DNA of 64,000 nt from Obrimoposthia wandeli (lineage: Eukaryota), in contig CDROCS010000496.1 of the NCBI GenBank assembly GCA_977020255.1, positions 496,001 to 560,000 on the forward strand, in the 5' to 3' direction. The position numbers were made by a program, and so were the translations under genes. How positions within the stretch are numbered: position 1 is the stretch's first letter; every line of letters begins with the position of its first letter. A model generated the notes under the pieces. The model made no database searches. It had not been told where the DNA came from and saw nothing but the letters and a program-made list of their open reading frames with translations. Positions 1-64,000 of the stretch are shown here, one piece after another.

Positions 1-97
1 TTATAACGCTGTATTAATCGGATTATGTATCCCATCTTTGTGGTATCGAAAAGGAAGTTGTGGAAGATCGTTTGACTTCGAAGGGTTCGTCGCACAG

Positions 98-227
98 GAC
101 AGTGGAACCCTGGTAAAGAAGGTCAAGGGTGTCTTTGCCTTCAAAATCCGAGAAGAAAATGGCAAGGAATCTCTGTGGATCGTAGACTGTAAGAATGGAC
201 GCGGGTCTGTTGTCAAGGATGGATCAG
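98..227 (+). CDS. SCP2: Sterol carrier protein 2 domain, penultimate coding exon (earlier exons lie upstream of the window)
   Basis: Translates DSGTLVKKVKGVFAFKIREENGKESLWIVDCKNGRGSVVKDGS, matching the SCP2 N-half. Acceptor CAG at 95-97 (inferred); donor GT at 228, phase 1. Confidence 0.85.
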
Positions 228-719
228 GTTAATTGCTAATTACAAGATTCTATTTACATCAGACTTGGAATCGATTAGCCGGTAAATTTCAGATTTTTTG
301 CAAAACGCTTTTTTATAAAGGTACTTATTAACATTTTTCTTTTTGTAAAACAGATTTTTAATTTATAAAAACTAATTTGAAGGGCTTTTGGCTTAAAAAG
401 TAGTACAATGTACTCACGAAATTTTTTAAATGTTTTATCTTTAAATATCCTAGCCGGTTCCAGCTCTGATTTAAATATTTTTAATGTTTTTTTTCTTCAA
501 AACATTATAAAATACTTGTATCCTATTTCTGTATCACGAAAACGCTTTTGAAAATAATTTTAAAGTTTTGACATTTTTCGGAAACTTTGATATTAAGTTT
601 GTCATGAAATTTCAAAGTTCTTTAAATATTGCACAGCAGTATCTATAGCGAATGACAAACGGTCATGTGAGATCATCTGTGTCCCTGTCTAACTGGCGTA
701 TTATCTTACTCCACAACAG

Positions 720-907
720 CAAAGGTCGATTGCACCATCTCTATGGGAGAGGCAGACTTCATCAAGGTGATGTTGGGTCAGCTCAACCCTCAGAACGCCT
801 TCTTCCAAGGTAAACTTAAGGTCAGCGGGAACATGGGCCTGGCACTGAAGCTGCGTGAGATCCAGTCACAGGTAAAGGGTCACACCGGTGTTCGGGCACG
901 GCTGTAG
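720..907 (+). CDS. SCP2: SCP2 last coding exon ending in peroxisomal PTS1 (ARL*)
   Basis: Acceptor ...ccacaacag at 719 with ctaac branch-like site upstream; phase matches previous exon. Translates [65 protein letters not shown] at 905-907. Confidence 0.9.
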
Positions 908-2399
908 CCGACGAGGGTCGCATATTGGCACAACTGCACTGTAAATTGGTCTATATTCGGATGAACTCTTTAACCTGAATTCTGATCTTTCTTTGATTGA
1001 CATAATATCGATCGATGTTGGACGATAATGTTGATTGTCGGGTATCAAATTTGAACCACATTTTTGTATCAAGCACAAATATCGATCGGTAATCTAGCTC
1101 ATCTTTGCGGATCAATGATCTGTGCATTTGGTGGTTTTTTTGTCGTTGATTTTAGTATCGTTTCCGTGATTTTAATTTTCAACATCTAATAAATTGCTGG
1201 GTTGGTTCTTTCTTACCTAACCTCATTTCTCTTCAACCGAATGACAAATCTGTTGTTTAATAATATTGCAACATTCATATATATGTAATCTCTTAAGCAG
1301 TTAAATTCGTTTTTCCAAGGCCAATCAATTTTTACAAATTTGTATATTTTGGGGGGAAACAAATTGTAAAAACAAAATAATATATTTTGTGTCTTTGTTA
1401 GATGACAGGCTTTGAAACGGATATGTATAATTATTTTGGATTTTATGAAACCTTCATTAAATATATCTAATTTGTATTCAACCTCTCTATGTTTAGAGCT
1501 AATCAAATATGTTTCAACAGGTCTTTATACACGATTTAAAGGATGAAAGTTTATTTAACCTTATTTTTTGTAAAAATTTTTTTGTTATTTTTTGTTAAAC
1601 AGTGCCTATACATTAGCTGTAAAGCATTCATCAAAACAAAAGGAAATATTACATTTTTGAAATTGATACTCTGTTCTCTTTATCTAGATGCAACACTTTT
1701 ATGTTACTGGTATGTGATCTACTGAAGTCTTCGATGGGCATCCATAAGATTGTTTTCCCTTTCAGCTATAATCCCCTAAAAATTATTTCCGAAACAAATC
1801 TATATTGATCAACTTGGATCAAGGATAAACAGGCAACTCGCTACAACAAAAGTCAACTGTAACTCCAGTGGAAGGAATTGGTTCTTAATATAACTTTGTT
1901 GCTTTATTTTTTCTATTTTAAGTGAAATACTACATTTTATTATACATTAAAAATATTGACCATATAAGTGTGTATATATATTCACTCTGTCAAATAGGCG
2001 AAGAATACCCACGCACTACAGTGCAATGTTCACATACTATTTTATTGTTCCAGTGACTCAAGATCGTATGTCTGTATGTGCACTTTTGTTTCACAAAAAG
2101 CTCTCATTAGAAACAAAGCTTTGATCCACCATTTCTTACTCGTCCTATCCAGGCCATATAGTGCTGCAATCTGATATTAATTATTTAGTGTGAAACGAAT
2201 CGAAAAGCAAAATATGTGATGCAAGAATTGAATTTGACGTCAGTACTACAGATTTACAAATAGAAAAGTAGACTGGTGGAGCAATTATATAACCCTCTGA
2301 TTTGGACCGTGATCACTTTACTTTTCTCGAGACTGGGATATAATTGATATATGTAATTTTGTGTAATCACTTAATCGTTTTGTTTCTTTTGAAGTGTAT

Positions 2400-3110
2400 C
2401 TGTTTGACAACTATCAATCAAGAGATTTATGCCCAGCAAAGAATCGAATTACAAGGGTAAAATATGTGGAAGGCTTTCAATAAATAGTTAAGAATTTTAA
2501 TGTTTCTGTTGATTCTCTCAGTTTAATAACATCTAGTTGAGTTCAGGACATATCTGCTATCAAAACCTCAAATATATGGAGTTTATATTTTTGAATTGCT
2601 CAAACAAACTAGGTATGGTTTTAAAGATATCATTTATATTAGAAAAAGAGAAGTCGTTAACCATCATCGTCATCTAGCTTTCGATTTTGTCACGAAACTT
2701 TCACAGCCCTTTTCTGAACTTATTGTGACTGATAGATACTTTACATTGCACATGTTAGCAGGTAGATTGCTGCATGACAAGCTTACTTTATTTGATACGA
2801 TGCAGACCAATCGGCATGATATTGCACATAAATTGAGACAAACAAAGACCGAACTGTTAATTCTACTGCTATGATTTATGACTAACACAACACAATTGTA
2901 GTAATATCGTTTGTTCCAAATTAAAATAAACATGTACTAATGTTATCTTCATCTCATTCTACTAAAAAATCACTCAAAAACTAAGAATAATTATGGACTA
3001 CAATCTAAACAAAGGTGGAGATGACATTATGGATAAAACATTGAAAACTTAGTTGTTTAAGAAATACCGACCGTTGGCATATGCTTATCAACTTTAACCT
3101 TCTCAAAGGT
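2400..3110 (+). mobile_element. Degenerate piggyBac transposase fragment
   Basis: ORF 2596-2874 has IVTDRYFT..LAGRLLHDKLTLFDTMQTNR (piggyBac DN[YW]FT...GT.R.NR-like). Downstream broken frames give SFVP..NKHVLMLSS.H and IMDYNLNKGG.DIMD...RW (YN..KGGVD..D motif). Stops and frameshifts present; no TIR or TTAA found. Confidence 0.72.
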
Positions 3111-4949
3111 GCTGTCAAAAATTCCTAGATATTCATGAAGAAAGGTAACTTAATACAAAGTATTAAATGAAGATTTGGAATTATTTTATTATTTAGTTTC
3201 AAATTATTATCGTGAAAGAAATGATTAAAATTTTGATAATACAAAAATGTCATTAGTTAAAAAACAATTATATATAGAACATAATGTAAAAGAAAACAAT
3301 TTCTTTTGAAAGATTTTTCACGTCTAATTTGTTTAAGTAACACCATTGTTCTTCCAATTAACTTAGCATGATATAGAGAAAAAAGAGATACTTGAAATTA
3401 TATTACAATTTATGAGTTTTGATCATATTTAATTTTAGGTCTTATGATCGGTCGCGGCGTGTACAGAAGCTCTAATGAAAGTGTCAAGGAATTTTGGCCA
3501 AAGAGTGATGGAATACCAATGAAATTATATAGATTTACTGAAATCAGAATGATTTTTCGTTTTAACAATAAGGAAATGGAAGGTTCTCGTCTATTAAATG
3601 ATTCAATGATTGCAAATTGATTGTTACTCAGCAGCTTTAACTTTAATTATAATGTTTCCTGTACCCTTGGATAATGTGTAACAATATATGAATACTGTGT
3701 TCTTTCCAAGAAAAAAGCAAATATATTCATTAAAATCAACCAAGTATGACCTTAAGTTTTGGTTTCTGTTACAGAACTCTTCTTTATTCATGCATTAGAG
3801 ATGTATGCAGGAGTGGATAAAACAAGAATTGATGTTAAGATATCACATGAAATTATCAGAAGCGTACAAAGATTCTGCTTGTGATGTTTAAATGAATAAC
3901 TAAAAACGATATTCTTCTTCCTATGTATGCTGTGAAGAAAAAAAAGTTTACTATTGTCAAACATGCATAAAATTAAGAATTTCTCAACTAAGCAGCTTAA
4001 GAAGCCATAATCTATAGAGTTCAAAAGGTTAAATTGATACACCGGATGAACGTATTTGTATCTATTTAATGAAATACAGAACAAAATCGTTATATAAAAT
4101 GTAGTGGAGGCTTTGAATTTATGCAAATATGCCATTTTACAGAGTTAGCTAACATTTTATATGACAAAAATACAACGATACAAGAAATCTTCATCCAACT
4201 ACAAGGAAAGATATTCAAAGGTTACAAGGTAATAATCACGTAAAAAGTTGACGTATTTATGAATGTTGCAAAATTTGTACAAGCATAGATCAAAAAGTAA
4301 AACCAAACTGTCAATCTGTTTGTAATGAACATTCAAAAGTCTTATGTCAAAACTGCTTGAGTGTAACATTTTATTTTTCATTTCTTTCTGTCCTATATAA
4401 ATTAAAAATAGTTTACTTGTTAATCGGGACTGAACAACACCGAACAATGGTTTATGAATATTGCTTTTTTACATAAGTAAAATCATGTTTGAAAATCCTT
4501 TTTTCATAAATAAAAAACAATAAAACATAAAACTAATGGAATTTATATTTTAACTTTTTGTTATTGAAATTTTAAAAATATTTTGACAACAAAGCTGTTC
4601 GTAGGTCAAAACTCCTGACATTGAGACAAATGAGTAAGTTAAACAGTGATCATTTCTTATCTTGTGATAGACTCTCTAGATTCTCGGGGATCACGAACTT
4701 AAATAAAATACATTTTTAGTGTAATAACTGCCGCCATCGTGCTACTTATTTTTTATTATTATTTATAATTAGTTTAAGTTAACCGTTTAGTTTTCATAAT
4801 GTAGCAATCAATCCTGCAATATTTAATCTCACTTGTTGAATAATGAATTCCACTATAGTAATTGTTTTTTAAATTGTATATTAAAATTGATAAAATATTT
4901 GCATTAGATTGTAGTGGAAACAGTTACGTAATATACAGATCAGAAACCA

Positions 4950-5380
4950 AAATTATCACCATGAAATAATTCGTTAATAAACACAAATATAATTAAATAG
5001 ATCTTCTGTTTGTAGAGAAGAATAAACCAGATTTTATTGTTGGGATCGATAAAATGTAAATATTCGGGATAAAGCTACCGGGAGTATGTAATTTGGACTC
5101 GTCTTGCATGATGAAAAGGTTTTATTCGAAAGAAGCAACATATAAAATATGTAATTCTGAAAAATGCGATAGGGACTCAATTCTAGGACATTATATTAAG
5201 ATGTTTGAAAAATATTCATGTGTTCTACATTTTTTTTAGGATATACTGAAATTGTCTCCCATAAAATTGAGAATATTGATCCAATTTGTCAAAATCTTAG
5301 ACGACAACCAATGCATTTAAAAAACCAAGTTTATGAAATGATTGAAAATTTACTGGAAGTAAACGTAATTAGGCGTTGTG
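4950..5380 (+). mobile_element. Old Ty3/Gypsy relic, part 1 (protease end / RT N-terminus)
   Basis: Broken frames DFIVGID and HKIE..DPICQNLRRQPMHLKNQVYEMIENLLEVNVIRRC, typical of the Gypsy pre-RT segment. Confidence 0.7.
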
Positions 5381-5384
5381 ATAA

Positions 5385-5860
5385 GATAAAATAAGAAAAC
5401 CATATTCATAGTAAACACGTATCTGAAACTTCATGTAGTCTAAAGCAATTCCACTGGGCACAAGTATGTTCTATGACTTAACTTGAGATTTTTATTTTAA
5501 TCTTCTTTCTTTCTGCAGCTGAATATTTGTAAGCCTGGAAAAGTTGGTTGTTGTCGGCATTTCAGAACCCGAGGGTCCCTACACTAATAACATAGAGTTC
5601 TACCATTTTGTCACTATTATCTTTCCGCGTAATCTCAACTAGATTCTGATATTGGTCATTGTTTTGCTGTAACGATTATTTTGACTCATATTACTGTCAA
5701 AGGGAACTTTAATTTCCACATAGTGGATGTAGGTTCTACCTTTTACCATAATATCTGGTCTTGCTCGCTGAATATTGCCACTGTCATCCATTACAGTAGT
5801 AGTTTCCTCTATGCCAATAATATTTCCGTCATTTAGGGCAAGTTTAAGTAAGGCATATGT
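5385..5860 (-). mobile_element. R2/NeSL-like non-LTR retrotransposon relic, restriction-like endonuclease (RLE) end
   Basis: Minus strand reads ...GNIQRARPDIMVKGRTYIHYVEIKVPFDS... then QYQNLVE...ISVGTLG, the PD-(D/E)xK RLE pattern; degenerate. Confidence 0.75.
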
Positions 5861-5924
5861 TATACTTTAAAAATATATAGTAAAAACAAATCTACAATTA
5901 TATATTCAAAAGTTTTTTAGCCAA

Positions 5925-6142
5925 ATTGTCCAAATTGTCCAAATTATCCAAATATATTTATTCGATAGATTCTATTCCAAATTATCCAAATATATAATTC
6001 GATGTATTCGATTCCAAATTATCCAAATATATTTATTCGATAGATTCGATTCCAAATTATCCAAATATATTTATTCGATAGATTCGATTCCAAATTATCC
6101 AAATATATTTATTCAATAGATTCTATTCCAAATTATCCAATA
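5925..6142. repeat. 38-bp tandem repeat, about 5 copies
   Basis: Unit ttccaaattatccaaatatatttattcgatagattcga repeated with minor variants. Confidence 0.9.
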
Positions 6143-6567
6143 GTATTTTAATCTTAGTCAATAGTTCTAAATTGTTAAATTGCAGGATCAATAATCAAAG
6201 ATATTCGAATAGTATTTTATTTTTCCTCAATGGTTAAAATTAGTAAAAATATATTGGTAAGAAATTCTGAAATTCTATCAAAATCCGCATATATATGCGG
6301 GTAAGACATACACACACTTGAAGGACCTTAAAAATCAGTTAAAAGAATGTCTGCCAAAATCCACTGTAACATATGAGAGATAAATCACAACTGGTCCCAG
6401 CTGCGAAGTGCGCCAGCGAGATAACACAGGAGAGGTATGGATCTGGAGAGAGGGAGAAAGGGACCTCTCAGTGGCAGCGGGGGCAATTTCTCGCCGCGAC
6501 TGCGAGCAATTATGCACAGGTAAATCTGCACAAATAACAAATCAACACACACATACACACGAGACAT

Positions 6568-6661
6568 AATGTGAGTGAGTGAGTAAGGAGAGTGAGTATG
6601 AAAGTTGAGTGAGTTGTGAGTGTGAGTGAGTATGAAAGTTGAGTGAGTGTGTGTGTGTGTT
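6568..6661. repeat. (GAGT)n/(GT)n-type compound microsatellite
   Basis: gtgagtgagtgagtaaggagagtgagtatgaaagttgagtgagt...gtgtgtgtgt. Confidence 0.85.
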
Positions 6662-6808
6662 GAATTGTGCACTTGTGCACACCAATATCACATGTCGACG
6701 ATATTCGTCGGCACATGAAAGGGGGAATCTTTCCCTCTTTTCCCTGGCTTTTTATTATTGTTATCTCTGGCTTCGCGGAATCCACCGCGAAGTTAGAGAT
6801 AACAAGCC

Positions 6809-6860
6809 ATCTCCCTGATGAGCTCGGCAGGGCGAAACGGGCTTTTTTCCCGTCGGAGAT
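6809..6860 (+). ncRNA. Type I hammerhead ribozyme
   Basis: Stem I ATCTCC(6809-14)/GGAGAT(6855-60); core CTGATGA (6815-21); stem II GCTC-ggca-GGGC; GAAA (6834-37); stem III CGGG-ctttttt-CCCG; GUC cleavage triplet (6852-54). Every conserved core nucleotide is present. Confidence 0.9.
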
Positions 6861-7052
6861 TGATTTATCTTGAGACTAAAATGCCAAAGTGCATATTTTT
6901 TAATTAGAACTTTTCCCTAATTAAGGAAAGTTCTTAATTAATTCTTTAGTTAATTAATTCTTTTTTTTTTTTTACTTTTTATTTTAAAAATTTTTAATAT
7001 ATATATTTTTATTTTTTCAAAATAAATAGCTTTAATATTTTCCGAACACATA

Positions 7053-9110
7053 TACTTCTCGAACTACCATATTGTGCATCTGTACATTCCAGAGATGCAT
7101 TTTACAGCATCCTAATATAGCATGGAATGCAGTCTCAGATGATTGTTTATTGTTTATTTTACACCCATATCGACAGCAAATAACTCCATGCTTACTATAT
7201 AGCGCTTTAACATCCAAGCCTCCTATTCGGGCTTTGTGTATAAAGTACAATGCTTTATGAGTGAGTTTACCCTTTAGGATAAACCCGTTAATGTCCGTAT
7301 CAGATTTGGCATTTTCATAAATCACCAATCCCGGTTTATCATTAATTCGTACATGCCCAGTCCTAGCAATTGAGATCTGGTTGTGGAGATTGGCACTGAT
7401 TCCTTTGTTATTGTCGCGTGTGAGTACGGTATTAACATTACCCTACTTATTGCAAATTACTACTTCATCATTTTCAGCATCTGTAGACTCTTTAGAGATT
7501 ATTATTTCGATATTCAACTTCTTGTTGATTTTCTTTTTAGTCTCAGTATACCTTCCTCACTCATTTATGTTTGTTGCTTGAATGATATTTTCATTTACGG
7601 CTTGGGATAGGCAACTTCAAACGTCTCTGCATTCCGGGACTCATTTACTTACCAAGGAGATAAGTTCAAGTCTAAAGGCTTGTTGTAATCCTCCATGGTC
7701 TGCAATCGCCATTTTGAAGACCTGGATGGCCTGATATTTGTGACCATGCAAGGTTCGAAGAGGGGTATTTTAAAGCATTCCTGCAATTCTGCGGAGTTGT
7801 TTCCTCACTTGCCGGTCATAAGCGTATTTTGTTACTCATTTAGTACATCTATCATTGGTGAATCTATCGTAAGAGATGTTGTTTTAGCTGAAACTGAATA
7901 CAAACTCGGAGTGTACAAAACATTTGTACGCCGAGATTTTCTGGTGAGGATACAGTCTACTGTTCGTGATCTTCATGGTCACGTCAAGATTCCACTCAAA
8001 TATATCCTCACATTTGTGTTTTGTATCTGCATTTCTGTTCATACCTAGGTATATGTAGGCACTATCTGTAGTTACTGCAGGTATAGGGTCTCCATCGAGT
8101 AAGATCTCCTTGATTTCTTTCTTGACATCTCTATTATTGCTGCCCCTGAAGGGAATTTTGAGTATTCCTTATTTGCTAGGTCTGAATCTCAATTGAATCC
8201 TGGCTGCAGTATCTGCTGCAGTATCCACTATCGTCTTCGGTACAGATTTGTTCTCAGCAAGTAAGTTAGGGTAGAAAAATGTGTAGAACCAAGTTTGAAT
8301 AAAGCGTTTGGTACTTTGTTCACTGCCTCAATGACGGGATTAATACAGAGATTAAATATAACCATGAACAATGGACAACTTTGGCGTGCACCCTTCTTAA
8401 TGGTTATATCTTTAATCTTAGTTACCCACATTGTATGTCGGTTTTGTTCTCCTCGTAGATACTGTGTAAATGTTTACATATCTTCTCAGAAATGTTAACT
8501 TTGAACATCATTCCCACGATGAAGTTTATGGGCATTGACCCAAAGGCATCAGCGATATCCAGAATTACAACATTACAGGATCTTTTGTTTCTGTGACACT
8601 CATTGGTGACTATATTGAGTACTTCATTGCGCTCAAATCAGCCCTCAAACCTGCCAATGCTCTTTTGAGATGGATGTAGACATTTTTATTTCCATGAACA
8701 GTTTCGTAGATCAGAAACAATAACACTCACCAGTACTTTAGAAATGCAACTCATAACCGCAATTTGTCTCCACACAGAAACGTCGCTATAAGAATCTTTT
8801 CTGGCTTTAGGAAAAAACATGATTCTGAAGGTTCTTCATGCAGTAGGCATGGTACTGGATTCCAGTATCTTGTTGAATAAAAACATTATCTCATTGCAAT
8901 TTGGGTCTTGTTTCCTGATGTCGGAGTATGTTATTCCATCAGGCCCTGGGGCACTAGCAGGAGCTTTCCTAAGAGAGAAACTTACCATCTTAGCAGTAAC
9001 AAAATCACATTTAAAGATACTTTCTCCTCTCAAAAAAGGTCGTAGGGTAATGTACCTTTTTTTCACTTTGGAACTCGATGTTGGTCATTGTGAAATAGCC
9101 AGTCAATAAA
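7053..9110 (-). mobile_element. R2/NeSL-like non-LTR retrotransposon relic, RT and CCHC knuckle; 5' truncated
   Basis: ORF 8836-9066 SAPGPDGITY (RT domain 0/1); ORF 8228-8431 KGARQSCPLFMVIFNLCINP; ORF 7032-7328 CRYGC...SETAFHAILGCC...HNMVVREV (R2-type CCHC plus HN.VV). Confidence 0.8.
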
Positions 9111-9111
9111 A

Positions 9112-9575
9112 TTCAAATGTGTGTTGACTATAGACAAATGCATGCCCTGCGCTAGAAGTTTACATTTCCAATATCGAATGCATAACTCTTGTTATATTGT
9201 CTGGGTGATACAAAAATATTAACTGCTCTAAATATTGGACAAGCTTATTACCAGGTAGATATAGGAAATGAGTCTAAGATAAAAACTGTTTTCAGTACAA
9301 AAATGGGACAATTTTGTTTCAATCGGTTGCCATTTGGGTTGACTACAGCAACGATAACATTCCAGAGTTCGGTGCATAAAATATTGGATGGTTGTTGTTC
9401 AAAGGAACAGTTGTATATCTGGATGTTATCCTTGTTTAAGGTAGCAACCAAGAATATCATTATATTTTTTATGAAAGTATTCAAAGGAATAGCAGATGTA
9501 GGCCTCAAAATAAAGCCGATTTAATGCTGCATCGATCAGAAACAGTTAAAATTTCTAAGTCATACTGTAACATTT
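9112..9575 (+). mobile_element. Old Ty3/Gypsy relic, part 2 (RT core)
   Basis: MCVDYRQ at 9117; ORF 9189-9524 AYYQVDI..ESKIKTVFST..GQFCFNRLPFGLTTA..TFQ; later LKIKP..C and LKFLSHTV. Confidence 0.8.
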
Positions 9576-11096
9576 TCACCATTGTCACCATTTTCTCCTT
9601 GAAGCTGTTTATTTAGCAAATTCATTTTTTAAAATATATCTAACAAATAATATATATCACATTTTATTGAAACCATTTGTTTTTGAAGAGGGTTGTTATC
9701 AAGAAAAGTGACAATGGAATTCCAAAGTTCAACAAAACGTCGTAAACAATTACCTTTTGATAACCATCTCACCTCTGTATGAAGTACGAAGAGTTCAAAA
9801 TTCTTCAAAATTTTGGTTACAAAATTCTTTAAAAATGCGGGCTCGTAATGAATTGGATTTAATATGTTTAACCACTTTTATTACGATATTCAGAGAATCA
9901 TGCAGACGTTCACTGAATTTTTTTCTTCGACTAATTACTGTCTATGTATCACACAGTGTATGCAAAATACTTCCGACCCATCGTTTTTTTAATAGGCAAT
10001 GAAACACCTGTATCTGCTTACCATGGATGGGGTGCCATCAGTTGCACAAGGCATTATATTTGGAAGGGGAATATATATTCTTTAAAATAAGTAAAATTTT
10101 CTTTGAAAATCGTTTTGCCTTTAGTATCAGTTTGAAGAGTTCTGACAAAAAGCATTTCTTTCCTGAATCCATTGACATCCAAAAATCGAACATACGCTAA
10201 AGATAAACTTCATCAAGTTGAACGGCAAACTTATTTTTTCGTAATTTAACTAATAATTGTTTTTTTTACATCCTCAGTTATTTCATCAATACGCCGCGAA
10301 ACTGATGAGTTACTTCAAGGAATTATATCAGTAATTGCACGAACATTTCATTTCATTATTAATGAATTCACAACAGATAATGCTGATCAAATTACAATTT
10401 CACCAACAATATGGGGTTTCCCAGATTTTTCAATTATCTTAGACATTTCATAAGACGCTAATAAACCCTTATGTTTTTCTAAATAACTCACTTACAGTAT
10501 ATCTTGGTTTAAATTCGTTCCTTGCTTTTCTAAAAAACTCTTTTGAGGCACTTTTCTTCTTACTGTGCCGGGATTTCAAATGAATCTTTAATTTCGCCGG
10601 CTTCATGCTGTAATTTGACAATGAATCCTTTCATAACAGTCACATTGGTCTTGATTTAAACGCCAAATACTTCACAGAATATTGTCGACATTTCTTCTTT
10701 GAAGAAGGTTCCATAAACAATCTAGTATTATAAAATAAAGAGATTTAAAGTTTAAAATATATCTTACCGTTCAACATAAAACGTTTTATGAATAAATTCA
10801 AAAGTTTTAAAAAAATTGTAGAAGATTTGAAAAGGCGTAGAAAATTTAACAAAATTTGTATATTAACACAAAATAATTAAAAAATTAACTTAAAAATCAG
10901 ATTAAAGGTATGTCGTATTTATAACTGTTGCTTATATTTATTTTATTCTAATTTATAGAATGATTACATTTTAATTAATATAGTAATTTACTATTTTTCT
11001 TCACAGGATCACCAGAATATTCAATGAACCCCCAATCTATTCTTTTTTTCTGTAGACCGCCTAAAATATCATGTGGACACCAGTTGAGAAGCCCTG
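9575..11096 (-). mobile_element. Buster/Charlie-type hAT DNA transposon, 3' truncated, degenerate
   Basis: Terminus CAGGGCTTCTCAAC (minus strand, 11096-11083) flanked by CCCTAGAA (NNNTANNN Buster-type target). Broken frames KKCRQYS..YL...SMKPAKLK, PLSNSSVSRRIDEITEDV...KFAVQLDE, CATDGTPSM. Second TIR not found. Confidence 0.8.
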
Positions 11097-11960
11097 CCCT
11101 AGAAGAACGCTAATGAAATTATTTATGAAATTCACAAATGTCTTTGTTGTCTGGGAATGCAAAAGGTTTATTACTATATTAAAGATAGTTTCTTTTTGAA
11201 AGGATTGTTTCAAGAAATACAAGAATGTATATCAAAATGAGAATATTGTACCAAAAGAAATAAATTAAACAAGTAGAACAAAATAAATATTCCTATAGTC
11301 AAATACAATATTTTAGACCAAATAGTTGTCGATATAGCTCATATGAAGGAAAAAAGATCTAAAAATAAATAAATGTTAATAGTAATCGATCGATTTAGTA
11401 AACTGATATCAAGGAAGATGAAATAACAAGTATTAAAGCACTCGAGACAAATTTGGGAATCTCGGAGCATTTTAACAGATAGACAAATATTTAATGGAAA
11501 TTATTTGCTGAATTGGCTACGAAAATTTGGTATTGAACAGGAGATTAGTCCTTTTTTACATCAAGCTATCGGTCTAACAGAAAGAGTTATACGCATGGTA
11601 AGGGATATGATTGTTACGATTATAGCGTCTACTAAAACAGGAAAATGTTCCAAAATTTTTTTGCAAATGAAATTTCCTATATTTGTAACAGTAAATAGTT
11701 TTTCAGAACAGTCACTGTTTGAAATAATTTATGAAATAAAAATTCAAACATCAAGAGCAACAAAAAATAAAGGTATCATTCAAGACGAACAAATCACAGG
11801 TAGAAAATGAAAGAGAACAGGTCTCATTTCAGTTTCGAAGATAAATCCTGCCCAGGAGAATCGAATGGCTGAAGTGCAAGTTTGAATAGTGGAGAGTTAT
11901 GTAATTAGAAACCAGAAATATCCTACCAAAATATTTGTACATAAATTCTATATATTGTTT
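11097..11960 (+). mobile_element. Old Ty3/Gypsy relic, part 3 (integrase)
   Basis: EIIYEIHKCLC.LGMQKVY (Zn-binding region), DQIVVDIAH, IDRFSKL, ORF 11505-11810 GLTERVIRMVRDMI. Confidence 0.7.
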
Positions 11961-12563
11961 TGTGGAATGTAACATTTCGAATTGTTTGCGCTAAAAACAT
12001 AACTAATAATATAATTTTAGAGTTCACGACAGTTATCAAATTCAGTTTCTAAGAATCCTCATGGGGAGTATATAAAGTACAAATCAAAAATATATTAAGA
12101 TCATTTGTTTAGAAACACGTATATAATTGAATATATATTCTGTTTGTAGAATCTAACTCATCTGAATTGTGTCTAATGAAAACATAACTGAAACTATTCC
12201 TTAAAGTCTTATTCAACAAGTCAAATAAATTCACAGTAAAATTTAAAAATACAGTATCCAATAATCAGTTACTAAGATTGAAATTAAATTTAAGACGAAT
12301 TTATTAATATTAGGAAATATCACAAGCTTATATCATATATTAAAATACAAAATCATAGAAGAATACTTAAGTTGCATTGTACTATACATAAATTTTAAAT
12401 CAGTAAATAAAAATAAGTTTCAATTGTAATATTTTTTTTTTAATTTTAAGATTAATAAATGTTTTATTTTTTAAATAAAGGAAATAGTGAAAAGAAAAGT
12501 CCAAGCCAGCTTCATGAAAATCTAAATTCAGAATCTAAACTAAAAACCCTAAGTCAGAGACGG

Positions 12564-12687
12564 CTAGTGATATTTGCTGCTGCGATGGGATTGGTGCTCG
12601 TGGTAGTGAAAGTAAAAATTGAGAGCTGCCGCAGCTATACCCACTTGCAGATATGGTACCATGGTTGGACGACGAACCTCCTTCCAT
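12564..12687 (-). CDS. ATP5MF: Mitochondrial ATP synthase subunit f, last coding exon
   Basis: Acceptor ...caatctcaatctag at 12688; one base completes the split Arg codon (phase 2), then WKEVRRPTMVPYLQVGIAAAALNFYFHYHEHQSHRSSKYH*, with the family's TM segment and terminal KYH. AATAAA on the minus strand at 12463-12468. Confidence 0.85.
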
Positions 12688-15337
12688 CTAGATTGAGATT
12701 GAATGTAAATCAAATTTAGATAATTAACGAATTAATAAAACGAAACTTATTTTAAATGACATACAAAAATATTAAAAATGTAGATAATAAATCAAACATA
12801 TCCACGAAATTTTGAAACAAGGAAGATGAATTCTTTTTAAATAATTTGCTAGAATAAGTAAAATACCAGTTCTTATAAATGTTTGAGCGAATAACGATTT
12901 TTTCTAAGTTGGCACTTTTCATAACACAATTGAAAACTGTTGAAATTGTACATTTTCAGAGTTTATCTAAAAGACATGAAATTTTTTTAGAGAATTCAGA
13001 AAAATATATGTTAATTCATGTGAAGTCTTATTAGAAGATTTTAGAACCGTATTTTCTTAATTCAGAATATAGAAACTGTAATGATCCATTTTCATTTAAT
13101 TGTGTGGAAGTACCAGCCAAATACCAGCTAGAACTCAATAAGCTTTAAAGTATATGTTGAAGAACCATGGAATAGAATTAAATACATTAAAATATTTTTA
13201 GAAATATAAATTAAATAGTGGGCAGTGAGATGACGATGATGGGTGGGTAATGGAAGAAGTAATAGAGGTTCATTTTTTATAAAAAATTTAATGTATTTTA
13301 ATTGATGTGTTTTACCAAGTTGGTAATATAAAATAACCTTGGTAATAAAGTTTGAATTTAAATGGTAACGATTTTTAATGGTAAAGATGATTATGATTTA
13401 GCAGCTCAAGTTTTTATGTTCTATGTTAAGAAAATGTTATTGATGATTAATAAAGAAGAATCTTATGAAGTGTTATTAATGTACCGTAGCCTCCGTACCC
13501 GAAACAGTATAGAATATTTGAAAACTTTCTATAAAGAACAACCTCTTGTTGAATTTTAAAAATACATTCTTTGAATGAATTTGATATTAATGTCAATTTA
13601 TCTAGAAAACTATTATGCATATAGGGTCGTACATATTAGTGTGAATAATTATTTTCGTGAATTAAAACATTAAAAATGCTGAAAGAAATAGGTTGAGTGA
13701 TTGCCATTTAACTAACATTCTTAAAATAAAGACTAGTTCCAGAAGAAGCAGAAGCCAATGTCGAATCACATTAAATTTCCCACGTTGAATGTTTCTAACT
13801 ACATGACGAATAATCCAAGATTCCCCGTTAAAGTTAAGGACTGTAGAACTGGTTTTATTCTTTGAGTACCTTGATCATTTGTTATATAATATTTTGATTT
13901 ATTAAATACAATTTTGAAAATGTTCAAAATGTAATCAGTTTACTGACTTTTCTATTATTCGAGATGGATGACCATAAGTGTATTATAATGGGGACTTTCA
14001 GTAGAGTTCTATGCTACAATATTCGAAAATCAATCAAAACAAAATCAACAATACATATTACACTGCACTGCAAATGATTTTTTGTTGTTTATTTTTATTG
14101 AATATATGAATCTAATAAATTTTACTGGTTTTTAAAAGACACCATCCACATATTTATATCTCTGGAATTAAGAAACCCTAAAAAGAAAATTATATTAAAT
14201 TTCAATATTTATAGAAAAAAACTAAGCCAATTTTTATATTGATAAAACATAGAAATACTTATATTTTTTACTACTTGGATAAATATATTTTCTTTTGTGG
14301 TTAGGACTATTGTCTGTTTTCATAGACCAGTAGTAGTTTGCAGTCATTGATATATACATAACTTTAATAGATTCTATACTGAGGTTTAAAAATTTAAGTT
14401 TATTTTGCACACAATGGAAAAATGAGCATGACACAGAAATAGACCACCATGATTAGCTAGCAGGATAATACCACACGGACTTTGACGACTCAGATTTTTT
14501 TTTCAGAGCGAACATTTCAAACACTACATAATTTAAAAAGCTCAACGGACAATAGCCGAATTATACCAAATGATTAAAACTAATTGATTGGACTCAACTA
14601 ATAAAAATATAGAAATGACCTTTTTCAATGTTCTTTTTTAGAGACAGAAAATTATTAAGAATTACAGGTTTATTTTACAATATCAATTGAATGCACTATA
14701 TATCCTCAGTATTGAGTTTAACATGGTTAAGCAACTACATTTTGCAGATACCGTCAAAAACTCAATTAAAAAAAGGTCAGATTAAAGGATGATTGTTCAC
14801 TTTTTATTTTTAACAAGTTTTATTAGAATAGTGTTTCGTATTGAAAACTTTTAACATTAAAATTGCTTCTCGGACATGCTTAAAACACAGAATGTATTAC
14901 TACCAACACAGAATATATTCGAAACAAAGAGCGACTTCCAAGTTTAATAGCAGAAATACCCGAAAATATTTTAGTTTTGACGATGAGTTTGCGTTACGCT
15001 GGGATTGCACAAAATTTTGCCTAGGTTCGCTTACATTTCTACCAATGCCCAAAAATGGTATAGAATCGTGGACACAAAATTGTCTTAGAAGTAACAATAA
15101 AAAAGCCGAAAAAAGCAAGTGAAGTAAGAAACAAAAGAAACCCACGACCGGAATCTCGGGAATTGTAAAGAACCAAGTGGAAAAAAAGACAATACCAAAG
15201 AGGTAAGTCTGAAAGTTGAAATAAATAAATTTATACCCATAAATAGTTCAGATATCAACATTGATCCTCCAAGAAATAAGCATAATTACATTCAGATTCC
15301 TACAAGGAAAATGCAGCTGAAGCCAAATACTTATGAC

Positions 15338-15522
15338 AAACTAAACAAAAGCTGATGACCCGAATAATGTCCTTTTTTAGCCAAAAAAATAAAAATACCT
15401 TAAATAACGGGGTAAAATCTAGTCAAAAAAACTAAACAAAAGCTGCTGACCCGAATAATGTCCTTTTTTAACCAAAAAAATAACAAAAATGCCCTAAATA
15501 ACGGGGTGAAATCTAGTCAAAA
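15338..15522. repeat. Two-copy ~91-bp direct repeat
   Basis: aaactaaacaaaagctg(a/c)tgacccgaataatgtcctttttta(g/a)ccaaaaaaa...taaataacggggt(a/g)aaatctagtcaaaa twice. Confidence 0.85.
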
Positions 15523-15726
15523 ATAAAAGAGATCCTTTGGATGTGTTTCAGAAATTCTAACAATTTGCGTGAAGAAAGAAAAAATTACTAACAGAGCAAA
15601 TTTGAAAGTTTAAATAAAGAATGAGTTAAGAGGTAATCAAACCACGACTGATGAAACGAAAAATTGGAACCGCCTCAGTTAGACAAGGTGTATGACCTCA
15701 ATTATAGATGCTACTTTTGAAAAAAT

Positions 15727-16806
15727 TGTTAGATTAAAAATTGAAATAGAATAAATAATAATTATTTATACTAGGAATTTAACCTTCAAACATTCAAGGT
15801 TAAAATACATTTAAAATTAAATTAAAAAAAAAAGTAAATGTGTTAAATTGAGTAAATTGAAACCTTGAAGAGGTCATAAAAAGATATGTATTTAAGAAAC
15901 AAAACAGTGTAAAAAAGGGCCGAAGGAGATAATACTAAAATAAGAAGAAAATTACTGAAAATCGAATTTTACGAAAAAATAAATCAATTAAGAAAATTTC
16001 TATCAGTGTGGGAATCGCATTCTGCGAAACAGTGTAACCACATATCTGCCGTGCACTTAGTAGTAGAGTGCTCAACAACAAGCATTCGCAAGCATACAGT
16101 CGACAACCGACCTTGTAGTAAGTGCGAGGTAATTTTCACCAATTTCCTCAGTAACTAAACAAATCGAAGAAAAGGAGAAACTATCATCGCGATTTCAATA
16201 GTTAAAATAATTCATTGATTAACCACAACCAAGAGGAATCGTTAGAGAAGTTATTCAATTGATACGAGAAAAGAAGAAAGCAAGAACGCGCATGAAGGAG
16301 ATTTCGAGACTTTCATAATACGAAACACGAGAACCAAGAGAGAAAACTGGACAGGCTTTGCAGGACTGAGCGAAACAACGTCACGGAAGCCTAAGAGCAC
16401 TAAGTGCCTATTCAAGTAAGCAGACCCTCTAATCTATAGGCTAGTCGCGAGTTTGCCACGTATCAGTGTTCCAAGCTCTGGTACAATCAGAGGAGCATCG
16501 TTAGCGTCGCTTGGCTCCGGACTCTGATCATATATTTAGACCTGGACTTTACCAGACCTGCTTTCAAACTAAAATATAAAACAGCCTAACCGACTAATCA
16601 CCCTAAACAGCCATTACACCACACTAGTTTAGAGTCCCTTCTAGTTATCCTAACACAAATCCGTGAACATATCACACAAAAACAGACATGCAACCTTCAG
16701 ATTTAAGACATATAAGAAAAATAAGAAAAGGTAGACCACATCCATCGCTACAGAACTCAAATTGGGGGCCTCCGTAAGAGAATCTAGTTTATTAGAAACC
16801 CCAACA
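15727..16806 (+). mobile_element. Solo LTR A, related to the giant-element LTR family
   Basis: Starts TGTTAG, ends ...TAGAAACCCCAACA like the other LTRs; shares the ACCT-tgaag-AGGT palindrome. Flanks aatt/aatt fit a 4-bp TSD if one T of the run is missing on the left. Confidence 0.75.
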
Positions 16807-19198
16807 AATTTAATGAAAATGTTTTATGTTAATAAAAATATTAGCTAAATTAAATAAGCTCCGGTTGTAAATGATCCAGCGGAAAGATCTCCGGCATGTA
16901 CTATTGCTAGGACAAAAGAAATACAAAAATTATTTTTGGTTTTAAATAAATTTTGAATATTTTATACACTTTATAATTTAAATATAAAATCCTACCTCTA
17001 AATTTTTCATAGCCAGGAACACGGGTACTAAAATTTAACTAAACAGTATATAATATAACACGTTCTATGTAATTCAGTATCCAGATTTATGATCTAATGT
17101 ATTCAAATAAAAAAGTAATAAATCGCCATTCATTTTAAATTCTATTTCTAAAAATTCAACTGATGAAATTAGATTCGTAAAAAAACTAAAAACATTGACA
17201 CCATAATATATATTGTCGAGGAAGAGAAAGAAAATTTGTTATAGAACAGTCAAAAGAAGACACATACAACGTCTGTGTCGGACCAAGGAGACTGAAGATT
17301 CTGGCACCAAGTGCAATGCAAACTTACGTGTGGCTGATGTCTCATCATCGACCGCACTGCACCGTGCTACCAGCGTATTTGCTTACATGTGACTGTAGAA
17401 ACATCAGGGAGATTCCCAAGACAGAAATGGCATCGAGGATTATCGAACATAGATTTGACTTTGCGCAGCTTCCAAACAATCACTTCTTGTTAGCGGTGCT
17501 CGTCACCAGAGCCTCATCGATCGCGGTTCTCGATTCTCAACATCATACAGAATGACTCTACAAGATATGGACTGATGGAGCACACCAACTATCAGAAAGA
17601 CACCATTAACTAGTGTTTATGTGACACTTTGTGTAGCCCATATACGATGACATCGTCACGATCTTCGACACGCTCGAGCAGTTCAACGAGGTCAGTGTAC
17701 AGATCAGAGTTACATTGTCTCGTCTACTTCAGAACTGTAACTAGAGCGTCATAAATATAGCAGAATTTATTATTACATTTTGTATTTTAAATCATGTATG
17801 ATCATTTGAAAGATGGAAATTTAATTTAATTTACAATTTAATATCAATCTAGACGAAATGGAATTTTTTGCATAGTATCTTTGAAATTCAGCTCTAAAAA
17901 TGTATTGTAATATTAATTAACCGAAAATCTTGTGCAGCTTGTAAAAACATTAGTTATTCACAATTATAAGTAGATATAATAAATAAAATTATCAATGTCA
18001 AATTTAAACAATGGTTTCATTGAATTAGCGATATAATTTTTTTGATGAAATCTCCACTAACTAATAACACCATTTGACACATTTTGGTGGGGTTTGTGGA
18101 TAAAGAATTATGTCTTATAACTCATTTTATTTATATACTTCTTCGTAAAGTATTAATTGAAAAACTATAGGGATTTTTAAAAAATGAATGATCTGTTTAA
18201 AAGGCAATAATCAACAAAATAATGTGTTAGAAGAAAGTAAAATGATATTACGAAACAATTCAAGAAATGCGAAGAAAATTTTTAAAAATACTAGCATATT
18301 ACCAGAAAAATAAAATATGGTCAAGAAATTAACATCAGCATATTCTCAAAAAGATTATTCTACATGTACATCGACTTCTAAATATACAAAGCATGTGTTT
18401 TGAATCTAAAATATTTTACTTCTTATGAATTTGTCACAAAATTTTCAGGTTTCACGTAATAACACCACGATCTTAATCAAAATAAATCAAGATTTTATTC
18501 AGTATCTACATTGTATAGAAGGGATGTGAATCACAAGATTATAATTTGGAAATCTACTTAAGTGCTTGTAATATGCTTGTAATTTTCTAACCCCCCCACC
18601 CAACACTCAAAAACTAATTAACCCCATATAATACCCTTTAAAATTGAAAATCTCATAATGCTCCCAAAAAAGTGAGGAAGGTCCAGTGAGGCCGTTTAGT
18701 GGGCCAAAGCGTGTCCTCCGGGCCCACGGTGGTTTAACGAGCAACACATATACAGTCGTCAAATTAATATATTAAAGTATGTTATAGCACAAGTTCGAGA
18801 AAAAAAATTCAATTTTACAAAGGAAAACAACTTACCTGATCTGATAAAATATCCGAAAGTTAATAGAAAAGTCTGTTGAAAATATTGCTTATCAAACATA
18901 ACTAATTATACGACAATACATGTTTGCAATAATAAATAATGGAGACACTCCTGCACTAATGAAAATCATTTCAAATTAAAATGTATTACGAGTATTTTTT
19001 TCAAGAATTGTATGGAATTTCCAAGAAACTATTGATTGTTATTAATTCAGATAATCATGGTAATGGTTGTAAACATAAACACATAATGGTTTAGGTTATA
19101 ACTAATTTATTTCACACAAATATAAAAGAACATATAATTCTATGAATGCAAATATTATTTGCTTATACTGACTGACATGGTTTCTTTTATTATAATAT

Positions 19199-20566
19199 TG
19201 TTAGGATTAGGATTAAATAAATTTAAAAAAAATTGTATGATGTGTAAGTATATAATAGATTTTAAAACTATAATATGGACCATGAAAATTCAATCATAAA
19301 AAACAGCCAAAATCCAGCAAGAGACAATTAAGAAGAAGTAATTTAAGAAGAAGTAATTAACAAGAAACAAGCAAGAAATAAATCGTGAGAAATTTACAGC
19401 TGATTCACTTAGTTCCAGACTCGGATACAATTGAGACCGGGAAACGATCCAGCCAGCACTCTACGACTAATTACAAGCAGCGAGTCGTAAGTGCATTTTA
19501 GTGAATTCTTCCATTAGTCCATTAACAGGAACCGGATTTTGCAGCTGTAAATTGTCATCGATTTCATATAAAGAGAGAAAAATCTCATCGCTAGCCAGCA
19601 GAAAAGTCAGGAAAACAGAATTTGATAATTGAAAATCGGTGCTACCTAAATTGAACAGCCACAAATATCAGGCAACAGGATTGGAAAATAGCGATTAGGA
19701 ACTTGGTTCGAAATCTTCCCGAAAATCAGTAAAACAGAACGGTGAGATATATAGGAGCATAAATTTAACATCAGTGTATAATTTTGAATTTATAAAGTTG
19801 GAGTCAATATATAATTTTGAATAGATAATTTGTGAACCAATTTGACCTGAATTAATTTGAATTAAAGTTGCCCATATTTTGGTCGCCTATATTTTGGAAC
19901 GAATTAATTTGAATTAAAGTTGGCCATATTTTTGAATTAAAATATTCCGACAAAATCGTCTATATTTTGAAACGGAAATAATTTGAATGAAAGTTGTCCA
20001 TATTTTTAAATTGAAATAATTTGATAAAATCGTTCATAATTTTGAATTGAAATAATAGTCAATATTTTATTTGATAACGTTGAAAGAGTTATCGTTCAGT
20101 TTAATTGCCCACATTTTGTACGATAAATCATTAAAAGAATTTAAAGCTTATTTTGAAATTGATAGACAAAAAATTCGATACGTAAGACATCCTCATTTGC
20201 GCGAAGTTGTGAAGAGAGATTAGGACTAGTTGTTGTCAATTTTTAGAAACGTAACTTAGTGTGTTTTATAGAATAAAGTTTCCTACAGTTAGTCAGCATT
20301 GTTTGAACAAAAACCCCTGGAATCAATCAAGCACCATATACTCCATACATTACACCACAATAGGAGGATTTTCCCAGTGCCGTTTACACAGCTCTTCACA
20401 CATATCCACAACAAACAAAAACTAACCTTCAGATTAGACATTGAGACAGGTAAGCACAATCTAAGTAGGCCACAAACAACTGCAAACCCTACTTCTATAG
20501 AACTCACGTTGGGGCCCTCCATACAAGGATCTATTTGAACCATAGTTTCATATAGAAACCCCAACA
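19199..20566 (+). mobile_element. Solo LTR B
   Basis: TGTTAGG...GAAACCCCAACA with perfect 4-bp TSD ATAT (19195-98, 20567-70); internal degenerate tandem repeats about 19780-20100. Confidence 0.88.
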
Positions 20567-22095
20567 ATATCATCTCCAAATAACGCCAAGGAAAAACTTT
20601 ATAACATATGAAATTAATAGTAAATTTAAGGGTACATTGATTACTTTTTAAAATGAATTAAAACAGAGTTTTAATTGTTCAAATCGATTGGTTAACCATT
20701 AAATCTACAAGATACTGGTGGTTTCAATAGGCAAAACGATTGATTATTATAATAAACGCCATAATGATAGATTGTGAAAGTTTATAATATCATAATAATG
20801 ATAGTATACTATGATATTAGATCTTTATTCAAATGAGCGTTTACAATATATACAGGTCTGCACATTATCTGTAGATATACGATTATAATACAAACATTAA
20901 TTACAAGAACTATATGGATAAATTATGTAAGGAACTTACAATGGAATGTTTTTGACTCGAAATGAACAATTCAAATTATATTCAAACAATAACAATATTT
21001 TAAGCTTATAAGAACTTTTCTAGTTTTTTAATCAGCCGGCTCTATTAAGTTAAAATACAACTTTTTATTAATTTGTTTGAACCTTCTAAAATTACAAATA
21101 TAGTTTGATAATAATTTGCATTAAAATTATTGTAGTAATTATTACTATTATAATTACACATTATTAAATTGGACAAATTAATGTAATATTATTACAATAT
21201 GTATCCATAAAAAATAATTGTATTAGTTATATTTTAATATTAATTTCTGATATTTATTCTATAATAACTTATAAATAATCTGAAATATAATGTATGCGTC
21301 AAAAAAAGACCAACCCTAATATAACCTAATATAAATATAAAAGATTAATATGTATTTATAATGATTTATATTCAATAAATAATTGATGGTGCTTCAAAAA
21401 AAAATTGTATAGATCAGTATCTTTAAAAATAACCAAATTCTGAGGTATGAAACTGCACAAGTGTTCAGGAATTTGTGATTTTCTTTATCCTGTCCTGGTG
21501 AGTGTTTATTGGTGCTCAGGTATGGTGACGAGACTCGATTTGGGGTTCATGGGCAAAGAGTTGTTTGTCCCCGTTGTTGAGCTGGGTCTTCCCTGAGAGC
21601 TCCATGGAGCTCGAACTCCCATCTGAAACCCACAACCTAATACGACCATCTTGTTGCCATAAATAATCTGAGGTCTTATCAGACCATACCACTATTTTTT
21701 CATCGAGGCTCCCGTCATATAGAGTGTTGCATACACCATTTTAAACATCCTATTGTTAAGGTTGAGAATTAAGAAAATTAAATAATTTAGTTGATTAAAT
21801 ACTAAAATAAAAATCCTTGAAAGCAAGGTCGAAAATTAAATTAAAATAATAATTTAAGTTTTAGAATTAAAATTAGTGAAATTTAGGGTAAAATTAGGAG
21901 GACCACGAAGGTCGTGTATTATGCGAAAATGTATAAAAGTTTAAAGTTAATTAACCAAAGGGACAAAAATAAGAAATTAATTAAAAGAAAAACGGTTAAT
22001 TAAAACCGTCAATCAAGAAAGAAAAAGGTAAGCACATTTTGAGTGCAACGAGATTAATTGATTTTTTAGCAACAGAAACTTTCAAATTTCGAGAC

Positions 22096-22195
22096 CAGCT
22101 GTCATTGATTGACAGAATCCGGAGACTCGTATAGAAACCTTCAGTAATCACGGTAAACAGCTGTCATTTGATTGACACGACTGTTCCTATATAAG
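22096..22195 (+). promoter_or_regulatory. LTR promoter: two CAGCTG+TGATTGAC modules and TATA box
   Basis: CAGCTGTCATTGATTGACAG (22096-22115), CAGCTGTCATTTGATTGACAC (22158-22178), TATATAAG (22188-22195); mirrored at +21399 in the 3' LTR. Confidence 0.6.
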
Positions 22196-22339
22196 GAAAC
22201 GAAAATTAACCACAATCACAAATACGGGATTCAACTCCCTGACCACAAACAGAACCATTAAGTTCTCGTGTCCAAAAAGCTGATTGTATAAAGGTAAACG
22301 TTCCAGTCAGTAAAGATAATTGATTTTATTATTGTATTA

Positions 22340-22640
22340 AAGGTAAACGTTCCAGTCAGTGAAGATAATTGATTGTTAATAAGCTCTGTTTCGAAGAAGA
22401 TTCCCAGTGAAGATAATTGATTGTTAATAAGCTCTGTTTCGAAGAAGATTCCCAGTGAAGATAATTGATTGTTAATAAGCTCTGTTTCGAAGAAGATTCC
22501 CAGTGAAGATAATTGATTGTTAATAAGCTCTGTTTCGAAGAAGATTCCCAGTGAAGATAATTGATTGTTAATAAGCTCTACTTCGAAGAAGATTCCCAGT
22601 GAAGATAATTGATTGTTAATAAGCTCTGTTTCGAAGACGA
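22340..22640. repeat. 48-bp tandem array in LTR (~6 copies; also about 43740-44040)
   Basis: Unit cccagtgaagataattgattgttaataagctctgtttcgaagaagatt. Confidence 0.95.
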
Positions 22641-22730
22641 TTCCGCCAGGCTCGCAAGCACCACATACGGACCCTACACCGGACGTCCCACGAGTTGCTG
22701 TAACTGGTAAGAACACAGACTAGGTTCATT

Positions 22731-23161
22731 CATTGCCCCTAGTAGGCAATTAGGATATATTCATTACCCCTAGTTGGTAATTCTATATTTTCTTAATAAT
22801 ACACAAATTCATTGCCCCTAGCTGGTAATTAGGATCACTGCCTCTTTACCACAATCATTGCCCCTAGTTGGTAATTAGGATCGGACCTTTATTCATTGTC
22901 CCCAGCGACAATTAGGAAACCTACCAGACGTTTTTTCCCGTAAGATTCATTGTCCCTAGCTGGCAATTAGGTTCATTCATTGCCCCTAGTTGGTAATTCG
23001 GATAAATATTCATTGTCCCTAGTAGACAATTCGGTAAGATTCATTGTCCACTAGCTGACAATTCGGTTCGTTCATTGTCCGTAGTTGACAATTAGGAGTA
23101 AGTTTTCCTTGTCATCTTGACAATTAGGTTTTAGGAGATCCCTTGTCTACAGTAGACAATT
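22731..23161 (+). repeat. Array of 12 short hairpin motifs ATTGYC-N(5-9)-GRYAAT in LTR (also 44130-44561)
   Basis: Copies at about 22731, 22762, 22810, 22856, 22894, 22948, 22978, 23011, 23042, 23073, 23107, 23141 with variable spacers. Confidence 0.9.
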
Positions 23162-23430
23162 CGGGTCAAACACACAGAGAGAGTAAGGAACAAAGAAACA
23201 TTTAGCTAGAGATCAGAAGTAGGAGCGAAGAAATTTAAGAGAGTTGCGTTATAGATTAACCAACCTAAGTAAGAAGACTAAACCTAAGAAACTTAATCAC
23301 CTGAACGTAAAATCGATACGTGGTTCATCCCCACTTCTTGTAGAGACTTACAGAAGTCCTTTAGGAATTTTATCATACTTTTTAGAAATACGTACATAAA
23401 CGTATTGTGGTGTTAGTTACGTGAATTTTG

Positions 23431-23436
23431 AATAAA
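23431..23436 (+). terminator. Putative LTR polyadenylation signal
   Basis: AATAAA in context ttttgAATAAA, seen in similar context in related LTRs (about 46438, 58813, 60728). Confidence 0.5.
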
Positions 23437-23650
23437 CAATTTCCTACATTAGAACAAGTTGTTTTTACACCCTTCAGACTAAGAGACATCAAATCAAATA
23501 CCTTCAGATAGTACAAGAGATTAGGCAACCATAACACTAAGTAGGCCACGACCAACTTTAAGACCTGCTTCTAATCGAACTCACGTTGGGGTCCTCCGCA
23601 CATAAGAGGCTCTATACCAAGTTTCGTATAGAAACCCCAACATATTAAAG

Positions 23651-23669
23651 TGGTGCCCCGAGTGAGGAT
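23651..23669 (+). other. Primer-binding site, complementary to elongator tRNA-Met 3' end
   Basis: TGGTGCCCCGAGTGAGGAT, 8 nt after the LTR end; matches the complement of the metazoan elongator tRNA-Met 3' end as I recall it (TGGTGCCCCGTGTGAGGAT) with one difference. Confidence 0.75.
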
Positions 23670-23694
23670 AGCTCGTCGGACACAGCGAATTCAC

Positions 23695-23975
23695 GTAGAA
23701 TAAGTTCAGATAAGTTTTGGAAAATTGAGAATAAGTTTCAGGTGAATAGAATAAGTTCAGATAAGTTGCAGATAATTGAGAATAAGTTTCAGGTAAATAG
23801 AATAAGTACAGATATTAAGAATAAGTTTCAGATATTAAGAATAAGTTTCAGATATTAAGAATAAGTTTCAGATATTGAGAATAAGTTTCAGATAAATTGA
23901 GAATAAGTTTCAGATAAATTGAGAATAAGTTTCAGCAGAAGAAAATAGACAATTGAGAATAAGTTTCAGAAGAAG
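23695..23975. repeat. Leader tandem array 1 (20-22-bp units, core AGAATAAGTTTCAG)
   Basis: About 13 copies of the core directly downstream of the PBS. Confidence 0.9.
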
Positions 23976-23989
23976 ATATAAGTAAATTG

Positions 23990-24735
23990 AGTTAAGAATT
24001 TGATAAGTGTTGAGAAATCGAGTAGATTTGTTCCTCGAAGTTGAGAAATTGATAAGTGTTGAGAAATCGAGTAGATTTGCTCCTCGAAGTTGAGAATTTG
24101 ATAAGTGTTGAGAAATCGAGTAGATTTGTTCCTCGAAGTTAAGAATTTGATAAGTTTTTGAGAAATCGAGTAGATTTGTTCCTCGAAGTTAAGAATTTGA
24201 TAAGTGTTGAGAAATCGAGTAGATTTGTTCCTCGAAGTTAAGAATTTGATAAGTCTTGAGAAATCGAGTAGATTTGTTCCTCGAAGTTAAGAATTTGATA
24301 AGTGTTGAGAAATCGGGTAGATTTGTTCCTCGAAGTTAAGAATTTGATAAGTTTTGAGAAATCGGGTAGATTTGTTCCTCGAAGTTAAGAATTTGATAAG
24401 TTTTGAGAAATCGGGTAGATTTGTTCCTCGAAGTTAAGAATTTGATAAGTTTTGAGAAATCGGGTAGATTTGTTCCTCGAAGTAAGAATTTGATAAGTTT
24501 TGAGAAGTCGAGTGGATTTGTTCCTCGAGCCAGTAAATTTTATAAGCGAGAATCGAGTGGATTGATACTCGAAGTAATTAATTGAATAAGTTAAGTCGGG
24601 AGACTCTGTCCTCGAACTAATTAAAAAGATAAAAATCGTAAATAAATTGATAAAGTGAGAATCGAGTGGATTGATACTCGAAGTAATTAATTGAATAGGT
24701 TAAGTCGGGAGACTCTGTCCTCGAACTAATTAAAG
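23990..24735. repeat. Leader tandem array 2 (49-bp unit, ~11 copies) plus two related longer units
   Basis: Unit gttaagaatttgataagtgttgagaaatcgagtagatttgttcctcgaa (period 49, e.g. 24181 vs 24230); 24550-24735 has two copies of gaatcgagtggattgatactcgaag...gtcgggagactctgtcctcgaactaattaaa. Confidence 0.92.
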
Positions 24736-25142
24736 AGATAAAAAATCGTAAAATAAGAATTGTGAAATAAGATAAAAATAATAAGTATATTGATATCGTA
24801 AACGAATACATAATTGATAAGACAACGGATAATAGAAAAGGACCCGCGTATAATACTAGAAGACAAAGTCAGATTCCCAAGGAAGAGATAAATAATAATA
24901 AAGTTAACCGAATTGAACAGGTTCCCCAAACAGATAACAAAGTAACAGAAAAGACTAGAGTCGAAGAAAACGTATCAGAAAGAGACGTTGATCAATCAGC
25001 GGTTTCAACCGGCAGTTTTAATTTGACTGAATTATTTGGTGACATAGACCAAGAAGAATTTGAAATTGCCAATCCAGTAGTGATTGAGGAAGTTCCATTG
25101 AATAATATTGAAGAAATAGTTGAAGAAGTTATAGTTGAAAAT

Positions 25143-28100
25143 ATGGCTCAACCAGGAGCTCAAGCAGAAAATAATGCAGGAAATAATGTAGGTGACATGA
25201 ATGCCGAGCAGTTGGCACAAGCTTTAAATGCGACGTTGAGACCCAATTTTTCAGGATCATTGCAGATTACAAAGTTTAAAGGAGACGAGGAAAGTATTTG
25301 TGACTTCCTCGCAGAATATTCGAGTTGTGCAGATGTTCAAGGATGGAACGATAAAGAAAAATGTGTCAGAGTACAGGCACATTTAACCGGATTAGCACTT
25401 GAGGTGTATAAACATTTGACAGAAGCAGAACGTTTAGATTGGCCAACGTTGGAAAATGCTTTTATTGGAAAATTGGTATTAGGAGATTTAGCCAAAGTAA
25501 ATAAGCGACTCATGAGAGAACGGAAACAGAAACATGACGAAGGCGTGAATGAATACGCGTATGTTTTGAGAACCTTGGCCGCAAGAGCGTACCCAAGAAG
25601 AATAATGAGAAATCAGGACGGTAATCCTGTAGCTCCAGAAGCACAAGCAGCGGAAAATGACCGGAACCAAAATGAAATGGCAGAGGTCTTGTTAGATATA
25701 TTTAGAGGAGGATTGAAAAAGGATATTAAAGTGTTATTAGCAGTATCGGATACAAATGATTTTGATAACGCCGTGCGAAAGGCGAGAGAGATAGAGAAAA
25801 ATATAAAGAATAATGCAGCATTGGCAATCTACGCAATGACTGCAGGTGACGACGATAAGACAAAGGTCTTCGTGAATAAAACAGAACCGAGTAATTTTCA
25901 GAATCGAAATTATGGACAAAATAAGTTTGAAAAAATAGATGAATCCAGTAACGGAAATAGAGATAATTTCCGAAGTAGGAATCGAGATGATTCGAGAGGT
26001 AGAAATAATAGTGAGTCTTGGAACAGGAATCGAGATGATTCAAGAGGTAGAAATAATAATGATTCGTGGAATAGAAATAGAGATGATTCCAGGAATAGAT
26101 TTAATAGAGATAATTCAGGAAATCGCCAACCTTGGAGAGGAGACGATAGGAATTATAACGCCAACAGAGGAGAGCGAAGTGACTCTCGATTTGGAAATAA
26201 TGCAGGAAATAGTGACGGAAGATTCAATAATCGAGGAAGCGGTTTTGAATCGAATTTCCGAAGAAATGATTTTAGAGGACGCTATGATAATAGACAGAAT
26301 AGTCGTCGAGTACAGTTCGAAGATGAACAAAATAAGATAGATATTCGAGGGAGAATAATGTGTTATACGTGTAAGCAAATGGGTCACTATTCGAGAGATT
26401 GTACGAGAAGTAAAGAGTTCGGAACTAACAGATTTGGAAATAATAATTTCGGTAATAATAATTTTGGAAATAATTATAGAGGATATAATTCACCTCCGCC
26501 ATGGAATAGAGGTGGTGGATATACTCCACAGCCATGGAGACTGAATAATCAGTATACAGATAGACAACAGTCACCAGGTAGATACAATAACTATGCAGAC
26601 AGACAGCAAGGAGCTGAGAGATACAATAATTACGTAGGACAGCAAGGAGCTGAGAGATATAATAATTCCGGTAGATATAATAATAATAATGTTGACAAGA
26701 CAAATAGTCGAGAGAGTTCGCCGAAACCGAAAGGAAATTTTAGTTATGTAAGCGATGACAGTGATAGGAATCGCGAAACCGAGCTTCGACGCGAAATAGA
26801 TTTTGAAGATAGTGATAGTAAATTTGAACGAATGTTGGGAATAATTAAAGATTCACCACATACAAAGATGGCGAATTCATCTACGTTGTCGAAACAAGAG
26901 AAAAATCTACACTCGAGAGAAGAGATGAATGATTTAATGAATAGAATATTAGAAGCGTACGAGACACCAATAGAGAAAACGTGTAACGCACAACCTATGA
27001 CTGATCATGTAGAAGCAGCAAGAAATGCTACGAGTATGGAAAATGTAAAAAAGATAATTAGTGAAGCTAAGGAAACGTTGAATCAACCGTTAGATGAAAC
27101 GAGTGAAGCTCCAGAAGTTTTGGCCAAATTGCAAACAATTAAAGTGCACCGATTGGAAGAAGTGCGTGCAGAATTGGTTAAACATAGTCATGATAACTTG
27201 GGTTACAAAGAAGTACCCCGAGGACTATTGAAAGGTTATGGTCGTTATGTACAGAGATCAAACCAAACAGGAACGATGAAAATTTCACTTCGATTAATTT
27301 CCGGACAGATAATACATGAAAAACTTAACGTGTATCAAACAATGAAAACGATTCGGAAAAAGTTGGCTGAGAAACTTGAAATTGATGGAATGAATATGTT
27401 GTTCCATTATAAAGGGAGATCACTAGATGATGAGGACGTACCAGTCGAGTTTGGATATCCGATAGGAAATGAATTAGAGGAAAAAATTGATGTCATCACT
27501 GTAGGACGTCAAGAGTTAGTAGATAATGAAGGATTAACCGAGATATTGAATTCTGCGTTAGAAATGATAAAAACGCCTATAGAAATTTTAGACAGTTCAA
27601 GTGAAAGCGGAGATGGTGATGTGGCTGAAGCTTGGAACAAGACGTCTACGCCAGAACCGTACGTAACTGAATTGCAAGACATGAATTTGGAAAATGAGTT
27701 GACAACTCCAGTGGTCGAGGTACCACCAGAACCAGATATAATTCCAATCAGACAAGATGAAGTCACGGATACAGCTAACCAAGTGAGACAAAACGAAACC
27801 GTAACCCAACTAGTAGGAGAAGACGAAGTCTCCGAGATTGTAGATTTGGATTCACCAATTTGGCATGCCGCATACAAAGATAGACAAGCAGAGCAAATGA
27901 TGCGACAAAGTGAAGAGATTGGCCATGAAGAAGGACCAAGTCAAGAGATACAGTATAATGGTGAAACGTATGATCCAGGAGAGAATCAAACTGAGTATCA
28001 GTATTTTCGAAGAGGACCTGGAAGACCTAGAAAAGGCGAAAGTATATTACGAAATGTTCTAACTGCACCACAGACTGATGAAGAGAGACATCTAAGTATT

Positions 28101-31100
28101 GGACAGTTAGCAGCGTCATTAGAGCAGTATAGTGCAGAGAGGAATGAAGATATCAGAGGTGATATGAATTCGGAAACTCCAAGTAGTAAAGATATACTTA
28201 CGGGAATTCTCAGGCAAGTGAAGCCGAAGTTGTTTAAAATGTACAGAGATGAAACAACCGATATAACAGACAATTTGACTAAAGCAGTCAGATCACAGAT
28301 GTCTGCAGTAAAGAGAATGACCGCGAATCATGTATACCATGCATCGATAGATAGATTTTATGACGGTGAAGTTTTAGCGAGATTATGTGGAAACCAGACT
28401 ACAAATAAAAAGTTAATTACAGCAATCACATATCTATGTTTCCAATTGACGGAACGAACGAGCCAACCTCACGAAGTCAAACAAGGAATAAATGAAGCAA
28501 TGTATTTGATCGAGAATGTGTTACAGAGACGAATTGACGAAAATGGAGGTTGGGCAAAATTAAGTGACTACGCTAAAACCATTTTGGAAATGAATGAAGA
28601 CGATGACGAACAATGTCATGAGAATCGTCAAAAGGAAAATAAACAATACCGTCCGAAAGAGAGAAACAATCAACCAAATATGTCCACAACAATGATGATG
28701 ATGATGTTAGTAATGTTTATGGGAATGCAACAGGCATCAGGATTGATAGCATATGACTGTAGCATACCAAAGATGGGACAAAAGTATTCACTGCTTGACA
28801 GCGAAGACTGCCCAGAGTCACAACCGTCAAAACTAGAAGTTCAAGGTGTTGAAAACTACTTTGTGTATCAGGATGTTGATAAAGTACAAGTAGAAGTGAA
28901 AGAATGTTCAATCCATTCAAGTTATCACGAATTCTATTGTGGTCATAGAAGTTTTATGTCAGAAATCACACCTACCACACCGTACAAGGCACATAAGGTT
29001 TTGCCGAGAGATTGCGAAGATGCATTTCGAACGGGAACGATAGAGGTAGACAAGAATTACAAACCTGAAGTAAAAATTGGAGTGAGACGATACGAAACAG
29101 TCACGAGAGTCGGACAACGATGGGCCGATGGATCTTGTGACGGAGGAACAAAAAACGTGCGTGGAACCAAAGTAACCGAGTTAGTAATGGACGTAACTTA
29201 CAAAATCGAATTAAAAACATGGACCGCCAATTTTGATAAAAAGACACAACTAATGATGAAGTATCCAGAATGTAAAATGACAGATACATCTTGTTTTACA
29301 GGCGAATCCACAATTGTGTATAACATAAATCCGAAGCAATGCTCTTTAGTATTTTTGAAAGAGATTAGCTTTAATAAAATAAAAGGATTCCTGTATAATA
29401 AAGATGGAGAAGGATTCCTGTATAATAAAGTTGGAAAAGGATTGCTCAATGAAACAAGACCAATCCCAATGACAAAGACACCTACACTGTTAATGGCAAC
29501 ATCAATAGAAGAAGGATTGATATTTATTAAAAAGAGAAACAAAGCGCGATGCGGAATGACTGTTAGTACTACAAACTATCCAGGAATAGTTTTGTCTAAA
29601 GAAGCAATAGCATTGGCAGAAACCAAGCTAAAACCAAAAGATATGCAGCTACATACGTATTTTAATAATAAAATTGATTTCTATTATCATAAAGGATTGA
29701 TGCAAATGGAACAGTTATATCGAATGATGATTGAAAGAGATTGCCAGCTAAACAAAGAGATCGTGAGAACAAAGTTAGCATTAGCTATTACGAATCCAGA
29801 CATGGTAGCACCATTATTACCCTTGGATGAAGGAGTATTTGCTAAAACCATGGGAGAAGTATTGTATACTTACAAGTGTAATAAAGTAGAGGTACAGTTG
29901 AGAAAAACAAATCGATGTACGAGTGAATTGGCAGTAACGTATAATTTAAAAGATCTTTTTGTTGAACCAATCACGAGAATGTTACTTCCAAAAGACACTC
30001 CAACTAAAGAAATCAGCTGCTCTAATATAATGGCACCTGAATATCAGATGACGAATAATCTATGGATAACGTTACCTGATCGGAAGCCAACGAAAACCCC
30101 AGCGATGATAAGAATGACGAATCTTAAAGGTAAAATGAAATTCCAAGCGGTGGAAAATATGGAGAACGCAGGATTGTACAATGAAAAAGACTTAAAAGCG
30201 GCGTGGAACGAAATAATGTTTCCAGTAAGAAGAGCCAGAGTACTTACGGAGATGGTACATCGAGCATTACCGCCAGGAGCGAGATATGCGAATTTTGATA
30301 TGTTATTGTCGCCAAGTCATTTCAAGGAAGCAGCACATCAGACACTTAGAAAGATGTGGGGGAAATTCCTTGTTTTAGGACAATTATTTTCGGGTATCAT
30401 AGGTATTTATGTTATAATTAAATTTGTGCAGGTAATTATAGCCCAGGTGTTGTCTACGTATAGTTTATACAGGATAACCGGAATCACCTGGCAACTTATA
30501 ATTGGATGTTTTCCATTTTTAGCAAAATATCTAATGCACCATCATCACGAGAACGAGTTGCGAGCCCTCAAGAAGGAACAACACCAAACGAGAACCATGA
30601 TGAGAGAACCAAGAAACTGTCGAGACGATAACGACGACGATAATGATAGTCCAGGAGTATATGCAAAGATACCAGGAAAACCAAAGATTCCGTTACCAGA
30701 CAAGGAAGAAGTGGCGTTAAACCTATACCCAATGAAGGAATTGAAGGAAGAGAAGGAAAAATTCAAGAGAGGCATCTTAATGATAAGATGGCCTAAAGTG
30801 AGCTACAGTGAAATTCCACAAGCAGAGGAAAAAGACAAAAAAGATAATTCCAGAAGAATTCTGAAGTCTAGGATATCAAATGAGAATCCAAATGCTCCAC
30901 CACAAGTAGCAGTAACATTGAACGGAAGAGAATATCTTGCCGAAGTTGATACCGGATCTGCAGTATCAGTACTGAGTAAAGAAATCTTGTCATCAAAAGA
31001 ATTAAGAGAAGTATGTCCTAGAAAACAGACATTTGTTAACGTGAATGGTACAGATGTAGTGTCGGAAGGAACACTGAAATGTTCATTGAATATCGATGGA

Positions 31101-31334
31101 AGAGTATTACAGTTAAATGCTAGAATATTCACAGATTGCGGTAGTCCAGTCATGATTGGGATGGACGTAATACGAATGTTTGAAGGAATAATTATACTAC
31201 CAAACAACAAGAGTTATAAGAATGACAGTTCAGTGAGAGAGATAAAAATGTTGAGAGGACCTATAGTCGAAAAGGAAAAATGCACTACGTTCCGTATGGG
31301 AAGTTCGTACCCAGACAAAAACAGGAAGCGCTAG
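25143..31334 (+). CDS. Polyprotein segment 1: Gag - UBL - AT-hook - Bcl-2-like - Env glycoprotein - aspartic protease 1
   Basis: ORF 25023-31334, first ATG at 25143 (MAQPGA). Capsid-like FLAEYSSCADVQGW..EKC; CYTCKQMGHYSRDC knuckle (26361-26402); VDTGSAVSV...IGMDVI protease (30900-31200). Confidence 0.93.
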   Translation: MAQPGAQAENNAGNNVGDMNAEQLAQALNATLRPNFSGSLQITKFKGDEESICDFLAEYSSCADVQGWNDKEKCVRVQAHLTGLALEVYKHLTEAERLDWPTLENAFIGKLVLGDLAKVNKRLMRERKQKHDEGVNEYAYVLRTLAARAYPRRIMRNQDGNPVAPEAQAAENDRNQNEMAEVLLDIFRGGLKKDIKVLLAVSDTNDFDNAVRKAREIEKNIKNNAALAIYAMTAGDDDKTKVFVNKTEPSNFQNRNYGQNKFEKIDESSNGNRDNFRSRNRDDSRGRNNSESWNRNRDDSRGRNNNDSWNRNRDDSRNRFNRDNSGNRQPWRGDDRNYNANRGERSDSRFGNNAGNSDGRFNNRGSGFESNFRRNDFRGRYDNRQNSRRVQFEDEQNKIDIRGRIMCYTCKQMGHYSRDCTRSKEFGTNRFGNNNFGNNNFGNNYRGYNSPPPWNRGGGYTPQPWRLNNQYTDRQQSPGRYNNYADRQQGAERYNNYVGQQGAERYNNSGRYNNNNVDKTNSRESSPKPKGNFSYVSDDSDRNRETELRREIDFEDSDSKFERMLGIIKDSPHTKMANSSTLSKQEKNLHSREEMNDLMNRILEAYETPIEKTCNAQPMTDHVEAARNATSMENVKKIISEAKETLNQPLDETSEAPEVLAKLQTIKVHRLEEVRAELVKHSHDNLGYKEVPRGLLKGYGRYVQRSNQTGTMKISLRLISGQIIHEKLNVYQTMKTIRKKLAEKLEIDGMNMLFHYKGRSLDDEDVPVEFGYPIGNELEEKIDVITVGRQELVDNEGLTEILNSALEMIKTPIEILDSSSESGDGDVAEAWNKTSTPEPYVTELQDMNLENELTTPVVEVPPEPDIIPIRQDEVTDTANQVRQNETVTQLVGEDEVSEIVDLDSPIWHAAYKDRQAEQMMRQSEEIGHEEGPSQEIQYNGETYDPGENQTEYQYFRRGPGRPRKGESILRNVLTAPQTDEERHLSIGQLAASLEQYSAERNEDIRGDMNSETPSSKDILTGILRQVKPKLFKMYRDETTDITDNLTKAVRSQMSAVKRMTANHVYHASIDRFYDGEVLARLCGNQTTNKKLITAITYLCFQLTERTSQPHEVKQGINEAMYLIENVLQRRIDENGGWAKLSDYAKTILEMNEDDDEQCHENRQKENKQYRPKERNNQPNMSTTMMMMMLVMFMGMQQASGLIAYDCSIPKMGQKYSLLDSEDCPESQPSKLEVQGVENYFVYQDVDKVQVEVKECSIHSSYHEFYCGHRSFMSEITPTTPYKAHKVLPRDCEDAFRTGTIEVDKNYKPEVKIGVRRYETVTRVGQRWADGSCDGGTKNVRGTKVTELVMDVTYKIELKTWTANFDKKTQLMMKYPECKMTDTSCFTGESTIVYNINPKQCSLVFLKEISFNKIKGFLYNKDGEGFLYNKVGKGLLNETRPIPMTKTPTLLMATSIEEGLIFIKKRNKARCGMTVSTTNYPGIVLSKEAIALAETKLKPKDMQLHTYFNNKIDFYYHKGLMQMEQLYRMMIERDCQLNKEIVRTKLALAITNPDMVAPLLPLDEGVFAKTMGEVLYTYKCNKVEVQLRKTNRCTSELAVTYNLKDLFVEPITRMLLPKDTPTKEISCSNIMAPEYQMTNNLWITLPDRKPTKTPAMIRMTNLKGKMKFQAVENMENAGLYNEKDLKAAWNEIMFPVRRARVLTEMVHRALPPGARYANFDMLLSPSHFKEAAHQTLRKMWGKFLVLGQLFSGIIGIYVIIKFVQVIIAQVLSTYSLYRITGITWQLIIGCFPFLAKYLMHHHHENELRALKKEQHQTRTMMREPRNCRDDNDDDNDSPGVYAKIPGKPKIPLPDKEEVALNLYPMKELKEEKEKFKRGILMIRWPKVSYSEIPQAEEKDKKDNSRRILKSRISNENPNAPPQVAVTLNGREYLAEVDTGSAVSVLSKEILSSKELREVCPRKQTFVNVNGTDVVSEGTLKCSLNIDGRVLQLNARIFTDCGSPVMIGMDVIRMFEGIIILPNNKSYKNDSSVREIKMLRGPIVEKEKCTTFRMGSSYPDKNRKR
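27276..27506 (+). other. Ubiquitin/SUMO-like domain within segment 1
   Basis: MKISLRLISGQIIHEKLNVYQTMKTIRKKLAEKLEIDGMNMLFHYKGRSLDDEDVPVEFG...KIDVITV; beta-grasp pattern with SUMO-like F-x-Y-x-G...D-x-P...IDV; no terminal diGly. Confidence 0.7.
28188..28590 (+). other. Bcl-2-like helical domain within segment 1
   Basis: BH2-like RRIDENGGWAKL (NGGW at 28542-53); degenerate BH1-like GNQTTNKKLITAITYLCFQL at Bcl-2-like spacing. Confidence 0.55.
28680..30540 (+). other. Chuvirus-like (class III, gB-type) envelope glycoprotein within segment 1
   Basis: Signal-like MSTTMMMMMLVMFMGMQQASG then LIAYDC..YSLLDSEDC; ERDCQLNKEIVRTKLALAITNPD..GEVLYTYKC.KVEV..R.T.RC..EL.V, as in chuviral G proteins; C-terminal TM FLVLGQLFSGIIGIYVIIKFVQVII. 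Confidence 0.85.
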
Positions 31335-32090
31335 CAAAGTCGATACTTCACTACAAAAATGTAAATTTCGGACCACAAGATACGACGAGGAGAAAAATAA
31401 CATACGTAAATCTGTCAGAAAGGGATCCCATGAGATTCGAGAGAAAGAGACGAAATATATTAGAACAGTACTATTCAAAAGGAATGGCACGTAAAATGGC
31501 AAGATCAGGTTTAGAAATGTTAAACGCGACAAGCAGTTATGGTCAGGAGATAGTAGTACGATGCGTATGGTGTAGAGTAAAGTTTAGAGAATGGGAACAG
31601 AATGAAAACCCAATGAGACGTCATAAAGAGATGCACCAAATTGTCCATTTCTTTTGAAACTGAAAACGTCAAACGTACCAGAAATCCAAACGGGAAAAGC
31701 ACCCGATTTCGATTACAGTGACGGGATTCCAAAAGGAGAATCAGCTCTAATAACAGGAAGAGTAATAACGAATAGTCGAATTGAAGATATATTCGAAGTT
31801 ATGCGAGAAGTGAACGAATGTGACGAACAATATCGAGAAGTAACTTTCGAAGATCCAAGACTTAAAAAATTGGCAAAAAAGGAATTTTTGCTATAAAAAG
31901 GGATGGTAACGACGTAATTAAATGCCACAAGTGTAAAAAAGAACGAATTATCGACAGATACACTCTTGAGCTACCTAAGAAAATTTTACATCATGAATTT
32001 TGCGAATTTTGTACTTGTAAAAACAAAATAAAGCAAAAAGAACAGAAAACCGAATGTATAATCGAATACCAAATCACACGGAAAGAGATT
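31280..32090 (+). CDS. Polyprotein segment 2: two BIR domains (split across three frames)
   Basis: BIR1 KMARSGL...VVRCVWC..F.EWEQNENPMRRHKEMH[P]NCPFL, completed by one-base repair at about 31637. BIR2 RLKKLAK[K]GIFAIKRDGNDVIKCHKC...ILHHEFCEF, completed by one-base repair at about 31878; this frame runs into ORF 32091. Confidence 0.8.
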
Positions 32091-34496
32091 TTGGCTCAAC
32101 AAGACACACCGGTAGTGTCATTCGTGAGAAGGTTATATCCAAAAGAAGCAGAAAGAATCAGAGAATTGGTAGAATTAAAAATAAAAACTACGCGAAACGG
32201 ATATGGATCGATTTTTGAATTACTGCGAGATAAAGATGACAGTACAATTGAAACAAAAGAGAAAGAGTACATAAATGAACTAGAATACGTACTAGAAGAT
32301 CCGGAATGCGCAGTTTGCATGGTTAACAAAATAGAAGTTGCCTTTCTACCATGCGGACATGTAAGAACATGTCGGAGATGTGCGAATGAAATGGTATCAT
32401 GTCCGATTTGTCGAAGAATAATAGATCGACAAGTGAGAAACATTAGATTTCACTATCCAAACATAGGAAGTGGACGGACAGAGTGTAATAATTCGATAAA
32501 TACAATATACCATATGGGAAACATAAATGGAGCACAGCGACCAGCAGCTATCATTAGAGTAAATAATTTAAGAGTAAAAGCTTTAATTGATACAGGTGCT
32601 GTAGCTTCGATAGTAAGTGAAGACTGTTTGACAGAGGAACAGAAACGAACAATGGCAGAACCAGATGAATTCTTGGTATCGGTCAATGGAGACCCTGTAA
32701 AAGTGACGGGAATATTACCATGTACATTTATAATTGGACGTAATACGATCACTATACCAGTTAGAATCATGAAAGAATGTCCTGAACCTACAATTTTAGG
32801 AATGGATGTATTATCACAACTCAAAGGGATAAGTATTGATTTACAGGATCCAAGATTGAAGGATAGTACATCAAACAGACAAATAAACCAAATTGATGTA
32901 ATTATAGAGAATCCTATAAAAATCGGTAAAAGATCACAATTTCTCATTCAAGGTCACACATTATCAGAAGATAAAGGACCAGTTGTGTTCGAACCATCAC
33001 GAGATTTCATAGAGAAATACGAACTACCAGTTGTGAGTACGGTATGCCTGATCGAAAACCACAAAATACCAGTTAGACTGATGAATACAACCAACAATGA
33101 CATTCTATTATACAGAGGAATGAGGTTGGGAAAGATAGCACAGATGGAGAATTCCACTGTATGCGCTATGAAACTCGATAAAGATACGAATGATTACGAA
33201 GAAATAGTAATCCAATCAGAAAGACTAACAACTAGAGAAAAGAAACAATTACTTGATCTAATACATAAATTTCCGAAAGTAATTGCAAAAAATCCATATG
33301 ACATAGGAGAAACACCTGTCATAAAACATACAATACCACTGACAGAAGACAAAGTAGTCAGAAGAAGACCATATCGAGTACCATTACAATTACAAGATGA
33401 AGTAAAAAGTCAGATTGAAGATATGTCTAAAACAGGAGTAATTAGACCGAGTTTTTCGCCATTCTCAGCACCTGTAGTGTTGGTAAAAAAGAAGGATGGG
33501 AAAATGAGATTCTGTATAGATTTCAGAGAACTGAACAAGATCACAAGAAAAGATGTGTATCCATTACCTAGAATCGAAGAGATGCTCGATAAATTGGGTA
33601 ATTCAGATTATTTTACAACATTGGATTTGCAGAGTGGATACTGGCAAATCGAGATAGAGGAAGAGGATAAACACAAAACAGCCTTTTCTTGCGGAGATGG
33701 ATTATACGAATGCGAAAAGATGCCATTCGGACTGACAGGAGCTCCAGCAACATTTCAGCGTTGCATGAATTTTGTACTCGCATCGTGTGCAAATACGATG
33801 GTTTATATCGATGACATAATAATATTTTCGAAAACGTTCGAAGAACATTTAAAAAATCTTGAAGTTGTATTTAAAAGACTGGAAAACGCTAAATTAAAAG
33901 TTAAACCTACAAAATGCGTATGGGCTAAAGAGCGAGTAACATTTTTAGGACATATAGTATCGAAAGAAGGCATTCGACCTGATCCAGCAAAGATCGAGAA
34001 AGTAAAAGCGCATTTAGCGCCAAAGACTGTTAAAGAGATACAGAGTTTTTTAGGTCTTGCAAATTATTATAGACGATTTGTTGAACATTTTTCAGATATA
34101 GCAACACCATTGAGAAAGTTGACGAGAAAAGATGAGAAGTTCATATGGGGAGAAGAAGCCCAACAAGCGTTCGAGCATTTAAAAGAAAGACTGATAAAAG
34201 CACCAATATTAGCGTTTCCAGATATAAACCGACAATTCATACTAATGACAGATGCAAGTAACTATGCTGTAGGAGCAGTATTGGGACAAGAGGATGACGA
34301 AGGAAGAGAACACGTCATTGCGTATGCGAGTAGAGGATTAAACAGAGCCGAAAGAGGATACTCTGTTATCGAAAAGGAATGTCTAGCCATAGTGTATTCA
34401 TGTAGACAGTACAGACACTATTTGCTAGGACAAAAGTATTCCTGTATACAGATCACAAACCACTACAGTTCTTGTATAAACATAGAGATGAGATGA
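32091..34496 (+). CDS. Polyprotein segment 3: IAP-type RING - aspartic protease 2 - RT - RNase H (N-part)
   Basis: CAVCMVNKIEVAFLPCGHVRTCRRCANEMVSCPICR (32307-32411); LIDTGAVAS..ILGMDVL; RFCIDFRELN..YPLPRI, MPFGL..AP.TFQ, YIDD (33804-15); MTDASNYAVGAVL, YSVIEKECLA. Confidence 0.97.
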   Translation: MAQQDTPVVSFVRRLYPKEAERIRELVELKIKTTRNGYGSIFELLRDKDDSTIETKEKEYINELEYVLEDPECAVCMVNKIEVAFLPCGHVRTCRRCANEMVSCPICRRIIDRQVRNIRFHYPNIGSGRTECNNSINTIYHMGNINGAQRPAAIIRVNNLRVKALIDTGAVASIVSEDCLTEEQKRTMAEPDEFLVSVNGDPVKVTGILPCTFIIGRNTITIPVRIMKECPEPTILGMDVLSQLKGISIDLQDPRLKDSTSNRQINQIDVIIENPIKIGKRSQFLIQGHTLSEDKGPVVFEPSRDFIEKYELPVVSTVCLIENHKIPVRLMNTTNNDILLYRGMRLGKIAQMENSTVCAMKLDKDTNDYEEIVIQSERLTTREKKQLLDLIHKFPKVIAKNPYDIGETPVIKHTIPLTEDKVVRRRPYRVPLQLQDEVKSQIEDMSKTGVIRPSFSPFSAPVVLVKKKDGKMRFCIDFRELNKITRKDVYPLPRIEEMLDKLGNSDYFTTLDLQSGYWQIEIEEEDKHKTAFSCGDGLYECEKMPFGLTGAPATFQRCMNFVLASCANTMVYIDDIIIFSKTFEEHLKNLEVVFKRLENAKLKVKPTKCVWAKERVTFLGHIVSKEGIRPDPAKIEKVKAHLAPKTVKEIQSFLGLANYYRRFVEHFSDIATPLRKLTRKDEKFIWGEEAQQAFEHLKERLIKAPILAFPDINRQFILMTDASNYAVGAVLGQEDDEGREHVIAYASRGLNRAERGYSVIEKECLAIVYSCRQYRHYLLGQKYSCIQITNHYSSCINIEMR

Positions 34497-35737
34497 GTAG
34501 ATTAAACAGATGGTTTCTAAAATTGGCCGAATTCGATCTAGAAATCCGTTATAGAACCGGAAAGTCGAACGGCAACGCAGATTGTTTGTCGAGATTGACA
34601 AATGTAGACGAGAAAGGAAACATAATTCCAGAAGAAGATGAAACCAATGACCAAAAAGGAGAAGCAAATCTACTGACGATTTTGCTAAAGACGGGTAAAA
34701 TAGACAAAGAGATCATCAAAGAACAGAAAGAAGATGAAGAACTGAGTCTAATCAAAGAATTGTTGGTGAAAGGAGATCTAAACGATGAAATGACGAAAAA
34801 TACTCAATAAAAAGAAGGAATCTTGTATATTGTCAATAATGTCGGAAAGATAGTAGTAGTAATTCCGAAGTCATTGAAAACAGCAGTGATGATCCAGTAT
34901 CACGACGGAACACTAGGAGGACATCTGTCAGGGCGAAAGACAATAGCCAGAATCAAAGAGAAGTACCATTGGGATGGTATGGAAGACGACATAAAACAAT
35001 GGTGTAAACAATGTAAAGTATGTTTAACCAGAAAAGACACCGGAACTCGTACTAAAGTTCCACTGAAACCAATGCCAGTTCCCTTGGCACCAATGGAATT
35101 CACAGCGATGGATATATTGGGACCATTGAGAGAATCAAGTAAAGGAAACAAGTATGTCATAGTATTTACGGATTACATGACGAGATGGGTAGAAGCATAT
35201 CCCATGCAGAACCAGAAAGCTGAAACAATAGCGCAAATCTTAGTGGAAGAGATAATATTTCGATACGGAGTGCCTAGAAAGTTGTTAACGGATCAAGGTA
35301 AGAACTTCACTGGAGAAGTCATAAAAGCAGTATCGAAGATATTCGGAATCATGAAGTTACAAACTTCACCATATCACCCACAGACAGATGGTCTGGTGGA
35401 AAGGTTTAATAAAACTTTATGTATGATGGTACAATCCTATTGCTCAGACAAGCAAGAGGATTGGGATAAATATTTACCTTCATGTTTATATGCTTACAGG
35501 AATTCAGTTCGAGAGGCGACGGGTCACACACCATTCTATCTGATGTATCTCAGACAGAACAATATGCCAATGGATCTGGAGTGGACCGAGCCAACATCTC
35601 AGTACCTAGAAACTGAACAATACATTGTCGTCATGAAGGAAAGATTACAAGATGCTTGGACCAAAGCCGGATTGAAGTTGAAATTCAATCAAGAAGGTTA
35701 CAAGGAACAATACGACAAAAAAGCAAAAACCACATGA
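34472..35737 (+). CDS. Polyprotein segment 4: RNase H C-part and integrase Zn/core (in-frame TAA at 34808)
   Basis: TDHKPL in shifted frame, NGNADCLSR, YHDGTLGGHL...CKQCKVC, AMDILGPL, LLTDQGKNF, QTDGLVERFNKTL. Confidence 0.95.
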
Positions 35738-35756
35738 ATTTAGAGTCGGAGATCAA

Positions 35757-38700
35757 GTGATGATATTTTATCCAGTCATCGAACCAGGTCTATCGTTTAA
35801 ACTTCATAGACCATACAAAGGACCCTACAAGGTGATCCAGACAACCTCAACAAATTTGAAAGTAATCAACGAAGAGAATCGGAACAAAGAACCGATGATT
35901 GTACATGCAAATCGATGCAAATTAGTACCAAATAAAGATAATGCGTCACGATATGAGTTAAGATCACAGAAATCGAAATCGAATACCAATACCATTAAAC
36001 TTACACGAATGGTAAGTGATCGGAACTACATAAACATGATGACGAGTGGTAGCGAAGAAAAACCAGCGAGAATTGGTATGCTCAGAATGAAGTACCAAGA
36101 GGAAAAGGAAGTAATCCGACACATCGCACCACAAGAGATATTAGAAGAAGACGAAGAGATAATAGTCGTTTTCGAAAAAACACAACCAACAGATGTAGCT
36201 AAAGAAGTCATTGTGAAAGATGCACTAACAAACGAATTTCTGTGCGAACTTAGAGTATCATACTACGACGGAAATACATTAGTCGCAGCACTTTATCAAA
36301 ATTCCAATGTGTTTACGACTGAGAAAGTGATAATCGAAATCACATTGACACCAAACATAGTTGCATGGCAGAACTATGACAGTACTGAAGCAGGACTAGC
36401 CAGTCAGGAAGAAAAAGAACCGGCCGGTGGTCACATACTGCATGGTACACCAAAAAGACTCAAACAAGAATACCACGATGTAATAATGGTATTACGTAAT
36501 TCACATGGGAAAAGAGATATCATGAGAGTCCATTTAATCGACGCTGACACTGAAAAGATAATTTGTCAGATGGACACCAAATACTTTGATGGAAAGACAA
36601 TTGTATGTTGTATACCAGAATCTCACCGATTAGAGACAGATCAAACGGAAGTATCTGTAAGGTTGAGCGTAATAGAAGGATTCCATTCGCCAACCTATCC
36701 GGAAGTGACTAACAATAAAATCATCAAAGCAACGGCAGAATTACGCATTGACAGCGGATACCGGAAGTGGGAAGCTAAAAATAAAAAACCACAAAGAATC
36801 AATATGATCCGAGAACAAGTAACAACTTCAAACCAGCCAAAATATCATGCTGAAATAGTATCATCCGCGCCAAGTGTGATCACATCGATAAACGACGAAA
36901 TTATAATTTTACTAAAAAATCGATGGCCGTCATCAACCGAGATACGAGTAAATTTAATTAATCATGCGAAGACACCGATATCTAAGCTGAATGTTACCTA
37001 TTTCGATGGATTGTCCATCATGGGTAAATTGGAAACAATTGTCATGTGCTATGGAGCACAGTTCCAAGTTGAGATACTTAAAGATAGTGTAATACCGTAT
37101 CCGATTCACAAATACGAAGGGGAAATCAATCCAATTATTCTAACACCTTCATTAATTTCAGTCCAGACAGACATACCAGAATACCCTTCGAGCGAGTCTA
37201 GTGAAGACAGCGAACCAGAAAGTAACGATACAGAATCAACAGAATCCGAAGATAACATAATAGAGCGATTCGGAAGAACCATGGAGATTGAATTCGCTAA
37301 AGAGAGCAGAAAAAGACAAAACATAGAATTCGTGAAACAGAATATACAAGAAAGACGAATTAAATCTGCAGAAGAGACCGAGTCGGAAGAAGACTCAACA
37401 AAGGAACAGACATCAGAGACAAAGATGAATATCTCTCCAGCAATACGAATGCTGAGAGGAAAGAAACTGGCGAAACTATCCAACATCGACGAACAGATAG
37501 AGAAGAGATTAGAAAGACTAAAACTTGAAGAGTCAGAATTAATGCCACCAATGAGTGAGATCATTCCAGGTAAGTTATACCTCGGAAATGTGGAGGATGC
37601 AACAGATGAAAAGAAACTGTTGGAACAAGGAATAACATATGTGATCAACGTTACAATGAATCACAAATCGCAATATCAGACGATCAGAGCTATGACATTA
37701 AGAGTAAAAGACTCAATGGACGCTAATCTTCTCGAATGGTTCGTAGAAACAAACGAAATACTTCACAGAGAACTCCGGAACAAAGGAAAAGTGTTGGTAC
37801 ATTGTCAGAAAGGAATTTCTCGATCAGCAACCCTAGTATTAGCATATCTAATAAAGACTAGACGAATGCAGGTACTAGAAGCGTTAAAATACCTACAGGA
37901 GAGAAGAAGTATTGCAAACCCAAATCTTAATTTTTTGGGACAGTTGGCAAATTACCAACTTCTGTTGCAAGAACAAAGACGGATGGACGACATTCCTGAG
38001 GATCCAAAGGAAAAGAATTTCCTCCAAGCATTATCATTGACCGGGTTATTTTTAGCCGGAGTCGATAAAATTACACAGATAATGCCAAAAGTATTTTTAT
38101 GTCATCCAGGAGATATAGATACTGCTGGATTAAAGTTCCATAGTATCAACCGAGTAATCAACATTGTTGAAGTCGGAAATGAGATAATTAGTCTGTGTCA
38201 AAATACTGAAGATGACACCACTCGATACATACATGCTTCCAATCGAGAGATAAACGATGCACAACAACATTTGACGAAATTGACTCAAACCATCCAAGCT
38301 GAAGTCACAGAAGGAAACGGCGTTCTGATATATCAGAAAAAAGGTACAATGTTAGCGCCTACCATAGGTGTATCCTTGTTGGTAGAGTACCATGGTCACA
38401 CGCCAGAAGAAGCAATGGTCTACATCAAACAGAATAGACCGAATACGGAATTCAAACCGTTACTCGTTCGAGAAATAGAGAAATACACCGAAAAGAGGAA
38501 ACAACAACGAGAAACAAATGAAGCTACAACAACAGCGCCCAGCTTTCAATACCAAAGATTGCTAGCGATAGGCTTGTTAAGTTGTTTAATGCCGATAACG
38601 GGAGCACAGGAGATAGGCTCCAACCACGGAAATAGTTCCTGGTTCAACGAAATCCAAAATTACACCATACAGTACCATACGCCAGCACTGATGATGCTAT

Positions 38701-39809
38701 TAGTGTTGTTAGGACTAATTGATGTGTGGATCATCCGAAAATGTCTTCGATCTATGAGAACCGACAGTAAAAGATTTCAGTTTGTAAAGATGAAAAGACC
38801 AAATGGACCAACGAACAAAGTGCTTGTGTATCTAGACGAAAGGATCGAGGACAACATAGTAAATGAAGCGATATTTTACCCACAAAACAGAATACTGAAT
38901 CAATTTCGAATAGATTACGAAGCTGACCGACAGCGCACACTTGACCGAATATCAACAACATTCGCCGGATGCAAGCGAAGTAAACGAGTTGTAAAGGAAA
39001 TACAAAAAGATGCTGATACAAAAGGACCAACGTATATATTCAACGGAGATGTCATCAAAACACGTGAGTATGGAAGTAAGAGAGTAATAATTGAAACAAT
39101 GGAAGGACATAAAACATGCTTGTCCGCCAAAAATGGATTCGGAAAGTTGACGATACAAGGTAAACCGGTACAGTTGATTATCGGAAGAGATGGAATCGAG
39201 GAGATGTCAAAACAACGACAGACAACAAAACGATACAATCAGAAACAGATATCTCTCAAACGATTGATAATTAAAACCCTTTGTAAAAGGTCGGTCAAGG
39301 CCCTGTGCACCGTTGCACAAGGATTGATTTATGGAGTAGTAATTGGATTGGTACTGCAAGCCATGCCAACCAGTAAAGCCGAATTGATGACACTATCCGA
39401 ATATAATTTACATTTGAGAAATCTAGACAACACCCTAGAAATAATCAAGACATCCCACAGTAAAGCCGTGATGATCATGTGTGTAAAAGGATGTCCAGGA
39501 CGAATGTGTATAGTCCCAGCGACCGAAATGATAACACTTAGTGGACATTATGGAATTAGTGTTGTCACATGTGAAGACTACATATTTGGACAAACTAAAA
39601 TAGTGCTTCTCAGTGACAAGTCCAACCAAAGTGCACACAAATTTAAAATATTAACCATCAAGAGTAAAGGAATACCAGCAGTACGTTACGGTATTCTAGA
39701 ATTGGTTAATCCAATACTCGCACTGATCATTGGATTTATAATATTAATATTACTCATCTTGTTTTGTTGTTCAAAGATAGAGTCGAGATCAAAAAAAGAA
39801 ACGTCATGA
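35757..39809 (+). CDS. Polyprotein segment 5: integrase C-terminus (GPY) - three ~90-aa repeats - DUSP - pseudo-DUSP - two membrane proteins
   Basis: PYKGPYKV..VHANRCK; DUSP 37551-37960 with VLVHCQKGISRSATLVLAYL; second DUSP-fold copy about 38070-38490 with VLIYQKKGTMLA; four hydrophobic segments 38556-39770. Confidence 0.9.
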   Translation: MMIFYPVIEPGLSFKLHRPYKGPYKVIQTTSTNLKVINEENRNKEPMIVHANRCKLVPNKDNASRYELRSQKSKSNTNTIKLTRMVSDRNYINMMTSGSEEKPARIGMLRMKYQEEKEVIRHIAPQEILEEDEEIIVVFEKTQPTDVAKEVIVKDALTNEFLCELRVSYYDGNTLVAALYQNSNVFTTEKVIIEITLTPNIVAWQNYDSTEAGLASQEEKEPAGGHILHGTPKRLKQEYHDVIMVLRNSHGKRDIMRVHLIDADTEKIICQMDTKYFDGKTIVCCIPESHRLETDQTEVSVRLSVIEGFHSPTYPEVTNNKIIKATAELRIDSGYRKWEAKNKKPQRINMIREQVTTSNQPKYHAEIVSSAPSVITSINDEIIILLKNRWPSSTEIRVNLINHAKTPISKLNVTYFDGLSIMGKLETIVMCYGAQFQVEILKDSVIPYPIHKYEGEINPIILTPSLISVQTDIPEYPSSESSEDSEPESNDTESTESEDNIIERFGRTMEIEFAKESRKRQNIEFVKQNIQERRIKSAEETESEEDSTKEQTSETKMNISPAIRMLRGKKLAKLSNIDEQIEKRLERLKLEESELMPPMSEIIPGKLYLGNVEDATDEKKLLEQGITYVINVTMNHKSQYQTIRAMTLRVKDSMDANLLEWFVETNEILHRELRNKGKVLVHCQKGISRSATLVLAYLIKTRRMQVLEALKYLQERRSIANPNLNFLGQLANYQLLLQEQRRMDDIPEDPKEKNFLQALSLTGLFLAGVDKITQIMPKVFLCHPGDIDTAGLKFHSINRVINIVEVGNEIISLCQNTEDDTTRYIHASNREINDAQQHLTKLTQTIQAEVTEGNGVLIYQKKGTMLAPTIGVSLLVEYHGHTPEEAMVYIKQNRPNTEFKPLLVREIEKYTEKRKQQRETNEATTTAPSFQYQRLLAIGLLSCLMPITGAQEIGSNHGNSSWFNEIQNYTIQYHTPALMMLLVLLGLIDVWIIRKCLRSMRTDSKRFQFVKMKRPNGPTNKVLVYLDERIEDNIVNEAIFYPQNRILNQFRIDYEADRQRTLDRISTTFAGCKRSKRVVKEIQKDADTKGPTYIFNGDVIKTREYGSKRVIIETMEGHKTCLSAKNGFGKLTIQGKPVQLIIGRDGIEEMSKQRQTTKRYNQKQISLKRLIIKTLCKRSVKALCTVAQGLIYGVVIGLVLQAMPTSKAELMTLSEYNLHLRNLDNTLEIIKTSHSKAVMIMCVKGCPGRMCIVPATEMITLSGHYGISVVTCEDYIFGQTKIVLLSDKSNQSAHKFKILTIKSKGIPAVRYGILELVNPILALIIGFIILILLILFCCSKIESRSKKETS

Positions 39810-41222
39810 TCTCGCAAGACGAACAGGTCAAATGAATTTACAAAATTCAACACAATTATACCAAGACCACCATTTTTAGACGAACCAGCACCAGAATACC
39901 AGCCAACGATATATGAACACATCGAGGAAAGACCGTACTATATGAGTAATTTGACTTGTTTCATTGAAGTTCCTGAGTTTAGGAATCGAACGATCATAGG
40001 AATCATGCTGATCGCACAAATCACCACTACCAAGGCTAGTTATGAGATCATGATCAGTAAATGGAGACAAGACGTAATACGGGCAATATACATAGAAATT
40101 CCCCTACTAAAAACAAATCACGTAGTAGACATTCATCTACAGACGTCAGCAACTGACAATATCGATCAGAAATTGTATGTCATCCGACAGGTCAGAATAA
40201 AAATCGACCAAAATACACCCGTTTACAATTTAATATTATTGCATCATGAAAGAGTGTTATACCTACGGATAACAATATCAAAGAGGAAGCGGATTATCCA
40301 AAGCATCCGAACAAAGTCATTAATATTACCTAGAGATGAGCGCATCTGGAAAATTGTCGACAGGATTATGATCACAGGTAGACGACGTAAAGCCGTATGG
40401 AATTCCGTTAGGTTATTTTTCAGATTGCTAGAAACTGACAGCGTGACAGTAATGTGTCCCAACCCAGATGGCGTAATCAGATTCGAAATCCAAAGCCAAA
40501 TGTTAGTACCACATTTTAACACAGAATGTCTGTGTAATCGAATTGCCAGTAATTCTACAGAGACCTCGACCATAATCATGATAATAACAGGTGAAATATT
40601 CTACATAACTCTAAGATACCAGAACCGTCGATTTCGCAGATACGGTATAAGTATCAAACCCAGGAAAATCATTCCCAGAAGACCAATTCTAGTCAAAAAG
40701 AAGGCAAAGGTAATCGAAAGTAAACGACATTCCAAGAAACCGACAGTGATCAAAACAAAGACAGAAGCGAAAGAAAAAGAGTCCAATCCCAGAAACCAAA
40801 GTACAATTATTAAGAGGACAAGAGTGAGGGGAACGATCCCACTAGATCCCAAACATCATTTTCCATCCAAAATAATAATACCTGTTCCACCAGAAACAAA
40901 ACACCCAAATCCCCGAATTTTTAGAAAATCGGACATAATACATGGAAACCGATCAAAACCCATGGAAATATCATTCGAACCGACAAACAACAAAATGAAG
41001 TATGATTATAAATCATCAGACAGCGGAATAACAGCGGTCAATGCCCTAATTGGAATGGCCGTAGTGTCAACAGCAGTGGTTTTATTGACAATCGTGTGCG
41101 TAAAAGGCAGTCAAGTATGCCCAGGAATACGACGGAAATGCGAAGGATTGCGATGCTGTGACACACCCATCATGGAGGAAGTGGAATTGCGACCCTTACC
41201 TCCGCCTCCCATCAAGATATGA
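39810..41222 (+). CDS. Polyprotein segment 6: predicted type I membrane protein (same frame as segment 5 past a single TGA)
   Basis: Frame is open from 39810 into ORF 39942-41222; signal-like IIGIMLIAQITTTKA, TM AVNALIGMAVVSTAVVLLTIVCV, tail RPLPPPPIKI*. No family recognised. Confidence 0.7.
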   Translation, partial: SRKTNRSNEFTKFNTIIPRPPFLDEPAPEYQPTIYEHIEERPYYMSNLTCFIEVPEFRNRTIIGIMLIAQITTTKASYEIMISKWRQDVIRAIYIEIPLLKTNHVVDIHLQTSATDNIDQKLYVIRQVRIKIDQNTPVYNLILLHHERVLYLRITISKRKRIIQSIRTKSLILPRDERIWKIVDRIMITGRRRKAVWNSVRLFFRLLETDSVTVMCPNPDGVIRFEIQSQMLVPHFNTECLCNRIASNSTETSTIIMIITGEIFYITLRYQNRRFRRYGISIKPRKIIPRRPILVKKKAKVIESKRHSKKPTVIKTKTEAKEKESNPRNQSTIIKRTRVRGTIPLDPKHHFPSKIIIPVPPETKHPNPRIFRKSDIIHGNRSKPMEISFEPTNNKMKYDYKSSDSGITAVNALIGMAVVSTAVVLLTIVCVKGSQVCPGIRRKCEGLRCCDTPIMEEVELRPLPPPPIKI

Positions 41223-41345
41223 TGAGTCAGAGGAGGTTGTAGATAAATTAGTGTGTGAAATATGTAGAAATATCTAGAAGCGATTGTACAAATAGTAGAA
41301 GTATATAAAACTCATGTGGAAATTAATCATCATCATGTATTTAGA

Positions 41346-41645
41346 ATGGCCGAGGAATGCCCAATATGTTTAGAAGATCTAACCGAACGAAGAACAAGAC
41401 CCGAAACCTGCAACCATTTACACCACGAGGAATGTTTATCGACATGGATCAGAACTTATGGACAGTTCGGACACCCAACATACCCTCGTTGCCCTATATG
41501 CAGAAGACAATTCGCAAGATTCGTCATGTTAGAACCCAACCAAAGGGATGTATATGTACAGGTGGTATTCTGCTGGAAGAATTTCGGAGAGTGTTGGTGT
41601 TATTACTGTTTGTCAGATCGACAAAATCAGACCACTTTTGTGTAA
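41346..41645 (+). CDS. Small RING-H2 protein 1
   Basis: MAEECPIC...TCNHLHHEEC...CPIC plus C-terminal CWKNFGECWCYYC; TATA-like gtatataaaa at 41301. Confidence 0.85.
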   Translation: MAEECPICLEDLTERRTRPETCNHLHHEECLSTWIRTYGQFGHPTYPRCPICRRQFARFVMLEPNQRDVYVQVVFCWKNFGECWCYYCLSDRQNQTTFV

Positions 41646-41705
41646 AGATCACACAACCACCAGTCCTCAATCGAGCCCAAATTCAACATCAACCCTCCCA
41701 CAGTA

Positions 41706-42011
41706 ATGTCTGGAGAATGTTCCATCTGCTACGAGAGCATCGTGGACTTCTACACCAAGCCCAACAACTGCGACCACTTTTTCCACGTCGAATGCCTCGA
41801 GACGTGGATTCCCATCGCAAACAGCAACAACCCACTCGACTTCCCAACCTGCCCGATGTGCAGAGCGACCTTCTCAGTACACTACGTGTACAACCAAGAC
41901 AGCCTCCAAGCAGTGGTACCCATCGTACACTGCTGGAAAACCATCTGCGATTGCTGGTGCTCGTTCTGCGTGGAGGAGCGAAGCACAGGCCAGCCCAATC
42001 CCCAACAATAA
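41706..42011 (+). CDS. Small RING-H2 protein 2
   Basis: MSGECSIC...NCDHFFHVEC...CPMC plus CWKTICDCWCSFC. Confidence 0.88.
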   Translation: MSGECSICYESIVDFYTKPNNCDHFFHVECLETWIPIANSNNPLDFPTCPMCRATFSVHYVYNQDSLQAVVPIVHCWKTICDCWCSFCVEERSTGQPNPQQ

Positions 42012-42345
42012 TCGAAGGTAACTTTCTGACTTGAACGTGACATCATGAACTACCCTGTGTATCGCAAACCGCGATAAATTAGCTACCATAATTGTAATCA
42101 TAATTATATAATCTTGTGAACTGTAAATTGACCATTACCATTTTTATGTATGATGTTTAACTGAAATTGTAATTATTATACTGAATTTCTAAAAAAGACA
42201 ATTTTTATGCTTAGTGTGAATGCGTAAACATGCCTAAAATCGAAACAAAACTCGGTAGGATTAGATAACTAAGGATTCATTTTGAAATAGAATTTAAATT
42301 AACGATGAGAACGGTGAACCCCAAATTGAAAGGAGTCATTTTCTC

Positions 42346-42882
42346 ATGCAGATGTTGTGCTCCGTATGCATGGAGAAGATTTGGGCGGTATCGGCATCCC
42401 CTGTCGGCTGCCGTCACAAATTTCACGAGGAGTGCCTCTATTTGTGGACCAAGGTTCGAACCTCCGGACAAATCACCTGTCCACTGTGCCGGACACCCTT
42501 CGCCAAATGGACACTCCAGAGCCGCGGAAGACACAAAGGCACCCGATCGCCTGCCAGCTGCATTGGTGGCATCCATTGCCAATGCTACGTGTGTCTCGCA
42601 CGCCGGCGCGACACACAACTGGGCGTCCGCGAGAGATGGCGGTCTAGTCGAGACTGCCACTCGTGGTTCCAGGCCAGACGGCACTGGATTGAAAACCATA
42701 CCATGAACAGGCAGCACTTCGACCTGTTCATCGACAGCCCGCATTTGACCCGGAGCCAGCAACTCCATTTGTACAACGGGGACAGTCCGTCCTTTCCCGA
42801 CCTTCCCCTGGAGCAGGTTCTACGCTACCTGACCAGTCGGAACCAGCCGACAATAACAATTGACCTCACACATGAAAACTGA
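42346..42882 (+). CDS. RING-H2 protein 3 with C-terminal SIM-like motif
   Basis: CSVC...GCRHKFHEEC...CPLC, CIGGIHCQCYVC, C-terminal PTITIDLTHEN*. Confidence 0.85.
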   Translation: MQMLCSVCMEKIWAVSASPVGCRHKFHEECLYLWTKVRTSGQITCPLCRTPFAKWTLQSRGRHKGTRSPASCIGGIHCQCYVCLARRRDTQLGVRERWRSSRDCHSWFQARRHWIENHTMNRQHFDLFIDSPHLTRSQQLHLYNGDSPSFPDLPLEQVLRYLTSRNQPTITIDLTHEN

Positions 42883-43152
42883 CACTGTCCTCCCTTCTCT
42901 CCTTCCTAATCTGTAATTTTGTGTGTAAAATTTTAGTTGTGTATAAATAATAGTGTATACTTTGAGACTTGCTCCAAATTATATATTATGCTTCCCACTG
43001 GAAAACCGAGATTTTGAAAAAATTGTTTTTTGGGCATGTTTGTTGAAGTTGAATGATTGATTTTGTAGGGATGAACCTAAAATCAACAGCCAAGGGCTTA
43101 TTTAAGTAAAATCGATACGTTCCGGGGACGTAACTTTTGGAACCCCGAGGTA

Positions 43153-45042
43153 TGTTAAGGTTGAGAATTAAGAAAATTAAATAATTTAGTTGATTAAATA
43201 CTAAAATAAAAATCCTTGAAAGCAAGGTCGAAAATTAAATTAAAATAATAATTTAAGTTTTAGAATTAAAATTAGTGAAATTTAGGGTAAAATTAGGAGG
43301 ACCACGAAGGTCGTGTATTATGCGAAAATGTATAAAAGTTTAAAGTTAATTAACCAAAGGGACAAAAATAAGAAATTAATTAAAAGAAAAACGGTTAATT
43401 AAAACCGTCAATCAAGAAAGAAAAAGGTAAGCACATTTTGAGTGCAACGAGATTAATTGATTTTTTAGCAACAGAAACTTTCAAATTTCGAGACCAGCTG
43501 TCATTGATTGACAGAATCCGGAGACTCGTATAGAAACCTTCAGTAATCACGGTAAACAGCTGTCATTTGATTGACACGACTGTTCCTATATAAGGAAACG
43601 AAAATTAACCACAATCACAAATACGGGATTCAACTCCCTGACCACAAACAGAACCATTAAGTTCTCGTGTCCAAAAAGCTGATTGTATAAAGGTAAACGT
43701 TCCAGTCAGTAAAGATAATTGATTTTATTATTGTATTAAAGGTAAACGTTCCAGTCAGTGAAGATAATTGATTGTTAATAAGCTCTGTTTCGAAGAAGAT
43801 TCCCAGTGAAGATAATTGATTGTTAATAAGCTCTGTTTCGAAGAAGATTCCCAGTGAAGATAATTGATTGTTAATAAGCTCTGTTTCGAAGAAGATTCCC
43901 AGTGAAGATAATTGATTGTTAATAAGCTCTGTTTCGAAGAAGATTCCCAGTGAAGATAATTGATTGTTAATAAGCTCTACTTCGAAGAAGATTCCCAGTG
44001 AAGATAATTGATTGTTAATAAGCTCTGTTTCGAAGACGATTCCGCCAGGCTCGCAAGCACCACATACGGACCCTACACCGGACGTCCCACGAGTTGCTGT
44101 AACTGGTAAGAACACAGACTAGGTTCATTCATTGCCCCTAGTAGGCAATTAGGATATATTCATTACCCCTAGTTGGTAATTCTATATTTTCTTAATAATA
44201 CACAAATTCATTGCCCCTAGCTGGTAATTAGGATCACTGCCTCTTTACCACAATCATTGCCCCTAGTTGGTAATTAGGATCGGACCTTTATTCATTGTCC
44301 CCAGCGACAATTAGGAAACCTACCAGACGTTTTTTCCCGTAAGATTCATTGTCCCTAGCTGGCAATTAGGTTCATTCATTGCCCCTAGTTGGTAATTCGG
44401 ATAAATATTCATTGTCCCTAGTAGACAATTCGGTAAGATTCATTGTCCACTAGCTGACAATTCGGTTCGTTCATTGTCCGTAGTTGACAATTAGGAGTAA
44501 GTTTTCATTGTCATCTTGACAATTAGGTTTTTAGGAGATCCCTTGTCTACAGTAGACAATTCGGGTCAAACACACAGAGAGAGTAAGGAACAAAGAAACA
44601 TTTAGCTAGAGATCAGAAGTAGGAGCGAAGAAATTTAAGAGAGTTGCGTTATAGATTAACCAACCTAAGTAAGAAGACTAAACCTAAGAAACTTAATCAC
44701 CTGAACGTAAAATCGATACGTGGTTCATCCCCACTTCTTGTAGAGACTTACAGAAGTCCTTTAGGAATTTTATCATACTTTTTAGAAATACGTACATAAA
44801 CGTATTGTGGTGTTAGTTACGTGAATTTTGAATAAACAATTTCCTACATTAGAACAAGTTGTTTTTACACCCTTCAGACTAAGAGACATCAAATCAAATA
44901 CCTTCAGATAGTACAAGAGATTAGGCAACCATAACACTAAGTAGGCCACGACCAACTTTAAGACCTGCTTCTAATCGAACTCACGTTGGGGTCCTCCGCA
45001 CATAAGAGGCTCTATACCAAGTTTCGTATAGAAACCCCAACT
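43153..45042 (+). repeat. 3' LTR (1,890 bp)
   Basis: Copy of 21754-23642 at offset 21399/21400; ends ...CCCCAACT followed by TSD CTAT. Confidence 0.97.
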
Positions 45043-45746
45043 CTATTGTTTTATAAAATAATACTTTATTATAATAATATTTTACTTTTTTTGTACAAAT
45101 CATTCAAGATAATCTTACGTCTTCTTTTACAACTTTTAAATCCACAAAGCTTAAGTCGTCTTCAAGTTGTAGATACGGAAACATTGAACTATCTGACCAC
45201 TTGATATTAGATGATTCTGTGTAGGACACCGTCTATCATCTCTTGATGTTGTTTTCTTGGGTCTTCCCGAACCCTCTTTGCAATTTAATCGAAAATCATC
45301 CCGTATCCAGCCTCTAATTGTGAATCTATTTATTTCCTTTGTTGTAGGCTTGTAGCTTTTCTAATTTCATTGAATTTTTAAGAATTATAATTTGTATAGG
45401 GCTTTTTGGTCTTTTTTGATTCGTACTATAATATTAAATCACAGTTTTTAAAACTATTTACAATATTAAATTAACATAAAATCAATTAATTTATATTTAA
45501 ATTTGTACATTAATAACTTTTAACTTAATACAAATGGGCCAATAAAAACTATGCAAAAGTTATTATAAAATTAAAATAATTTTATTGTACGAAATAAATT
45601 GATATGTTCGAATTACAAAATTTTGTTAGTCAAAATGTTTTACAACATATCCCATTTTAACTTGTAAAGGATATAATCGCTAGCAGGCTCCTAATGTTAC
45701 ACGCGCACCTAAACTTTTTTACAAAAAAAAATAATTTGAATGCTTA

Positions 45747-46600
45747 TGTTAGAATTAGGAAACTAAAAATAAAATAAATAATAACAATTATTTATACTAA
45801 AATATTCTACCTTAAAAATCAAGGATAAAATAAAATTATTTTGAACAAACTAAAATTAAAATAAATTAGGACCTTGAAGAGGTCGTGTTTAAATATATAA
45901 AAGAAAGTTAGAACAGTGTAAAAACGCCCGCAAAGAAAATAATTTTCAGAAAAGTGCTCGGAAGATTAATTACATATAAGAAAAAATCTATAGGAAGAAG
46001 CACTTGATAAAAAAAACATTAGGAAGAAGCATTTAACAGCCTGAGAATATCCCATCCGTAGCACTCAATAATTCCCTTGGAACAATCCAGCCGTCGCAGA
46101 CAACGCCATCAGAAATCCATTAGCGGTCGTGAATTTAGTAAGTGAAAAATACTATAAAAGTAAATTAAATTGCAGAAAATTGAAAATACAAGTATTGAAC
46201 AAATAATCGAAGTTAACAAATCGGAATTCCAATTCTAGTAATCGAAGTTAACAAAACGGAATTCTAATTATAGTAGTCGAAGTTGACAAATTTAAATTCT
46301 ACTGATTGAAGTGGACAAATTGGTAGTTCCAATATTCGGATAGTTTCGTCTGAAAATGAAAGTTAATAAACTGGTGAGTTGCGAGTGGAACCCGCACTGA
46401 ATTATTGCGTATAAAGTAAAGAAATTTCGTACATTTGAATAAAGTATTGTTGCGTATAAATAAAGTATAGTATTGTTGCGTATAAGTATTGTTGCGTATA
46501 AATTAAAGCAAATTTGTGCATTTAAAGCAGAGAAGTGTTGCGTATAAATCGAATTATAAGCAAATAGTTAGGTAGTAAGGCACGGGGAATATTTTGAAGG
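45747..46600 (+). mobile_element. Truncated LTR C (5' part only), related family
   Basis: Starts TGTTAG; shares ttatactaaaat, CCTT..AAGG and GACCTTGAAGAGGTC (45870-84); internal ~34-bp and gttgcgtataa repeats; no GAAACCCCAACA end. Right boundary approximate. Confidence 0.7.
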
Positions 46601-48049
46601 GTGATTATATTTACATATATATTTACAGATCAAACAAATTAAGCATAAAATAAAACACATAATAACTCAAAGTTTTAAAATAGTTATTTATTATTAATTG
46701 GGAGATTGATCAGCATAATTTCCAGATAAATCCAAAGCAACCTGCTATACTTAACAAATACTTATGATTTTGGTAATTTCGCAATTGTCTCTTTCATATT
46801 TATTTTTTAAATTCCAACAATTTCCAATTTGTTGCATGCTAGATACATTCATTCTTTGAAATCTAGAATGCCAACTTTAGACTGTATTATTGGTTCTTCC
46901 TGAACCAAAACAAGAACTGAGTTATAGGAGTTCAGGTATTAATAGAAAATCTAGTAACTAACTCTAGTAACTCTAGTAGAAACTCATTTGAAATGAGCCT
47001 TGTTCCAGTAAAGTTAATCCCAATAAACTCGACAAAACTAATTAAATATCTAGATGTTTTGTTTAAAACGATATATATATTAACCTTTCAAAAGTAAAAT
47101 AATAGAACCGAAATCAGTGAATTATAACGTTTTAGTTGATTTTAAGGTATTTTAATTTTTAAAATTAAATATTTAAATGATATTTAAGAATGGTAAAACG
47201 ACTTTACAATGAATCTTACATGGATTATGAATTCACATATATTTGTAAGAATGGAATGCATATTTGACAATGCGTCATCACTTTGGTTAAAAGTTTGATG
47301 AAACCATACCAATTAAAAAAGCATCTCTTCAATCATCATCGTGAACACAGAGAAAAAACGCCAGTTTTTCGAGAATAAATGTATTAATCTTAAAAAATCC
47401 AAATGGATTCTACTGGTTTCCACAACCAAGCAAAATTGCGAAGAACATACCCCATTCTGGTTCAGCAGGCACTGTCAACAATTCTTCCCTTCTCTTCCAC
47501 TTACCAATGCGAGTAGATTTTCATCACTTCTGGCGATAAAGCCCCAGGTAAGGAATCGGCTTCGTGTGGAGAGTGTTCCAAAATATATCCGAGAATCGAA
47601 CTACTTGTCTCAAAGAAACAAATGCAAAAACCACACTTACATCATTGATTGTGTTCTTGTGAGAATAATAAAAATAAACAATTGACTTGATTTTAAGAGT
47701 GGTGGGTAATTACAATTTAATTTTTCTAAAGTAAATTACAGAAAAAGATTTAAAAAATCTGGTTTAGAAGATATTGAAGTTAAGGAAACTATGTGTATGA
47801 TCCTTGCTCTTGTAAACTGTAATGCTGTTTTCCACATAAATATTTGTAGCAAGCCACCCATTACATAGCTCTCTTGATGTTAACAGCCAGGCGGCGCTGA
47901 TTACACTTTTAAAATTACAGTGATATTCATTCTCTTCATCTACAAATATACACTTATTATTGGTTGTTTTAATTGTCTTTAAAAAAGGAATAGTTAAATA
48001 AAATTATTTTATTTAACTTTTGCTCGTGCAATTCATTTACTTGATGATA

Positions 48050-48420
48050 AACAAAGGGGTGGAATTTTTCTCATTTTAAGCATTGAAAATATTTGAATTA
48101 ATATTTGATAATTGTTTCCCATTTGAAACATTGAATTAATATTGGATAATTGTTTTCTCATTTTAAGCATTGAATTATTGTTTTCCCAATTAAAGCATTG
48201 AAAATATTTGATAATTGTTTCCCATTTGAAACATTGAATTAATATTGGATAATTATTTTCTCCTTTTAAGCATTAAATTAAAATCGTCCATATTTGCACA
48301 ATAAAGTTAAAAGAAGCTAACTTTAAATTCGCCCACATTTTGTACGATAAATTTGTACGAGGTAAAAGTTTCAAATAAATAAGTTATAAAATCGATACGT
48401 AAGACATTCCTATTGTGTGA
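48050..48420 (+). mobile_element. Internal fragment of a B-like LTR
   Basis: gcccacattttgtacgataaat...aaaatcgatacgtaagacat is shared with solo LTR B (about 20107-20190); preceded by degenerate tandem repeats. Boundaries approximate. Confidence 0.6.
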
Positions 48421-51400
48421 CAGAGAATATTCTAATTGAATCGACAATTGAAAAATCTCAAGAAACGACAAATATTGATTGCTGCGAATTGAGACTAAAC
48501 GAATTGTAACTCTCTGAACCAAGTATTACACTATAGTAGGAAGATGCGTGTCTTTCAAAAATTTATTATTATAAAATAAAGTAATGAAAAATTTACAAAA
48601 ATTATATTTAATTTTAATTATTTATATTCTACCTCGAACGTCTAATCAGTTGACATTCAAGATCTACTATAGTAGACATGTACTTTGAAGGTCAACCATA
48701 CATCCTATTGACATGCGGTCTTCATCAAAGGTTACATAAGAGTTATGACGTTGACCAGATCTAAGGATTAAAAACCTTCAAAATTTTCAACTTTTTGATG
48801 TTACGGATAATAGACTAAGTTTGATCTAAAAGGTCAAAATTTCAAAATTTTCCATAAAGTAAAAAAAAATAAAATATTTTTGTTTAAATTTTCAAAAAAA
48901 TTTGGCGCCAAAATCAAAATGATTTTAATTTACTTGTACATAAAATATTTTTTCAAAAATTATTTTTTTAGTTTTAAAACAAATAATAAAAAATATTATT
49001 AAATAAAATAAAATTTTAATCTTATTATATATCATGTGAATATTATTTAATAGTAATAAATATATAATAACATTAATCATATGATTCTTATTTAATTCCA
49101 TATAATATTAATTTTAAATAAAAATAAATTTTGTTTGAATAAATTAATTATACTAGAAGAGTATAATAGAAGAAACATTTTTCATTTCTTGTCATAATTT
49201 TAACTAAAGAAAAAACGCGTCTCATCAATCCGTTATTAAAGCAAGAAGTGCTGAAGGTTAGGGAGCTCCCGGGCTTCCTTTACTTCTGGTTTGATGGGAA
49301 CCCCATCATTCTAGAAGCCGAAATGCGTGCATACATAAATCCCCGGTTCTCATTAGGTCTCTATAAGAAAGGGAGAAAACTCTAATAAATGTTAGATTCT
49401 TTAGAAAACATAATATAGAGAAATAATATTTTAAACTTTTACTAATTTCTTTCAACTAAAAGTTGTTAAACTTTGAATAACTTTATTTTGATTTTTCTAA
49501 TTGTGTAAGTCTTCTTCTTGATATATATTTGTTAATATTATTTATAGATTTAGCTATATAAAGAAGAAATAGAGACAAACCCCTTTTCAAATCAATAATG
49601 CCAAACGTGAGTATTTTTATTTTTTCAGGTTTGCAACATAAACAAGAATCCATGCTTTGATGTATGTTATTATTTCTGTGAGTCAAATATGAAATCTTAT
49701 TATGGAATCATCTTCAACCGGAGACAATTTTCATATGCCCACAATGCGAATCTGTGTAGAAAGAAGATCGCTTATTTCCAGGTTTCGAGAGAAAAAGTCT
49801 ATCTTACGTGCTCCTCAAAGCCGTATCAACTTTCCAGCCAAGTCACAGCTGTCACCTTCTACCTTATATCCAAGTCCTGTTCCTATGCTAGCTCCAACCA
49901 ATTTACCAGCTACAGCTCCTGCACGTATGCCATCAAAACGGGGCAAGTGCGGTGCAACCAACTAGTGGTGCACATGCGGCTAAGAGTAGTCGGTAATGGG
50001 TTATTAGCGAGAAGAGGGTTTTATGTGACATTATCGCTGGATTTTACTAGTGATAAAGTAGTTGAACTGGATGTACCGCAGTACTTTATCGACTCCTTAA
50101 GAGCGATAGTAGTTTAATTTCCTTCTTACAAGGTGCAATTCAGAGCTCAAGTGGAGTTAGAGAATGAGAGTAGCGTGAAACAATTAAATGTTTCCAATAA
50201 GGCCACTCTCTTCTCACCAGGATTTATAGATCATAGGATAGTCACTCAATTCTAAGTAATTGGCAGTTAAAGAAGGTACTGGAGATGAATTTCGTTGTCA
50301 TTGGAACAACGACAATTAATCGTCTACAGGGTAGCTCATAAATGCCAACTTCCCCAGGCCTAGAGTCATCCCGCTGCATTATCAACGTGTTCATATATAG
50401 TATTTTGGCTATTTTGAAATTGCCTCTGTTTGAGAGCAATAGGCATCGGACAACACATTACGATTCCTTTCTATCCTCCCTTAACTACAAGGACGCAGAT
50501 CTACATATGAGATTATGCAATATCATCTGGTTCGAACGAGAGAATCTGTCACTCTCGGTTAATGTTTAATGTTTCAAGAATCCGCATATTGACATGATTT
50601 ATAGAACAATTCCCTGCGACAGCCCTGTTAATGTGCTTCTCATAGAGCAGGATGAGACTTCATTATGCGGCAGTAACTAAATTAAGTAAACTGCTAAAGC
50701 ACTCGGATTTCCTTTCCAAGTTAGGAATTTTGATGAAGAATGTAGTTATACTATGGTATCAACATGAGATATAGGAAGTACGATAATTCTATAAGGTGTT
50801 TAGATTTTAGAACATTGAATGCAGTAAATAATAATTTCAAATGCCAGATGTTCGACTCATTTGTCATCATTTTTAGAACTAATATATTACCAGATGTTTC
50901 ATCAAAAGCTTTGCAGAAATTTCTGCATCATTATACAAAATTAATTAAGAAAAATTGATCGAAAAAGAAGTTTTCAAATATTGATACTAAACTGATATTA
51001 TCCTGATGCAGATAATTAGCATATTTAGGTGCATATGTTCTGTTTTAAGCCAATTAAACGAAGTTGAAGTAGTATGAACCAATTTATTTCTCCTCAAATG
51101 AATTTGACATTTTCAAATATAATAAAGCCTTATCGTTTAAAATAGATTTCAAATTCTCAAAGGGGAATGTTGGAAATATTAATTTGTTTACAAAATAAGA
51201 ATTAAGTAGGTAGAATATTAAGAATTTGAATATTGAATACACATGTTTTTGTAATGAACATGTACAATTATTACCGTTATAACCCGACCTTTTACAATCC
51301 AAAAAAACAAACAAAAAAGTGCTATTTCGTCAGAAATGGATGGCTCTTGTGGTACAAATAAAAACCCAACAATGACAATAGATAATCTTAGAAATTAACA

Positions 51401-52061
51401 TAACTAATTATTTGAAGTGATTTTGACTGTGGTATACAAAATAGAAACAGTTTTTATTCGGCTTTACTTTCTTTCTAATAAATTTAAATAAAACAATTGA
51501 TTAAAAGTTGATTATCGGTCTTAACTACACTCTTATGGAAAAACACGTTAACTACATGTTAAGCTTGGATCTATCAAAAACCCATTCAACATTTTCTAAC
51601 GAAGTAATTATAAAACTGGCCTTAATCTTTAAATATAAAATTAAAGATAGCTAATGGAATCATAATACCAGATATGTATTAATCACTACTAGACTGCAAA
51701 CAACTACATTCTCCAAAACCTGCATTCCAATGACGCCCAAAATTGTTTATACAGTTACATATTTTTAATTTAAAATACGTGACTTTTATTTACTCATTTA
51801 CAAATATTAAAGATGTGTACTATTTATATTTACAAGTAGTTTACACTTTTAAGGAATGTTTCTTGAAGTATTAGATAATTAAAGACTTAATCTTGAAGTA
51901 AAAAGAGAAACGATGCATTAATAATAACAATTTATATGATTAAAAACTGCAATTTTTATAATGAAATGACAAAATCTTAATTAATTTAATTACTAATCAA
52001 AAACGTCAAATGATTTGATTTATAATTAATTTTTAATTATAAAAAATATATAGTTGTAGGG

Positions 52062-54383
52062 TAGGGTGCATCGAACGCCCCAATGTTCTCAGATAAACTT
52101 ACTTGTTTGTGAAAATGTTACACATGATATATAAACACTATCTGTCTAAAATAAAACGATTTTGATGATATGCCTGGGTACCTACCTTTTGGATTTGTCA
52201 TGTTACCCCCTATCGGCTGTTCTGAAACTCTCTTCGAGTAAGATTTGTTGATGTAGCTTAGTCTATGTGAGCTTTGGAAGATTGTTACTGCCACACATGG
52301 GTAGGACAGACGTTTTGCCAAATATTGAAGTTATTTTGTGCAAATTGGTTGAAAATTAGTGAAATAATGGCAAAAATCACCCCGATTTTCCCAGGAAAGT
52401 GGCATTTTTACCGTATTTATTAAATAAATTTACCATGCTAATAACATACCGCATGCTCTAGGGCAATCTAAGGCTAGATGATGACATATATATGTGCCAT
52501 ACATGAGAATAATGTTGAATAACTGTTATAAAAAGACAATTACAAATTGGATCCATTAAATTGTCAACAGCAGTCCGAGATGAATGGAAGCCTCCAGAAT
52601 TGGCAACATTGCACTGGGACTCTAAGTTAACGCCATCATTGGTAAATCAATACGTTTCAGAGGAGCGTTTGACTGTTGTGGTTGGGGATGCACGCAAATT
52701 AAAACTTCTTGGAGTTTTCTTGGAGTTCCTAGCTACCAGCCAGGAACTGACAGATCTTCTGGAGACATCATTGCTGACCGGACACTGGAGCTACTGGAAT
52801 CATGGCATTGCAATCACACAATTATTAACCTCTGCTTTGATACCACAGCGTCGAACACTGGCCATGTCACTGCTGCATGCGTCACAATCCAGACAAGACT
52901 TGGTCGTGCGCTTCTGTGGTCAGCATGCCGACACCACGTCGGCGAAGTGGTCCTCTCACGTGTTTGATGGTCTTAAAATAGAAGCATCAAAGTCACCAGA
53001 GGTTTCGCTCTTCCTGAGATTTCGGAAGAACTGGGATCGTATTCCTCACAGTAAGGATGAGTTTAAGACACGCCTTGATGTTTCAGCATACAGTACTGCT
53101 GCGCAGAGTGTGCTAGAGTCTTGTCGTGATGCGGTGCTGGATATCACTCGTTCAAGTGGCAAGTTCCGCAGAGATGATTACAAGAAGTTTGCTGACTTGT
53201 GCAGAGCATATCTGAATGATGATGAATATGAAGATGCGACACTCCTGCGTCCAGGTGCAATACATAAAGCGCGGTGGATGGCCAATCTGTTATACGCCAT
53301 CAAGATATGACTGCTGCAGCACCAGATCTCAGAACTTCCACGTGGAACAGTAACAACGCAACAGCAGGTTGGAAAGGTGAGGGACTTTGTCGTCTTCGTC
53401 ACCCACGTGTACAGTGTTTGGTGGCTCTCCTGTGACTCAAGCGCAAATGCTCCCTGGATTGATTTGACCTTTTACAAACTGCTCCTGCGCTACAAAACTG
53501 TGAACCAATCAATTTCAGAAAGCGCCGTTCGGGCCTTTGTGAGGCACACTTGGTATTTGACGGCAGAAATGGTAGTACTAGCTCTGTTCGGAGAAAGGGT
53601 CCCAGCAGGTGAGCGTCGAGCACTGGGTGATGCAATTCTCGCCATCAAACCTGATGAAGTGTTACAGGCTCCCAAGAATCGATTCGGGGCCGGTTTTGGC
53701 AAGCCCCGATTCCCAGACATCACCGAAGCAACGAACCTTGCGGATCTCGTCGGGGACGATACCTGGTTCACCATTCATCTATTACGTCTTGATGTTGGTT
53801 TCCTTTCCGAGGATATTGACACATGGGACAGCAACAACTGTTTTATTGAATCAAAATCAATCATTGACAACCTCAATGTTGTTAATGACTGCGCTGAAAG
53901 GGGCGTGAAACTCTGCTCTGATTTTGTGTCTGCAGCCAAAGGAGAAGAACACTTCCAAAACGTGCTCCAGGTGGTAGAAAAATACCGCCAGGCCACACCT
54001 AACCTGCGGCACAAACGACCCAAACGACAAACCGAGCTTACCTAAGACCATGTATGGCTATGGGCTAACTTGTTGAGTGTGTTCACTGTTCAGATGAAAA
54101 ATTTTCTGTTCCATTGTTGTAGTCATGTACATGTGAATTTGTCCATGTAATAGCGTTTTTGGTTTGAATGATCAACATTGATCATTAAATACCTGTATCA
54201 TTAAATGTATACCTCACACTGAAATTGATTGTTCATCATGTTAGTCAGTATAAAAGTATATGGGATTGACTATAAATATTTTTTTTACACATATAGTGTT
54301 TATATATCATGTGTAACATTTTCACAAACAAGTGAAAAGATTGCAACAAAATTAGCCAAATTTGGGGCGTTTGATGCACCCTA
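52062..54383 (+). mobile_element. hAT-superfamily (hATm-like) DNA transposon, internally deleted
   Basis: TIRs TAGGGTGCATCGAACGCCCCA / TGGGGCGTTTGATGCACCCTA plus an inner ~40-bp inverted block; perfect 8-bp TSD TTGTAGGG (52054-61, 54384-91). Confidence 0.92.
52561..54045 (+). pseudogene. Partial transposase of the hATm-like element
   Basis: LHWDSK, PGAIHKARWM, RHTWYLTAEMVVLALF, VVNDCAERGVKL; no N-terminus or ATG, in-frame TGA at 53308-10, catalytic middle appears deleted. Confidence 0.85.
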
Positions 54384-57300
54384 TTGTAGGGTTTAATTTT
54401 GTAATTTCTTTCAATTATCAGTTCATAACATTTTTATAAAACATACTAATAATGTCGAAAAGATAATAAGCAACATATTACATATCTCAAACATTTCCAG
54501 ATAAAGTAACCATTTTTATATGTAGAACAGTCATTTTTGATTTCTTTCTGTGTGATTGATAAAATCCAATTGAAGTCTGCATTTGTATAGTCAACAGAGT
54601 TATCAACAAAAAAGATAAATATAATCAAGTTAAAACAATCGTCAGTTGTTAAACAACCGCATTGTTAAAAAAAATCAAAAATCATTAGAGCCTACAATTT
54701 TCTTGACAGGAATCTGAAATCTTAAACAAGAATTTGAAAATATTTACTCAGCATATGATCGCTTAAATTAGTCATCCTACAAATTTAATTTAATGATATT
54801 TTGTTTTATTGTAAACTTTCATTAAATTCTGTTCTGAATAGAAACAGTGTTTTTTTTGCATTATGGTATGCACACGTAGACATATTATGAAACATTAAAT
54901 CAAAATATTTTGTAACACAAGATATACATAATTTTAAAGTAAACTCAAAAACTAACTCAGTAAATATTCTTTATTTCAATAAAGTTGAGATTTTAAAATT
55001 TATAGAAAAATTGAGATTAAGTAAAAAAATAAAATGTTATACTCGTTTAAATATCCATTAATAGTTTTGTTTTAAATAGAAATCAATGGAATATTTAACT
55101 TTTTATTGAGTGCAATGGAATAATTACATGTCAAATAAAAACTTAAGCTAAAAATTAATATTATTTCAGATTTAATTAATCAATATACATATCAGATTTT
55201 AGATTAAACTTATTGCAAATTATTCTGATTTTTGTAACAGTAATGCATGTGTAAAAATTTCACTTTCATAGCACACAACTTTAATTTTGATATACCTTTG
55301 GTAGTCGATTCAACATCTTTTGATTGTTCTATTATTTTGAATTGATTTTCTATAATATCATTAACCGTTCGCCATTTTTATAACTAAATTTAAATACCCT
55401 GCAAATTTTTAGCCTAGAAATCAAAAAGACTACTTCAATTTAAAAATAGGAAATTCCATTTAAATTCAAACGTTTCGATGGGATCATAAAGATAACAAAT
55501 AATATAAAGTTTAATCTTGAATTTGAATTCTTACTTTTTCTCAAAGAATAACTAAAAACAAAAAAAATCGTTAAACATTAATTAAAAAATATACATTCAC
55601 AAAAATAATTTAAAAATATACAATGATTAGTAATTGAAGAACAATAAACGGGAATTAAATCCCGAAAACAATTATTAATTATATTTTAAAAATGAATAAA
55701 AAATTCAACAATTGCAAATGTCATAATTTGAGAAAGATAATTCAGAAAGTCAAACAAAACCAGGATGATTATTTTATAAAAACAATTAAACAAAACGACA
55801 AATTGAAACATGTGAAAGAATTAGTGGATGAAAACATTAGTCAGTCTATCGAAATAGATGAACTGGAACAAGAAATGAAATCTGACTCATATAAAATAAT
55901 TGATCTTTATCATCGACTCGATGCTCAACAATCTACTATATTATCTTTACGTAGACAAACTCAATGTTTGATGAACAGATTAATTTCTCCACATTTACCG
56001 TGAAATCGCTACTTTGCAAGATATTCTGGAAATGAATCCTCTTCAGACTGAACCGCCCCTTATAAAATTGACATGGACACACCTGATAAATATATAACCC
56101 TTCTTTATTGAATGGAAAATGTGTCAGTCATAAGGGTTGGACAGTTTGACGAAGATTTGTGAGCATGTTATACTTACATTTATTTTTATTTATATTCTCA
56201 TTAAAAACTAACTCATGACTTTAGATTCATAACAAATTAATTTAACAGATGACAAACAACAATAACCTGGTGATACCATAAAATACAGATAACAGACACC
56301 CGGAACGAACTCTCACACTAACCACATCGCGAAAATGTTCCAAAAATAGATAATAAGTCTATAAGTTAATCCAATAAGTCCATAAGTCTATCCAATATGG
56401 GGCTATTTTTATAACTAGATTTAAATACCCTGCAAATTTTTAGCCAAGAAATCATCACTTATATGTGGATCCAATTTTTTTTAATTCAATGATTAGGCGT
56501 TTTTGTCTAAAATTTAAACTCGTGTACATTAAAGTAGTTTTATACTGAATTTTAATGTTTCTGGTTATAATAAATGAAAAACTGGAAAGTTTAATAATTT
56601 TTCTGTATTTTTTAACAAATATTTTAAAAATGGCATAAATGAGAAAATTTACTTTATTTGGTAAATTTAAATTACTGATTTTTTTAAAGAAAACATTTAA
56701 CTTCTTATTATTAAAAGTAATGAAATTAATAATACTCAATAGGTTTTATGACTTATATTTCTTAAATCCTTTTATAGATGTTAAATAAAATATAGATTAT
56801 TGCTATATAAAAATTAAATTTAAACATGCAAATTCTGTGAATTAACACAAATACAATGAAAAATTGATTTTAAATTTTATTGTTGACATTTCAAAAGTAT
56901 ACATTTACTTACTGATACATTATCATTTGTTACAACTATAATTTATTAACTTATTTTCCGATTCAAAAAGACTACTTCAATTTAAAAGTAGGAAATTCCA
57001 TTTAAATTAAAACATTTCTATGGGATCATAAAAAGTACAAATAATGTTTATTATTCAGTTTGAAATAGACAAAAGGTTTCTGTATATCTGCTTGTAAGTG
57101 TTTTCCCTTTAACAAGTGAATCATCCAGTTATGGATGTAATATTTTAAGGACAGATTCACAAATTACTAAGTAAAGGGTAAAATATTCGAAGAAAATATT
57201 TTGTAAAATGCCTATATAGGATATATGTATTGGATAAACTGAGGATAATTCAGCACGATAAGAATGGTGAAAGCCATGTGTTTTAATGATAGGCAATAAA

Positions 57301-58459
57301 TGGGGAATTAAGATAGGGGTGGTTCATAACATGGGTTCTAATGGAACATAACAGGCTTGATAACCAAGGGATTTTTTGGGACATAAGAAAATCTTCTCAA
57401 CCGATGATTTAGAAGAAATTTGCTTATTTTCCTTTATGACTACGTGATCCCACAGCGCCTACAAAAATCAAAATGTATATGTTGGAGTGTCAGTTGGATA
57501 TATATATATAACTGCAGTATTAAATTTCCTGGTGACTCAATTCATCACGTTAAATATATGTTGTTGAAGAGAAGAATTCCGACAGTTAAAGATCAGACAC
57601 GATTAAAATACATTATCTTAAAGATGGCCAGTCAGTACATCAAATAATACAATATCTCAAATGCCAGGGTGGGTTTCATGGGATCGCTTCTGATCTCGAT
57701 AAAAACTCAACATAAACATAGACTCGGTGCTTGATGGAGAAGTCCATTCAAAGTTCACCAGTTTGTACTTAGCCAAAGACAAAAACGATGATACTAACTA
57801 TTTCTAATAATGGTTCAGTTTATTATGAAGTCCACATCGGCTCTGTAGATCATGTTAAAATTGAGAATTGTATAATTATTCAAATTAAATTACCTATATA
57901 TAGAGGTAATAAAACATTGAAATAGGGTTAAATAGAATGGAAAAATTAATGATTTTTTAAATTAAAATAAAATTAGGAAAAAGTAATTTAGGACCTTGAA
58001 GAGGTCAGGTGTATAATGCGATATATATAAGAAGTTAATTAATTAAACAAAACAACAAAAACAACGAAATGGACAGAAAACCCACAGAGAAAAAGGAAGC
58101 ACAGGATAAATTAGAATCTATTAGTCCCAGACTTCTACGGGAAAAAACGTGAGAAAGCCGTCTGGCCATTAGCCTCAGACTGCTCCGGGAAAAGAAGAAC
58201 AGTAAGTGCACTTAGCTAAGTGCTACTAATTAATTTCTTTTTAGAAAAGATTTTCAGTAAATTGTCGCAGTATAAATTGACTGCAGTAAATTGTCGCAGA
58301 ATAAATTGGAGGTTGATTTAAAAGAAAATATAGAAAGTAATTCTGAATTTAGAAAAGCTATTGTAGCCGGAACATTGGAATAATAAATTGGAAAATAGCA
58401 AAATTAGAGAAAACAGTGAGTATCATTTTGCACACTGATTGATTTCTGTTCTTCAGGAA

Positions 58460-58653
58460 AAATATAAAGAGAGCACGAGCTCGGATATTGTACAGCGTTG
58501 AGAATAGCGATTCAGAAGAACTTCGGTGATCATGATTCAGCTGTTCGAAACAACAGGACAAATATAAAGAGAGCACGAGCTCGGATATTGTACAGCGTTG
58601 AGAATAGCGATTCAGAAGAACTTCGGTGATCATGATTCAGCTGTTCGAAACAA
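58460..58653. repeat. 100-bp direct repeat, two copies
   Basis: aatataaagagagcacgagctcggatattg...cagctgttcgaaacaac at 58461 and 58561. Confidence 0.92.
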
Positions 58654-59576
58654 CGCGGAGTGATTTCGGAAAGGATTAAAATACCAATACGACAGGAGAG
58701 CCAAGACAAGATCGAATTCTGGGAATCTCTGTGGACCTTTCAGTGGATTTTAGGCGAACTAATCGTTACAGTAGTAAGAGGTAAAATAATCTTTAATTTG
58801 AATAGCATTTTGAATAAAGATGATTGAATAAAGGTGTTAGGATTAGGTTTTGATTAATTTAAAATAATTAATTGTTTTTATACTAAAATAAAAATCCTTG
58901 AAAGCAAGGTTAAATATAGAATAAAATTAATTTTAAATTGACATTAAAATTGAAAGTGAAATAAAATCATCGAGAAAATATTAGGACCACGAAGGTCATA
59001 TGTAAACGTGTGCAGTATATATAGATATTAAAGCTACTGAAAAGGGCCCCCAAAAAGAAGTTAGCCAAAACAAAATTCAATTAAAAGAAGAATAATTCCA
59101 ATTAAAGAAGAATAACTATCTGGGAAGATAACAAGCAGTTACAGATCGAATTAGGAGGCTGAGAAGAGGACCAGCCGCTGCTCGATAGTCAGAGAGGATC
59201 CATTAGGATACAAGCAACAGGACGCTGAGAAAGGGACCAGCCGTCACCCGTTACTCAGTTTTGGGAGTACAGTAAGTGCATTAACTAAGTGCTTTCTACA
59301 AATTTCACTTGCATTTTAGCAACCAATTACAGAAAACGACGGGCAGAAGAAAATCGTTAATAAGAAACGATCAACAACGATTTTACACACAAAACAATTG
59401 TCTGGCTCGAAAAAGACTCGTTGATAAAATCCGAGCACTAAATCAATTTCAAATAAGACTGAAAATTCCCGTCGCAGTATCAAAATTAATTGATACATTG
59501 GAACGTCTCGTAAGAATATAAATTGACAAACGAACAAATTTAAAAACTACCATATCCAGAATCATCAACTAACACA

Positions 59577-60345
59577 GGAGTAAGCCGGAGTCTGCCGACA
59601 TTTGAGGAACCAAACGAAACTGAAGTACAGGATATTCGGAGTAAGCCGGAGTCTGCCGACATTTGAGGAACCGAACGAGACCGGACTTACAGGATATTCG
59701 GAGTAAGGTGAGAAGTAAAACGAAAAAACAAGAGTGAATTTGTAATCGTACCTTAAATTGAAATTGAATCGTTTATAAAGACAAGTGAATTATCATTTTA
59801 TTACTTTAAATTGAAATTGAATCGTTTACAAGAAGTGAATTGTCATTTTATTACTTTAAATTGAAATTGAATCGTTTACATGAAGTGAATTGTCATTTTA
59901 TTACCTTAAATTGAAACTGAATCGTTTATAAAGACAAGTGAATTGTCATTTTATTACTTTAAATGGAAATTGAATCGTTTATAAAGACAAGAAGTGAATT
60001 GTCATTTTATTACTTTCAATTGAAATTGAATCGTTTATAAAGACAAGAAGTGAATTGTCATTTTATTACTTTCAATTGAAATTGAATCGTTTATAAAGAC
60101 AAGAAGTGAATTGTCATTTTATTACTTTCAATTGAAATTGAATCGTTTATAAAGACAAGAAGTGAATTGTCATTTTATTACTTTCAATTGAAATTGAATC
60201 GTTTATAAAGACAAGAAGTGAATTGTCATTTTATTACTTTCAATTGAAATTGAATCGTTTATAAACCCAAGTGAATTGTCATTTTCTTACCATAAATTGA
60301 AATTGTATCGTTTATAAAGACGAGAGTGAATTGTAATTTTGGACC
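59577..60345. repeat. 61-bp repeat (two copies) followed by 56-bp tandem array (~10 copies) inside the composite LTR
   Basis: ggagtaagccggagtctgccgacatttgaggaacc... at 59577 and 59638; gtcattttattactttcaattgaaattgaatcgtttataaagacaagaagtgaatt with period 56. Confidence 0.92.
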
Positions 60346-61848
60346 CTAAATTAAGATTTTCAATCCCTATTTTAGAGCAACCAACTCTCTAAACTACCCA
60401 TATATTTTTAGAGCACCGGCTCTTTAAACTACTCATATTTTAAAGCACCAGCTCTCTAAACGAAATCCTTATTTTAGAGCAACCAGCTCTCCCAAAATCT
60501 ACCACCTTAACCTTGCCCACATTTTAGAGTAAAGACTCAACCAACCAACCTTAAATTAAAATCGATACGTGGATCATCCCCACTTGTTAGAGGTTTTGTG
60601 CAGAGTAAGGTCAAATCAGAGAATAAAATCATAGAAACATTAAATTAAAGGGAACTTTTAAAATTACTAAGACAAATTAAAATCGATACGTTAGGTTAGG
60701 GACATCCTCATTTAGTGTGTGAATTTGAATAAAGTGTCAAAGGATTAGATGCCTGTTAATTTTTAGAAAACATATTTAGTGTGGAATAAAGAATAGATCT
60801 TTCCTACAAAGTAGCGTTATCTTGGACAACCCACATAGGACTAGATCGATACCACCCCCTCCACACACCACAATAAGGGAACCCTTTCAGTAACCTATGC
60901 ACACAACTCTGTACACACCTCGCACTACATTAACACAAAATCCTTCAGACTTGAGATTAAATTAAGTAGGATAAAATCTAAATAGGCCACATACATACAG
61001 CTCTATTGCTACAGAACTCACGTTGGGGCCCTCCGGAAGAGGATCTAGTTCAAATAGAAACCCCAACAATCACATCATATATCAGAATTTTATTTTCATA
61101 ATTATCCCTGTATGCATGAGACTATAATAATTCAGGATAACACATCTATCCACCATTTCACTTTAACATCAAACGATCACATAATCATGAATTTGTACTC
61201 CAACGCCATTTTTAAAATTTCATATAAAACTACTTTTCAACTGTTAAAAGTGATTTGAGAAAAATTATACAAACATTTTAAGAATGTCTACAAATTACAG
61301 ATATGGTTATGGTAAAGAAAATTGAAGGTATCCTGAACATATCTACAAATTTAAGCCGCTACAAACATATCATAAATCTATCATGAAAGTTTGACGAGAA
61401 GGATATTTTATAAATATCATTTATAAATTCTGACAACCTAATTGCACTTAACTTTAATCATTATCAATATTCAGTAAGTGAAAATCAGTCAATCAGTAGA
61501 ATTTCTCCTTGGTAAAGTGCATCTTTAGTACAAATGCCAAGTTAATTTCATTAAATTTCTTATAAAAATTATGTATAAGTTTAAACATATTTTGCAAACT
61601 TAATAATAATTATTTTGGTATGGTAAACGTAAAATTTCACCACTAGAAAAATATGAATATTTATATTCACGAATGATAATATAATTATTTCTATGAATCA
61701 ACATAAACGATTTATCAAGTTGATTCCTTTTAAGGTTTTTGTCTGTTAAAAATATATAATCTAACACGAAAGTGAAATTAAAACGTATTATCCGATATTT
61801 ATAGATTCCTTTTTCTTAATTAAATATTTTAAAAAGTCATTCACTTAC

Positions 61849-62054
61849 CTTATACTGTAACGCCAAAATGAACGTCCAAGAAATCGGAAGAAGTCAACAG
61901 GATTTTTACTTCGAGTACTTAACCATTTTGGTAATTCTCCCAATTTAACAGTAGTCAAATGCTTATAATTTGGATCATAATTGATTGCCGGATTGTATGG
62001 TCCATGAACTTTAGCATTGTAATGTACAGGTAACTCACCAATACCAAGAACCAT
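61849..62054 (-). CDS. ATP5MF: Mitochondrial ATP synthase subunit f, first coding exon
   Basis: MVLGIGELPVHYNAKVHGPYNPAINY...VKLGELPKWLSTRSKNP..RSFWRY (family YN.KVHGPY.P and VKLGEL motifs); donor AG|GTAAGT at 61848, phase 2. Confidence 0.92.
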
Positions 62055-64000
62055 TATAAAATACTTTCTTTTAAATTTATTTACTTTTTCAAATAATTCA
62101 AAAATTTAAAACAATTTCACAATAAAAGTTATATTTGTGACAATTATTTTTAACTAAAAATTATATACTAATCAATAGGTTATCAAATTAGAAACTTATT
62201 CAAATATAATTTAGTTAAATAATCAATCTAAATAATTATAAATAAATAGAGATGATTAAATTATTTCATTTTAAGAAAACATTAATTTTTCAGTGTCCAA
62301 ATGTTTAGTTAAATTAAAATCATATAATCAAATATATAATTTAGATATACATTTACAAATATCTTCATAAACAAACATTTAAGGTATCTAAAGGTCAAAG
62401 ACACTCATGCCATACTAACCAATTCCAATAAAATTATTTGCATTTGATATAACAGCAACCTTAAGAAGATATTCTTTACCAAAGTCGTCATTGTCCATAA
62501 TTTGGCTTAAAATAAGTAGTTTTAGATTGTGACAAAAATCATATTGGTATGAAAGAGAATATGCCGTTGAATATTCCACTTGCAATATTTATTTATAAAT
62601 TCCTATGTAAACCTGTATAATATAAACTGTGTTGTGGAATCTAACTTTTGAATTATGTCAACGATAGAAACCATAATTGTTACCCCCGGCCTGCATGAGT
62701 GTCTGTTTAAAAGAAGCCAGTTTTCCATTTCTTCACGTTTATGACAAATTTCTTTTTTTGTATTCACGTCTCGAAAGCATCATCTGTCTTGTTATTCTTG
62801 TTAGATGATCAGACAGATATGTTATCATCATAGACAGTGCAACAAATGTATTGTGGTAAATATTCCGAAATTGAGTTGATGTGAAAGAGACAGAAAATGA
62901 ATAAAAAGTTAGTATTTGGAATTTACTATATTATCCGTTATAACATACATGGCCTCTCTGTTTGCCAGTACAGTAAAGGTTTACATAAGAAATTGCAATG
63001 GTACACTGGCGTAATGCATTTGTTTGAATTGGAAGACATTGCTTATGTTTTAGATGAAACAAGAGCTTGATTTTCTCAAGTCATCTAATTTTGAAAATCG
63101 GTATTTTCAGGGTGTTATCTAGAATTTAGAATTTTCTTCATAATATACTTGTCAGAAATAATGGTCAGATAATAGGGCTTCTAACTAACTGAGCGCAGAT
63201 TTCCTGCTTGAAGGACATCTTATTGATGTAGATTAAAATTTTTGGTTGAGCACTTTATTGAGTATAGGTTAAAAAATCAACCACCAGATTCCTTGAAATG
63301 TTACTAAGGTAGCTATCATTTGCTTCCAATTATAAAATTGACTTATCTGAAAATTACGACTTACCATAAGATTTATAATTAGATTAAATATCATGTTGTA
63401 TTGTATTACGCGAATATAAGAATATATCATGTAACGTAAAAGAAGAAGCTTGTTTGTCTAACAATTACTGGGTTATAAGCATTTTCTAAATGATGTTCAT
63501 GTGAAAAAAAGTGATTCTCAGGTTTAGAATTTTAGGAAATGAATTAAGTTTTCAGTGTCTAAATATATAATATAAATCGATCAAAAACACTCGCATCAGA
63601 TTAGAAAATTCCAATAAAACAGGTGCACAAAAAGATATTCTTGTCATAAACATAATTTGGAATATAATTTGAAACATTAATACAGATGTATGTATATACG
63701 TGTTTGCAAATAGCTGTATAGTTAAATGGGGTGGTTGGTGGTTATCGCTGCTACAATGCAGATTTTGGAGGTTACAACTAATGGTGAAGTTCACGGTATT
63801 GGACAGAATAACTTTATTCAAGACTCTGGATATATACAACTTTATAAACTCTCAATCCATAGGAAGATTGACCAGTTGGATCTGTTGTGTACCCATGGAG
63901 AGTAAATTGTTGAGATGATTATAGACTGGGGCCGTAGGAAGGCAGGAGCAAGCTGGTCAAATGGCTAGTTTAATTTCTCCATCTAGATCAGGTTTTCCAG

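Follow-up and report, generated by a model that had tools for sequence, protein, structure and literature searches.

The closest described systems are the Burro elements of planarians, Burro1-4/GYPSM1 of Schmidtea mediterranea, together with a Burro-like element of Dugesia (Girardia) tigrina, which reach thousands of copies in their hosts (PMC6431247). The Burro section of that paper describes a polyprotein of 4,873-5,140 aa that comprises Gag, a SUMO-like domain, a BCL2-like domain, an in-frame mononegavirus-like Env, a BIR and Pol, and already puts forward the view that these elements act as proviruses which interfere with ubiquitination and apoptosis (PMC6431247). An envelope joined to an anti-apoptotic kit is already known from this published plan. 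The Burro1 BIR-RING protein is described as protecting stem cells from caspase-mediated death, improving survival and regeneration (Lee et al. 2026 Dev Cell, PMID 41916287, cited in PMC13465017). Two further groups of mobile elements offer partial parallels: adintoviruses and Polintons, which are reported to bear IAP and Bcl2 homologues (PMC8502044), and arthropod retrotransposons described as bearing chuvirus glycoproteins (PMC7642597, PMC10084718).

The window, the whole 64,000-nucleotide stretch that was analysed, holds on its forward strand a giant Ty3/Gypsy (Metaviridae) LTR retroelement of 23.3 kb, with LTRs, primer-binding site (PBS), target-site duplication (TSD) and the order PR-RT-RH-IN all present. 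The 5' TSD, CTAT (21750..21753), is repeated at 45043-45046. The 5' LTR (21754..23642), which contains 48-nt and 30-nt tandem arrays, and the 3' LTR (43153..45042) differ at three sites on direct comparison: one substitution, one 1-nt indel and the last base. Eight nucleotides past the LTR end, the PBS (23651..23669) pairs with the 3' end of the tRNA-Met(CAT) genes of the host genome, and is followed by a 5' leader (23696..24752) of tandem arrays with units of 20, 49, 51 and 109 nt. These boundaries bear out the initial annotation, which had proposed a 23.3-kb element with TSD, PBS and near-identical LTRs. A 4-bp TSD also flanks all five other copies for which both ends were examined; the element replicates by tRNA-Met-primed reverse transcription and integrase-mediated insertion with a 4-bp TSD.

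It is also highly amplified, with thousands of copies of mixed age. A 15-mer of the PBS has 5,590 matches in the host genome, at least 54 of them tRNA genes, and the active-site loop motif of its phosphatase occurs at 6,079 places; both counts are zero in the control. Among 20 PBS-anchored copies the cargo recurs, with the phosphatase in 12, the first two RING-H2 genes in 14 and Env in 17, so that the absence of accessory folds from other copies, named at the outset as a sign of chimeric assembly, is not what was found. The seven frame breaks of the window copy could suggest a chimera or a nest of insertions imitating one element, but this reading is virtually inconceivable: the order is identical, at 95-99% identity, across many contigs, the family reading frame spans the junctions, and there is a single TSD between matching LTRs. 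The copy survey already refutes it. The host is a triclad planarian, since its PIWI protein (67% identity to Schmidtea PIWI2, 62% to a Dugesia PIWI) finds its best matches in Schmidtea, Dugesia and Dendrocoelum.

The coding capacity is dominated by one frame, 25143..41219, interrupted in the window copy near 31.3, 31.6, 31.9, 34.4, 34.8, 35.7 and 39.8 kb. Across the 10 copies that match best, the frame stays open at these junctions, in the same order, in 8/10, 10/10, 8/10, 8/10, 4/7, 9/10 and 9/9, and the stop at 41219 is common to the copies (open in 0/9); the family therefore encodes a single polyprotein of ~5,359 codons. Gag (25143..26405) has a capsid-like region (Retrotrans_gag, E 0.0069) and one CCHC knuckle (zf-CCHC, E 1e-5). 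Pfam further identifies two DTG aspartic proteases (30906..31175, dN/dS 0.23, computed like all such ratios here against an older subfamily of the element; and 32553..32819), reverse transcriptase with a YIDD motif plus RNase H (33483..34807), and an integrase with zinc-binding, core and C-terminal parts (34889..35920). The complete Gag/PR/RT/RH/IN first described is thus right as to domains and wrong as to completeness, given the seven interruptions. Both proteases had been overlooked, as had a set of three beta-rich repeats that lies between the integrase and the phosphatase.

Set against the published Burro description (PMC6431247), the element likewise encodes a giant polyprotein, of ~5,359 codons against the 4,873 and 5,140 aa described, which contains Gag, a ubiquitin/SUMO-like domain, a mononegavirus-like Env placed in frame between the gag and pol parts, a BIR and PR-RT-RH-IN. 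Where Burro is described as having a dUTPase-like segment between PR and RT, there is here a segment (32862..33101) that is conserved in relatives and has no Pfam or PHROG match. The differences from that description are a length of 23.3 kb rather than the >30 kb given for Schmidtea, and one detected CCHC knuckle rather than two to three (PMC6431247). No midasin match was found in the element, and the long frames yielded no Pfam match at E<=0.05 to MATH_TRAF_C, Smc or ankyrin, motifs of Burro1/GYPSM1, and so the element is not Burro1 itself. Because its architecture agrees point by point with the Burro description, it is probably, as judged from sequence, a Burro-type giant Ty3/Gypsy retroelement of a triclad planarian with a cargo set of its own. 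The comparison is by description, as no named Burro sequence is among the database hits. The initial guess of an overlap with Burro proved correct and too narrow, since Env, Ub-like, BCL2-like and BIR core are all described there (PMC6431247).

Errantiviruses such as insect gypsy have a separate env ORF after pol, of baculovirus F type, and these and the chuvirus-glycoprotein elements of arthropods either belong to BEL/Pao or have a baculovirus-F-type env set apart in a third ORF. The present Env (28680..30560) lies before pol in the Gag frame and belongs to Monjiviricetes_fusion (PF24664, E 1e-94), which rules out an errantivirus and confirms the fusion glycoprotein proposed earlier. With these elements and with the chuvirus-glycoprotein retrotransposons (PMC7642597, PMC10084718, as far as compared) it shares a captured viral fusion protein in an LTR element, but its Env sits inside the Gag-Pol frame and its cargo is far larger. 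Relatives of the element are env-in-frame Gypsy polyproteins from metagenomes (P0017, P0029, P0034, P0090, L111, L112, L113), with Env at 27-41% and RT at 50-67% identity and an Env of the same family in frame before Pol. In quick RT trees the element falls in a clade with L111 and L113 (SH-aLRT 95 and 97) that holds all four Env-bearing, PF24664-type hits among 150 database hits. L112 has the order Gag-Ubl-Bcl-2-like-Env; L111, P0015 and P0017 have several proteases, and the relatives carry type-I membrane proteins after integrase, with ectodomains of no detectable homology to those here. The stretches of them that were compared contain nothing that matches the element's IAP, DUSP, beta-rich repeats or RING-H2 genes, and L111 has an exonuclease gene downstream.

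Env has an internal signal peptide, an ectodomain and a transmembrane segment at 30363-30467 by hydropathy, and its dN/dS is 0.23. It is full length and stop-free in the window copy, and 10 cysteines are invariant against four relatives. These features, the proviral hypothesis put forward in the Burro section of PMC6431247, and a class of Pol-less copies with one shared junction (5/15 old loci), which retain Gag-Env-PR1 along with the membrane and RING genes at the 3' end, would all suit an enveloped, retrovirus-like agent that is still infectious today, or moves from cell to cell, and whose cargo serves an extracellular cycle. Yet Env could work only inside the cell or between neighbouring cells, and no solved structure matched its ectodomain; this reading is plausible, if a shade less probable than its opposite. 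Upstream of Env lies a ubiquitin-like domain (27270..27470; Pfam ubiquitin, E 0.0059; dN/dS 0.17), with a homologue in L112 and no C-terminal di-glycine seen. First called SUMO/Ub-like, it matches ubiquitin and ISG15 better than SUMO in Pfam and the PDB. The segment 28170..28592 (dN/dS 0.13) may be a Bcl-2-like helical domain, as its position before Env, that of the BCL2-like domain described for Burro (PMC6431247), and a GGW motif suggest. All matches are sub-threshold: Pfam E 0.061, KSHV vBcl-2 E 0.13, and Bcl-2/Bcl-xL at about 0.1 in a profile search, behind designed helical proteins; the ESM Atlas gives DUF6532 instead of Bcl-2.

The IAP module (31330..32445), broken in the window copy, consists of a BIR, a degenerate BIR, UBA-like helices and a RING. 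The BIR-BIR-RING reading holds for the first BIR and the RING, both found by Pfam; the second BIR reaches E 0.034 alone. Both this module and Burro1 B-IAP, whose expansion is reported for land and freshwater planarians (PMC13465017, in the part compared), combine BIR and RING; the degenerate BIR and the UBA-like helices set the present one apart, and its layout is cIAP-like. Along its full length it aligns with a 341-aa IAP that a Polinton-like family encodes without introns (32.6% over 344 aa, E 7e-45), and over 137 aa it is 49% identical to a 301-aa IAP of a second family, inter-domain linkers included. The loci of these IAPs have A32 ATPase, integrase, PolB or capsid-like genes. The Polinton IAPs score 122-147 bits and two host BIR exons 33-37 bits, and a DUSP-like gene lies ~1.5 kb from the IAP in one family. 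From this collinearity one might propose that the IAP, and perhaps further cargo, was exchanged with Polinton/Maverick elements of the same genome and not captured separately from the host, a reading to be held tentatively. Against it, parallel capture of one host gene is possible, as no host BIR-RING IAP is among the matches listed, where mobile copies dominate; the DUSP-like protein of the Polinton has lost catalysis and, at only 31% identity, shows no special link to that of the element; and anti-apoptotic genes on such DNA elements are already in print, insofar as PMC8502044 was compared.

Downstream of integrase come three ~90-aa beta-rich repeats (36105..37115) with a shared Y-[YF]-D-G motif (self-similarity E 5e-8 and 4e-5; dN/dS 0.15-0.21). 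The ESM Atlas gives TIG at 0.90, and structure search with an all-beta model (pLDDT 68) gave no clear fold match (beta-barrels came highest, at Z 6.0, and plexin chains reached Z 3.9-4.0), so an IPT/TIG-like identity is a lead only. Pfam then finds DSPc twice (E 2e-35 and 8e-7): a dual-specificity phosphatase with an intact HCQKGISRS loop in an MKP-type catalytic domain (37554..37970), and a pseudophosphatase without the Cys-x5-Arg loop (38040..38501). Both have a dN/dS of 0.11, the DUSP value coming from two of 19 old loci, in which a motif scan recovered no catalytic loop. The DUSP pair of the initial annotation is therefore one predicted enzyme and one dead copy, both parts of the polyprotein. 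The nearest structures are human MKP5/DUSP10, DUSP4 and DUSP1 (PDB, E 1e-22 to 1e-24), whose Asp and HCx5R motif are kept, but the element's enzyme forms part of a retroelement polyprotein, with its dead copy next to it downstream. No Pfam match to a rhodanese/kinase-docking domain occurs upstream, where the beta-rich repeats lie instead, and MAPK specificity is not assured because this MKP docking domain is absent.

Three membrane units follow, read by eye and hydropathy: the first (38550..39290; dN/dS 0.17-0.24) with a signal-like segment, short glycosylated loop, TM at 38676-38747 and 170-aa tail; the second (39294..39791; 0.22) with signal-like segment, ~105-aa ectodomain and TM; the third (39960..41219; 0.29) with signal-like segment, ~330-aa ectodomain, TM at 41025-41129 and tail. 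These signal-plus-TM units, first listed as three extra membrane proteins, are parts of the polyprotein. The three RING-H2 genes proposed are indeed separate Pfam-supported ORFs, at 41346..41645 (C-terminal four-Cys motif; dN/dS 0.37), 41706..42011 (a paralogue; 0.29) and 42346..42882 (a paralogue with a longer tail; 0.19, one locus). The Burro section of PMC6431247 mentions neither a second protease nor a DUSP with pseudo-DUSP, nor the sets of three beta-rich repeats, membrane units and RING-H2 ORFs. Provisionally, in the part of the Burro literature compared, these features and a Polinton-collinear IAP were not found described; of the architecture, the core belongs to a known family and the post-integrase cargo was not found in it.

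Functionally, the cargo resembles the set carried by large DNA viruses. That resemblance, the basis for calling it a large-DNA-virus-style kit, is sound as analogy and fails as origin: acquisition from a baculovirus or poxvirus type of virus is highly improbable, since the 60 structures that the DUSP hits at E<=1e-10 are headed by cellular MKPs and include no viral VH1-type entry, the UBA-type segment of the IAP is cIAP-like, the Env type is that of RNA viruses, and a low-sensitivity search found no relative in viral contigs.

The polyprotein and the three small RING-H2 genes are kept under purifying selection, with dN/dS of 0.11-0.37 for all cargo but BIR1 (0.62) and 1.18 for an overlapping shadow-frame control. 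Because nearly all cargo is so constrained, a putative role in host manipulation is supported. Whether the host gains is a related matter. The benefit reported for Burro1 BIR-RING in stem-cell survival and regeneration (PMC13465017), and the signalling effects that ~6,000 phosphatase copies could have, might suggest that the cargo is kept mainly for the host, as a mutualism. However, the comparison that shows selection is one between mobile subfamilies, and single copies decay once they have inserted, a pattern of selection during element replication, so that maintenance chiefly for the host is somewhat unlikely; the two benefits are compatible.

A mechanism can be sketched from predicted topology. 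The polyprotein would be threaded through the ER membrane in a flavivirus-like manner; signal peptidase would release Env together with the three other type-I membrane proteins, and the Bcl-2-like domain could retain the signal peptide of Env as its tail anchor; and protease 1, after the Env tail, with protease 2, before RT, would excise the cytosolic parts. By analogy with known families, the IAP and Bcl-2-like parts may prevent the death of the host's stem or germ cell during element replication, the MKP-type phosphatase may damp p38/JNK stress signalling with its dead partner as scaffold or substrate trap, and the RING-H2 proteins may ubiquitinate host restriction factors. Infectivity, stress-kinase blocking and silencing blocking, all proposed at the outset, are functions that we infer, and none of the element's parts indicates silencing in particular. 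The regions that follow Env and integrase would be slots for variable cargo in a wider clade of Gypsy elements with Env in frame.

Taken to its full extent, the picture is of a lineage with a working MKP-type phosphatase, a pseudophosphatase, surface proteins and E3 ligases of its own, trading anti-apoptotic genes with resident Polintons, making enveloped particles, and setting through ~6,000 copies the stress-kinase and death thresholds of planarian stem cells. It is unlikely that all of this holds together. If it does, Burro would represent a single branch within a larger clade, as yet undescribed, of "complex" metaviruses with Env in frame and swappable cargo slots.

The giant Ty3/Gypsy element at 21754-45042 of the window carries the signatures of retrotransposition, and its family those of amplification and constraint. 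Its two LTRs, 1,889 and 1,890 nt long, show three differences: a substitution, an indel of one base and the final base. A CTAT duplication flanks the element, and 8 bases 3′ of the 5′ LTR lies a 19-nt primer-binding site (PBS) that corresponds to the 3′ terminus of the host's tRNA-Met(CAT) genes. The initial annotation, which had described about three visible LTR differences, a target-site duplication and a PBS, was thus accurate on all three; 4-bp duplications also flank all five other copies with both ends available. The 8-nt spacer between LTR and PBS (23643-23650), longer than the usual 0-3 nt, is kept in 11 of the 11 junctions seen. The tRNA-Met genes, the primer type of this family, occur in a tandem array spaced at ~284 bp (G000:C2252:200-11858 of the host assembly). 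A clear polypurine tract was not seen directly upstream of the 3′ LTR (43125-43152).

Pfam supports the Gag knuckle, two aspartic proteases, BIR, RING, reverse transcriptase (RT), RNase H, integrase, two DSPc domains and three RING-H2 ORFs, and identifies Env as a Monjiviricetes-type fusion glycoprotein (E 1e-94). The domains of the “complete” Gag, protease, RT, RNase H and integrase set described earlier are therefore present, but the window copy does not encode them in an intact frame, which is broken at seven places. Among the 10 best-matching copies, these junctions are open in 8/10, 10/10, 8/10, 8/10, 4/7, 9/10 and 9/9; the stop codon at 41219 is common to 9/9. Since the junctions are mostly open and the stop is shared, the family encodes a single polyprotein of ~5,359 codons that starts with Gag and ends with the last membrane unit; three small RING-H2 genes lie behind it. 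Where the frame breaks, homopolymer runs are 3-6 nt long and do not tell assembly error from mutation; the single LTR-LTR indel would amount to a rate comparable to that of indels in the frame. The near-identical LTRs show that the “very young” element is indeed a young insertion, but not that it is a working copy.

The host assembly (1.35 Gb) contains 5,590 matches to a PBS 15-mer, at least 54 of them of tRNA-gene type, and the first 10 all lie behind the element's LTR type. A DNA motif of the active site of the dual-specificity phosphatase (DUSP) occurs 6,079 times, and not once in the control; at up to 23 kb each, 6,079 copies would roughly make up as much as one-tenth of the assembly. In a sample of 20 copies, drawn from the PBS matches in the order of the contigs (C9:13623, too close to its contig end, was left out), Env was found in 17, RT in 15, DUSP in 12, pseudo-DUSP in 11, and RING-H2 genes 1, 2 and 3 in 14, 14 and 11. 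Where traced, missing cargo reflects deletions, rearrangement, Polinton insertion or contig ends. The recurrence of the same cargo in so many copies refutes its origin by misassembly, the chimera that the initial annotation had singled out as a danger. Contigs from two runs on a single sample also cover all 30 bins, but that sample may be the source itself, so this support is not independent. In five other copies the two LTRs share 91.5-99.5% identity, indicating repeated bursts. A supposed distant subfamily (L041/L042) proved to be a frameshift-ridden copy. Elsewhere in the window lie an older related LTR remnant (58835-60600), which matches at 75-88% over short blocks and contains a 56-nt tandem array, and a 2.2-kb element, probably a DNA transposon (52101-54333), whose inverted ends measure 55 nt and whose two GC-richer frames (52519-54042) lack a Pfam match.

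The closest described elements are the Burro elements, giant planarian Gypsy elements whose polyproteins of 4,873-5,140 aa comprise Gag, SUMO-like, BCL2-like, in-frame mononegavirus-like Env, BIR, dUTPase-like and Pol domains; they were proposed as proviruses meddling with apoptosis and ubiquitination (PMC6431247). A later paper (PMC13465017), citing Lee et al. 2026, reports that the BIR-RING of Burro1 protects stem cells and that the Burro1 IAP aids planarian regeneration; the passages of PMC8532177 and bioRxiv 2025.12.11.693146 add no domain description. A host PIWI is closest to those of Schmidtea (67%) and Dugesia (62%), marking the host as a triclad. The element is real; by the published description it is Burro-type, and is not Burro1. 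The suspected overlap with Burro biology is hence genuine: the most striking part of the finding, the envelope together with the anti-apoptotic plan, already stands in PMC6431247.

What looks new relative to that description is the phosphatase, the RING-H2 genes, the extra membrane proteins and the second protease, none of which is mentioned in the Burro section of PMC6431247. In a structure-database search the best solved relatives of the DUSP were DUSP10/MKP5, DUSP4, DUSP1 and DUSP2; its catalytic domain resembles theirs, whereas the docking domain of these MKPs is absent. Searched with the DUSP pair, protein databases returned no longer protein at E<=0.001, and with Ubl-Env as query nothing at that threshold; both are weak evidence. 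Full-text literature, with most subscription papers outside its coverage, yielded no Gypsy/LTR retrotransposon with env and a dual-specificity phosphatase, and titles and abstract beginnings nothing on cargo of this kind.

This cargo is under selection. Pairwise dN/dS between the window copy and an older subfamily (19 loci; values pooled, not independent, with dS partly >1) was 0.24 for Gag (3 loci), 0.23 for Env (5), 0.23 for the first protease, PR1 (7), and 0.17 for integrase (2). By the following values, selection holds the cargo as tightly as the replication genes: 0.17 for the ubiquitin-like domain (Ubl; 4 loci), 0.13 for the Bcl-2-like domain (3), 0.15-0.21 for the beta-repeats (2-3), 0.17-0.29 for the membrane units (4-16), 0.11 each for DUSP and pseudo-DUSP (2 each), and 0.37 (13), 0.29 (9) and 0.19 (1) for RING genes 1, 2 and 3. 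A control, an overlapping shadow frame, gave 1.18 (8 loci); the 225-aa overlapping frame at 41357-42034, with dN/dS 1.18 and no Pfam match, was rejected as a gene. The highest value of all parts belongs to BIR1 (31420-31650; 0.62, range 0.42-0.94, 5 loci), which may be under relaxed or partly positive selection. The DUSP catalytic loop VHCQKGISRS is found in 20 younger loci, with a stop in one; the two old loci did not yield it.

Other domains are less certain. The Ubl assignment is moderately supported. The Bcl-2-like claim of the initial annotation draws on consistent sub-threshold matches, to Pfam (E 0.061), to KSHV vBcl-2 over most of the domain (E 0.13) and, with a profile including two distant relatives, to Bcl-2/Bcl-xL (E ~0.1, behind designed helical proteins), but ESM Atlas favoured DUF6532; Bcl-2 identity is thus suggested weakly but consistently. 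The three repeats upstream of the DUSP are all-beta in an alignment-based model (a single-sequence fold reached pLDDT 33), which had no Foldseek match at E<=0.001 (best Z 6.0); their profile found nothing sensible in the PDB, and the TIG reading from ESM Atlas is a lead. PHROGs matched none of seven cargo pieces.

The env-in-frame plan extends beyond the few described Burro elements. The element's Env type occurs in 4 of the best 150 database matches to PR-RT-RH; one env-bearing Gypsy polyprotein (P0034, HBK71150.1), probably eukaryotic contamination, is annotated as a hypothetical protein in a Flavobacteriaceae MAG. A metagenome scan of 593 candidate stretches gave at least three loci with env-in-frame relatives. 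Quick RT trees, one with 50 of 142 rows and one with 30, join the relatives from both sources with the window element at SH-aLRT 95 and 97, the only support measure. One such locus, L112, reads Gag-Ubl-Bcl-2-like-Env; another, L111, has three proteases, membrane proteins, one of them between proteases, and a separate DEDD-type exonuclease gene after the polyprotein (L111:10617-12107). IAP, DUSP, beta-repeats and RING-H2 had no match in these relatives. On this distribution, Env-in-frame, Ubl and the Bcl-2-like domain appear to go back to the clade's ancestor, and the IAP, DUSP and RING genes would be lineage-specific. Membrane-protein homology is not established, the element scoring no better than 100 shuffles against a post-integrase ectodomain profile from the relatives.

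As read from its sequence, the polyprotein would be threaded through the ER and cut by signal peptidase and the two proteases, while anti-apoptotic and MAPK-damping cargo would protect the cell that hosts its replication. Five of 15 old loci (L070, L071, L076, L079 and L083) have one deletion junction in common, joining window ~31.8 kb to 39.15 kb, such that PR2 (the second protease) to pseudo-DUSP is gone and the Env side and 3′ genes are kept. A shared junction in different contigs at 83-86% identity points to an old pol-less, non-autonomous subfamily propagated in trans, which would fit a role of PR1 in the Gag-Env half. Two further loci, L035 and L045, have other internal deletions.

The IAP comprises a BIR, a degenerate BIR, UBA-like helices and a RING, a layout like that of cIAP1. 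Collinear, intronless IAPs also occur on two Polinton-like families of this genome, 32.6% identical to it over 344 aa (E 7e-45) in one and 49% over 137 aa in the other, among genes for A32 ATPase, integrase, PolB, capsid-like and TBP-like proteins. One family also has a dead DUSP, only 31% identical to the element's. A second high-copy Polinton-like family (L105, L108, L110) has IAP, dead DUSP and TBP-like gene beside ATPase and integrase, and its 341-aa IAP frame is in many of the best 150 BIR matches. One Polinton-like element (L037/L038, G000:C4:659436-679435), with PolB, A32 ATPase, capsid-like, chromodomain and IAP genes, lies behind the Gag region in one copy of the retroelement, into which it apparently inserted. 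IAPs on adintoviruses are already known (PMC8502044). Exchange between retroelement and Polintons is possible; however, neither a host BIR-RING gene nor a host UBA-bearing IAP appears among the matches listed, which mobile copies fill, so parallel capture of one host IAP gene by both kinds of element may be the origin instead. In scans of viral contigs, neither Env nor the IAP alignment turned up a relative.

Planarian wound signalling runs through ERK, JNK and p38. Thousands of selected MKP-type phosphatase copies may offer a transposon a second means of tuning regeneration or its own survival, and the Polinton-shared IAP is a test case for the passage of genes between RNA and DNA mobile elements within a single genome. 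It is this selected, massively amplified phosphatase cargo, together with the shared IAP, that sets the element above the routine.

Follow-up and report, generated by a model that had tools for sequence, protein, structure and literature searches.

In Obrimoposthia wandeli, a 64,000-nucleotide stretch of contig CDROCS010000496.1 (the window) carries six long ORFs in a row between positions 25,143 and 41,222, interrupted by frame changes and by stop codons at 34808-10 and 39807-09. These could be separate genes, a decayed gene, a polyprotein made by programmed frameshifting, or one reading frame disturbed by sequencing errors. The initial annotation favoured the last possibility, and the ORFs and both stops are indeed found in the sequence where it had placed them. 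Coordinates below are those of the window, and the LTRs, leader, ORFs, domains and breaks all lie on the + strand.

The ORFs belong to a Ty3/Gypsy LTR retrotransposon of 23.3 kb (21754-45042) flanked by a 4-bp target-site duplication (21750..21753 and 45043-45046), and duplications of 4 bp are also seen at 3 further copies of the family. The 1.89-kb 5' LTR (21754..23642), with its internal 48-bp and ~30-bp tandem arrays, and the 3' LTR (43153..45042) had been described as near-identical; they are 99.8 % alike, with 1 substitution and 1 homopolymer indel over 1,888 aligned bases, and their terminal base also differs. As expected of Ty3/Gypsy, the LTRs begin with TG and end with CA, apart from the last base of this 3' LTR, and the target duplication is short; Pfam recovers the PR-RT-RH-IN domain order of this group (Metaviridae). 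A motif resembling a primer-binding site (23651..23667), perhaps similar to the 3' end of an elongator tRNA-Met, starts 8 nt past the LTR end in 21/25 sequences and has 5,413 exact matches genome-wide. The 5' leader that follows (23696..24752) contains tandem arrays of 20, 49, 51 and 109 bp, while no clear purine tract was seen in front of the 3' LTR. Exact pattern matches at one of the break sites (break 2, both states summed) put the family at 4,358 copies at least, which would amount to ~7 % of the assembly if all matches were full length and which may include haplotype duplicates. The element in the window inserted recently and belongs to a Ty3/Gypsy family of more than 4,000 members.

The alignment with other genomic copies that the initial annotation had called for shows that most of them do not share the break states of the window. 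The breaks had been attributed to indels lying mostly in homopolymers, which understates the case, since all nine fall in A-runs. Breaks 3, 4 and 7, expected near 31878, 34433 and 35727, correspond to single-base length differences in the runs 31875-80, 34432-35 and 35725-29, and both stops are flanked by the proposed compensating pairs, 34796-800 with 34809-13 (breaks 5 and 6) and 39791-97 with 39842-45 (breaks 8 and 9). The first two breaks, however, had been misplaced. Around 31260 all 24 aligned rows are equal in length (31240-31290), and break 1 lies in the run 31317..31321; 4,113 copies are identical to the window over 31628-31641, which moves break 2 from 31637 to the run 31625..31627. 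In genomic copies fetched with a reverse transcriptase (RT) query, hence without reference to the break sites, the run length of the window occurs in 2/31, 0/37, 2/29 and 2/37 copies at breaks 1 to 4 and in 3/31, 0/32 (break 7), 0/25 and 0/35 at four others; at the ninth site it occurs in 4/22 copies of a first set. At every site, therefore, most copies drawn independently of it differ from the window, while for breaks 5 and 6 taken together the net frame class equals that of the window in 30/38 copies. An independent marine metagenome provided one contig unlike the window at 34431 and one at 35725. Contigs from public read runs pool thousands of copies and are not specific to the window locus.

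With the commonest run length at each of the nine sites, the 16,080 nt from the ATG at 25143 to the stop ending at 41222 become 16,083 nt, that is 5,360 codons and a stop in a single frame, as had been predicted for one polyprotein. The ATG is present in 22/24 rows, and 15 rows have an in-frame stop upstream; a start further upstream, from 24771, is ruled out by this stop and by a pN/pS of 0.36. Based on shared variants, each of the 15 segments of the ORF, also those that lie between two breaks, has a pN/pS within 0.00-0.27, and purifying selection thus acts along the entire polyprotein; like the anatomy, the copy number and the commonest state per site, selection on all segments is a direct observation. 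Four of 35 RT-drawn copies are free of stops over the whole of 30850-40250, across all nine break sites, and the other 31 are broken somewhere within it. Among the copies examined none is open from 25143 right through 41222, and the full length is assembled from the counts per site. Moreover, in distant relatives of 2,146-4,844 aa a single protein comprises env, PR and RT-RH-IN, in colinear order over the region of breaks 4-7. The copy counts, the four open copies, the pN/pS values and these relatives together support a single ORF for the family.

Why this particular copy is broken is a separate matter. The claim of one polyprotein stands as far as the family is concerned; for the window copy we infer that the nine A-run breaks probably arose as errors in the consensus of a long-read assembly. 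Over 9.4 kb of coding sequence this copy shows 9 one-base indels against 3 non-synonymous changes private to it, and none of its substitutions creates a stop, whereas natural decay usually yields far more substitutions than indels. Across 62 rows, 351/720 one-base differences occur in runs of four or more, which make up 6.8 % of the bases, and in 268 of these 351 the difference is on the shorter side. Nine copies with no more than 5 LTR substitutions contain anywhere from 1 to 36 frame changes each, and their LTRs differ by 28 indels against 18 substitutions. Such a spread among equally young copies, together with LTRs only 1-2 substitutions apart in 1.9 kb, argues against the main alternative, according to which the family has one ORF and the window copy is dead, the RT of the element or later host replication having slipped in its A-runs. 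A-runs are natural slippage sites, the run lengths of the window recur in 0-10 % of RT-drawn copies, and in 15 copies frame changes become more numerous as LTR substitutions increase (rho 0.63, p 0.011), all of which would be in keeping with real decay. The correlation with LTR indels is nevertheless stronger (rho 0.89), and the pattern fits noisy contigs that raise both frame changes and LTR substitutions; some real decay fits too. As an account of this copy, real slippage is improbable, and a young Ty3/Gypsy element of more than 4,000 copies with one 5,360-aa family frame and breaks that are likely long-read consensus errors is the likely explanation of the locus.

It is considerably less probable that break 2 was inherited by a small sub-lineage limited to Gag-Env-protease and mobilised in trans by intact copies, the other eight breaks being errors. 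The break is common to all 24 copies retrieved by a search whose query ran across it, several of them being otherwise clean (0-0.5 indels per kb), but this is because the query itself held it; RT-drawn copies lack it (0/37), and genome-wide there are 245 carriers (245/4,358) versus the 4,113 copies without it. Carriers drawn by pattern are also much noisier, with a median of 8.9 versus 0.94 indels per kb (20 versus 20 copies, p 2.5e-6). Among the first 100 matches listed, a linked allele is rarer in copies with the window state (3 versus 24, p 1e-5), a skew not given by random error alone, and four carriers cluster on the tree. However, on that tree (69 rows, after 23 noisy rows, 20 of them carriers, were dropped) the state requires 16 changes against 18.8 when shuffled (p 0.09) and forms no clade, and no diagnostic substitution lies close to the site. 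As the main reading, an inherited or programmed break in the BIR domain is ruled out by the RT-drawn copies, the genome-wide counts, the noise load and the tree. The case illustrates a trap, in that a query bearing an error retrieves copies sharing the error and imitates an inherited frameshift.

Finally, the initial annotation had considered a programmed -1 shift possible. That ribosomes change frame in this way within 31226-31334 or at 31875-81, dividing Gag-Env-protease from Pol, is highly improbable: most copies need no shift there, slippery heptamers in the region number 8 versus 10.4 expected after triplet shuffling, and the 80-nt stretches that follow are no more stably folded than shuffled ones (z 0.00, -0.04 and 0.52). 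Such shifts often sit between the first protease and the Pol-type region, and an A-rich heptamer is present at 31875-81, but A_AAA_AAG is a slip site of the bacterial type that works poorly in eukaryotes. Copy counts and folding gave no sign of a family-wide frame change at a slippery site with structure downstream, and the frameshifts of the window copy are likely artefacts devoid of a recoding signal.

The family ORF (25143..41222) begins with Gag (25143..26405), which has a capsid-like N-terminus resembling those of relatives and one CCHC knuckle at 26361-26405. A putative ubiquitin-like domain (27270..27458) gives weak but consistent matches to ubiquitin, ISG15 and SUMO (Pfam E 0.017, under the cut-off), and a possible BCL2-like helical region (28365..28553) is sub-threshold at E 0.13; in the corresponding region the relative P0129 has a BCL2-like match with E 0.001. 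A PDB search for BCL2 with a profile of the pre-env and env regions found none, and an ESM Atlas search with 27300-28800 gave no usable match. In frame with Gag and protease follows env (28746..30635), a Monjiviricetes-type fusion glycoprotein (E 1e-94) with an internal hydrophobic segment at 30396-30452, whose low-confidence structure model resembles the class III fusogens gB and GP64. Two aspartic proteases (30906..31175 and 32553..32819), each with a DTG present in 24/24 rows (at 30948 and 32589), flank a BIR domain (31481..31660), interrupted by break 2, and a C3HC4 RING finger (32298..32429). They are followed by RT (33483..33959, YIDD at 33804), RNase H (34146..34534, interrupted by break 4) and integrase (34862..35380, H2C2 zinc finger and core). 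Three related units of ~60 aa with 24-28 % mutual identity and no assigned family lie at 36126..37035; a single-sequence fold of this region (35985-37160) reaches a pLDDT of 32. The dual-specificity phosphatase (37575..37958) has an intact HCx5R motif in 22/23 rows and DUSP10 as its top PDB match; a degenerate second stretch of this type is seen downstream of the intact domain. The C-terminal region (38679..41102) belongs to no Pfam family, has four hydrophobic segments and contains breaks 8 and 9. Before the 3' LTR there are three separate ORFs, two encoding RING-H2 proteins (41346..41645, 99 aa, pN/pS 0.30; 41706..42011, 101 aa, pN/pS 0.04) and one a RING protein (42346..42882, 178 aa, pN/pS 0.18).

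Judged by sequence, the predicted succession of Gag, ubiquitin-like domain, class III env, protease, BIR-RING, second protease and RT-RH-IN matches the Burro elements of planarians. Burro1/GYPSM1 and Burro-like elements are giant Gypsy elements known from dugesiid planarians (PMC6431247), and a comparison with the available parts of their description, not with their sequences, shows that both groups have thousands of copies, a CCHC Gag, accessory ORFs, an env that is related to mononegaviruses and sits in frame between gag and protease, BIR followed by PR-RT-RH-IN, and one gag-pol ORF of ~5,000 aa (5,360 aa in the window family against 4,873 and 5,140 aa in the Burro elements). The HSP90 of the present host is closest to Dugesia, and this host is probably a triclad as well. 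The window family is shorter (23.3 kb versus >30 kb) and has one CCHC knuckle instead of 2-3. Burro elements carry ubiquitin/SUMO-like and BCL2-like domains before env, whereas here the former is weak and the latter below threshold, and the dUTPase-like region that HHpred found between PR and RT in Burro has no Pfam or PDB sequence match in this family. By Pfam, the MATH_TRAF and ankyrin domains of Burro1 proper are both absent, which sets the family apart from it, and no named Burro protein is among the RT/protein matches listed. Conversely, several features of the window family go unmentioned in the accessible parts of the Burro description (PMC6431247): two proteases flanking BIR-RING; after integrase, an intact dual-specificity phosphatase, a set of three repeated units and a membrane-protein tail with four hydrophobic segments; and the three RING ORFs that lie apart from the polyprotein, ahead of the 3' LTR. 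Our literature search found no dual-specificity phosphatase captured by a Gypsy/LTR retrotransposon, although Grohme 2018 and Lee 2026 may already list such domains, and nothing on a retrotransposon in a marine triclad genome.

How might such a polyprotein work? One LTR-driven RNA would be translated without recoding, so that Gag, Env and Pol would be made in equal amounts. The hydrophobic stretch ahead of env may thread the chain into the ER, segment 30396-30452 would bring it back to the cytosol, and signal peptidase together with the element's own proteases would cut the parts free. By analogy with the report on planarian Burro1, the freed BIR-RING could act as an IAP-type ubiquitin ligase, and the phosphatase could dampen stress-MAPK signalling, allowing the host cell to survive while the element replicates. 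The excerpts available on Burro1 B-IAP (Lee et al., Dev Cell 2026, via PMC13465017), likewise a BIR and RING module inside a retroelement polyprotein, report stem-cell expression, an anti-apoptotic function and an aid to planarian stem-cell survival; function is shown there by experiment, whereas the BIR-RING described here is known from its sequence. It is conceivable, if on balance doubtful, that all this reflects an active enveloped retrovirus-like lineage, probably marine-planarian and outside the reported range of Burro, in which capsid, class III fusogen and enzymes come from one membrane-threaded polyprotein. Such a lineage would steer the stress responses and death signalling of its host with an IAP, three RING ligases and a captured enzyme akin to MAPK phosphatases, all kept by purifying selection, and would be part of a wider env-in-frame clade that extends into metagenomes. 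The family extends the Burro design with new cargo, in particular a conserved phosphatase that among solved structures is matched best by a MAPK phosphatase. Since the Burro1 IAP aids stem cells and a second lineage carries more signalling cargo, it becomes testable whether such elements are mutualists or merely protect the cells in which they replicate.

Metagenomes contain further polyproteins in which env, PR and RT share one frame (P0122, 3,735 aa; P0274, 4,844 aa; P0126, P0125, P0130, P0040 and P0044), several of which have repeated protease-like domains. Their RT is up to 63 % identical to that of the window, and an RT-RH tree unites them with it in one clade of 15 rows (SH-like 99); BIR, RING and the phosphatase gave no match in those relatives that were scanned. 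The env of mosquito chuvirus-glycoprotein retrotransposons, which reportedly belong to BEL/Pao and not to Gypsy, is only ~25 % identical to that of the window. It falls into the same Pfam glycoprotein family (PMC7642597). In P0144, this family adjoins DUF5641.

The Ty3/Gypsy LTR retrotransposon at 21754-45042 belongs to a family with a single long reading frame, which is interrupted at nine A-runs (breaks 1-9) in the window copy. At the commonest run lengths, the ATG at 25143 and the stop at 41222 delimit the 16,083 nt calculated in the initial annotation, and its interpretation as one polyprotein of about 5,360 aa is supported by genomic copies and distant relatives alike. Two sets of copies were used: set 1 holds 24 of 39 non-self matches to a query over 31000-32200, picked for sufficient distance from the contig start (one, rearranged, is excluded from the full-length alignment), and set 2 holds 38 of 39 non-self matches to an RT query, the omitted one being already in set 1. 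Four of the 35 set 2 copies covering 30850-40250 are stop-free, the other 31 being broken at scattered places. Variants shared between copies give pN/pS values of 0.00-0.27 in all 15 segments of 25143-41219 and of 0.04-0.30 in the three separate RING ORFs that Pfam detects 3' of the polyprotein in the window (19 of 24 rows, without five noisy ones). Of 24 rows, 22 have the ATG and 15 an upstream stop. Moreover, env, protease, RT, RNase H and integrase share a single protein in distant relatives, the longest reaching 4,844 aa, and these proteins align across breaks 4-7. Since no copy open across the full 16 kb was seen among those examined, the full length rests on counts.

Each break is a one-base difference in A-run length from the commonest family state. 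Among scorable set 2 copies, the window length is found in 2/31 at break 1 (31317-21), 2/29 at break 3 (31875-80), 2/37 at break 4 (34432-35) and 3/31 at break 6 (34809-13), and in none at break 2 (31625-27, 0/37), break 7 (35725-29, 0/32), break 8 (39791-97, 0/25) and break 9 (39842-45, 0/35); too few were scored at break 5 (34796-800), where 4 of 22 set 1 copies have it. Two frames each are needed for BIR and for RNase H in the window copy. The breaks had been recognized in the initial annotation, as had the removal of both in-frame stops by compensating indel pairs, inside which the stops are indeed found. Two of its positions have to be abandoned: no row differs in length at 31240-31290, where a frame change near 31260 had been placed, and 4,113 copies equal the window over 31628-31641, around the one assigned to 31637.

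The breaks of the window copy are likely artefacts of long-read consensus error, which gives indel-rich patterns centred on shortened runs. Over 9.4 kb this copy has 10 private synonymous, three private non-synonymous and no nonsense substitutions versus nine one-base indels. Of the one-base differences across 62 rows, 49 % lie in runs that make up 6.8 % of the bases, mostly on the shorter side, and nine copies with at most five LTR substitutions show 1-36 frame changes each, their LTR pairs carrying 28 indels against 18 substitutions. However, the frame-change count correlates with LTR substitutions too (rho 0.63), which leaves room for a share of real decay alongside error across copies. The public runs consist of contigs pooled over all copies rather than specific to this locus; three of them come from a single sample, perhaps the source, and in the independent marine metagenome one contig departs from the window at 34431 and one at 35725.

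Break 2, inside BIR, is common to all 24 set 1 copies, a unanimity that would suit a shift that is inherited or programmed. Search bias explains most of it: the state is absent from set 2 and makes up 5.6 % genome-wide, exact junction patterns matching 245 (window state) and 4,113 (other state) places in the 1.35-Gb assembly. When 20 copies per state were drawn in list order wherever about 5 kb of flank existed, carriers had a median of 8.9 indels per kb versus 0.94 in non-carriers. On a 69-row tree, built without 23 noisy rows (20 of them carriers), the state changes 16 times versus 18.8 when shuffled. A small real sub-lineage may carry the break, as some carriers are otherwise clean, four cluster on the tree and a linked allele is skewed between states (3/100 window-state copies versus 24/100), but this skew could reflect young copies crowding noisy contig ends, judging by where the listed copies lie and how long their contigs are. 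The programmed -1 shift considered in the initial annotation is unsupported, since the family needs no shift, the slippery heptamer occurs 8 times versus 10.4 expected, and three downstream stretches searched for a stimulatory structure fold like shuffles.

One RNA would give one polyprotein without recoding. A hydrophobic stretch ahead of 28746, visible in translation and under the threshold of the hydrophobic-segment scan, would put env in the ER lumen, and the hydrophobic segment at 30396-30452 would bring the proteases and Pol back to the cytosol, the chain being cut by signal peptidase and the element's own proteases. Gag usually exceeds Pol, and splicing or selective degradation are candidate means to this end; no RNA run appeared among the public runs listed. 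Caspases would be inhibited by BIR-RING, and stress kinases would be damped by the phosphatase, which among solved structures matches DUSP10 best.

The LTRs differ by one substitution and one homopolymer indel over 1,888 aligned bases, the final base of the 3' LTR deviating too, and the insertion is bordered by a 4-bp target duplication. A PBS-like motif (5,413 matches in the assembly) begins 8 nt past the 5' LTR end (gap 23643-23650) in 21 of 25 sequences, a longer gap than the usual 1-3 nt; no clear polypurine tract was found ahead of the 3' LTR at 43120-43152. Pfam orders the domains of the window ORFs as CCHC knuckle, Monjiviricetes fusion glycoprotein (E 1e-94), protease, BIR, RING, second protease, RT, RNase H, integrase and dual-specificity phosphatase. 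In a low-confidence model of the env region (mean pLDDT 50), class III fusogens are the sole matches among those listed. A ubiquitin-like domain 5' of env is weakly supported, and the match to a BCL2-like region stays under threshold. Neither protease has lost its DTG motif in any of 24 rows, and the phosphatase motif persists in 22/23. At about 42120-42900, read depth drops roughly five-fold past 42300 and many loose ends occur at 42120, so that probably only some family members have RING ORF C, as a variable module.

Excerpts of PMC6431247 describe the Burro elements of planarians as having a single ORF of 4,873-5,140 aa that includes BIR, domains resembling ubiquitin and BCL2, and an env lying in frame between gag and pol. 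According to an excerpt of PMC13465017, citing Lee et al. 2026, the Burro1 BIR-RING protects stem cells and the family occurs in land and freshwater planarians. Compared with these partial descriptions, the window element resembles Burro elements in design and in most testable features but is shorter than Burro1 proper and gives no Pfam match to the MATH and ankyrin domains of the latter. No published report of a phosphatase cargo was found in a literature search outside the two main Burro papers and their supplements. In a FastTree phylogeny of 107 rows, the RT groups with unnamed env-bearing elements in a clade of 15 rows (SH-like 99), two further env-bearing rows lying outside it. The relatives P0274, P0128, P0001 and P0126 have several protease-like domains per polyprotein (up to seven Pfam stretches in P0274), which makes protease duplication a clade trait. 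P0130, an env-PR-RT-IN protein of the same clade, is filed at NCBI under a Flavobacteriaceae metagenome bin, probably through eukaryotic contamination.

With 85 % identity, the HSP90 of Dugesia japonica leads the 120 matches listed for a host HSP90 (next 83 %), which makes a triclad host likely; this host may be marine, as one marine metagenome holds half of the sampled words. About 17 partial HSP90 copies lie in tandem at 1.9-kb spacing in G000:C2306:123764-159723, and many more diverged intronless HSP90-like frames occur elsewhere in the genome. Same-family copies nest in or adjoin one another on contigs G000:C3326 (L030-L032) and G000:C1771 (L075-L077), one being inverted, possibly through real nesting or misassembly. 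Within the window, 58454-60600 holds what is left of a solo-LTR-like or related LTR, bearing 56-, 61- and 100-bp tandem arrays of its own, 58835-58931 and 60548-60588 matching both ends of the element's LTR at 75-88 %. A 2.2-kb element with 55-nt inverted repeats (52101-54333; GC 44 % versus about 29 % around it) has a transposase-like frame interrupted by one stop (52519-53310 and 53311-54045), and RT-like and integrase-like translations at 9186-9524 and 11427-11810 are pieces of an older, decayed Gypsy-like pol.

What the first reader, a model, noticed from the sequence alone, without database searches (positions are those of the whole stretch)
28680..30540. Chuvirus/gB-type envelope glycoprotein placed inside the Gag ORF, upstream of protease and Pol
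Seen: internal signal-like Met-rich segment, LIAYDC start, chuviral-type Cys spacing and a C-terminal TM, in frame between Gag-linked domains and a retropepsin with no stop. Known: env in retroviruses and errantiviruses is a separate 3' ORF; chuvirus glycoprotein capture is known in BEL/Pao elements. Inference: a gag-env-pro-pol order in a Gypsy backbone implies co-translational membrane insertion and signal-peptidase processing, as in RNA-virus polyproteins, possibly tethering Gag and Pol to the budding membrane.
Basis: partly seen in the sequence, partly recalled or inferred. Interest (0 to 1): 0.9.

Follow-up and report, generated by a model that had tools for sequence, protein, structure and literature searches.

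The report
Envelope gene inside retroelement polyprotein
A young 23-kb gypsy-type endogenous retrovirus carries a chuvirus/herpes-gB-type fusion glycoprotein in frame between its Gag and protease, which is real and conserved but already described for giant planarian "Burro" elements and nematode retroviruses.

Summary
Window 28680-30540 lies inside one 2103-codon ORF (25023-31334). This ORF encodes Gag with a CCHC knuckle, a long linker, an internal signal-like segment, a 541-residue ectodomain with 14 conserved cysteines, a transmembrane segment and a retropepsin.

- **Glycoprotein identity.** It matches Pfam Monjiviricetes_fusion at E 1e-94. The AlphaFold model (pLDDT 86.8) matches herpesvirus gB (E 2e-13) and chu-like virus glycoproteins (E 8e-46).
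- **Element.** It is a Ty3/gypsy LTR element, 21754-45041, with LTRs 99.9% identical.
- **Conservation.** At least 15 relatives at about 35-42% Env identity keep Env in one ORF with Gag and/or PR-RT-RNase H-IN. Two of them encode Gag through IN without a stop.
- **Prior description.** In-frame env between gag and pol was reported for planarian Burro elements in 2019. GAG-ENV-POL order was reported in nematodes, bryozoans and flatworms in 2022 and 2026.
- **Mechanism.** Co-translational insertion through an internal signal peptide is plausible. No conserved Met precedes the signal and there is no 2A motif. This is not shown, and a spliced env mRNA is not excluded.
- **Extras in this copy.** Tandem proteases, an IAP-like BIR+RING module and MKP-like phosphatase domains.

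I file it as a new member of a known kind, of moderate interest.

The parts
21754..23641 (+). 5' LTR (1888 bp)
   Evidence: BLASTN pair 21754-23641 / 43153-45041: 99.9% identity, 1 mismatch and 1 gap. It starts with TG. The flanks give a 5-bp target-site duplication matching at 4 of 5 bases. It contains a 48-bp x 6 tandem array.
23651..23668 (+). Primer-binding-site-like sequence starting TGG, 9 nt after the LTR
   Evidence: Read directly from the sequence. The matching tRNA was not identified, and there is no tRNA gene in the window.
23761..24752 (+). Leader with three tandem-repeat arrays (20 bp x 8.6, 49 bp x 11, 109 bp x 1.9)
   Evidence: Tandem Repeats Finder and the repeat finder.
25143..31334 (+). 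gag-env-pr1 ORF, first ATG to stop (the frame is open from 25023)
   Evidence: 2103 codons without a stop. It is colinear in a single frame with the continuous ORF of relative L004. The start resembles that of relative P0005.
25377..25592 (+). Gag capsid-like region (weak Retrotrans_gag match)
   Evidence: PF03732, E 0.008, 16.8 bits, below the cut-off of 24.1. The Gag N-terminal part aligns by BLASTP to five relatives.
26361..26405 (+). CCHC zinc knuckle (nucleocapsid)
   Evidence: PF00098, 25.7 bits against a cut-off of 20.8. CX2CX4HX4C pattern.
27288..27437 (+). Ubiquitin-like segment (weak)
   Evidence: PF00240, E 0.005, 17 bits, below the cut-off.
28365..28553 (+). Possible Bcl-2-like region just upstream of the signal segment (inconclusive)
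   Evidence: PF00452, E 0.09. Best PDB hit is a viral Bcl-2 homologue, 1k3k, E 0.096. A profile of three relatives did not strengthen this. The single-sequence AF2 model has pLDDT 41.
28680..28742 (+). Internal signal-peptide-like segment, with small residues at -3/-1 before the LIAYDC motif
   Evidence: Sequence. An equivalent hydrophobic segment plus a small-residue site lies before the Y/F-D-C motif in 13 relatives, with no conserved Met in front of it.
28743..30359 (+). Env ectodomain, chuvirus-type class III (gB-like) fusion glycoprotein
   Evidence: PF24664, E 1e-94 to 3e-96. AF2 pLDDT 86.8. Foldseek against PDB: top 50 hits are all herpesvirus gB, E 2e-13. Foldseek against BFVD: chu-like virus glycoproteins, E 8e-46, TM up to 0.64. 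14 conserved Cys.
30360..30467 (+). Transmembrane region (36 hydrophobic residues)
   Evidence: Kyte-Doolittle maximum 2.32. Modelled as one continuous helix. A segment of equivalent length is present in relatives.
30468..30905 (+). Env tail and linker to the protease, including a weaker hydrophobic segment and a His tract
   Evidence: Sequence and hydropathy. It aligns to P0005 through to PR1.
30906..31175 (+). Retropepsin PR1, in frame with Env
   Evidence: PF13975/PF13650, E about 1e-6. D-T-G-S motif.
31481..31639 (+). BIR domain of an IAP-like module between PR1 and PR2
   Evidence: PF00653, 30.8 bits against a cut-off of 22.9.
32298..32429 (+). IAP-type RING finger of the same module
   Evidence: PF13920 zf-C3HC4_3, 46.7 bits against a cut-off of 27.
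32436..36047 (+). pol (PR2-RT-RNase H-IN), given as one part; interrupted in this copy by 2 frame changes and 1 in-frame stop
   Evidence: The counts come from TBLASTN with the continuous ORF of L004. Domains: PR2 32535-32828, RT 33483-33959 (YIDD), RNase H 34146-34439, IN 34862-35422. Best named relatives are Ty3/gypsy Pol proteins at about 40% identity.
37575..37958 (+). Dual-specificity phosphatase domain 1 in the Pol C-terminal extension (the extension ends at 39809)
   Evidence: PF00782, 120 bits. PDB DUSP10/MKP-5, E 1.7e-23.
38130..38477 (+). Second, weaker phosphatase-like domain
   Evidence: PF00782, 24.8 bits on its own, below the cut-off of 33.5. It was counted as a second stretch.
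39942..41222 (+). 3' accessory ORF (426 aa), no recognisable family
   Evidence: No Pfam hit. No similarity to the 3' ORF of L004.
42346..42882 (+). 3' accessory ORF with a RING finger
   Evidence: PF13639, 32.6 bits against a cut-off of 27.3.
43153..45041 (+). 3' LTR (1889 bp)

Best explanation
**Shown.** The region is the env domain of a recently inserted 23.3-kb Ty3/gypsy-type endogenous retrovirus of the Burro-like / GAG-ENV-POL kind.
- Its Env is a chuvirus-type class III (gB-fold) fusion glycoprotein.
- Env is encoded in the same reading frame as Gag upstream and a retropepsin downstream.
- This in-frame order is a conserved family trait.

**Inferred mechanism.**
- The genomic RNA is translated from the Gag AUG into a Gag-linker-Env-PR1 polyprotein. 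In relatives this continues through Pol.
- The internal hydrophobic segment acts as a signal sequence. It directs the nascent chain to the ER, where signal peptidase cuts just before the LIAYDC motif.
- That leaves Gag and its linker domains on the cytosolic face, anchored by the signal segment. The ectodomain is in the lumen, and the transmembrane segment returns the chain to the cytosol.
- The protease (and Pol) therefore stays cytosolic but membrane-tethered until the retropepsin cuts the Env tail and the Gag linker.
- This is how flavivirus- and alphavirus-type structural polyproteins work, and it would bring capsid, enzymes and fusogen together at one membrane.
For: - **Continuous ORF.** 2103 codons, about 1e-73 by chance.
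- **Family match.** PF24664 at E 1e-94.
- **Fold.** The model has pLDDT 86.8 with a 48-residue central helix. It matches gB at E 2e-13 over about 640 columns. It matches chu-like virus glycoproteins at E 8e-46.
- **Cysteines.** All 14 ectodomain Cys are in conserved columns.
- **Gag and Env in one ORF.** Seen in the window, P0005, P0011, P0013, P0019, P0020 and L004, and via CCHC knuckles in P0008, P0009 and P0016.
- **Env and PR (and beyond) in one ORF.** Seen in P0001-P0005, P0008, P0009, P0012, P0016, P0017, P0020, L003 and L004.
- **Complete polyproteins.** L004 (3700 aa) and P0020 (2146 aa) encode Gag-Env-PR-RT-RH-IN without a stop.
- **Signal segment.** Every relative has the hydrophobic segment and a small-residue site before the Y/F-D-C motif, but no conserved Met ahead of it. 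P0005 has none within 45 residues.
- **No ribosome skipping.** There is no 2A-like NPGP motif.
- **One strong transmembrane segment**, followed by a basic tail.
- **Literature.** The same in-frame order is reported in Burro elements, and GAG-ENV-POL order in three phyla.
Against: - There is no transcript or protein evidence.
- An env mRNA spliced from the leader or the first gag codons to a site upstream of the signal would also need no local AUG, so one search does not exclude splicing.
- The hydrophobic region is 36 residues long with a Lys in the middle, and a weaker hydrophobic segment follows. An even number of membrane spans, which would put the protease in the lumen, cannot be ruled out with the hydropathy tools at hand.
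- The signal segment has a modest Kyte-Doolittle mean of 0.97 because it is Met-rich.
- At least one relative (L005) has Env bounded by ORF changes on both sides.
- This copy's pol is interrupted, so this copy may not make the full set of proteins.
Confidence: 0.6

Rival explanations
1. Env is made mainly from a spliced subgenomic mRNA, as in orthoretroviruses. A donor in the leader or early gag joins an acceptor just upstream of the signal segment. The unspliced RNA serves as genome and as message for Gag. The shared frame then matters only downstream, giving an Env-PR(-Pol) fusion that the protease trims from the Env tail.
For: - In this copy a Met sits exactly at the start of the signal segment, at 28680.
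- Retroviral env genes are normally expressed from spliced mRNAs, some of which borrow the gag AUG (established knowledge).
- The linker between the knuckle and the signal is long and poorly conserved. This fits a region that need not be translated together with Env.
Against: - The Met at the signal start is not conserved. In relatives, Mets occur only inside the hydrophobic core or not at all.
- The Gag-to-Env frame stays open over 500-840 codons of weakly conserved linker in several relatives whose Env domains are only about 35-42% identical to the window's. That is hard to explain unless the linker is translated through.
- No splice signals were tested, and no transcript data are available.
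Confidence: 0.3
2. The Env domain is a decaying relic of an old capture. It is carried passively in the polyprotein and no longer acts as a membrane protein.
For: - There is only one N-X-S/T sequon in the ectodomain.
- This copy's pol is interrupted.
- A short internal duplication forms a low-confidence loop in the model.
Against: - All 14 Cys, the signal segment and the transmembrane segment are retained.
- The model is high-confidence.
- The domain is kept across at least 15 sequence clusters, with Env HMM scores of 350-830 bits.
- The LTRs are 99.9% identical.
Confidence: 0.06
3. The arrangement is an artefact: either an assembly chimera, or a chuvirus-derived endogenous viral element inserted by chance into a gypsy gag-pol ORF.
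For: Chuvirus-like glycoprotein EVEs are common in arthropod genomes. One relative's contig looks chimeric at one end.
Against: - The same order and frame recur in independent contigs from at least three sources: ENA, JGI and an NCBI MAG.
- The whole Gag-Env stretch is colinear with L004 in a single frame.
- The published descriptions agree.
Confidence: 0.02

Closest known systems
Burro / GYPSM1 giant gypsy-like LTR retrotransposons of planarians (Grohme et al. 2018; Arkhipova & Yushenova 2019, PMC6431247)
   Same: - Giant LTR element with tandem repeats.
- Gag with CCHC at the N-terminus of a huge polyprotein.
- env in frame between gag and PR, with hits to mononegavirus fusion glycoproteins.
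- Accessory apoptosis and ubiquitin-type motifs: BIR, RING, ubiquitin-like, and Bcl-2-like just before env.

In the window, BIR and RING are clear. The ubiquitin-like and Bcl-2-like matches are weak. The host DNA is AT-rich, about 30% GC.
   Different: - 23.3 kb rather than more than 30 kb.
- ORF1 is 2103 aa rather than 4873-5140 aa.
- No MATH, ankyrin or dUTPase was found here.
- Here there are two proteases with the IAP-like module between them, and MKP-like phosphatase domains after IN.
- No Burro sequence was available for direct comparison, and the host is unidentified.
GAG-ENV-POL 'errantiviruses' with HSV/gB-type Env in Nematoda, Bryozoa and Platyhelminthes (Chary & Hayashi 2026, PMC13524379), and the nematode ERVs of Sacco et al. 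2022 (J Gen Virol 103:001739)
   Same: A Ty3/gypsy pol backbone, a gB-type class III Env placed between gag and pol, and an ectodomain flanked by a signal or TM segment and a TM segment.
   Different: - Those elements were catalogued as three ORFs within LTR spans of 5-14 kb.
- The text I could search does not discuss a continuous reading frame (no occurrences of 'in-frame', 'fused' or 'same ORF').
- From memory only, the Sacco abstract speaks of a continuous gag-env-pro-pol ORF. The paper could not be read here.
Anakin and related mosquito BEL/Pao elements, and arthropod gypsy elements with chuvirus-like glycoproteins (Dezordi et al. 2020, PMC7642597)
   Same: A chuvirus-type glycoprotein captured by an LTR retroelement.
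   Different: There env is a separate ORF next to pol, not embedded in the Gag-Pro-Pol frame. Anakin has a BEL/Pao backbone.
Glycoproteins of Jingchuvirales (chuviruses) and herpesvirus gB (class III fusogens)
   Same: Pfam family, cysteine pattern, signal and C-terminal hydrophobic segments, and predicted fold.
   Different: - Only 17-20% identity to chu-like virus proteins and 9-13% to gB.
- The viral proteins are stand-alone gene products.
- TM-scores to gB are only 0.36-0.44, as expected for an elongated multidomain protein in a different conformation.
Structural polyproteins of flaviviruses and alphaviruses (internal signal sequences cut by signal peptidase), and gammaretroviral R-peptide trimming of the Env tail by the viral protease: functional analogues, cited from established knowledge
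   Same: A cytosolic capsid protein followed by an internal signal and a lumenal glycoprotein in one translation product, and a viral protease acting on a cytoplasmic Env tail.
   Different: No homology is implied, and no processing has been demonstrated for this element.

Membership tests
Monjiviricetes/chuvirus-type class III fusion glycoprotein (PF24664) | Sequence match to the family profile above the curated threshold | tested here: met
   318-323 bits against a cut-off of 27. 2156 homologues at E<=1e-3.
Monjiviricetes/chuvirus-type class III fusion glycoprotein (PF24664) | Class III (gB/G-like) fold with a central helix and beta-rich domains | tested here: met
   AF2 pLDDT 86.8. Foldseek: gB at E 2e-13, probability 1.0. 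Chu-like virus glycoproteins at E 8e-46, TM up to 0.64.
Monjiviricetes/chuvirus-type class III fusion glycoprotein (PF24664) | Conserved cysteine framework, N-terminal signal and C-terminal membrane anchor | tested here: met
   14 of 14 Cys are in conserved columns. Hydrophobic segments by hydropathy. No dedicated signal or TM predictor was available.
Monjiviricetes/chuvirus-type class III fusion glycoprotein (PF24664) | Trimer formation and membrane-fusion activity | not testable with these tools
Ty3/gypsy (Metaviridae) LTR retroelement | LTRs, target-site duplication, PBS, Gag with CCHC, and PR-RT-RNase H-IN in that order | tested here: met
   The closest named Pol proteins are Ty3/gypsy types (K02A2.6-like, 'transposon 17.6/412') at about 40% identity. 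The TSD matches at 4 of 5 bases, and the PBS partner tRNA was not identified.
Burro-type giant planarian gypsy elements | env domain in frame between gag and PR within one polyprotein | tested here: met
   compared with the description.
Burro-type giant planarian gypsy elements | Giant size with accessory apoptosis and ubiquitin motifs (BIR, RING, Ubi/SUMO-like, Bcl-2-like before env, ankyrin, MATH, dUTPase) | tested here: inconclusive
   The element is 23.3 kb. BIR and RING are met. The ubiquitin-like and Bcl-2-like matches are only sub-threshold. MATH, ankyrin and dUTPase are not found in the window. Ankyrin is found in relatives L002 and L005.
Burro-type giant planarian gypsy elements | Sequence relatedness to Burro-1..4/GYPSM1, and a planarian host | not testable with these tools
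   No Burro sequence or host label could be obtained. Host searches failed.
Nematode ERVs (Sacco et al. 2022) / GAG-ENV-POL errantiviruses (Chary & Hayashi 2026) | gypsy pol with gB-type env placed between gag and pol | tested here: met
   compared.
Nematode ERVs (Sacco et al. 2022) / GAG-ENV-POL errantiviruses (Chary & Hayashi 2026) | Placement in their Pol or Env phylogeny and cysteine-bridge classes | not tested
   Their sequences and supplements are not held.

The most novel reading that the evidence does not exclude
The element uses an RNA-virus-style membrane-threaded polyprotein. After signal-peptidase cleavage, the signal segment would leave the Gag-linker product tail-anchored on the cytosolic face, with its ubiquitin-like and possibly Bcl-2-like domains. 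PR-Pol would hang from the Env tail. Tandem proteases would allow intramolecular activation. Together with the IAP-like and MAP-kinase-phosphatase-like modules, this would make it a retroelement carrying a host-manipulation toolkit of the kind otherwise seen in large DNA viruses.
Probability: 0.25. Interest if true: 0.7.

Novelty: new member of a known kind. Interest (0 to 1): 0.4.

Why it matters
It adds a young, largely open-frame example, and at least 15 database relatives, to a little-studied class of invertebrate endogenous retroviruses. In this class a fusion glycoprotein taken from negative-strand RNA viruses sits inside the Gag-Pro-Pol reading frame.

How such a protein is made remains an open question. 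The candidates are an internal signal peptide, splicing, or cleavage by the protease. A well-defined copy with exact domain bounds makes that question testable with transcript and proteome data. The accessory modules (IAP-like, MKP-like, possibly Bcl-2-like) bear on how giant retroelements pick up host regulators.

It does not overturn current knowledge, because the architecture itself has been in print since 2019.

Tried and rejected
- **PDB by sequence.** A sequence search of PDB with Env gave only chance hits. The fold comparison was needed instead.
- **Ribosome skipping.** No NPGP motif occurs in the window's three large ORFs or in 14 relatives.
- **Host identification.**
  - Exact-protein look-ups found nothing on record.
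  - There were no Rfam hits and no tRNA genes.
  - Pol homologues reach only about 40% identity, spread over many phyla.
  - Cluster look-ups gave no names for the fused group. One member was mis-binned as a Flavobacteriaceae MAG.
  - Flanking ORFs gave no Pfam hits apart from an unrelated RT fragment.
- **Bcl-2-like region.** Two independent weak best hits were not strengthened by a three-sequence profile. The single-sequence model was too poor to search with, so this stays inconclusive.
- **3' accessory ORF.** No similarity to the 3' ORF of L004.
- **Papers.** The Sacco 2022 paper and the eLife supplements could not be read. Searches for 'gag-env-pro-pol' and 'NERV' found nothing.
- **Word-indexed protein search.** With Env alone it found only 2 hits. 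The exhaustive HMM search was needed.
  - They were never sent to a tool and are not used as evidence.
  - My first notebook entry lists mechanical ORF bounds inside pol, which bracket its interruptions. I have not deleted it.
Full report
**1. Observation.**

The interval 28680-30540 lies inside one ORF, 25023-31334 on the + strand, with 2103 codons and no stop. Given the local base composition, a stop is expected every 13 codons or so. The chance of such an ORF is about 1e-73. The longest open stretches outside the element are 136 and 263 codons.

Base 28680 is the Met that opens a Met-rich hydrophobic segment (ORF residue 1220). The LIAYDC motif follows at residues 1241-1246. The ectodomain has 541 residues (1241-1781), 14 cysteines and one N-X-S/T sequon. 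A 36-residue hydrophobic segment lies at residues 1780-1815, and a retropepsin D-T-G-S motif at residue 1976.

Upstream in the same frame are a CCHC knuckle (26361-26405) and a weak Retrotrans_gag match.

**2. What the protein is.**

- Pfam assigns the region to PF24664 (Monjiviricetes_fusion, viral fusion glycoprotein) at 318-323 bits against a cut-off of 27.
- A plain sequence search of PDB finds nothing.
- An exhaustive profile search of 1.84 billion representatives finds 2156 homologues at E<=1e-3. The roughly 650-residue stand-alone ones include insect genome copies that UniRef calls 'Glycoprotein'.
- I aligned 105 of these homologues (about 20% identity). All 14 ectodomain cysteines fall in columns that are invariant or at least 90% conserved.
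- AlphaFold2 on that alignment gives mean pLDDT 86.8, with beta-rich domains and a 48-residue central helix.
- Foldseek against PDB returns only herpesvirus gB among the top 50 hits (VZV, HSV-1/2, HCMV, EBV, PRV). E is 2e-13, probability 1.0, over about 640 columns. TM-scores are 0.36-0.44, as expected for an elongated protein in a different conformation.
- Against predicted viral structures the best matches are glycoproteins of chu-like viruses. E runs from 8e-46 to 1e-38, with 17-20% identity and TM-scores up to 0.64.

The 'no class III fold' refutation test therefore fails, and the chuvirus-type label is supported.

**3. The element.**

- Direct repeats 21754-23641 and 43153-45041 are 99.9% identical, with one mismatch and one gap.
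- They begin with TG. They are flanked by a 5-bp duplication matching at 4 of 5 bases. A TGG-initiated PBS-like sequence follows.
- The element is 23,288 bp.
- Between the LTRs, all on the + strand, the order is as follows:
  - a leader with three tandem-repeat arrays;
  - the gag-env-pr1 ORF;
  - an IAP-like module, with BIR at 30.8 bits and an IAP-type RING at 46.7 bits;
  - a second retropepsin (PR2), then RT (YIDD), RNase H and integrase;
  - a long Pol C-terminal extension with a strong and a weak dual-specificity phosphatase domain;
  - two further ORFs, one of them with a RING.
- The strong phosphatase domain is closest to MAP-kinase phosphatases (DUSP10, E 1.7e-23).
- Pol is Ty3/gypsy. 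The best named relatives are K02A2.6-like and 'transposon 17.6/412' Pol proteins, and trematode proteins, at about 40% identity.

Compared with the continuous ORF of relative L004:

- The gag-env part of the window is colinear in a single frame with no stop.
- The PR2-to-IN part shows two frame changes and one in-frame stop (counts only).
- In the PR1-PR2 interval, PR1, the BIR domain and the RING/PR2 do not share one open frame. That means at least two frame changes and one stop.
- This copy is therefore not fully open despite near-identical LTRs. It may descend from an already defective master, or the assembly may carry small indel errors. I could not tell which.

**4. Is the in-frame placement an accident of this copy? 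No.**

- A search restricted to proteins of similar length returned five proteins at about 40% Env identity that also contain protease and, in two cases, RT, RNase H and IN.
- P0005 (2099 aa) starts like the window's Gag. It has a CCHC knuckle, the signal segment, Env, TM and two proteases in one ORF.
- A metagenome scan gave L004, whose single 3700-aa ORF runs CCHC-Env-PR-RT-RNase H-IN. It also gave L003 (3419 aa: Env-PR-PR-RT-RNase H-IN).
- Of the 15 representatives of at least 1000 aa from the exhaustive search, 14 have Env in one ORF with Gag and/or PR/RT/IN. P0020 (2146 aa) is a compact complete Gag-Env-PR-RT-RNase H-IN.
- The sources are one ENA assembly, one JGI metagenome and an NCBI MAG record.
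- One relative (L005) has Env bounded by ORF changes on both sides. Its Env ORF starts about 130 residues before the signal, with no proper start of its own, so it looks like a decayed or mis-assembled copy.

**5. How Env might be made.**

- In all 13 relatives where the Y/F-D-C motif can be located, a hydrophobic stretch and a small-residue -3/-1 site come before it. No Met is conserved ahead of the stretch.
- Mets occur only inside the hydrophobic core, and P0005 has none within 45 residues.
- No 2A-like motif exists.
- The frame between knuckle and signal stays open over 500-840 codons, although that linker is barely alignable between families.

These facts favour translation through the linker and use of the hydrophobic segment as an internal signal sequence, with signal-peptidase cleavage just before the conserved N-terminus shared with stand-alone viral glycoproteins.

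The topology then works. Gag and linker are cytosolic, the ectodomain is lumenal, and one TM returns the chain to the cytosol. PR (and Pol in relatives) is cytosolic but tethered until the retropepsin cuts. This part is inference.

It is weakened in two ways:

- The TM region is 36 residues long with a central Lys, and a weaker hydrophobic segment follows. The number of spans is therefore not settled.
- A spliced mRNA borrowing an upstream AUG would also need no local start codon.

I put the polyprotein route at about 0.6 and the spliced-mRNA route at about 0.3.

**6. Comparison with what is known.**

- **Arkhipova & Yushenova 2019** (PMC6431247) describe Burro/GYPSM1 of the planarians Schmidtea mediterranea and Dugesia tigrina.
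  - These are giant gypsy-like LTR elements with tandem repeats and a 4873-5140-aa ORF1.
  - The ORF1 starts with a typical Gag and CCHC knuckles, and carries MATH, Ubi2/SUMO-like, BCL2-like, BIR, RING and ankyrin motifs.
  - It has an env region between BCL2 and PR, with hits to fusion glycoproteins of arthropod and fish mononegaviruses.
- **Li et al. 2021** (PMC8532177) call BURRO1 highly abundant and active, with intestine-enriched RNA.
- **Chary & Hayashi 2026** (PMC13524379) find gB-type Env in GAG-ENV-POL order in Nematoda, Bryozoa and Platyhelminthes. They cite Sacco et al. 2022 for nematode elements with env and pol flipped. They also note chuvirus-like glycoproteins next to gypsy pol in arthropods.

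The window's element shares with Burro:

- the in-frame env;
- BIR and RING;
- weak ubiquitin-like and Bcl-2-like matches, the latter in the position just before env;
- leader tandem repeats;
- AT-rich surrounding DNA, about 30% GC.

It differs from Burro in several ways:

- It is smaller.
- It lacks MATH, ankyrin and dUTPase.
- It has two proteases flanking the IAP-like module.
- It carries MKP-like phosphatase domains.

I could not obtain a Burro sequence or identify the host, so membership in Burro proper is untested. I treat the element as Burro-like.

**7. Verdict.**

- The architecture is not new.
- I file it as a new member of a known kind, interest 0.4.
The transcript test remains open.

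**8. Slips.**

- My first notebook entry records mechanical ORF bounds within pol, which bracket its interruptions. It stands undeleted.

Noticed in passing
window 30906-31175 and 32535-32828; P0001, P0003: There are two retropepsin domains per element: one fused to the Env tail and one before RT. Tandem proteases recur in P0002, P0004, P0005, P0008 and L003. P0001 and P0003 also have a PR1-like domain after the integrase. Two copies in one chain could form an intramolecular dimer.
   Followed up: partly
window 31481-31639 and 32298-32429: An IAP-like module (BIR plus IAP-type RING) sits between the two proteases. Pfam scans did not see it in the relatives examined. In this copy the two domains are not in one open frame.
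   Followed up: partly
window 37575-37958 and 38130-38477: The Pol C-terminal extension carries a strong and a weak dual-specificity phosphatase domain. They are closest to MAP-kinase phosphatases such as DUSP10. This domain is not mentioned in the Burro description.
   Followed up: partly
window 28365-28553 and 27288-27437: There are sub-threshold Bcl-2-like and ubiquitin-like matches in the Gag-Env linker. The Bcl-2-like one lies about 40 residues before the signal segment. After signal-peptidase cleavage that segment would resemble a tail anchor. A G-G-W-type motif is shared with L003, and partly with L004.
   Followed up: partly
window 25900-26900 (ORF1 residues ~300-620): Gag has long Asn/Arg/Gly/Asp-rich low-complexity repeats on both sides of the zinc knuckle.
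   Followed up: no
window 21754-45041: The LTRs are 99.9% identical, yet pol has two frame changes and one stop relative to an intact relative. This could mean a defective master copy, trans-mobilisation, or assembly indels. It is unresolved.
   Followed up: partly
window 28743-30359: There is only one N-X-S/T sequon in a 541-residue ectodomain, and it lies in the low-confidence loop made by a short internal duplication.
   Followed up: no
window 22357-22644 / 43756-44043 and 23761-24752: There is a 48-bp x 6 tandem array inside each LTR, and three tandem arrays in the leader.
   Followed up: no
window 9060-9572: A fragment of an unrelated reverse transcriptase, 30% identical to the element's RT.
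   Followed up: no
window 52001-54000 and 59749-60340: A GC-richer island (44% GC) holds two ORFs of 249 and 222 aa with no Pfam hits. Further along is a 56-bp x 11 tandem array.
   Followed up: no
L001 1-5000: The metagenome contig carrying relative P0003 starts with 63%-GC DNA encoding bacterial-type ABC/MacB/TetR fragments next to 39%-GC element DNA. It is probably a chimeric contig.
   Followed up: no
P0009: A 2627-aa Env-PR-RT-RNase H-IN protein of this family is deposited as a hypothetical protein of a Flavobacteriaceae MAG. This looks like a binning contaminant from an animal genome.
   Followed up: no

Follow-up and report, generated by a model that had tools for sequence, protein, structure and literature searches.

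The locus described here raises the question of whether a retroelement carries a complete IAP between two proteases of its polyprotein, and what such a protein would do once set free. The original prediction, read from the window (the whole stretch of DNA analysed, 64,000 nucleotides of an Obrimoposthia wandeli contig), was a complete BIR-BIR-RING protein, restored by a one-base repair, that would inhibit caspases after release.

The IAP lies in a 23.3-kb, env-bearing element that we regard, as part of our best explanation, as a giant Ty3/gypsy retroelement of the Burro-like kind. Around the IAP region, the window contains the following features:

21750-21753 and 45043-45046: target-site duplication, an identical 4-bp word on both flanks
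21754..23642, + strand: 5' LTR, ~1.9 kb, 99.9% identity to the 3' LTR over 1889 columns; ends read directly
23651..23668, + strand: primer-binding-site-like stretch, presumably resembling the 3' end of tRNA-Met
25377..26405, + strand: Gag; weak Retrotrans_gag match (E 0.01, below cut-off) and CCHC knuckle (zf-CCHC E 1.2e-5)
27288..27437, + strand: weak ubiquitin-like domain (PF00240 E 0.0078, below cut-off)
28365..28553, + strand: weak Bcl-2-like stretch (PF00452 E 0.056, below cut-off)
29475..30635 (best-scoring stretch), + strand: Env-like fusion glycoprotein of the Monjiviricetes type (PF24664 E 1.3e-94)
33483..35380, + strand: RT, RNase H and integrase; the window copy is further broken near 34432 and 34810
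37575..38477, + strand: two dual-specificity-phosphatase-like domains at the C-terminal end of the polyprotein (DSPc E 8.8e-40; second E 1.6e-6)
41268..42882, + strand: three short RING-H2 accessory ORFs upstream of the 3' LTR
43153..45041, + strand: 3' LTR, read from the sequence, its final base unlike that of the 5' LTR

Env is in frame and lies between zf-CCHC/gag and PR1/pol in the Pfam assignments, and it is preceded by a weak ubiquitin-like and then a weak BCL2-like match, in the order given for Burro but both below the Pfam cut-offs. Gag, IAP and Pol are encoded 1:1 in a single frame with no gag-pol frameshift, and natural open frames spanning the IAP in copies elsewhere in the genome reach 4,722-5,220 aa. 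As to the host, in the COX1 copies that lie on large contigs AAA stands for Asn, ATA for Ile and TGA for Trp (the table 9 pattern, also that of echinoderms); the COX1 residues, which we take to be flatworm-like, would assign the host at the level of phylum.

In natural copies elsewhere in the genome, PR1, BIR1, BIR2, a UBA-like domain, RING and PR2 follow one another in one frame of ~5,000-aa polyproteins. The Pfam BIR and zf-C3HC4_3 matches fall between aspartic proteases, which bears out the placement of an IAP between two proteases, and the C3HC4 RING was likewise called correctly. The domains of this region are:

30906..31175 (approx.), + strand: protease 1 (PR1, retropepsin); catalytic Asp in 24/24 covering ORFs
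31420..31660 (approximate, from Pfam offsets), + strand: BIR1, C-x2-C-x16-H-x6-C, with a type I-like groove
31815..32018 (approximate, from Pfam offsets), + strand: BIR2, divergent, C-x2-C-x18-H-x3-C
~32052..32246, + strand: UBA-like domain of the cIAP/XIAP type
32298..32450, + strand: C3HC4 RING of the IAP type, plus tail (zf-C3HC4_3 E 8e-12 at ~32298-32429)
32535..32828 (approx.), + strand: protease 2 (PR2, retropepsin), 30% identity to PR1; catalytic Asp in 37/37 ORFs

BIR1 matches Pfam BIR in the window (E 5.5e-7, ORF 31226-31657) and also at E 2.8e-10, and structure comparison aligned it with survivin (Z 8.6, rmsd 2.8, 78 aligned). The divergent second BIR of the original prediction is real: by its predicted model, BIR2 is a BIR by fold despite non-canonical zinc and helix spacing, with BIR-type chains in the first 15 places among 27 structural matches (Z 4.8-6.8; next Z 3.1), and its family profile found 43 domains in 40/148 proteins and 0 in shuffled ones. 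Both BIRs and the RING stand, and the UBA-like domain between BIR2 and the RING had been missed. Its family profile matched 20/148 other proteins and 0 shuffled ones, its likeness to the XIAP UBA is modest (Z 5.4, rmsd 3.2, 53 aligned), and the Pfam search gave no PF21290 match to it. With either model, no Foldseek match reached E 0.001, although the lists are BIR-type; the predicted model of the whole IAP is poor (mean pLDDT 52, RING unmodelled).

In the window copy, the reading frame between PR1 and the RING is interrupted at three places:

31317..31321, + strand: frame break 1, in the PR1-BIR1 spacer, separating the IAP from PR1
near 31624-31628: frame break 2, in BIR1
within 31864-31902: frame break 3, in BIR2

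Two of these lie within the IAP as first delimited (31440..32411), where a one-base repair had been supposed. The length differs from that of the window in 29/29 other copies at break 1 and in 26/29 at the second. The frame is supported by the copies: of 30 loci, the window among them, that were chosen solely by the RING stretch, 10 hold BIR1-BIR2-RING-PR2 in one natural ORF with no repair needed, 5 of these 10 with the PR1 motif in the same ORF, and 20 are split somewhere. Breaks are equally common in RT and env and fall mostly within single-base runs. Read run X5, from another study, shows an indel relative to the window at breaks 1 and 3, on one contig each at depth <5, and leaves break 2 uncovered. 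In runs X1-X3 (one sample, possibly the source), indel rows amount to ~7-15%, 13-30% and <1% of depth, figures that come from short contigs in which counts were incomplete; variation occurs in other runs too. The breaks in the window may be assembly errors or real mutations.

A programmed -1 frameshift inside BIR2 was considered and rejected. The first 30 loci were all out of frame in BIR2, and the search that yielded them had ranked loci by their similarity to the broken window; with a query taken from outside the stretch, 10/30 loci were open across it, and the change sits in different single-base runs from copy to copy. A second subfamily differing upstream of 31177 was also rejected, as the suspect loci align over the whole query.

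Purifying selection on the IAP is supported by 37 natural ORFs, which were taken from 60 loci by an open frame plus the BIR1 and RING patterns and whose pairs are non-independent. In this set, pN/pS is 0.07 for the RING, 0.14 for the UBA and 0.06 for both PR1 and PR2; that is to say, change in the RING and UBA is almost as slow as in the proteases. The BIR1 value (0.40) is not below that of the adjacent spacer (0.39; other spacer, 0.52). Since the ORFs were chosen on the BIR1 and RING patterns, conservation of those ligands is circular here. The BIR2 ligands, which were unused in the choice, are kept in 37, 37, 37 and 36 of the 37 ORFs and are invariant in 7/7 family rows. The full BIR1 ligand pattern is present in 27 of the 30 loci chosen by the RING stretch.

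The way in which the IAP might leave the polyprotein is suggested by short motifs at its borders:

30774-30788: second copy of the Met-containing putative cleavage motif, upstream of PR1
31242..31256, + strand: putative cleavage motif after PR1 (aliphatic-any-Met-aliphatic-Arg), present in 32/33 covering ORFs
32454..32522, + strand: spacer between the RING and PR2, containing two candidate cut sites, each kept in 36/37 ORFs
32454-32459: candidate cut 1 of this spacer, an aromatic-proline bond
~32505-32522: candidate cut 2 of this spacer, a Met-containing motif

The boundary motif, a pattern picked post hoc, occurs 5 times in the element compared with 0.4 in shuffles (0/500 shuffles as high), and its recurrence makes release of the IAP by the flanking proteases plausible. 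Either site in the RING-PR2 spacer might be cut, and the C-terminal cut is uncertain because the exact PR1-boundary motif is absent between the RING and PR2. As encoded, the chain continues from the RING into PR2 and has no free C-terminus. Exactly 13 residues follow the last RING Cys in 114/149 RING-bearing proteins; the released IAP would have a tail of ~15 or ~35 residues. Stand-alone relatives end 18 residues past this Cys with a near-identical tail, and this RING type therefore works as a free protein elsewhere. Repeated proteases also occur in env-bearing distant relatives: in P0036 and P0109, two proteases enclose unrelated cargo, and four proteases with similar motifs beside them are present in P0014.

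The closest relatives found for the IAP are these stand-alone proteins, which Polinton-like elements of this genome encode, plus a few unnamed proteins. The Polinton IAPs (301 and 341 aa) have their own stop, and BIR2 is partly or completely lost in them. Their context includes, by Pfam, a family-B polymerase, an rve integrase and an A32-like ATPase, spread over four regions, with inverted repeats of 400-650 bp in 3/4 regions; the candidate capsid ORFs (326-423 aa) had no Pfam match when a double jelly-roll was sought. Amino acid identity between the retroelement and Polinton IAPs reaches 49% over UBA-RING. Their DNA likeness is patchy (64-80% over 45-182 bp), so there was no recent exchange between retroelement and Polintons. 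The proposed phylogeny was run against 24 cellular IAPs: under a mixture model, 8 element and family rows group apart from them (100/100), in a tree that holds no flatworm cellular RING-IAP and in which long branches may contribute to the grouping of the mobile IAPs. Taken together, the IAP appears to come from a divergent lineage that Polinton-like elements of this genome carry as well, and the sharing is probably old. Single-protein homolog searches gave no matches, the profile search gave 4 proteins, Atlas matches were all <0.9 and serve as leads only, and no related loci were found in viral or metagenome contigs. Of the XIAP/baculovirus type first assigned, the IAP-type RING holds, and the UBA-like domain suggests descent from a cellular IAP of the cIAP/XIAP type and not from a baculovirus-type BIR-BIR-RING protein; baculovirus IAPs are not known to have a UBA.

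From these results we put forward the following explanation, to which, taken as a whole, we give somewhat better than even weight: a Burro-like polyprotein with an IAP as cargo, its release, its action as a ligase and its descent in a lineage shared with Polintons. A single ~5,000-aa polyprotein holds the BIR1-BIR2-UBA-RING IAP in a slot between two retropepsins, which would cut at the Met-containing boundary motif that follows PR1 and again between the RING and PR2, and thereby free an IAP of ~400-425 aa. From what is known of the family, the freed protein would most likely be a RING ubiquitin ligase with BIRs that use non-IBM surfaces to recruit host signalling proteins. The RING plus the UBA would ubiquitinate the recruited proteins and damp death or innate-immune signalling in element-expressing cells, and the accessory domains (Bcl-2-like, phosphatase and RING) might act alongside.

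Direct caspase inhibition, which had been assumed, is weakened by the groove. In 5/5 copies examined, BIR1 has Lys at 306, Arg at 319 and Asp/Glu at 323, compared with Gly306 in 82/129, Glu/Gln319 in 114/129 and Trp323 in 89/129 last BIRs of other IAPs; it does not form the type II IBM groove (Gly306, Glu/Gln319, Trp/His323). According to PMC6360406, a basic 319 and the loss of the aromatic 323 mark BIRs of type I, a class that does not inhibit caspases. Direct inhibition is doubtful because BIR1 is without the caspase/IBM-binding groove residues. A released IAP that inhibits caspases by direct binding, or acts as a sponge for IBM-bearing antagonists, like XIAP or DIAP1, would nevertheless agree with several observations: the best single-domain matches of BIR1 and the RING are IAPs, DIAP1-BIR1 included; BIR1 keeps Trp310 and acidic 314; a weak Bcl-2-like motif lies in the same polyprotein; and XIAP BIR2 has Lys at the 306-equivalent yet binds IBMs (PMC6360406). 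Given the groove and a BIR2 without canonical helix spacing, we consider this unlikely; a better fit is a ubiquitin ligase that the proteases would release and that would act on death or immune signalling. It is also improbable that the ligase acts on the element itself, by ubiquitinating Gag, Env or Pol or by limiting RT/integrase through self-ubiquitination while tethered. The 1:1 production with Gag and Pol, in which no gag-pol frameshift sets a ratio, the far stronger constraint on the RING than on BIR1, and the absence, as encoded, of the free C-terminus of IAP RINGs are in its favour; however, both BIRs are kept, the stand-alone relatives occur in unrelated DNA elements without Gag or Pol, and related retroelements have no IAP.

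That the IAP is a decaying passenger without function is very improbable: the split of 20/30 loci and the spacer-like pN/pS of BIR1 suit it, but the low values of the RING and UBA largely refute it, and the breaks, mostly in single-base runs, are as common in RT and env. A more serious alternative, which we regard as a real but lesser possibility, is that a single fast-evolving IAP gene of the host was captured separately by the retroelement and by the Polintons and never passed from one to the other. The retroelement IAP has 33% identity (over 344 aa) to the Polinton IAP, about the same as the 30% to P0002, and the LTR and Polinton rows alone are not a clade in the free tree, a grouping that is not rejected either (AU p 0.165). 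Against separate captures, no intron-bearing or canonical RING-IAP host gene was seen among the scored or inspected genome-search matches, which were swamped by element copies (4 to 150 of <=~20,000 candidates scored, part inspected), and RING-IAPs are reported to be absent from sampled flatworms (PMC13159474, in which Schmidtea and Macrostomum are not mentioned). The preferred reading can be carried further: a modular tandem-retropepsin cargo slot of this retroelement lineage would excise captured host-control proteins and give them defined ends, a mobile-only IAP would have passed between Polinton and retroelement, and the host would have lost its RING-IAP and have thousands of element copies as the sole source. 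This joint proposal is rather unlikely to hold in full.

If the preferred reading is correct, the element encodes a discrete, selected product of ~400 aa with predicted ends, expected to be a ligase and not a caspase inhibitor. An IAP lineage common to a retroelement and Polintons of one genome would mean that class I and class II elements share an accessory gene, and the variation of the cargo that lies between repeated proteases hints at the way in which a retroelement with a single ORF gains genes. If the host is without a cellular RING-IAP, the elements would supply an activity that it lost.

The element is best compared with known systems as a fuller version of what is published, since BIR and Bcl-2-like domains in Burro are already described and the whole IAP between proteases is added here. 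In the available text of PMC6431247, Burro/GYPSM1 elements of planarians are giant gypsy-like LTR elements of >30 kb with one 4,900-5,100-aa ORF, which encodes a Gag knuckle, ubiquitin-like and BCL2-like domains and a mononegavirus-like env between gag and pol, a BIR and PR-RT-RH-IN, with separate accessory ORFs; interference with host apoptosis and ubiquitination is suggested there. The present element shares (i) the LTRs, (ii) the single ~5,000-aa ORF, (iii) the in-frame env, (iv) the BIR motif, (v) the Gag knuckle, PR-RT-RH-IN and accessory ORFs and (vi) the flatworm host. By contrast, it is 23.3 kb long; MATH/TRAF, ankyrin and dUTPase-like motifs, which vary among published Burros in the same text, had no Pfam match in it; and it has an IAP-type RING, a UBA-like domain, a second protease and phosphatases, where that text names only the BIR. 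Our literature search, which included partial texts, found no report of an IAP between two proteases or of IAP sharing between Burro and Polintons. IAP genes are published for adintoviruses (PMC8502044); adintovirus/Polinton IAPs are free ORFs, unlike the polyprotein cargo here, and kinship to a retroelement IAP is unmentioned in the available part of that paper. Bivalve IAP gene models that contain LTR or non-LTR domains are intron-bearing host genes in the accessible portion of PMC8917759, in contrast to a high-copy polyprotein with an IAP between two proteases.

Baculovirus IAPs are likewise virus-borne two-BIR RING proteins, from which the present IAP differs in its UBA-like domain, the absence of type II grooves and its putative release from a polyprotein. 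With cIAP1/2, XIAP, DIAP2 and the RING-IAPs of molluscs and brachiopods, it shares the BIR-BIR-UBA-RING order, with a homologous RING and a probably homologous UBA-like domain. It differs from these cellular proteins in having two BIRs, neither of type II, and an altered zinc spacing in BIR2, and it has no introns, resides inside a polyprotein, lacks the 13-residue free RING tail and forms a separate branch of the tree.

The LTR element spans 21754–45041 of the window (23.3 kb), has LTRs of 99.9% identity, and is flanked by a 4-bp target duplication. The Pfam search of the window placed, in order, a CCHC knuckle, a Monjiviricetes-type fusion glycoprotein, protease 1 (PR1), a BIR, an IAP-type RING, protease 2 (PR2), RT, RNase H, integrase, and a dual-specificity phosphatase, followed by three short RING-H2 ORFs; ubiquitin-like and Bcl-2-like matches upstream of env were both sub-threshold. 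This domain order establishes that an IAP lies between two proteases, as originally predicted, but the damage to the window copy exceeds the one-base repair then proposed: its frame breaks near 31317, near 31624–31628, and within 31864–31902. In contig data, an independent sequencing run differed from the window by indels at 2 of the 3 breaks, at low depth, and indels at those breaks made up only a minority of the depth in same-sample runs.

Downstream of the integrase, the same polyprotein contains two phosphatase-like domains (37575–38477), the second of which scores below the cut-off and, by eye, apparently lacks the catalytic Cys. Immediately past the polyprotein stop are a 470-aa ORF without a Pfam match and then three related RING-H2 ORFs (block 39810–42882). 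This block recurs within a Polinton-bearing region (L093:7486–9999) as a nested copy of the LTR element. Other features of the window are as follows:

22357–22644 and 43756–44043: 48-bp tandem array, one per LTR
23696–24752: 49/51/109-bp tandem arrays in the 5' leader
58862–58962 and 20425–20570: old fragments outside the element, 78–79% similar to LTR parts
52519–54045, + strand: GC-rich patch with adjacent in-frame ORFs of 263 and 244 aa, which by eye look like a decayed DNA-transposon gene

All 30 loci from a first genome search were out of frame in BIR2. A programmed frameshift was rejected, the change sitting in different single-base runs among copies, which is a sign that the search favoured copies resembling the broken window. 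When only the RING stretch was used as query, 40 of the 1,451 candidates were scored, giving 30 loci; 10 of these loci read BIR1-BIR2-RING-PR2 unrepaired in one ORF, and the other 20 were split at scattered places. The frame restored in the original prediction is intact in those 10 natural copies. Outgroup-protein queries, which favour in-frame copies, gave 88 and 150 places among the matches listed; 78 of the 88 listed had no internal stop, and the longest open frames reached 5,220 aa. Two copies with frames of 4,700–5,000 aa (L174:3000–4469 and L173:5673–7178) have one in-frame stop after an N-terminal Gag part of ~490–500 aa, a stop absent from the window copy. The analyses below rest on natural copies.

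The natural copy P0001 has the order PR1, BIR1, linker, BIR2, UBA-like domain, RING, and PR2: (i) the BIR1 model has the BIR fold (Z 8.6, rmsd 2.8, 78 aligned); (ii) BIR2 has the ligand spacing C-x2-C-x18-H-x3-C with invariant ligands in 7/7 family rows, its model is confident (pLDDT 75) with BIR-type chains as the top 15 of 27 structural matches, and its profile matched 43 domains across 40 of 148 other proteins and no shuffled sequence; and (iii) the helical domain separating BIR2 from the RING aligns weakly to cIAP1, resembles the XIAP UBA most closely among stand-alone folds (Z 5.4), and gave a profile matching 20 of 148 proteins and no shuffled sequence; it did not match the Pfam UBA_BIRC2-3 model. 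The UBA-like domain in this position suggests that the element IAP descends from a cellular one of BIR-UBA-RING type.

Selection was measured on 37 natural ORFs from 60 loci, chosen because they are open and contain both the BIR1 and the RING pattern. Constraint is strong at the ligase end and far weaker on BIR1, with pN/pS of 0.06 for each protease, 0.07 for the RING, 0.14 for the UBA, 0.30 for BIR2, 0.40 for BIR1, and 0.25–0.52 for the linkers. Of the BIR zinc ligands, those of BIR2, whose counts are independent of the picking (BIR1 and RING ligand counts in this set are circular), are kept in 37, 37, 37, and 36 of the 37 ORFs, and the full BIR1 pattern is present at 27 of the 30 loci picked on the RING alone.

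According to excerpts of PMC6360406, caspases and antagonists are bound by type II BIRs, in a groove that positions 306–323 line; type I BIRs have a basic residue at 319 and no aromatic at 323, and their partners are TRAF or TAB1 instead. The BIR1 groove of the element has Lys306, Arg319, and Asp/Glu323 in 5/5 copies. Among the last BIRs of other IAPs (n = 129), 82 have Gly306, 114 Glu/Gln319, and 89 Trp323; Arg/Lys319 occurs in 40 of 76 first BIRs. These type I-like BIR1 residues make direct caspase inhibition, one part of the original interpretation, unlikely, and that interpretation is only partly supported. We lean, with modest confidence, towards a model in which the proteases would cut the polyprotein at a Met-containing motif, and the freed IAP would act as a ubiquitin ligase on host death or immune signalling.

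This five-residue motif, chosen by eye, occurs 5 times in the element versus 0.4 times in shuffles (0/500), with two copies flanking PR1. It probably marks cleavage: similar motifs adjoin the repeated proteases of a distant relative (P0014), and 32 of 33 ORFs retain the copy that follows PR1. Where the C-terminal cut would fall is less certain. A free RING tail matters for dimerisation; in cellular IAP RINGs the chain ends 13 residues past the last Cys in 114 of 149. The candidate C-terminal cuts would leave a tail of about 15 or 35 residues, and stand-alone relatives have 13–29.

Searching the genome with the Pfam BIR model brought up 12,110 candidates. The 30 loci inspected include two host BIR genes, L061 and L062, which by eye look survivin-like and BIRC6-like, as well as stand-alone IAPs of two intronless families, 301 and 341 aa long (L091–L102; e.g. 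L092:801–1703, + strand, and L095:5414–6436, − strand). The latter are accompanied by an A32-like ATPase, an rve integrase, a family-B polymerase, and inverted repeats, and therefore reside in two high-copy Polinton-like families. Some copies (L133–L135) have in-frame deletions in the BIR2 remnant of the IAP. The Polinton-like IAPs are the best relatives found (33% identity over 344 aa, 49% over UBA-RING), on a par with the proteins P0002, P0003, P0006, and P0008. In UBA-RING trees, one of which left out P0008 and near-copies, the element IAP, the Polinton-like IAPs, and these four proteins group together on a single branch, separate from the 24 cellular IAPs (100/100).

The IAP may have been exchanged between the LTR element and Polintons, or each may have captured the same host IAP gene; a clade of LTR and Polinton IAPs alone was not recovered, nor was it rejected (AU p 0.165). 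Genome searches, which element copies swamped, turned up no host RING-IAP, and excerpts of PMC13159474 report RING-IAPs absent from the flatworms sampled there, with Schmidtea and Macrostomum unmentioned. COX1 copies on large contigs have a table 9 pattern, consistent with a flatworm host. One independent dataset containing this sequence bears the label marine metagenome. Foreign DNA in the assembly is suggested by numerous COX1 genes of bacterial type and by a 27-kb contig (L171) whose single COX1 follows a different, table 5-like code.

In the related retroelement polyproteins P0036 and P0014, which bear env, and also in P0109, two or four tandem proteases surround other sequence and no IAP; having several proteases is thus a trait of the lineage, and the IAP is one cargo. 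Two C2H2-like zinc fingers were seen by eye between the proteases of P0036.

In the literature consulted (excerpts, including PMC8917759 and PMC13238120), we found neither a full IAP between two proteases nor IAP sharing between Burro and Polintons; a RING or second protease could already be shown in the figures or supplements of the original Burro paper or in the supplements on adintoviruses. Excerpts of PMC8502044 note IAP and Bcl2 homologs in adintoviruses, and PIWI loss leads to Burro expression (PMC8532177, in excerpt). PMC6431247 describes planarian Burro as one ~5,000-aa ORF with ubiquitin-like, BCL2-like, and BIR motifs and an in-frame mononegavirus-like env, and already suggests that Burro meddles with apoptosis and ubiquitination. 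The present element shares with it the BIR and the env, has sub-threshold matches at the ubiquitin-like and BCL2-like places, and can be described as Burro-like, its protease-flanked slot holding an IAP that is complete, under selection, and of predicted ligase type.

What the first reader, a model, noticed from the sequence alone, without database searches (positions are those of the whole stretch)
37551..38490. Tandem active DUSP and pseudophosphatase fused downstream of integrase
Seen: first domain has the intact HCQKGISRS P-loop, general-acid region VKDSMDA and C-terminal NPNLNFLGQL typical of MKP-like DUSPs. Second has the same layout (ITQIMPKVFL...EEAMVYIKQNRP) but IYQKKGTMLA, lacking catalytic Cys and Arg. 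Known: MKPs inactivate JNK/p38; STYX-type dead domains act as substrate traps; poxvirus VH1 and baculovirus PTP are virion-packaged. Inference: damping of stress-kinase or immune signalling.
Basis: partly seen in the sequence, partly recalled or inferred. Interest (0 to 1): 0.75.

Follow-up and report, generated by a model that had tools for sequence, protein, structure and literature searches.

The report
Retrotransposon carrying live and dead phosphatases
A young, 23-kb, envelope-carrying retrotransposon in an animal genome has a signalling phosphatase with an intact active site, and a second dead copy of the same fold, built into the protein that ends its integrase, which suggests it may damp the host's stress-kinase response the way large DNA viruses do.

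Summary
Positions 37542-37976 encode a dual-specificity phosphatase domain (D1) with Asp, His, Cys and Arg intact; its best solved match is DUSP10/MKP5. Positions 38058-38504 encode a second, diverged domain (D2) that keeps the fold's scaffold but none of six catalytic residues. Both lie in a 1375-codon frame that begins with the integrase C-terminal part of a 23.3-kb Ty3/gypsy element with 99.9% identical LTRs, a gB-type env between gag and pol, and Ubl-, Bcl-2-like, BIR and RING cargo: a Burro-like layout. Related elements also run on past integrase, with other cargo; none of those examined has a phosphatase. Best reading: D1 is a captured MKP-type catalytic domain that dephosphorylates a host MAP kinase, probably JNK; D2 is a retained non-catalytic module. 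Substrate, expression and activity are inferred, not shown; the tree does not place D1 firmly. Three possibly IPT/TIG-like repeats precede D1. My ten paper searches found no phosphatase reported in an LTR element.

The parts
21754..23642 (+). 5' LTR (begins TGTT, ends AACA)
   Evidence: 99.89% identical to the 3' LTR over 1889 columns, 1 mismatch and 1 gap; ends
43153..45042 (+). 3' LTR (terminal base differs from the 5' LTR)
21750..21753 (+). 4-bp target-site duplication CTAT, repeated at 45043-45046
23651..23669 (+). primer-binding-site-like sequence starting TGG
   Evidence: sequence just after the 5' LTR; likeness to an elongator tRNA-Met 3' end is recalled, not tested
24771..31334 (+). 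gag (Retrotrans_gag weak, zf-CCHC), ubiquitin-like and Bcl-2-like segments, gB-type env, aspartic protease
   Evidence: Monjiviricetes_fusion E 1.3e-94, zf-CCHC 1.2e-5, protease 6.8e-6; Retrotrans_gag 0.0049; ubiquitin 0.004 and Bcl-2 0.047; top PDB hit a viral Bcl-2, E 0.077. Ubl and Bcl-2 are weak
31226..31657 (+). BIR domain, broken by a frame change near 31.6 kb
   Evidence: Pfam BIR E 5.5e-7
31866..34496 (+). RING, second protease, reverse transcriptase (YIDD), RNase H; broken near 34.4 kb and by a stop near 34.8 kb
34811..35737 (+). integrase zinc finger and core
   Evidence: Integrase_H2C2 3.9e-19, rve 5.8e-13
35682..39809 (+). 1375-codon Pol extension: integrase C-terminal part, three beta-rich repeats, acidic linker, D1, D2, four hydrophobic segments
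35718..36035 (+). integrase C-terminal (GPY/F) part
   Evidence: 36-49% identity to the in-frame continuation of six related Pol proteins, E down to 8e-25
36096..37181 (+). three ~110-residue beta-rich repeats, possibly IPT/TIG-like
   Evidence: 20-27% identity to each other; ESM Atlas TIG 0.91-0.92 with low shared-feature counts; fold model pLDDT 45, best Z 4.5 to a plexin Ig-like domain; no Pfam hit. A lead only
37542..37976 (+). D1: dual-specificity phosphatase domain, catalytic residues intact, MKP-type C-terminal motif
38058..38504 (+). D2: pseudophosphatase domain, scaffold kept, catalytic residues lost
38559..39782 (+). signal-like segment (38559-38597) and membrane-spanning segments (38679-38735, 39321-39362, 39693-39782)
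   Evidence: hydropathy scan; signal-peptide role is inference
39810..41222 (+). unknown ORF with a C-terminal hydrophobic segment
   Evidence: no Pfam family; hydropathy
41268..42882 (+). three short RING-finger ORFs
   Evidence: zf-RING_2 E 5.4e-10, 6.5e-9, 1.2e-7

Best explanation
An env-carrying, Burro-like Ty3/gypsy element captured the catalytic domain of a host MAP-kinase phosphatase and keeps it in the C-terminal extension of Pol, between the integrase C-terminal part and an internal signal-like segment. Shown: the domains, their order and frame, intact catalytic residues in D1, selective loss of them in D2. Inferred: the extension is made with Pol (or from a sub-genomic RNA), D1-D2 stays on the cytosolic side, is cut free or left membrane-tethered by the element's proteases or signal peptidase, and D1 dephosphorylates a host stress MAP kinase, most likely JNK, which MKP catalytic domains dock without their kinase-binding domain. 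This would work with the BIR, RING and Bcl-2-like cargo to keep the cell alive during replication or cell-to-cell spread. D2 is a folded non-catalytic module (binding or regulation), not a phosphate trap.
For: D1 keeps 34 of 41 family-conserved columns including Asp, His, Cys, Gly, Ser, Arg, Ser. The 13 best of 76 PDB matches are DUSP10, followed by DUSP4, 1, 2 and 16. The best single-domain hit of the representative search (P0023, 48%) is a rhodanese plus DSPc protein. The motif PN[FL][NS]F[LM]GQL, which D1 has, occurs in 45 of 193 homologous domains: 29 carry a rhodanese-like domain and the other 16 fall in the two MKP clades of the tree (read from the tree by eye). The MKP7 and MKP5 catalytic domains alone bind and dephosphorylate JNK1 through this segment (PMC4802042, passages). 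D1 and D2 are identical in 19 of 41 conserved columns against 8 of 92 variable ones (p 2e-6), D2 keeps 30 of 42 hydrophobic core columns but 0 of 6 catalytic residues against 20 of 35 others (p 0.02). D1 and D2 have no introns and share the element's base make-up (A 0.39, GC3 0.35; RT 0.385 and 0.29). Five of the six closest RT relatives that reach the GPY/F motif continue in frame for 334-449 residues, and locus L001 has a protease and ankyrin repeats in the same slot. Contigs of all four runs laid cover the phosphatase region.
Against: No activity, substrate or expression was measured. D1 has no rhodanese/kinase-binding domain, which MKP5 needs for p38 (PMC4802042). D1 has Leu at the MKP5 Y435 / MKP7 Y271 site, where 43 of the 45 motif-bearing homologs have Tyr or Phe and where mutation abolishes JNK binding by MKP7 (PMC9676401, passages); P0023 also has Leu. 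The best tree puts D1 outside both MKP clades, without starred support; grouping it with them is not rejected (AU p 0.27 and 0.28). D2 is not closer to D1 than to other domains (D1 ranks 114th by identity), so duplication is not shown. This copy's pol is broken in several places. Within the extension 6 of 10 listed differences from other copies change the residue; only 2 fall in D2 (both silent) and none of those shown in D1. A baculovirus phosphatase with an MKP-like C-terminal motif promotes rather than blocks apoptosis (PMC5923475, passages).
Confidence: 0.55

Rival explanations
1. D1 is an active phosphatase, but its substrate is not a MAP kinase: it acts on the element's own Gag, integrase or env tail, or on another host protein, to time particle assembly or uncoating, as poxvirus VH1 does for virion proteins (recalled).
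For: No kinase-binding domain, Leu at the Y435 site, tree placement outside the MKP clades, and fusion to Pol, which would bring it into the particle.
Against: The MKP-type docking motif is kept exactly as in an MKP homolog; relatives replicate without any phosphatase (0 of 120 RT-search proteins and 0 of 80 loci); the other cargo is aimed at host signalling.
Confidence: 0.2
2. One reading: D2 is a STYX-type substrate trap that holds phosphorylated MAPKs and so adds to D1's effect.
For: D2 keeps the fold scaffold and lacks the catalytic Cys.
Against: D2 has also lost the Arg, the general-acid Asp and the P-loop serines, and its docking segment reads PNTEFKPLL instead of PNLNFLGQL. STYX is not among its 26 PDB matches at E up to 10.
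Confidence: 0.08
3. Passenger cargo: a captured host cDNA piece that is kept open only because the membrane protein downstream must stay in frame; D2 is simply further decayed.
For: No domain-level dN/dS was obtained; 6 of 10 listed differences in the extension are non-synonymous; the cargo in this slot varies freely between relatives.
Against: D1 is only 48% identical to its best homolog yet keeps every catalytic residue; D2's retained residues are concentrated in structural columns (p 2e-6); the base make-up is fully that of the element.
Confidence: 0.12
4. Assembly chimera or a host gene inserted into this one copy.
For: No host assembly is held; no single contig spans the element; three of the four runs are one sample and may be the source of the window.
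Against: One uninterrupted frame from the integrase C-terminal part to the membrane segments, no introns, matched LTRs and target-site duplication; very many slightly different contigs lie over the region, and a run of a second study also covers it.
Confidence: 0.03

Closest known systems
Burro / GYPSM1 giant Ty3/gypsy elements of planarians (as reviewed in PMC6431247, passages)
   Same: Env between gag and pol; ubiquitin-like, Bcl-2-like, BIR and RING cargo in a similar order; tandem repeats near the 5' end. By eye, the env here resembles the Schmidtea errantivirus env row shown in a supplement of PMC13524379.
   Different: 23.3 kb rather than over 30 kb; no MATH or ankyrin hit here; a phosphatase pair after integrase, while the review names no phosphatase (0 occurrences). 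The primary Burro paper could not be read, so its figures may list domains I did not see.
GAG-ENV-POL HSV/gB-type errantiviruses of Nematoda, Bryozoa and Platyhelminthes (PMC13524379: abstract, section 5 part 1, passages, supplement search)
   Same: Gene order and env type.
   Different: No 'phosphatase', 'DUSP', 'BIR' or 'RING' in its main text, and no 'phosphatase', 'DUSP' or the D1 P-loop motif in 7 supplements held as text.
MAP-kinase phosphatases DUSP10/MKP5 and DUSP16/MKP7
   Same: Catalytic domain sequence (E 3.6e-25 to DUSP10), P-loop, LNFL docking segment matching MKP5 L449.
   Different: No rhodanese/kinase-binding domain; Leu at the Y435 site; Lys two residues after the Cys (3 of 188 P-loops among the hits); embedded in a Pol polyprotein with a dead partner.
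Viral phosphatases: baculovirus PTP2 (PMC5923475, passages); poxvirus VH1, baculovirus PTP, bracovirus PTPs (recalled)
   Same: A mobile element carrying a cysteine phosphatase, in PTP2 with an MKP-like C-terminal motif.
   Different: Those are stand-alone genes of large DNA viruses; PTP2 is pro-apoptotic and its substrate is unknown.
Ginger1 transposases with OTU or Ulp1 domains after a gypsy-like integrase (PMC2836005, passages)
   Same: A host-type enzyme fused C-terminal to the GPY/F motif.
   Different: DNA transposons; cargo is a ubiquitin or SUMO protease; 'phosphatase' does not occur in that text.
STYX / MK-STYX pseudophosphatases and the D1-D2 layout of receptor PTPs (recalled)
   Same: A dead phosphatase-fold domain; an active domain followed by a dead one. 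Cellular tandem active-plus-dead DSP proteins also occur among the hits (for example P0024, P0071, P0079).
   Different: D2 has lost the whole catalytic set, not the Cys alone, and shows no special likeness to STYX or to those cellular tandems.

Membership tests
Dual-specificity phosphatase catalytic domain (D1) | Pfam DSPc above the curated cut-off | tested here: met
   121.6 bits against 33.5
Dual-specificity phosphatase catalytic domain (D1) | HCX5R(S/T) P-loop and upstream general-acid Asp | tested here: met
   D57, H87, C88, R94, S95 in columns conserved in 94-98% of 195 homologous domains
Dual-specificity phosphatase catalytic domain (D1) | Measured phosphatase activity | not testable with these tools
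   needs an assay
MAP-kinase phosphatases (MKP) | N-terminal rhodanese-like kinase-binding domain | tested here: not met
   No Pfam hit in the ORF; a profile that finds 54 of 164 hit proteins finds nothing in it. D1 is therefore not filed as an MKP, only as MKP-like
MAP-kinase phosphatases (MKP) | FXF-type docking segment after the conserved PN | tested here: met
   PNLNFLGQL; 45 of 193 homologs share the pattern, all rhodanese-bearing or in MKP clades; role from PMC4802042
MAP-kinase phosphatases (MKP) | Aromatic residue at the MKP5 Y435 site | tested here: not met
   Leu in D1; Tyr or Phe in 43 of 45 motif-bearing homologs; role from PMC9676401
MAP-kinase phosphatases (MKP) | Phylogenetic placement inside an MKP clade | tested here: inconclusive
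   Best tree outside, no starred support; AU p 0.27 and 0.28 (73 of 197 rows, chosen by me)
STYX-type trap (D2) | Cys replaced while the Arg and the rest of the P-loop are kept (definition recalled) | tested here: not met
   0 of 6 catalytic residues kept
DSP-fold pseudophosphatase (D2) | Homology over the whole domain without Cys and Arg | tested here: met
   DSPc E 6.9e-7 (below cut-off), own profile E 1.4e-12; no usable structure model
Ty3/gypsy (Metaviridae) LTR element | LTRs, target-site duplication, gag, and PR-RT-RH-IN order with GPY/F motif | tested here: met
Burro-type giant elements | gB-type env between gag and pol | tested here: met
   PF24664 E 1.3e-94 in the gag ORF
Burro-type giant elements | Ubl, Bcl-2, BIR and RING cargo | tested here: inconclusive
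   BIR and RING pass cut-offs; Ubl and Bcl-2 are weak
Burro-type giant elements | Total length over 30 kb | tested here: not met
   23,289 bases
Burro-type giant elements | RT or env phylogeny with named Burro copies | not tested
   no Burro sequence was available to the tools; env likeness by eye only
IPT/TIG domain (three repeats) | Profile or fold match | tested here: inconclusive
   Atlas 0.91-0.92, 155-165 shared features; no Pfam or PDB profile hit; model pLDDT 45, Foldseek none at E 0.001, best Z 4.5

The most novel reading that the evidence does not exclude
This clade of env-carrying retroelements uses the end of Pol as an exchangeable slot for signalling inhibitors, and this family has filled it with a full virus-style counter-defence cassette: a JNK phosphatase, a dead partner that targets or tunes it, and three IPT/TIG repeats acting as decoys for Rel/NFAT- or BCAP-type dimerisation domains, all delivered with the particle. 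A relative fills the same slot with ankyrin repeats, which may be IkB-like. Such elements would behave like complex invertebrate retroviruses that disarm MAPK, NF-kB and apoptosis pathways, and their cargo would map which pathways restrict retroelements in these animals.
Probability: 0.25. Interest if true: 0.85.

Novelty: new variant of a known kind. Interest (0 to 1): 0.62.

Why it matters
Host-derived phosphatases are known from large DNA viruses; I found none reported in an LTR retroelement (within the held library). If D1 is a working MAPK phosphatase, stress-kinase signalling is a barrier that invertebrate retroelements pay to overcome, and it can be tested with one small recombinant domain. 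The variable slot after integrase also gives a way to read host defence pathways from what different families have captured.

Tried and rejected
Structure of D1-D2 without an alignment: pLDDT 38, unusable. D1 with D2 as a complex: no verdict, score 0.00, no evidence either way. Element-borne relatives of the phosphatases: none among 12 longer proteins, none among the best 150 of 21,433 representative hits (no Pol match in 164 proteins), none from the extension search (756-2407 residues only), none in viral contigs, 0 of 80 metagenome loci (only L001 is close; the rest are 30-43% integrase relatives, many too short) and 0 of 120 RT-search proteins. These are weak blanks, as animal repeats are poorly covered. 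No RNA holder was listed. No host genome is held, so copies could not be compared one by one. Summed contig depth is not a copy number and was not used as one; the runs were found with the phosphatase region. TIG fold: Foldseek found nothing at E 0.001 and the wide search gave Z up to 4.5, too low to rank plexin, BCAP-DBB, Rel or NFAT domains. D2 as a duplicate of D1: not shown. Earlier findings of the scan: none on this sequence or genome; those concern other genes. The primary Burro paper was not held.

Full report
Observation. D1 (37542-37976) scores 121.6 bits on Pfam DSPc, E 2.5e-35. D2 (38058-38504) scores 29.6 bits, E 6.9e-7, below the cut-off of 33.5 but over nearly the whole profile. 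A profile built from 195 homologous domains, without D1 and D2, finds both in the six frames of the window (E 1.7e-52 and 1.4e-12) and nothing else below E 1.

Setting. The frame belongs to an LTR element at 21754-45042. Its LTRs are 99.89% identical over 1889 columns (1 mismatch, 1 gap), the terminal base also differs, and CTAT flanks both ends, so the insertion is very young. The order is gag with a zinc knuckle, weak ubiquitin-like and Bcl-2-like segments, a gB-type env (PF24664, E 1.3e-94), protease, BIR, RING, second protease, RT, RNase H, integrase, the phosphatase frame, an unknown membrane ORF and three RING ORFs. This copy is broken near 31.6, 34.4, 34.8 and 35.7 kb, with a further frame change near 31.9 kb; contigs of other copies are mixed at several of these places, and I cannot tell assembly error from mutation. 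Three runs of one sample each laid over 500,000 contig records on the element, most 90-99% alike, and a run of a second study laid 92; all four cover the phosphatase bins. This points to a large family that carries the cassette, but it is no copy count, and the first three runs may be the window's own source.

Fusion to integrase. The first 105 or so residues of the phosphatase frame are the integrase C-terminal part with its GPY/F motif: they align at 36-49% identity to the in-frame continuation of six related Pol proteins. The closest RT relatives (57-61% identity) share the habit. Of the six among the best eight that reach the motif, five go on for 334-449 residues and one ends after 26. 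In those five a hydrophobic, signal-like segment follows 71-143 residues after the motif. In locus L001 (62% integrase identity) it follows after 697 residues, with a protease and ankyrin repeats in between, and here after 911, with three repeats, an acidic linker, D1 and D2 in between. The stretch between integrase and the first hydrophobic segment is thus a variable cargo slot. No phosphatase was found in 120 RT-search proteins or 80 metagenome loci, though few of these are close or long enough to tell.

D1. It keeps 34 of 41 columns conserved among homologs, including the general-acid Asp and His-Cys-X5-Arg-Ser. Its best solved matches are DUSP10, then DUSP4, 1, 2 and 16; named hits among the representatives include DUSP10-like proteins, and the best single-domain hit, P0023, has a rhodanese domain. 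The segment PNLNFLGQL fits a pattern found in 45 of 193 homologous domains (2 gapped rows dropped); 29 of the 45 have a rhodanese-like domain and the other 16 lie in the two MKP clades of the tree; 26 rhodanese-bearing rows lack the pattern. In MKP7 and MKP5 this segment docks JNK1, and the kinase-binding domain is not needed for JNK (PMC4802042, passages), which explains how a bare catalytic domain could be useful. Against this: there is no rhodanese domain; D1 has Leu where 43 of those 45 have Tyr or Phe, a site needed for JNK binding in MKP7 (PMC9676401, passages); and in a tree of 73 of the 197 rows D1 falls outside both MKP clades, without starred support, while grouping it with P0023 or the DUSP10-side core is not rejected (AU p 0.27, 0.28). 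I call it MKP-like, not an MKP.

D2. It is 21% identical to D1. The identities are concentrated in conserved columns (19 of 41 against 8 of 92, p 2e-6), 30 of 42 core columns stay hydrophobic (38% background), and none of six catalytic residues survives while 20 of 35 other conserved ones do (p 0.02). That is the pattern of a domain kept for its fold after losing catalysis, not of even decay. It has lost the Arg and the docking segment as well, so a STYX-type phosphate trap is unlikely; an adaptor or regulator of D1 fits better (inference). Whether D2 arose from D1 is not shown: D1 ranks only 114th among the rows by identity to D2.

Selection. Of the 40 difference rows that one search showed (952 were not shown), 34 lie in four ORFs; 21 of 34 are silent against 33% expected for transitions (p 5e-4), so the lineage was under purifying selection overall. 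In the phosphatase frame only 4 of 10 are silent; the 2 in D2 are silent and none shown lies in D1. There is no domain-level result. D1 and D2 have no introns and have the A-rich make-up of the element, which suggests long residence.

Neighbouring repeats. Three repeats of about 110 residues (36096-37181) precede D1. I judged them IPT/TIG-like by eye; the Atlas returned TIG clusters at 0.91-0.92 with low shared-feature counts. Pfam and PDB profiles found nothing; the model is poor (pLDDT 45) and its best match is a plexin Ig-like domain at Z 4.5, rmsd 3.6 over 77 residues, with BCAP-DBB, Rel and NFAT domains at 3.6-3.7 among many unrelated rows. This is a lead only.

Mechanism. Most likely (0.55) D1 is a working phosphatase for a host stress MAP kinase, probably JNK, made as part of Pol on the cytosolic side of an internal signal-like segment, and acting with BIR, RING and Bcl-2-like cargo to keep the cell alive. 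Rivals: a substrate among the element's own or other host proteins (0.2), passenger cargo (0.12), D2 as a trap (0.08), artefact (0.03). Processing, packaging, substrate and direction of effect are all inferred; baculovirus PTP2, with a similar motif, is pro-apoptotic (PMC5923475, passages).

Known and new. The element works like the planarian Burro elements: env between gag and pol, with Ubl, BCL2, BIR and RING cargo (PMC6431247, passages), and has the GAG-ENV-POL gB-type order described in PMC13524379 (abstract, section 5 part 1, passages, supplement search). It is shorter than Burro and I could not test membership by phylogeny. Neither text names a phosphatase. Ginger1 transposases give a precedent for enzymes fused after the GPY/F motif (PMC2836005, passages). 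Searches combining retrotransposon and phosphatase terms found no such report (no papers; listings only, none on the point by title or abstract start). The primary Burro paper and Repbase entries could not be seen and may list such a domain. Verdict: a real feature, a new variant of a known kind, interest 0.62.

Noticed in passing
window 36096-37181: Three diverged ~110-residue beta-rich repeats between the integrase C-terminal part and D1, possibly IPT/TIG-like.
   Followed up: partly
L001 1-11518: Related element (62% integrase identity) whose Pol runs on into a second protease, ankyrin repeats and membrane segments, followed by an RNase T-type exonuclease ORF, a second ORF that looks similar by eye, and a weak ubiquitin-like ORF.
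   Followed up: partly
window 28080-28730: Weak Bcl-2-like segment ending just before the hydrophobic stretch at the start of env, which could serve as its membrane anchor (inference).
   Followed up: partly
window 30900-32800: Two aspartic protease domains, one ending the gag-env ORF and one before RT, with a BIR and RING (IAP-like) module between them.
   Followed up: partly
window 41268-42882: Three short RING-finger ORFs just before the 3' LTR, in a stretch richer in G+C (0.45) than the rest of the element.
   Followed up: partly
window 39810-41222: 470-codon ORF with a C-terminal hydrophobic segment and no Pfam or relative match.
   Followed up: partly
window 22261-24744: 48-nt tandem array inside each LTR, and 20-, 49- and 51-nt arrays in the 5' leader.
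   Followed up: no
window 23642-23669: The primer-binding-like site starts 8 bases after the LTR end, further than usual (own knowledge).
   Followed up: no
window 52101-54333: Element with 55-nt inverted ends holding two in-frame ORFs split by one stop (52519-54045); looks like a DNA transposon, no Pfam hit.
   Followed up: partly
window 20425-20566 and 58862-58997: Short pieces 76% like the LTR ends, probably older relatives.
   Followed up: no
P0024, P0052, P0060, P0071, P0079, P0134: Cellular proteins with an active DSP domain followed by a dead one; a parallel layout, with no sign of kinship to D1-D2.
   Followed up: partly

Follow-up and report, generated by a model that had tools for sequence, protein, structure and literature searches.

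Three short open reading frames, each with a RING-H2 domain, stand between the coding region of a giant LTR retroelement and its 3' LTR, and their position raises the questions of what kind of proteins they encode and how such downstream frames are expressed. They were noticed in a preliminary description of the window (the whole stretch of 64,000 nucleotides analysed here), which regarded them as a cassette of small viral-type E3 ligases with a novel Cys-rich module. The present analysis favours, with moderate confidence, a reading in which the three frames, hereafter R1, R2 and R3, are accessory genes of a Burro-like element, expressed by splicing and coding for RING E3 ligases that carry an unnamed and putatively Zn-binding Cys4 module adjacent to the RING. 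Positions are those of the window, and the LTRs, coding regions and expression signals of the element lie on the forward strand.

The element that carries the cassette

The cassette belongs to a Burro-like Ty3/gypsy element of 23.3 kb, bounded by a 5' LTR (21754..23642) and a 3' LTR (43153..45041) of 1889 bp each. The LTRs are 99.9% identical and CTAT is found on both outer flanks of the pair as a target duplication, which together indicate a recent insertion. Adjoining this duplication, the terminal base differs between the LTRs (AACT at 45038-45045 in the 3' copy, AACA at 21750-21757 in the 5' copy). A PBS-like site lies at about 23651, and tandem arrays are present both in the LTR (48 nt, 22261-22740) and in the leader (49 nt, 23941-24744). 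Fragments at 58862-58997 and 20425-20566, about 76% alike to the LTR start and end, represent older relatives. A GC-richer segment at 52519-54045 contains consecutive ORFs of 263 and 244 aa that by eye resemble a decayed DNA-transposon gene, and no Pfam match was obtained for either of them.

A single frame at 24771..31334, with its first ATG at 25143, encodes gag (zf-CCHC), ubiquitin-like, BCL2-like, env and protease regions. The env is a Monjiviricetes-type fusion protein (PF24664, E = 1e-94), and the ubiquitin-like (E = 0.0035) and Bcl-2 (E = 0.06) matches ahead of it are both weak, as is the match of the BCL2-like region to the vBCL-2 structure 1k3k (E = 0.058). An IAP-like module of BIR (E = 5.5e-7) and C3HC4 RING (zf-C3HC4_3, E = 1e-12) follows at 31226..32500, and pol, with protease, RT, RNase H and integrase in the Ty3/gypsy order, at 31866..35737. 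The BIR-RING module has an aspartic protease-like domain on either side (24771-34496), and more than one protease copy is also present in the polyproteins P0151 and P0152. The post-integrase coding region (35760..41222) was found by Pfam (DSPc, E = 8e-40) and by a repeat and TM scan to hold three unnamed repeats, a DUSP with a pseudo-DUSP, and TM segments; it closes with a 426-aa ORF without Pfam match, whose end lies 123 nt upstream of R1. The three repeats, of about 100 aa each, lie between the integrase and the DUSP at 36081-37100 and share a Y[YF]DG motif (36261, 36582 and 36999); they are reminiscent of IPT/TIG domains, but Pfam and PDB searches gave no significant match for them. At 37570-38500, a DUSP whose HCQKGISRS loop is intact precedes another DUSP-like copy, which has YQKKGTMLA in the equivalent place and is probably a pseudophosphatase.

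In the present copy, pol is split into several ORFs and frames and the BIR-RING module is spread across frames; since pol is broken, the cassette may have decayed too. Contigs from four runs of one sample include 323,000-382,000 per run that fall on the element, covering all 30 bins of 31000-43300, and many of these copies are 90-99% alike to the element. The family is thus highly repeated, and R1 and R2 are present in other copies. Two of the three copy differences inside R1 and R2 are synonymous, among the 40 of 476 differences listed. In each of the four runs, the contig depth summed over 42508-42918, which comprises most of R3, reaches about one-tenth of the depth found for pol, R1 and R2; since contig depth is unable to rank parts of the element, this offers no more than a lead that a minority of the copies carry R3.

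RING-H2 domains and the Cys4 tail

R1 (41346..41645, 99 aa) and R2 (41706..42011, 101 aa) each comprise a RING-H2 domain, a beta-hairpin and a Cys4 motif (41571-41609 and 41931-41969, respectively), while R3 (42346..42882; 178 aa, or 176 from the ATG at 42352) comprises a RING-H2 domain, a Cys4 motif (42559-42594) and an extension of about 90 aa. Their description as three RING-H2 frames between the polyprotein and the 3' LTR was borne out in coordinates and C3H2C3 pattern: C5, C8, C22, H24, H27, C30 and C-P-x-C are invariant, and all three score above the curated cut-off of zf-RING_2 (E = 3e-10, 4e-9 and 1e-7). When all six frames of the 64 kb were scanned, the RING-H2 pattern turned up three times, as did the Cys motif, in each case only within R1-R3. 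A hydrophobic residue after the first Cys, a helix Trp, a Pro and a linchpin Arg are the RING residues for E2 binding and activation, and all three proteins have I/V after the first Cys, the helix Trp, P-x-C and the linchpin Arg. R1-R3 are probably RING E3 ligases of the monomeric type. The AF2 model of R2, built on a 33-row alignment (mean pLDDT 84.5), shows the RING, a confident beta-hairpin at residues 58-72 and a helix at 86-93; the tail, modelled like the rest without Zn, has a pLDDT of about 60-73, and a model from the three sequences only was poor (pLDDT 55). The combination of RING and hairpin may point to an ancestry of the PHRF1/SCAF11/TOPORS type.

The three paralogs are about 33% identical to one another, and nucleotide similarity between them is gone. 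In leave-one-out profile searches R1 and R2 score 87 and 79 bits, respectively, and R3 scores 46 bits on a profile of R1 and R2; generic RINGs reach 50-56 bits. The expanded family proposed earlier is therefore clear for R1 and R2, with no further member in the searched library, whereas R3, scoring no better than generic RINGs, belongs to it by position and spacing and not by score. The compositional contrast with pol also held: the GC content is 43% in R1, 54% in R2 and 57% in R3 against 36-40% in pol and integrase, and GC3 (0.42, 0.75 and 0.69, respectively) is sharply unlike that of pol. Such a difference is expected of captured genes, and could mean that the frames are neutral passengers, namely host RING retrocopies that were captured, duplicated in the 3' region and left without function, the splice acceptors described below being leftovers of the host genes. 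This is very improbable, since proteins that have diverged to about 33% identity and still keep all the RING ligands, the E2 residues and the Cys motif would have needed long purifying selection.

The Cys clusters reported after each RING were all found in place. The motif C-x5/6-C-x-C-x2-C starts exactly 24 residues past the last RING Cys in all three proteins, and shuffles of each 47-aa tail reproduce it at frequencies of 0.0003, 0.0017 and 0.0004, values that are not independent draws because R1, R2 and R3 are paralogous. Between R1 and R2, 21 of 52 residues are identical in the RING, 2 of 19 in the linker and 7 of 13 in the motif; the higher identity of the motif than of the linker indicates that it was selectively kept. 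Pfam returned no family for any of the three tails at E ≤ 10, with PHD, CXC/CRC, B-box and C2HC included, although short, diverged motifs can escape profiles, and a PDB search with the tail profile gave no significant match. The best PDB match, a thyroglobulin type-1 (CWCV) likeness with an E-value of 0.26 over 15 residues and without the fourth Cys, was rejected; thyroglobulin type-1 carries C-x5/6-C-W-C-V inside a secreted disulfide domain. As far as Pfam, the PDB and the searched libraries go, the Cys4 tail thus appears to be unnamed, in agreement with the novelty claimed for it.

A Zn site is the likely meaning of the four Cys residues. They could instead form an S-acylation patch for membrane anchoring, or a degenerate remnant, on otherwise ordinary RING E3s, as the mixture of Cys with aromatic residues (CWCYYC, CWCSFC), the low confidence of the tail model and the lack of any fold match past about residue 76 of R2 would allow. 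We consider this alternative improbable: R3 keeps the exact C-x-C-x2-C spacing without the tryptophans and at the fixed offset, there is no TM segment (maximum 19-aa hydropathy 1.1), and the motif leads into a predicted helix, in the manner of C-x2-C Zn knuckles, which run into a helix. For the putative Zn site, a substrate-binding role appears no likelier than a structural one: RNF125 depends on a neighbouring Zn finger for the stability of its RING and for the binding of E2s (PMC4944129, in part). The C2HC element of RNF125 lies just C-terminal of the RING, a placement resembling that of the Cys4 tail (excerpts of PMC4944129); unlike the tail, it has another ligand pattern and no sequence match to it, and RNF125 structures match the RING only.

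An HMM search, as proposed along with the motif, did not find it elsewhere at the depth reached: a full HMMER search of 1.84 billion representatives gave 3619 matches at E ≤ 0.001, and in none of the best 150 is a RING followed by the motif within 60 aa, a listing in which a relative at the level of R1 and R2 (79-87 bits) would show and one at the level of R3 (46 bits) could be missed. With the RING cassette as query, a word-index protein search yielded none of 81 candidates at E ≤ 0.001, a search of longer proteins one of 122, a generic RING, and a search of viral contigs two loci, one of which (L001) encodes a C-terminal RING without a Cys4 tail. PHROGs and phage tblastn searches gave no matches. 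In the ESM Atlas, whole R1 fell among generic small RING clusters, mostly viral, and the tail alone scored 0.76, which is chance level. Across the protein libraries, the best 150 HMMER matches and the viral-contig locus L001, no homologue combining RING and motif was found outside the window, and the motif therefore rests on the three paralogs.

Fold searches with R2 gave nine matches at E ≤ 0.001 (TMq 0.44-0.63), including baculovirus PE38/IE2 and herpesvirus ICP0-type proteins, in which the RING part alone was matched and the tail barely covered. The ICP0 rows align about 75 columns, spanning the RING and the hairpin of R2, with an rmsd of 2.4-3.4. Viral RING E3s (ICP0, PE38/IE2/CG30 and the small RINGs of iridoviruses) are thus the best neighbours of R2 in predicted fold, although the PE38/IE2/ICP0 rows are only 15-27% identical to it and none of these E3s is known to have the Cys4 tail. 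ICP0-class RINGs are of the C3HC4 type and lie within large proteins. The epithet viral-type, applied earlier to the family, is retained for the likeness of these RING paralogs in predicted fold and not for a viral origin, because the close sequence matches also include a tapeworm protein and a beetle protein.

The tapeworm matches bear on how many proteins the cassette encodes. R1 and R2 share one reading frame, parted by one stop and 20 sense codons, and could form a single tandem double-RING protein through stop read-through or a nonsense change in the present copy. Tapeworms have proteins with two RINGs in tandem and a similar P-x-x-C-x-H signature (P0004, Hymenolepis), the spacer between R1 and R2 (41646..41705, 60 nt, in frame) has a coding-like GC content of 48%, and excision of the 334-nt intron-like spacer would place R3 in the same frame too. 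Against this stand the ATG of R2, at a position matching that of R1, and its own predicted acceptor; R2 also stops before the predicted intron, a shared frame has a one-in-three chance, and no fused form was found, albeit by weak searches. A fused protein is accordingly thought improbable, and R1 and R2 are treated below as separate products. As regards the spacers, said to be AT-rich, this is true of the one between R2 and R3 (42018..42351, 334 nt, 31% GC) but not of the one between R1 and R2.

Signals for expression of the cassette

The preliminary description had left internal promoters, splicing and reinitiation side by side as routes to the downstream frames. Each RING ATG is immediately preceded by a predicted 3' splice acceptor. 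That of R1 (41323..41344) has a branch-like TTAAT at 41323 and a TTTAG ending 1 nt before the ATG at 41346; that of R2, CCCTCCCACAG, ends at 41703 within the 60-nt spacer, 2 nt before the ATG at 41706; and that of R3, TTTTCTCATGCAG, ends at 42351, directly before the ATG at 42352, the second in-frame ATG of R3. A rule combining a pyrimidine tract with YAG was passed by 5 of the 439 internal ATGs on the forward strand, and three of the five are the RING starts; over 16 settings of distance and window p ranges from 6e-7 to 1e-3, the rule having been devised after the sites had been seen. In the host flanks the share of ATGs that pass the rule is higher (11 of 380 and 8 of 295), and five further YAG sites within the cassette score equally well.

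TATA and donor scans of the 5' LTR gave a TATA at 22188 and candidate donors at 22294, 22343 and 22707, none of which stands out. The stretch 21930..25142, which takes in the greater part of the 5' LTR together with the PBS-like site and the leader, contains no ATG in 3213 nt, where about 68 are expected by base shuffling (minimum 42 in 2000 shuffles) and 30 CAT occur; an ATG-free leader is expected for translation of gag anyway. No two of the three acceptors share a phase, as would fit a non-coding first exon. The TATA-like box claimed at 41301 was found one position further on, at 41302..41309 (TATATAAA), upstream of R1, where it may act as a rival promoter; a transcript from it would serve R1 alone and would include an out-of-frame ATG at 41335. 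Given the acceptor before each RING ATG and the ATG-free leader, the likeliest route to the RING frames is alternative splicing that starts from the LTR, in preference to the internal TATA, and the AATAAA at 44831 in the 3' LTR is likely to be the shared poly(A) signal.

The same acceptors could, quite apart from LTR splicing, serve for SL trans-splicing, the cassette being an operon resolved by the spliced-leader machinery of the host and possibly transcribed from the TATA at 41302. This would be the main rival route if the host is a flatworm, and Burro elements are known from planarians. A flatworm spliced leader may supply a terminal AUG, which would here be in frame for R3 only. Neither AATAAA nor ATTAAA occurs between R1, R2 and R3, and a GT donor at 42018 (AAG/GTAACT, 6 nt past the R2 stop), which opens the 334-nt spacer, suggests cis-splicing. 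The gaps in the cassette, of 123, 60 and 334 nt, are in keeping with trans-splicing, and in flatworms SL trans-splicing, operons with short gaps and acceptors common to cis- and trans-splicing are reported in the part of the literature considered (PMC12582326). On balance trans-splicing is held to be unlikely, and splicing from the LTR remains the preferred route.

An open frame of 225 codons (41357..42034, forward strand) overlaps R1 and R2 in the +2 frame relative to them. It is open in 0.0018 of 5000 synonymous shuffles, and in none of 45 polyprotein windows is that +2 frame open; the signal comes mostly from R1 (0 stops against 3.4 expected, p = 0.006). Its product has no Pfam match below an E-value of 0.05 and no PHROG match. 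As five alternative frames were tested per ORF, coding by the overlapping frame is suggestive only. The same relative frame is also open across the first 98 codons of R3.

Probable roles and comparison with known systems

In the favoured reading, RNA initiated in the 5' LTR would have a leader donor joined to any one of the three alternative acceptors, and in each spliced mRNA the RING ATG would be the first AUG, as for the accessory genes of complex retroviruses. The products would act as RING E3 ligases of the monomeric type, in which the hairpin and the third Zn site (Cys4) would form one small module packed on the RING, stabilising it and/or presenting a surface to substrates. Together with the rest of the cargo (IAP, BCL2-like, ubiquitin-like and DUSP), they may act against host proteins that hold the element in check, by ubiquitinating them. 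Interference with apoptosis and ubiquitination in the host has already been suspected for Burro-type elements, and spliced E3 ligases of about 100 aa would provide small, easily expressed handles on the targets of such elements. The cassette suggests that the element carries its own tools for destroying host proteins, and the Cys4 tail would count as a new module next to the RING.

R3 ends in ITIDLTHEN, and its SIM-like ITIDLT (42853-42870) may direct it to SUMOylated targets. The (I/V)DLT core occurs once in the 5835 aa of the element ORFs, at residues 172-175 of R3, and four times in the 44,542 residues of 150 RING matches; shuffles of the R3 tail yield it at a frequency of 0.008, the motif having been noticed first and tested after. 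This core is described as a SUMO-binding motif in the parts considered of two sources (PMC4907222, PMC3901395), of which one reports the dependence of RNF4 on tandem SIMs (PMC3901395) and the other describes ICP0 as a SUMO-targeted ligase that counters silencing (PMC4907222). SUMO-targeted ligases gain avidity for SUMO chains from several SIMs or from acidic flanks. A DLT-type scan found one such motif in R3, followed by one acidic residue; with a single motif, noticed before its test, and little acidic flank, an ICP0-like R3 is put forward as a hypothesis. If it were SUMO-directed, a retrotransposon would have in R3 its own equivalent of herpesvirus ICP0. A wider scheme would combine a retrovirus-style splicing programme that yields three E3 ligases built on a new RING-hairpin-Cys4 module, an R3 that resembles ICP0 in being SUMO-targeted and removes the machinery of SUMO-dependent silencing in the host, as a counter-defence of the transposon through targeted degradation, and a fourth protein overprinted on R1-R2. 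This scheme seems rather unlikely to hold in all its parts.

Expression of 3' genes from alternative acceptors is a feature of complex retroviruses and of env-bearing gypsy elements. The arrangement predicted here agrees with theirs in having a single LTR promoter, a donor in the leader, several acceptors ahead of short 3' ORFs and a shared poly(A) signal in the 3' LTR; it differs in that the 3' ORFs are self-contained RING ligases, the env lies inside the polyprotein and splicing is at the level of prediction.

Burro/GYPSM1 are giant gypsy-like LTR retroelements of planarians that carry apoptosis and ubiquitination cargo and accessory ORFs, according to the excerpts of their description used here (PMC6431247). 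The present element shares with them an env of the mononegavirus fusion type placed in frame between gag and protease, a BIR with RING, accessory ORFs, a high copy number and tandem repeats in both the LTR and the leader (PMC6431247, in part). Burro elements also have ubiquitin/SUMO-like and then BCL2-like domains ahead of env, to which the weak matches found here in the same order may correspond. It differs in its length of 23.3 kb against more than 30 kb and in its DUSP, which is absent from the Burro domains in those excerpts, and MATH and ankyrin, both Burro features, had no Pfam match at E ≤ 0.1 in the element ORFs scanned (PMC6431247, in part). On account of the shorter length and the lack of a MATH or ankyrin match, the element is named Burro-like and not Burro1. 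Burro1 is described as being under PIWI control (PMC8532177, in part), and a second-hand report credits its BIR-RING (IAP) with the protection of stem cells in planarians (PMC13465017, in part).

Among other sequences, the polyproteins P0151 and P0152, with the same layout as the element, have no RING Pfam match within them. Viral contigs gave no matches to the integrase and env queries, and a metagenome scan with env matched two loci. One of these (L004, 440-8521) encodes a compact 2693-aa gag-env-pol polyprotein with an in-frame env and little cargo, on a contig that stops 0.5 kb past the polyprotein, and is possibly a small relative of Burro-type elements.

The excerpted Burro description is without a 3' RING-H2 triplet, Cys4 tail or spliced subgenomic RNAs (PMC6431247), and a literature search found no title or abstract on such a 3' RING cassette, though the primary Burro papers may yet describe one. 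Thus, giant retroelements with RING cargo are already known, and on the sequence comparisons made here the 3' RING-H2 triplet with its Cys4 tail appears to be a new addition to them.
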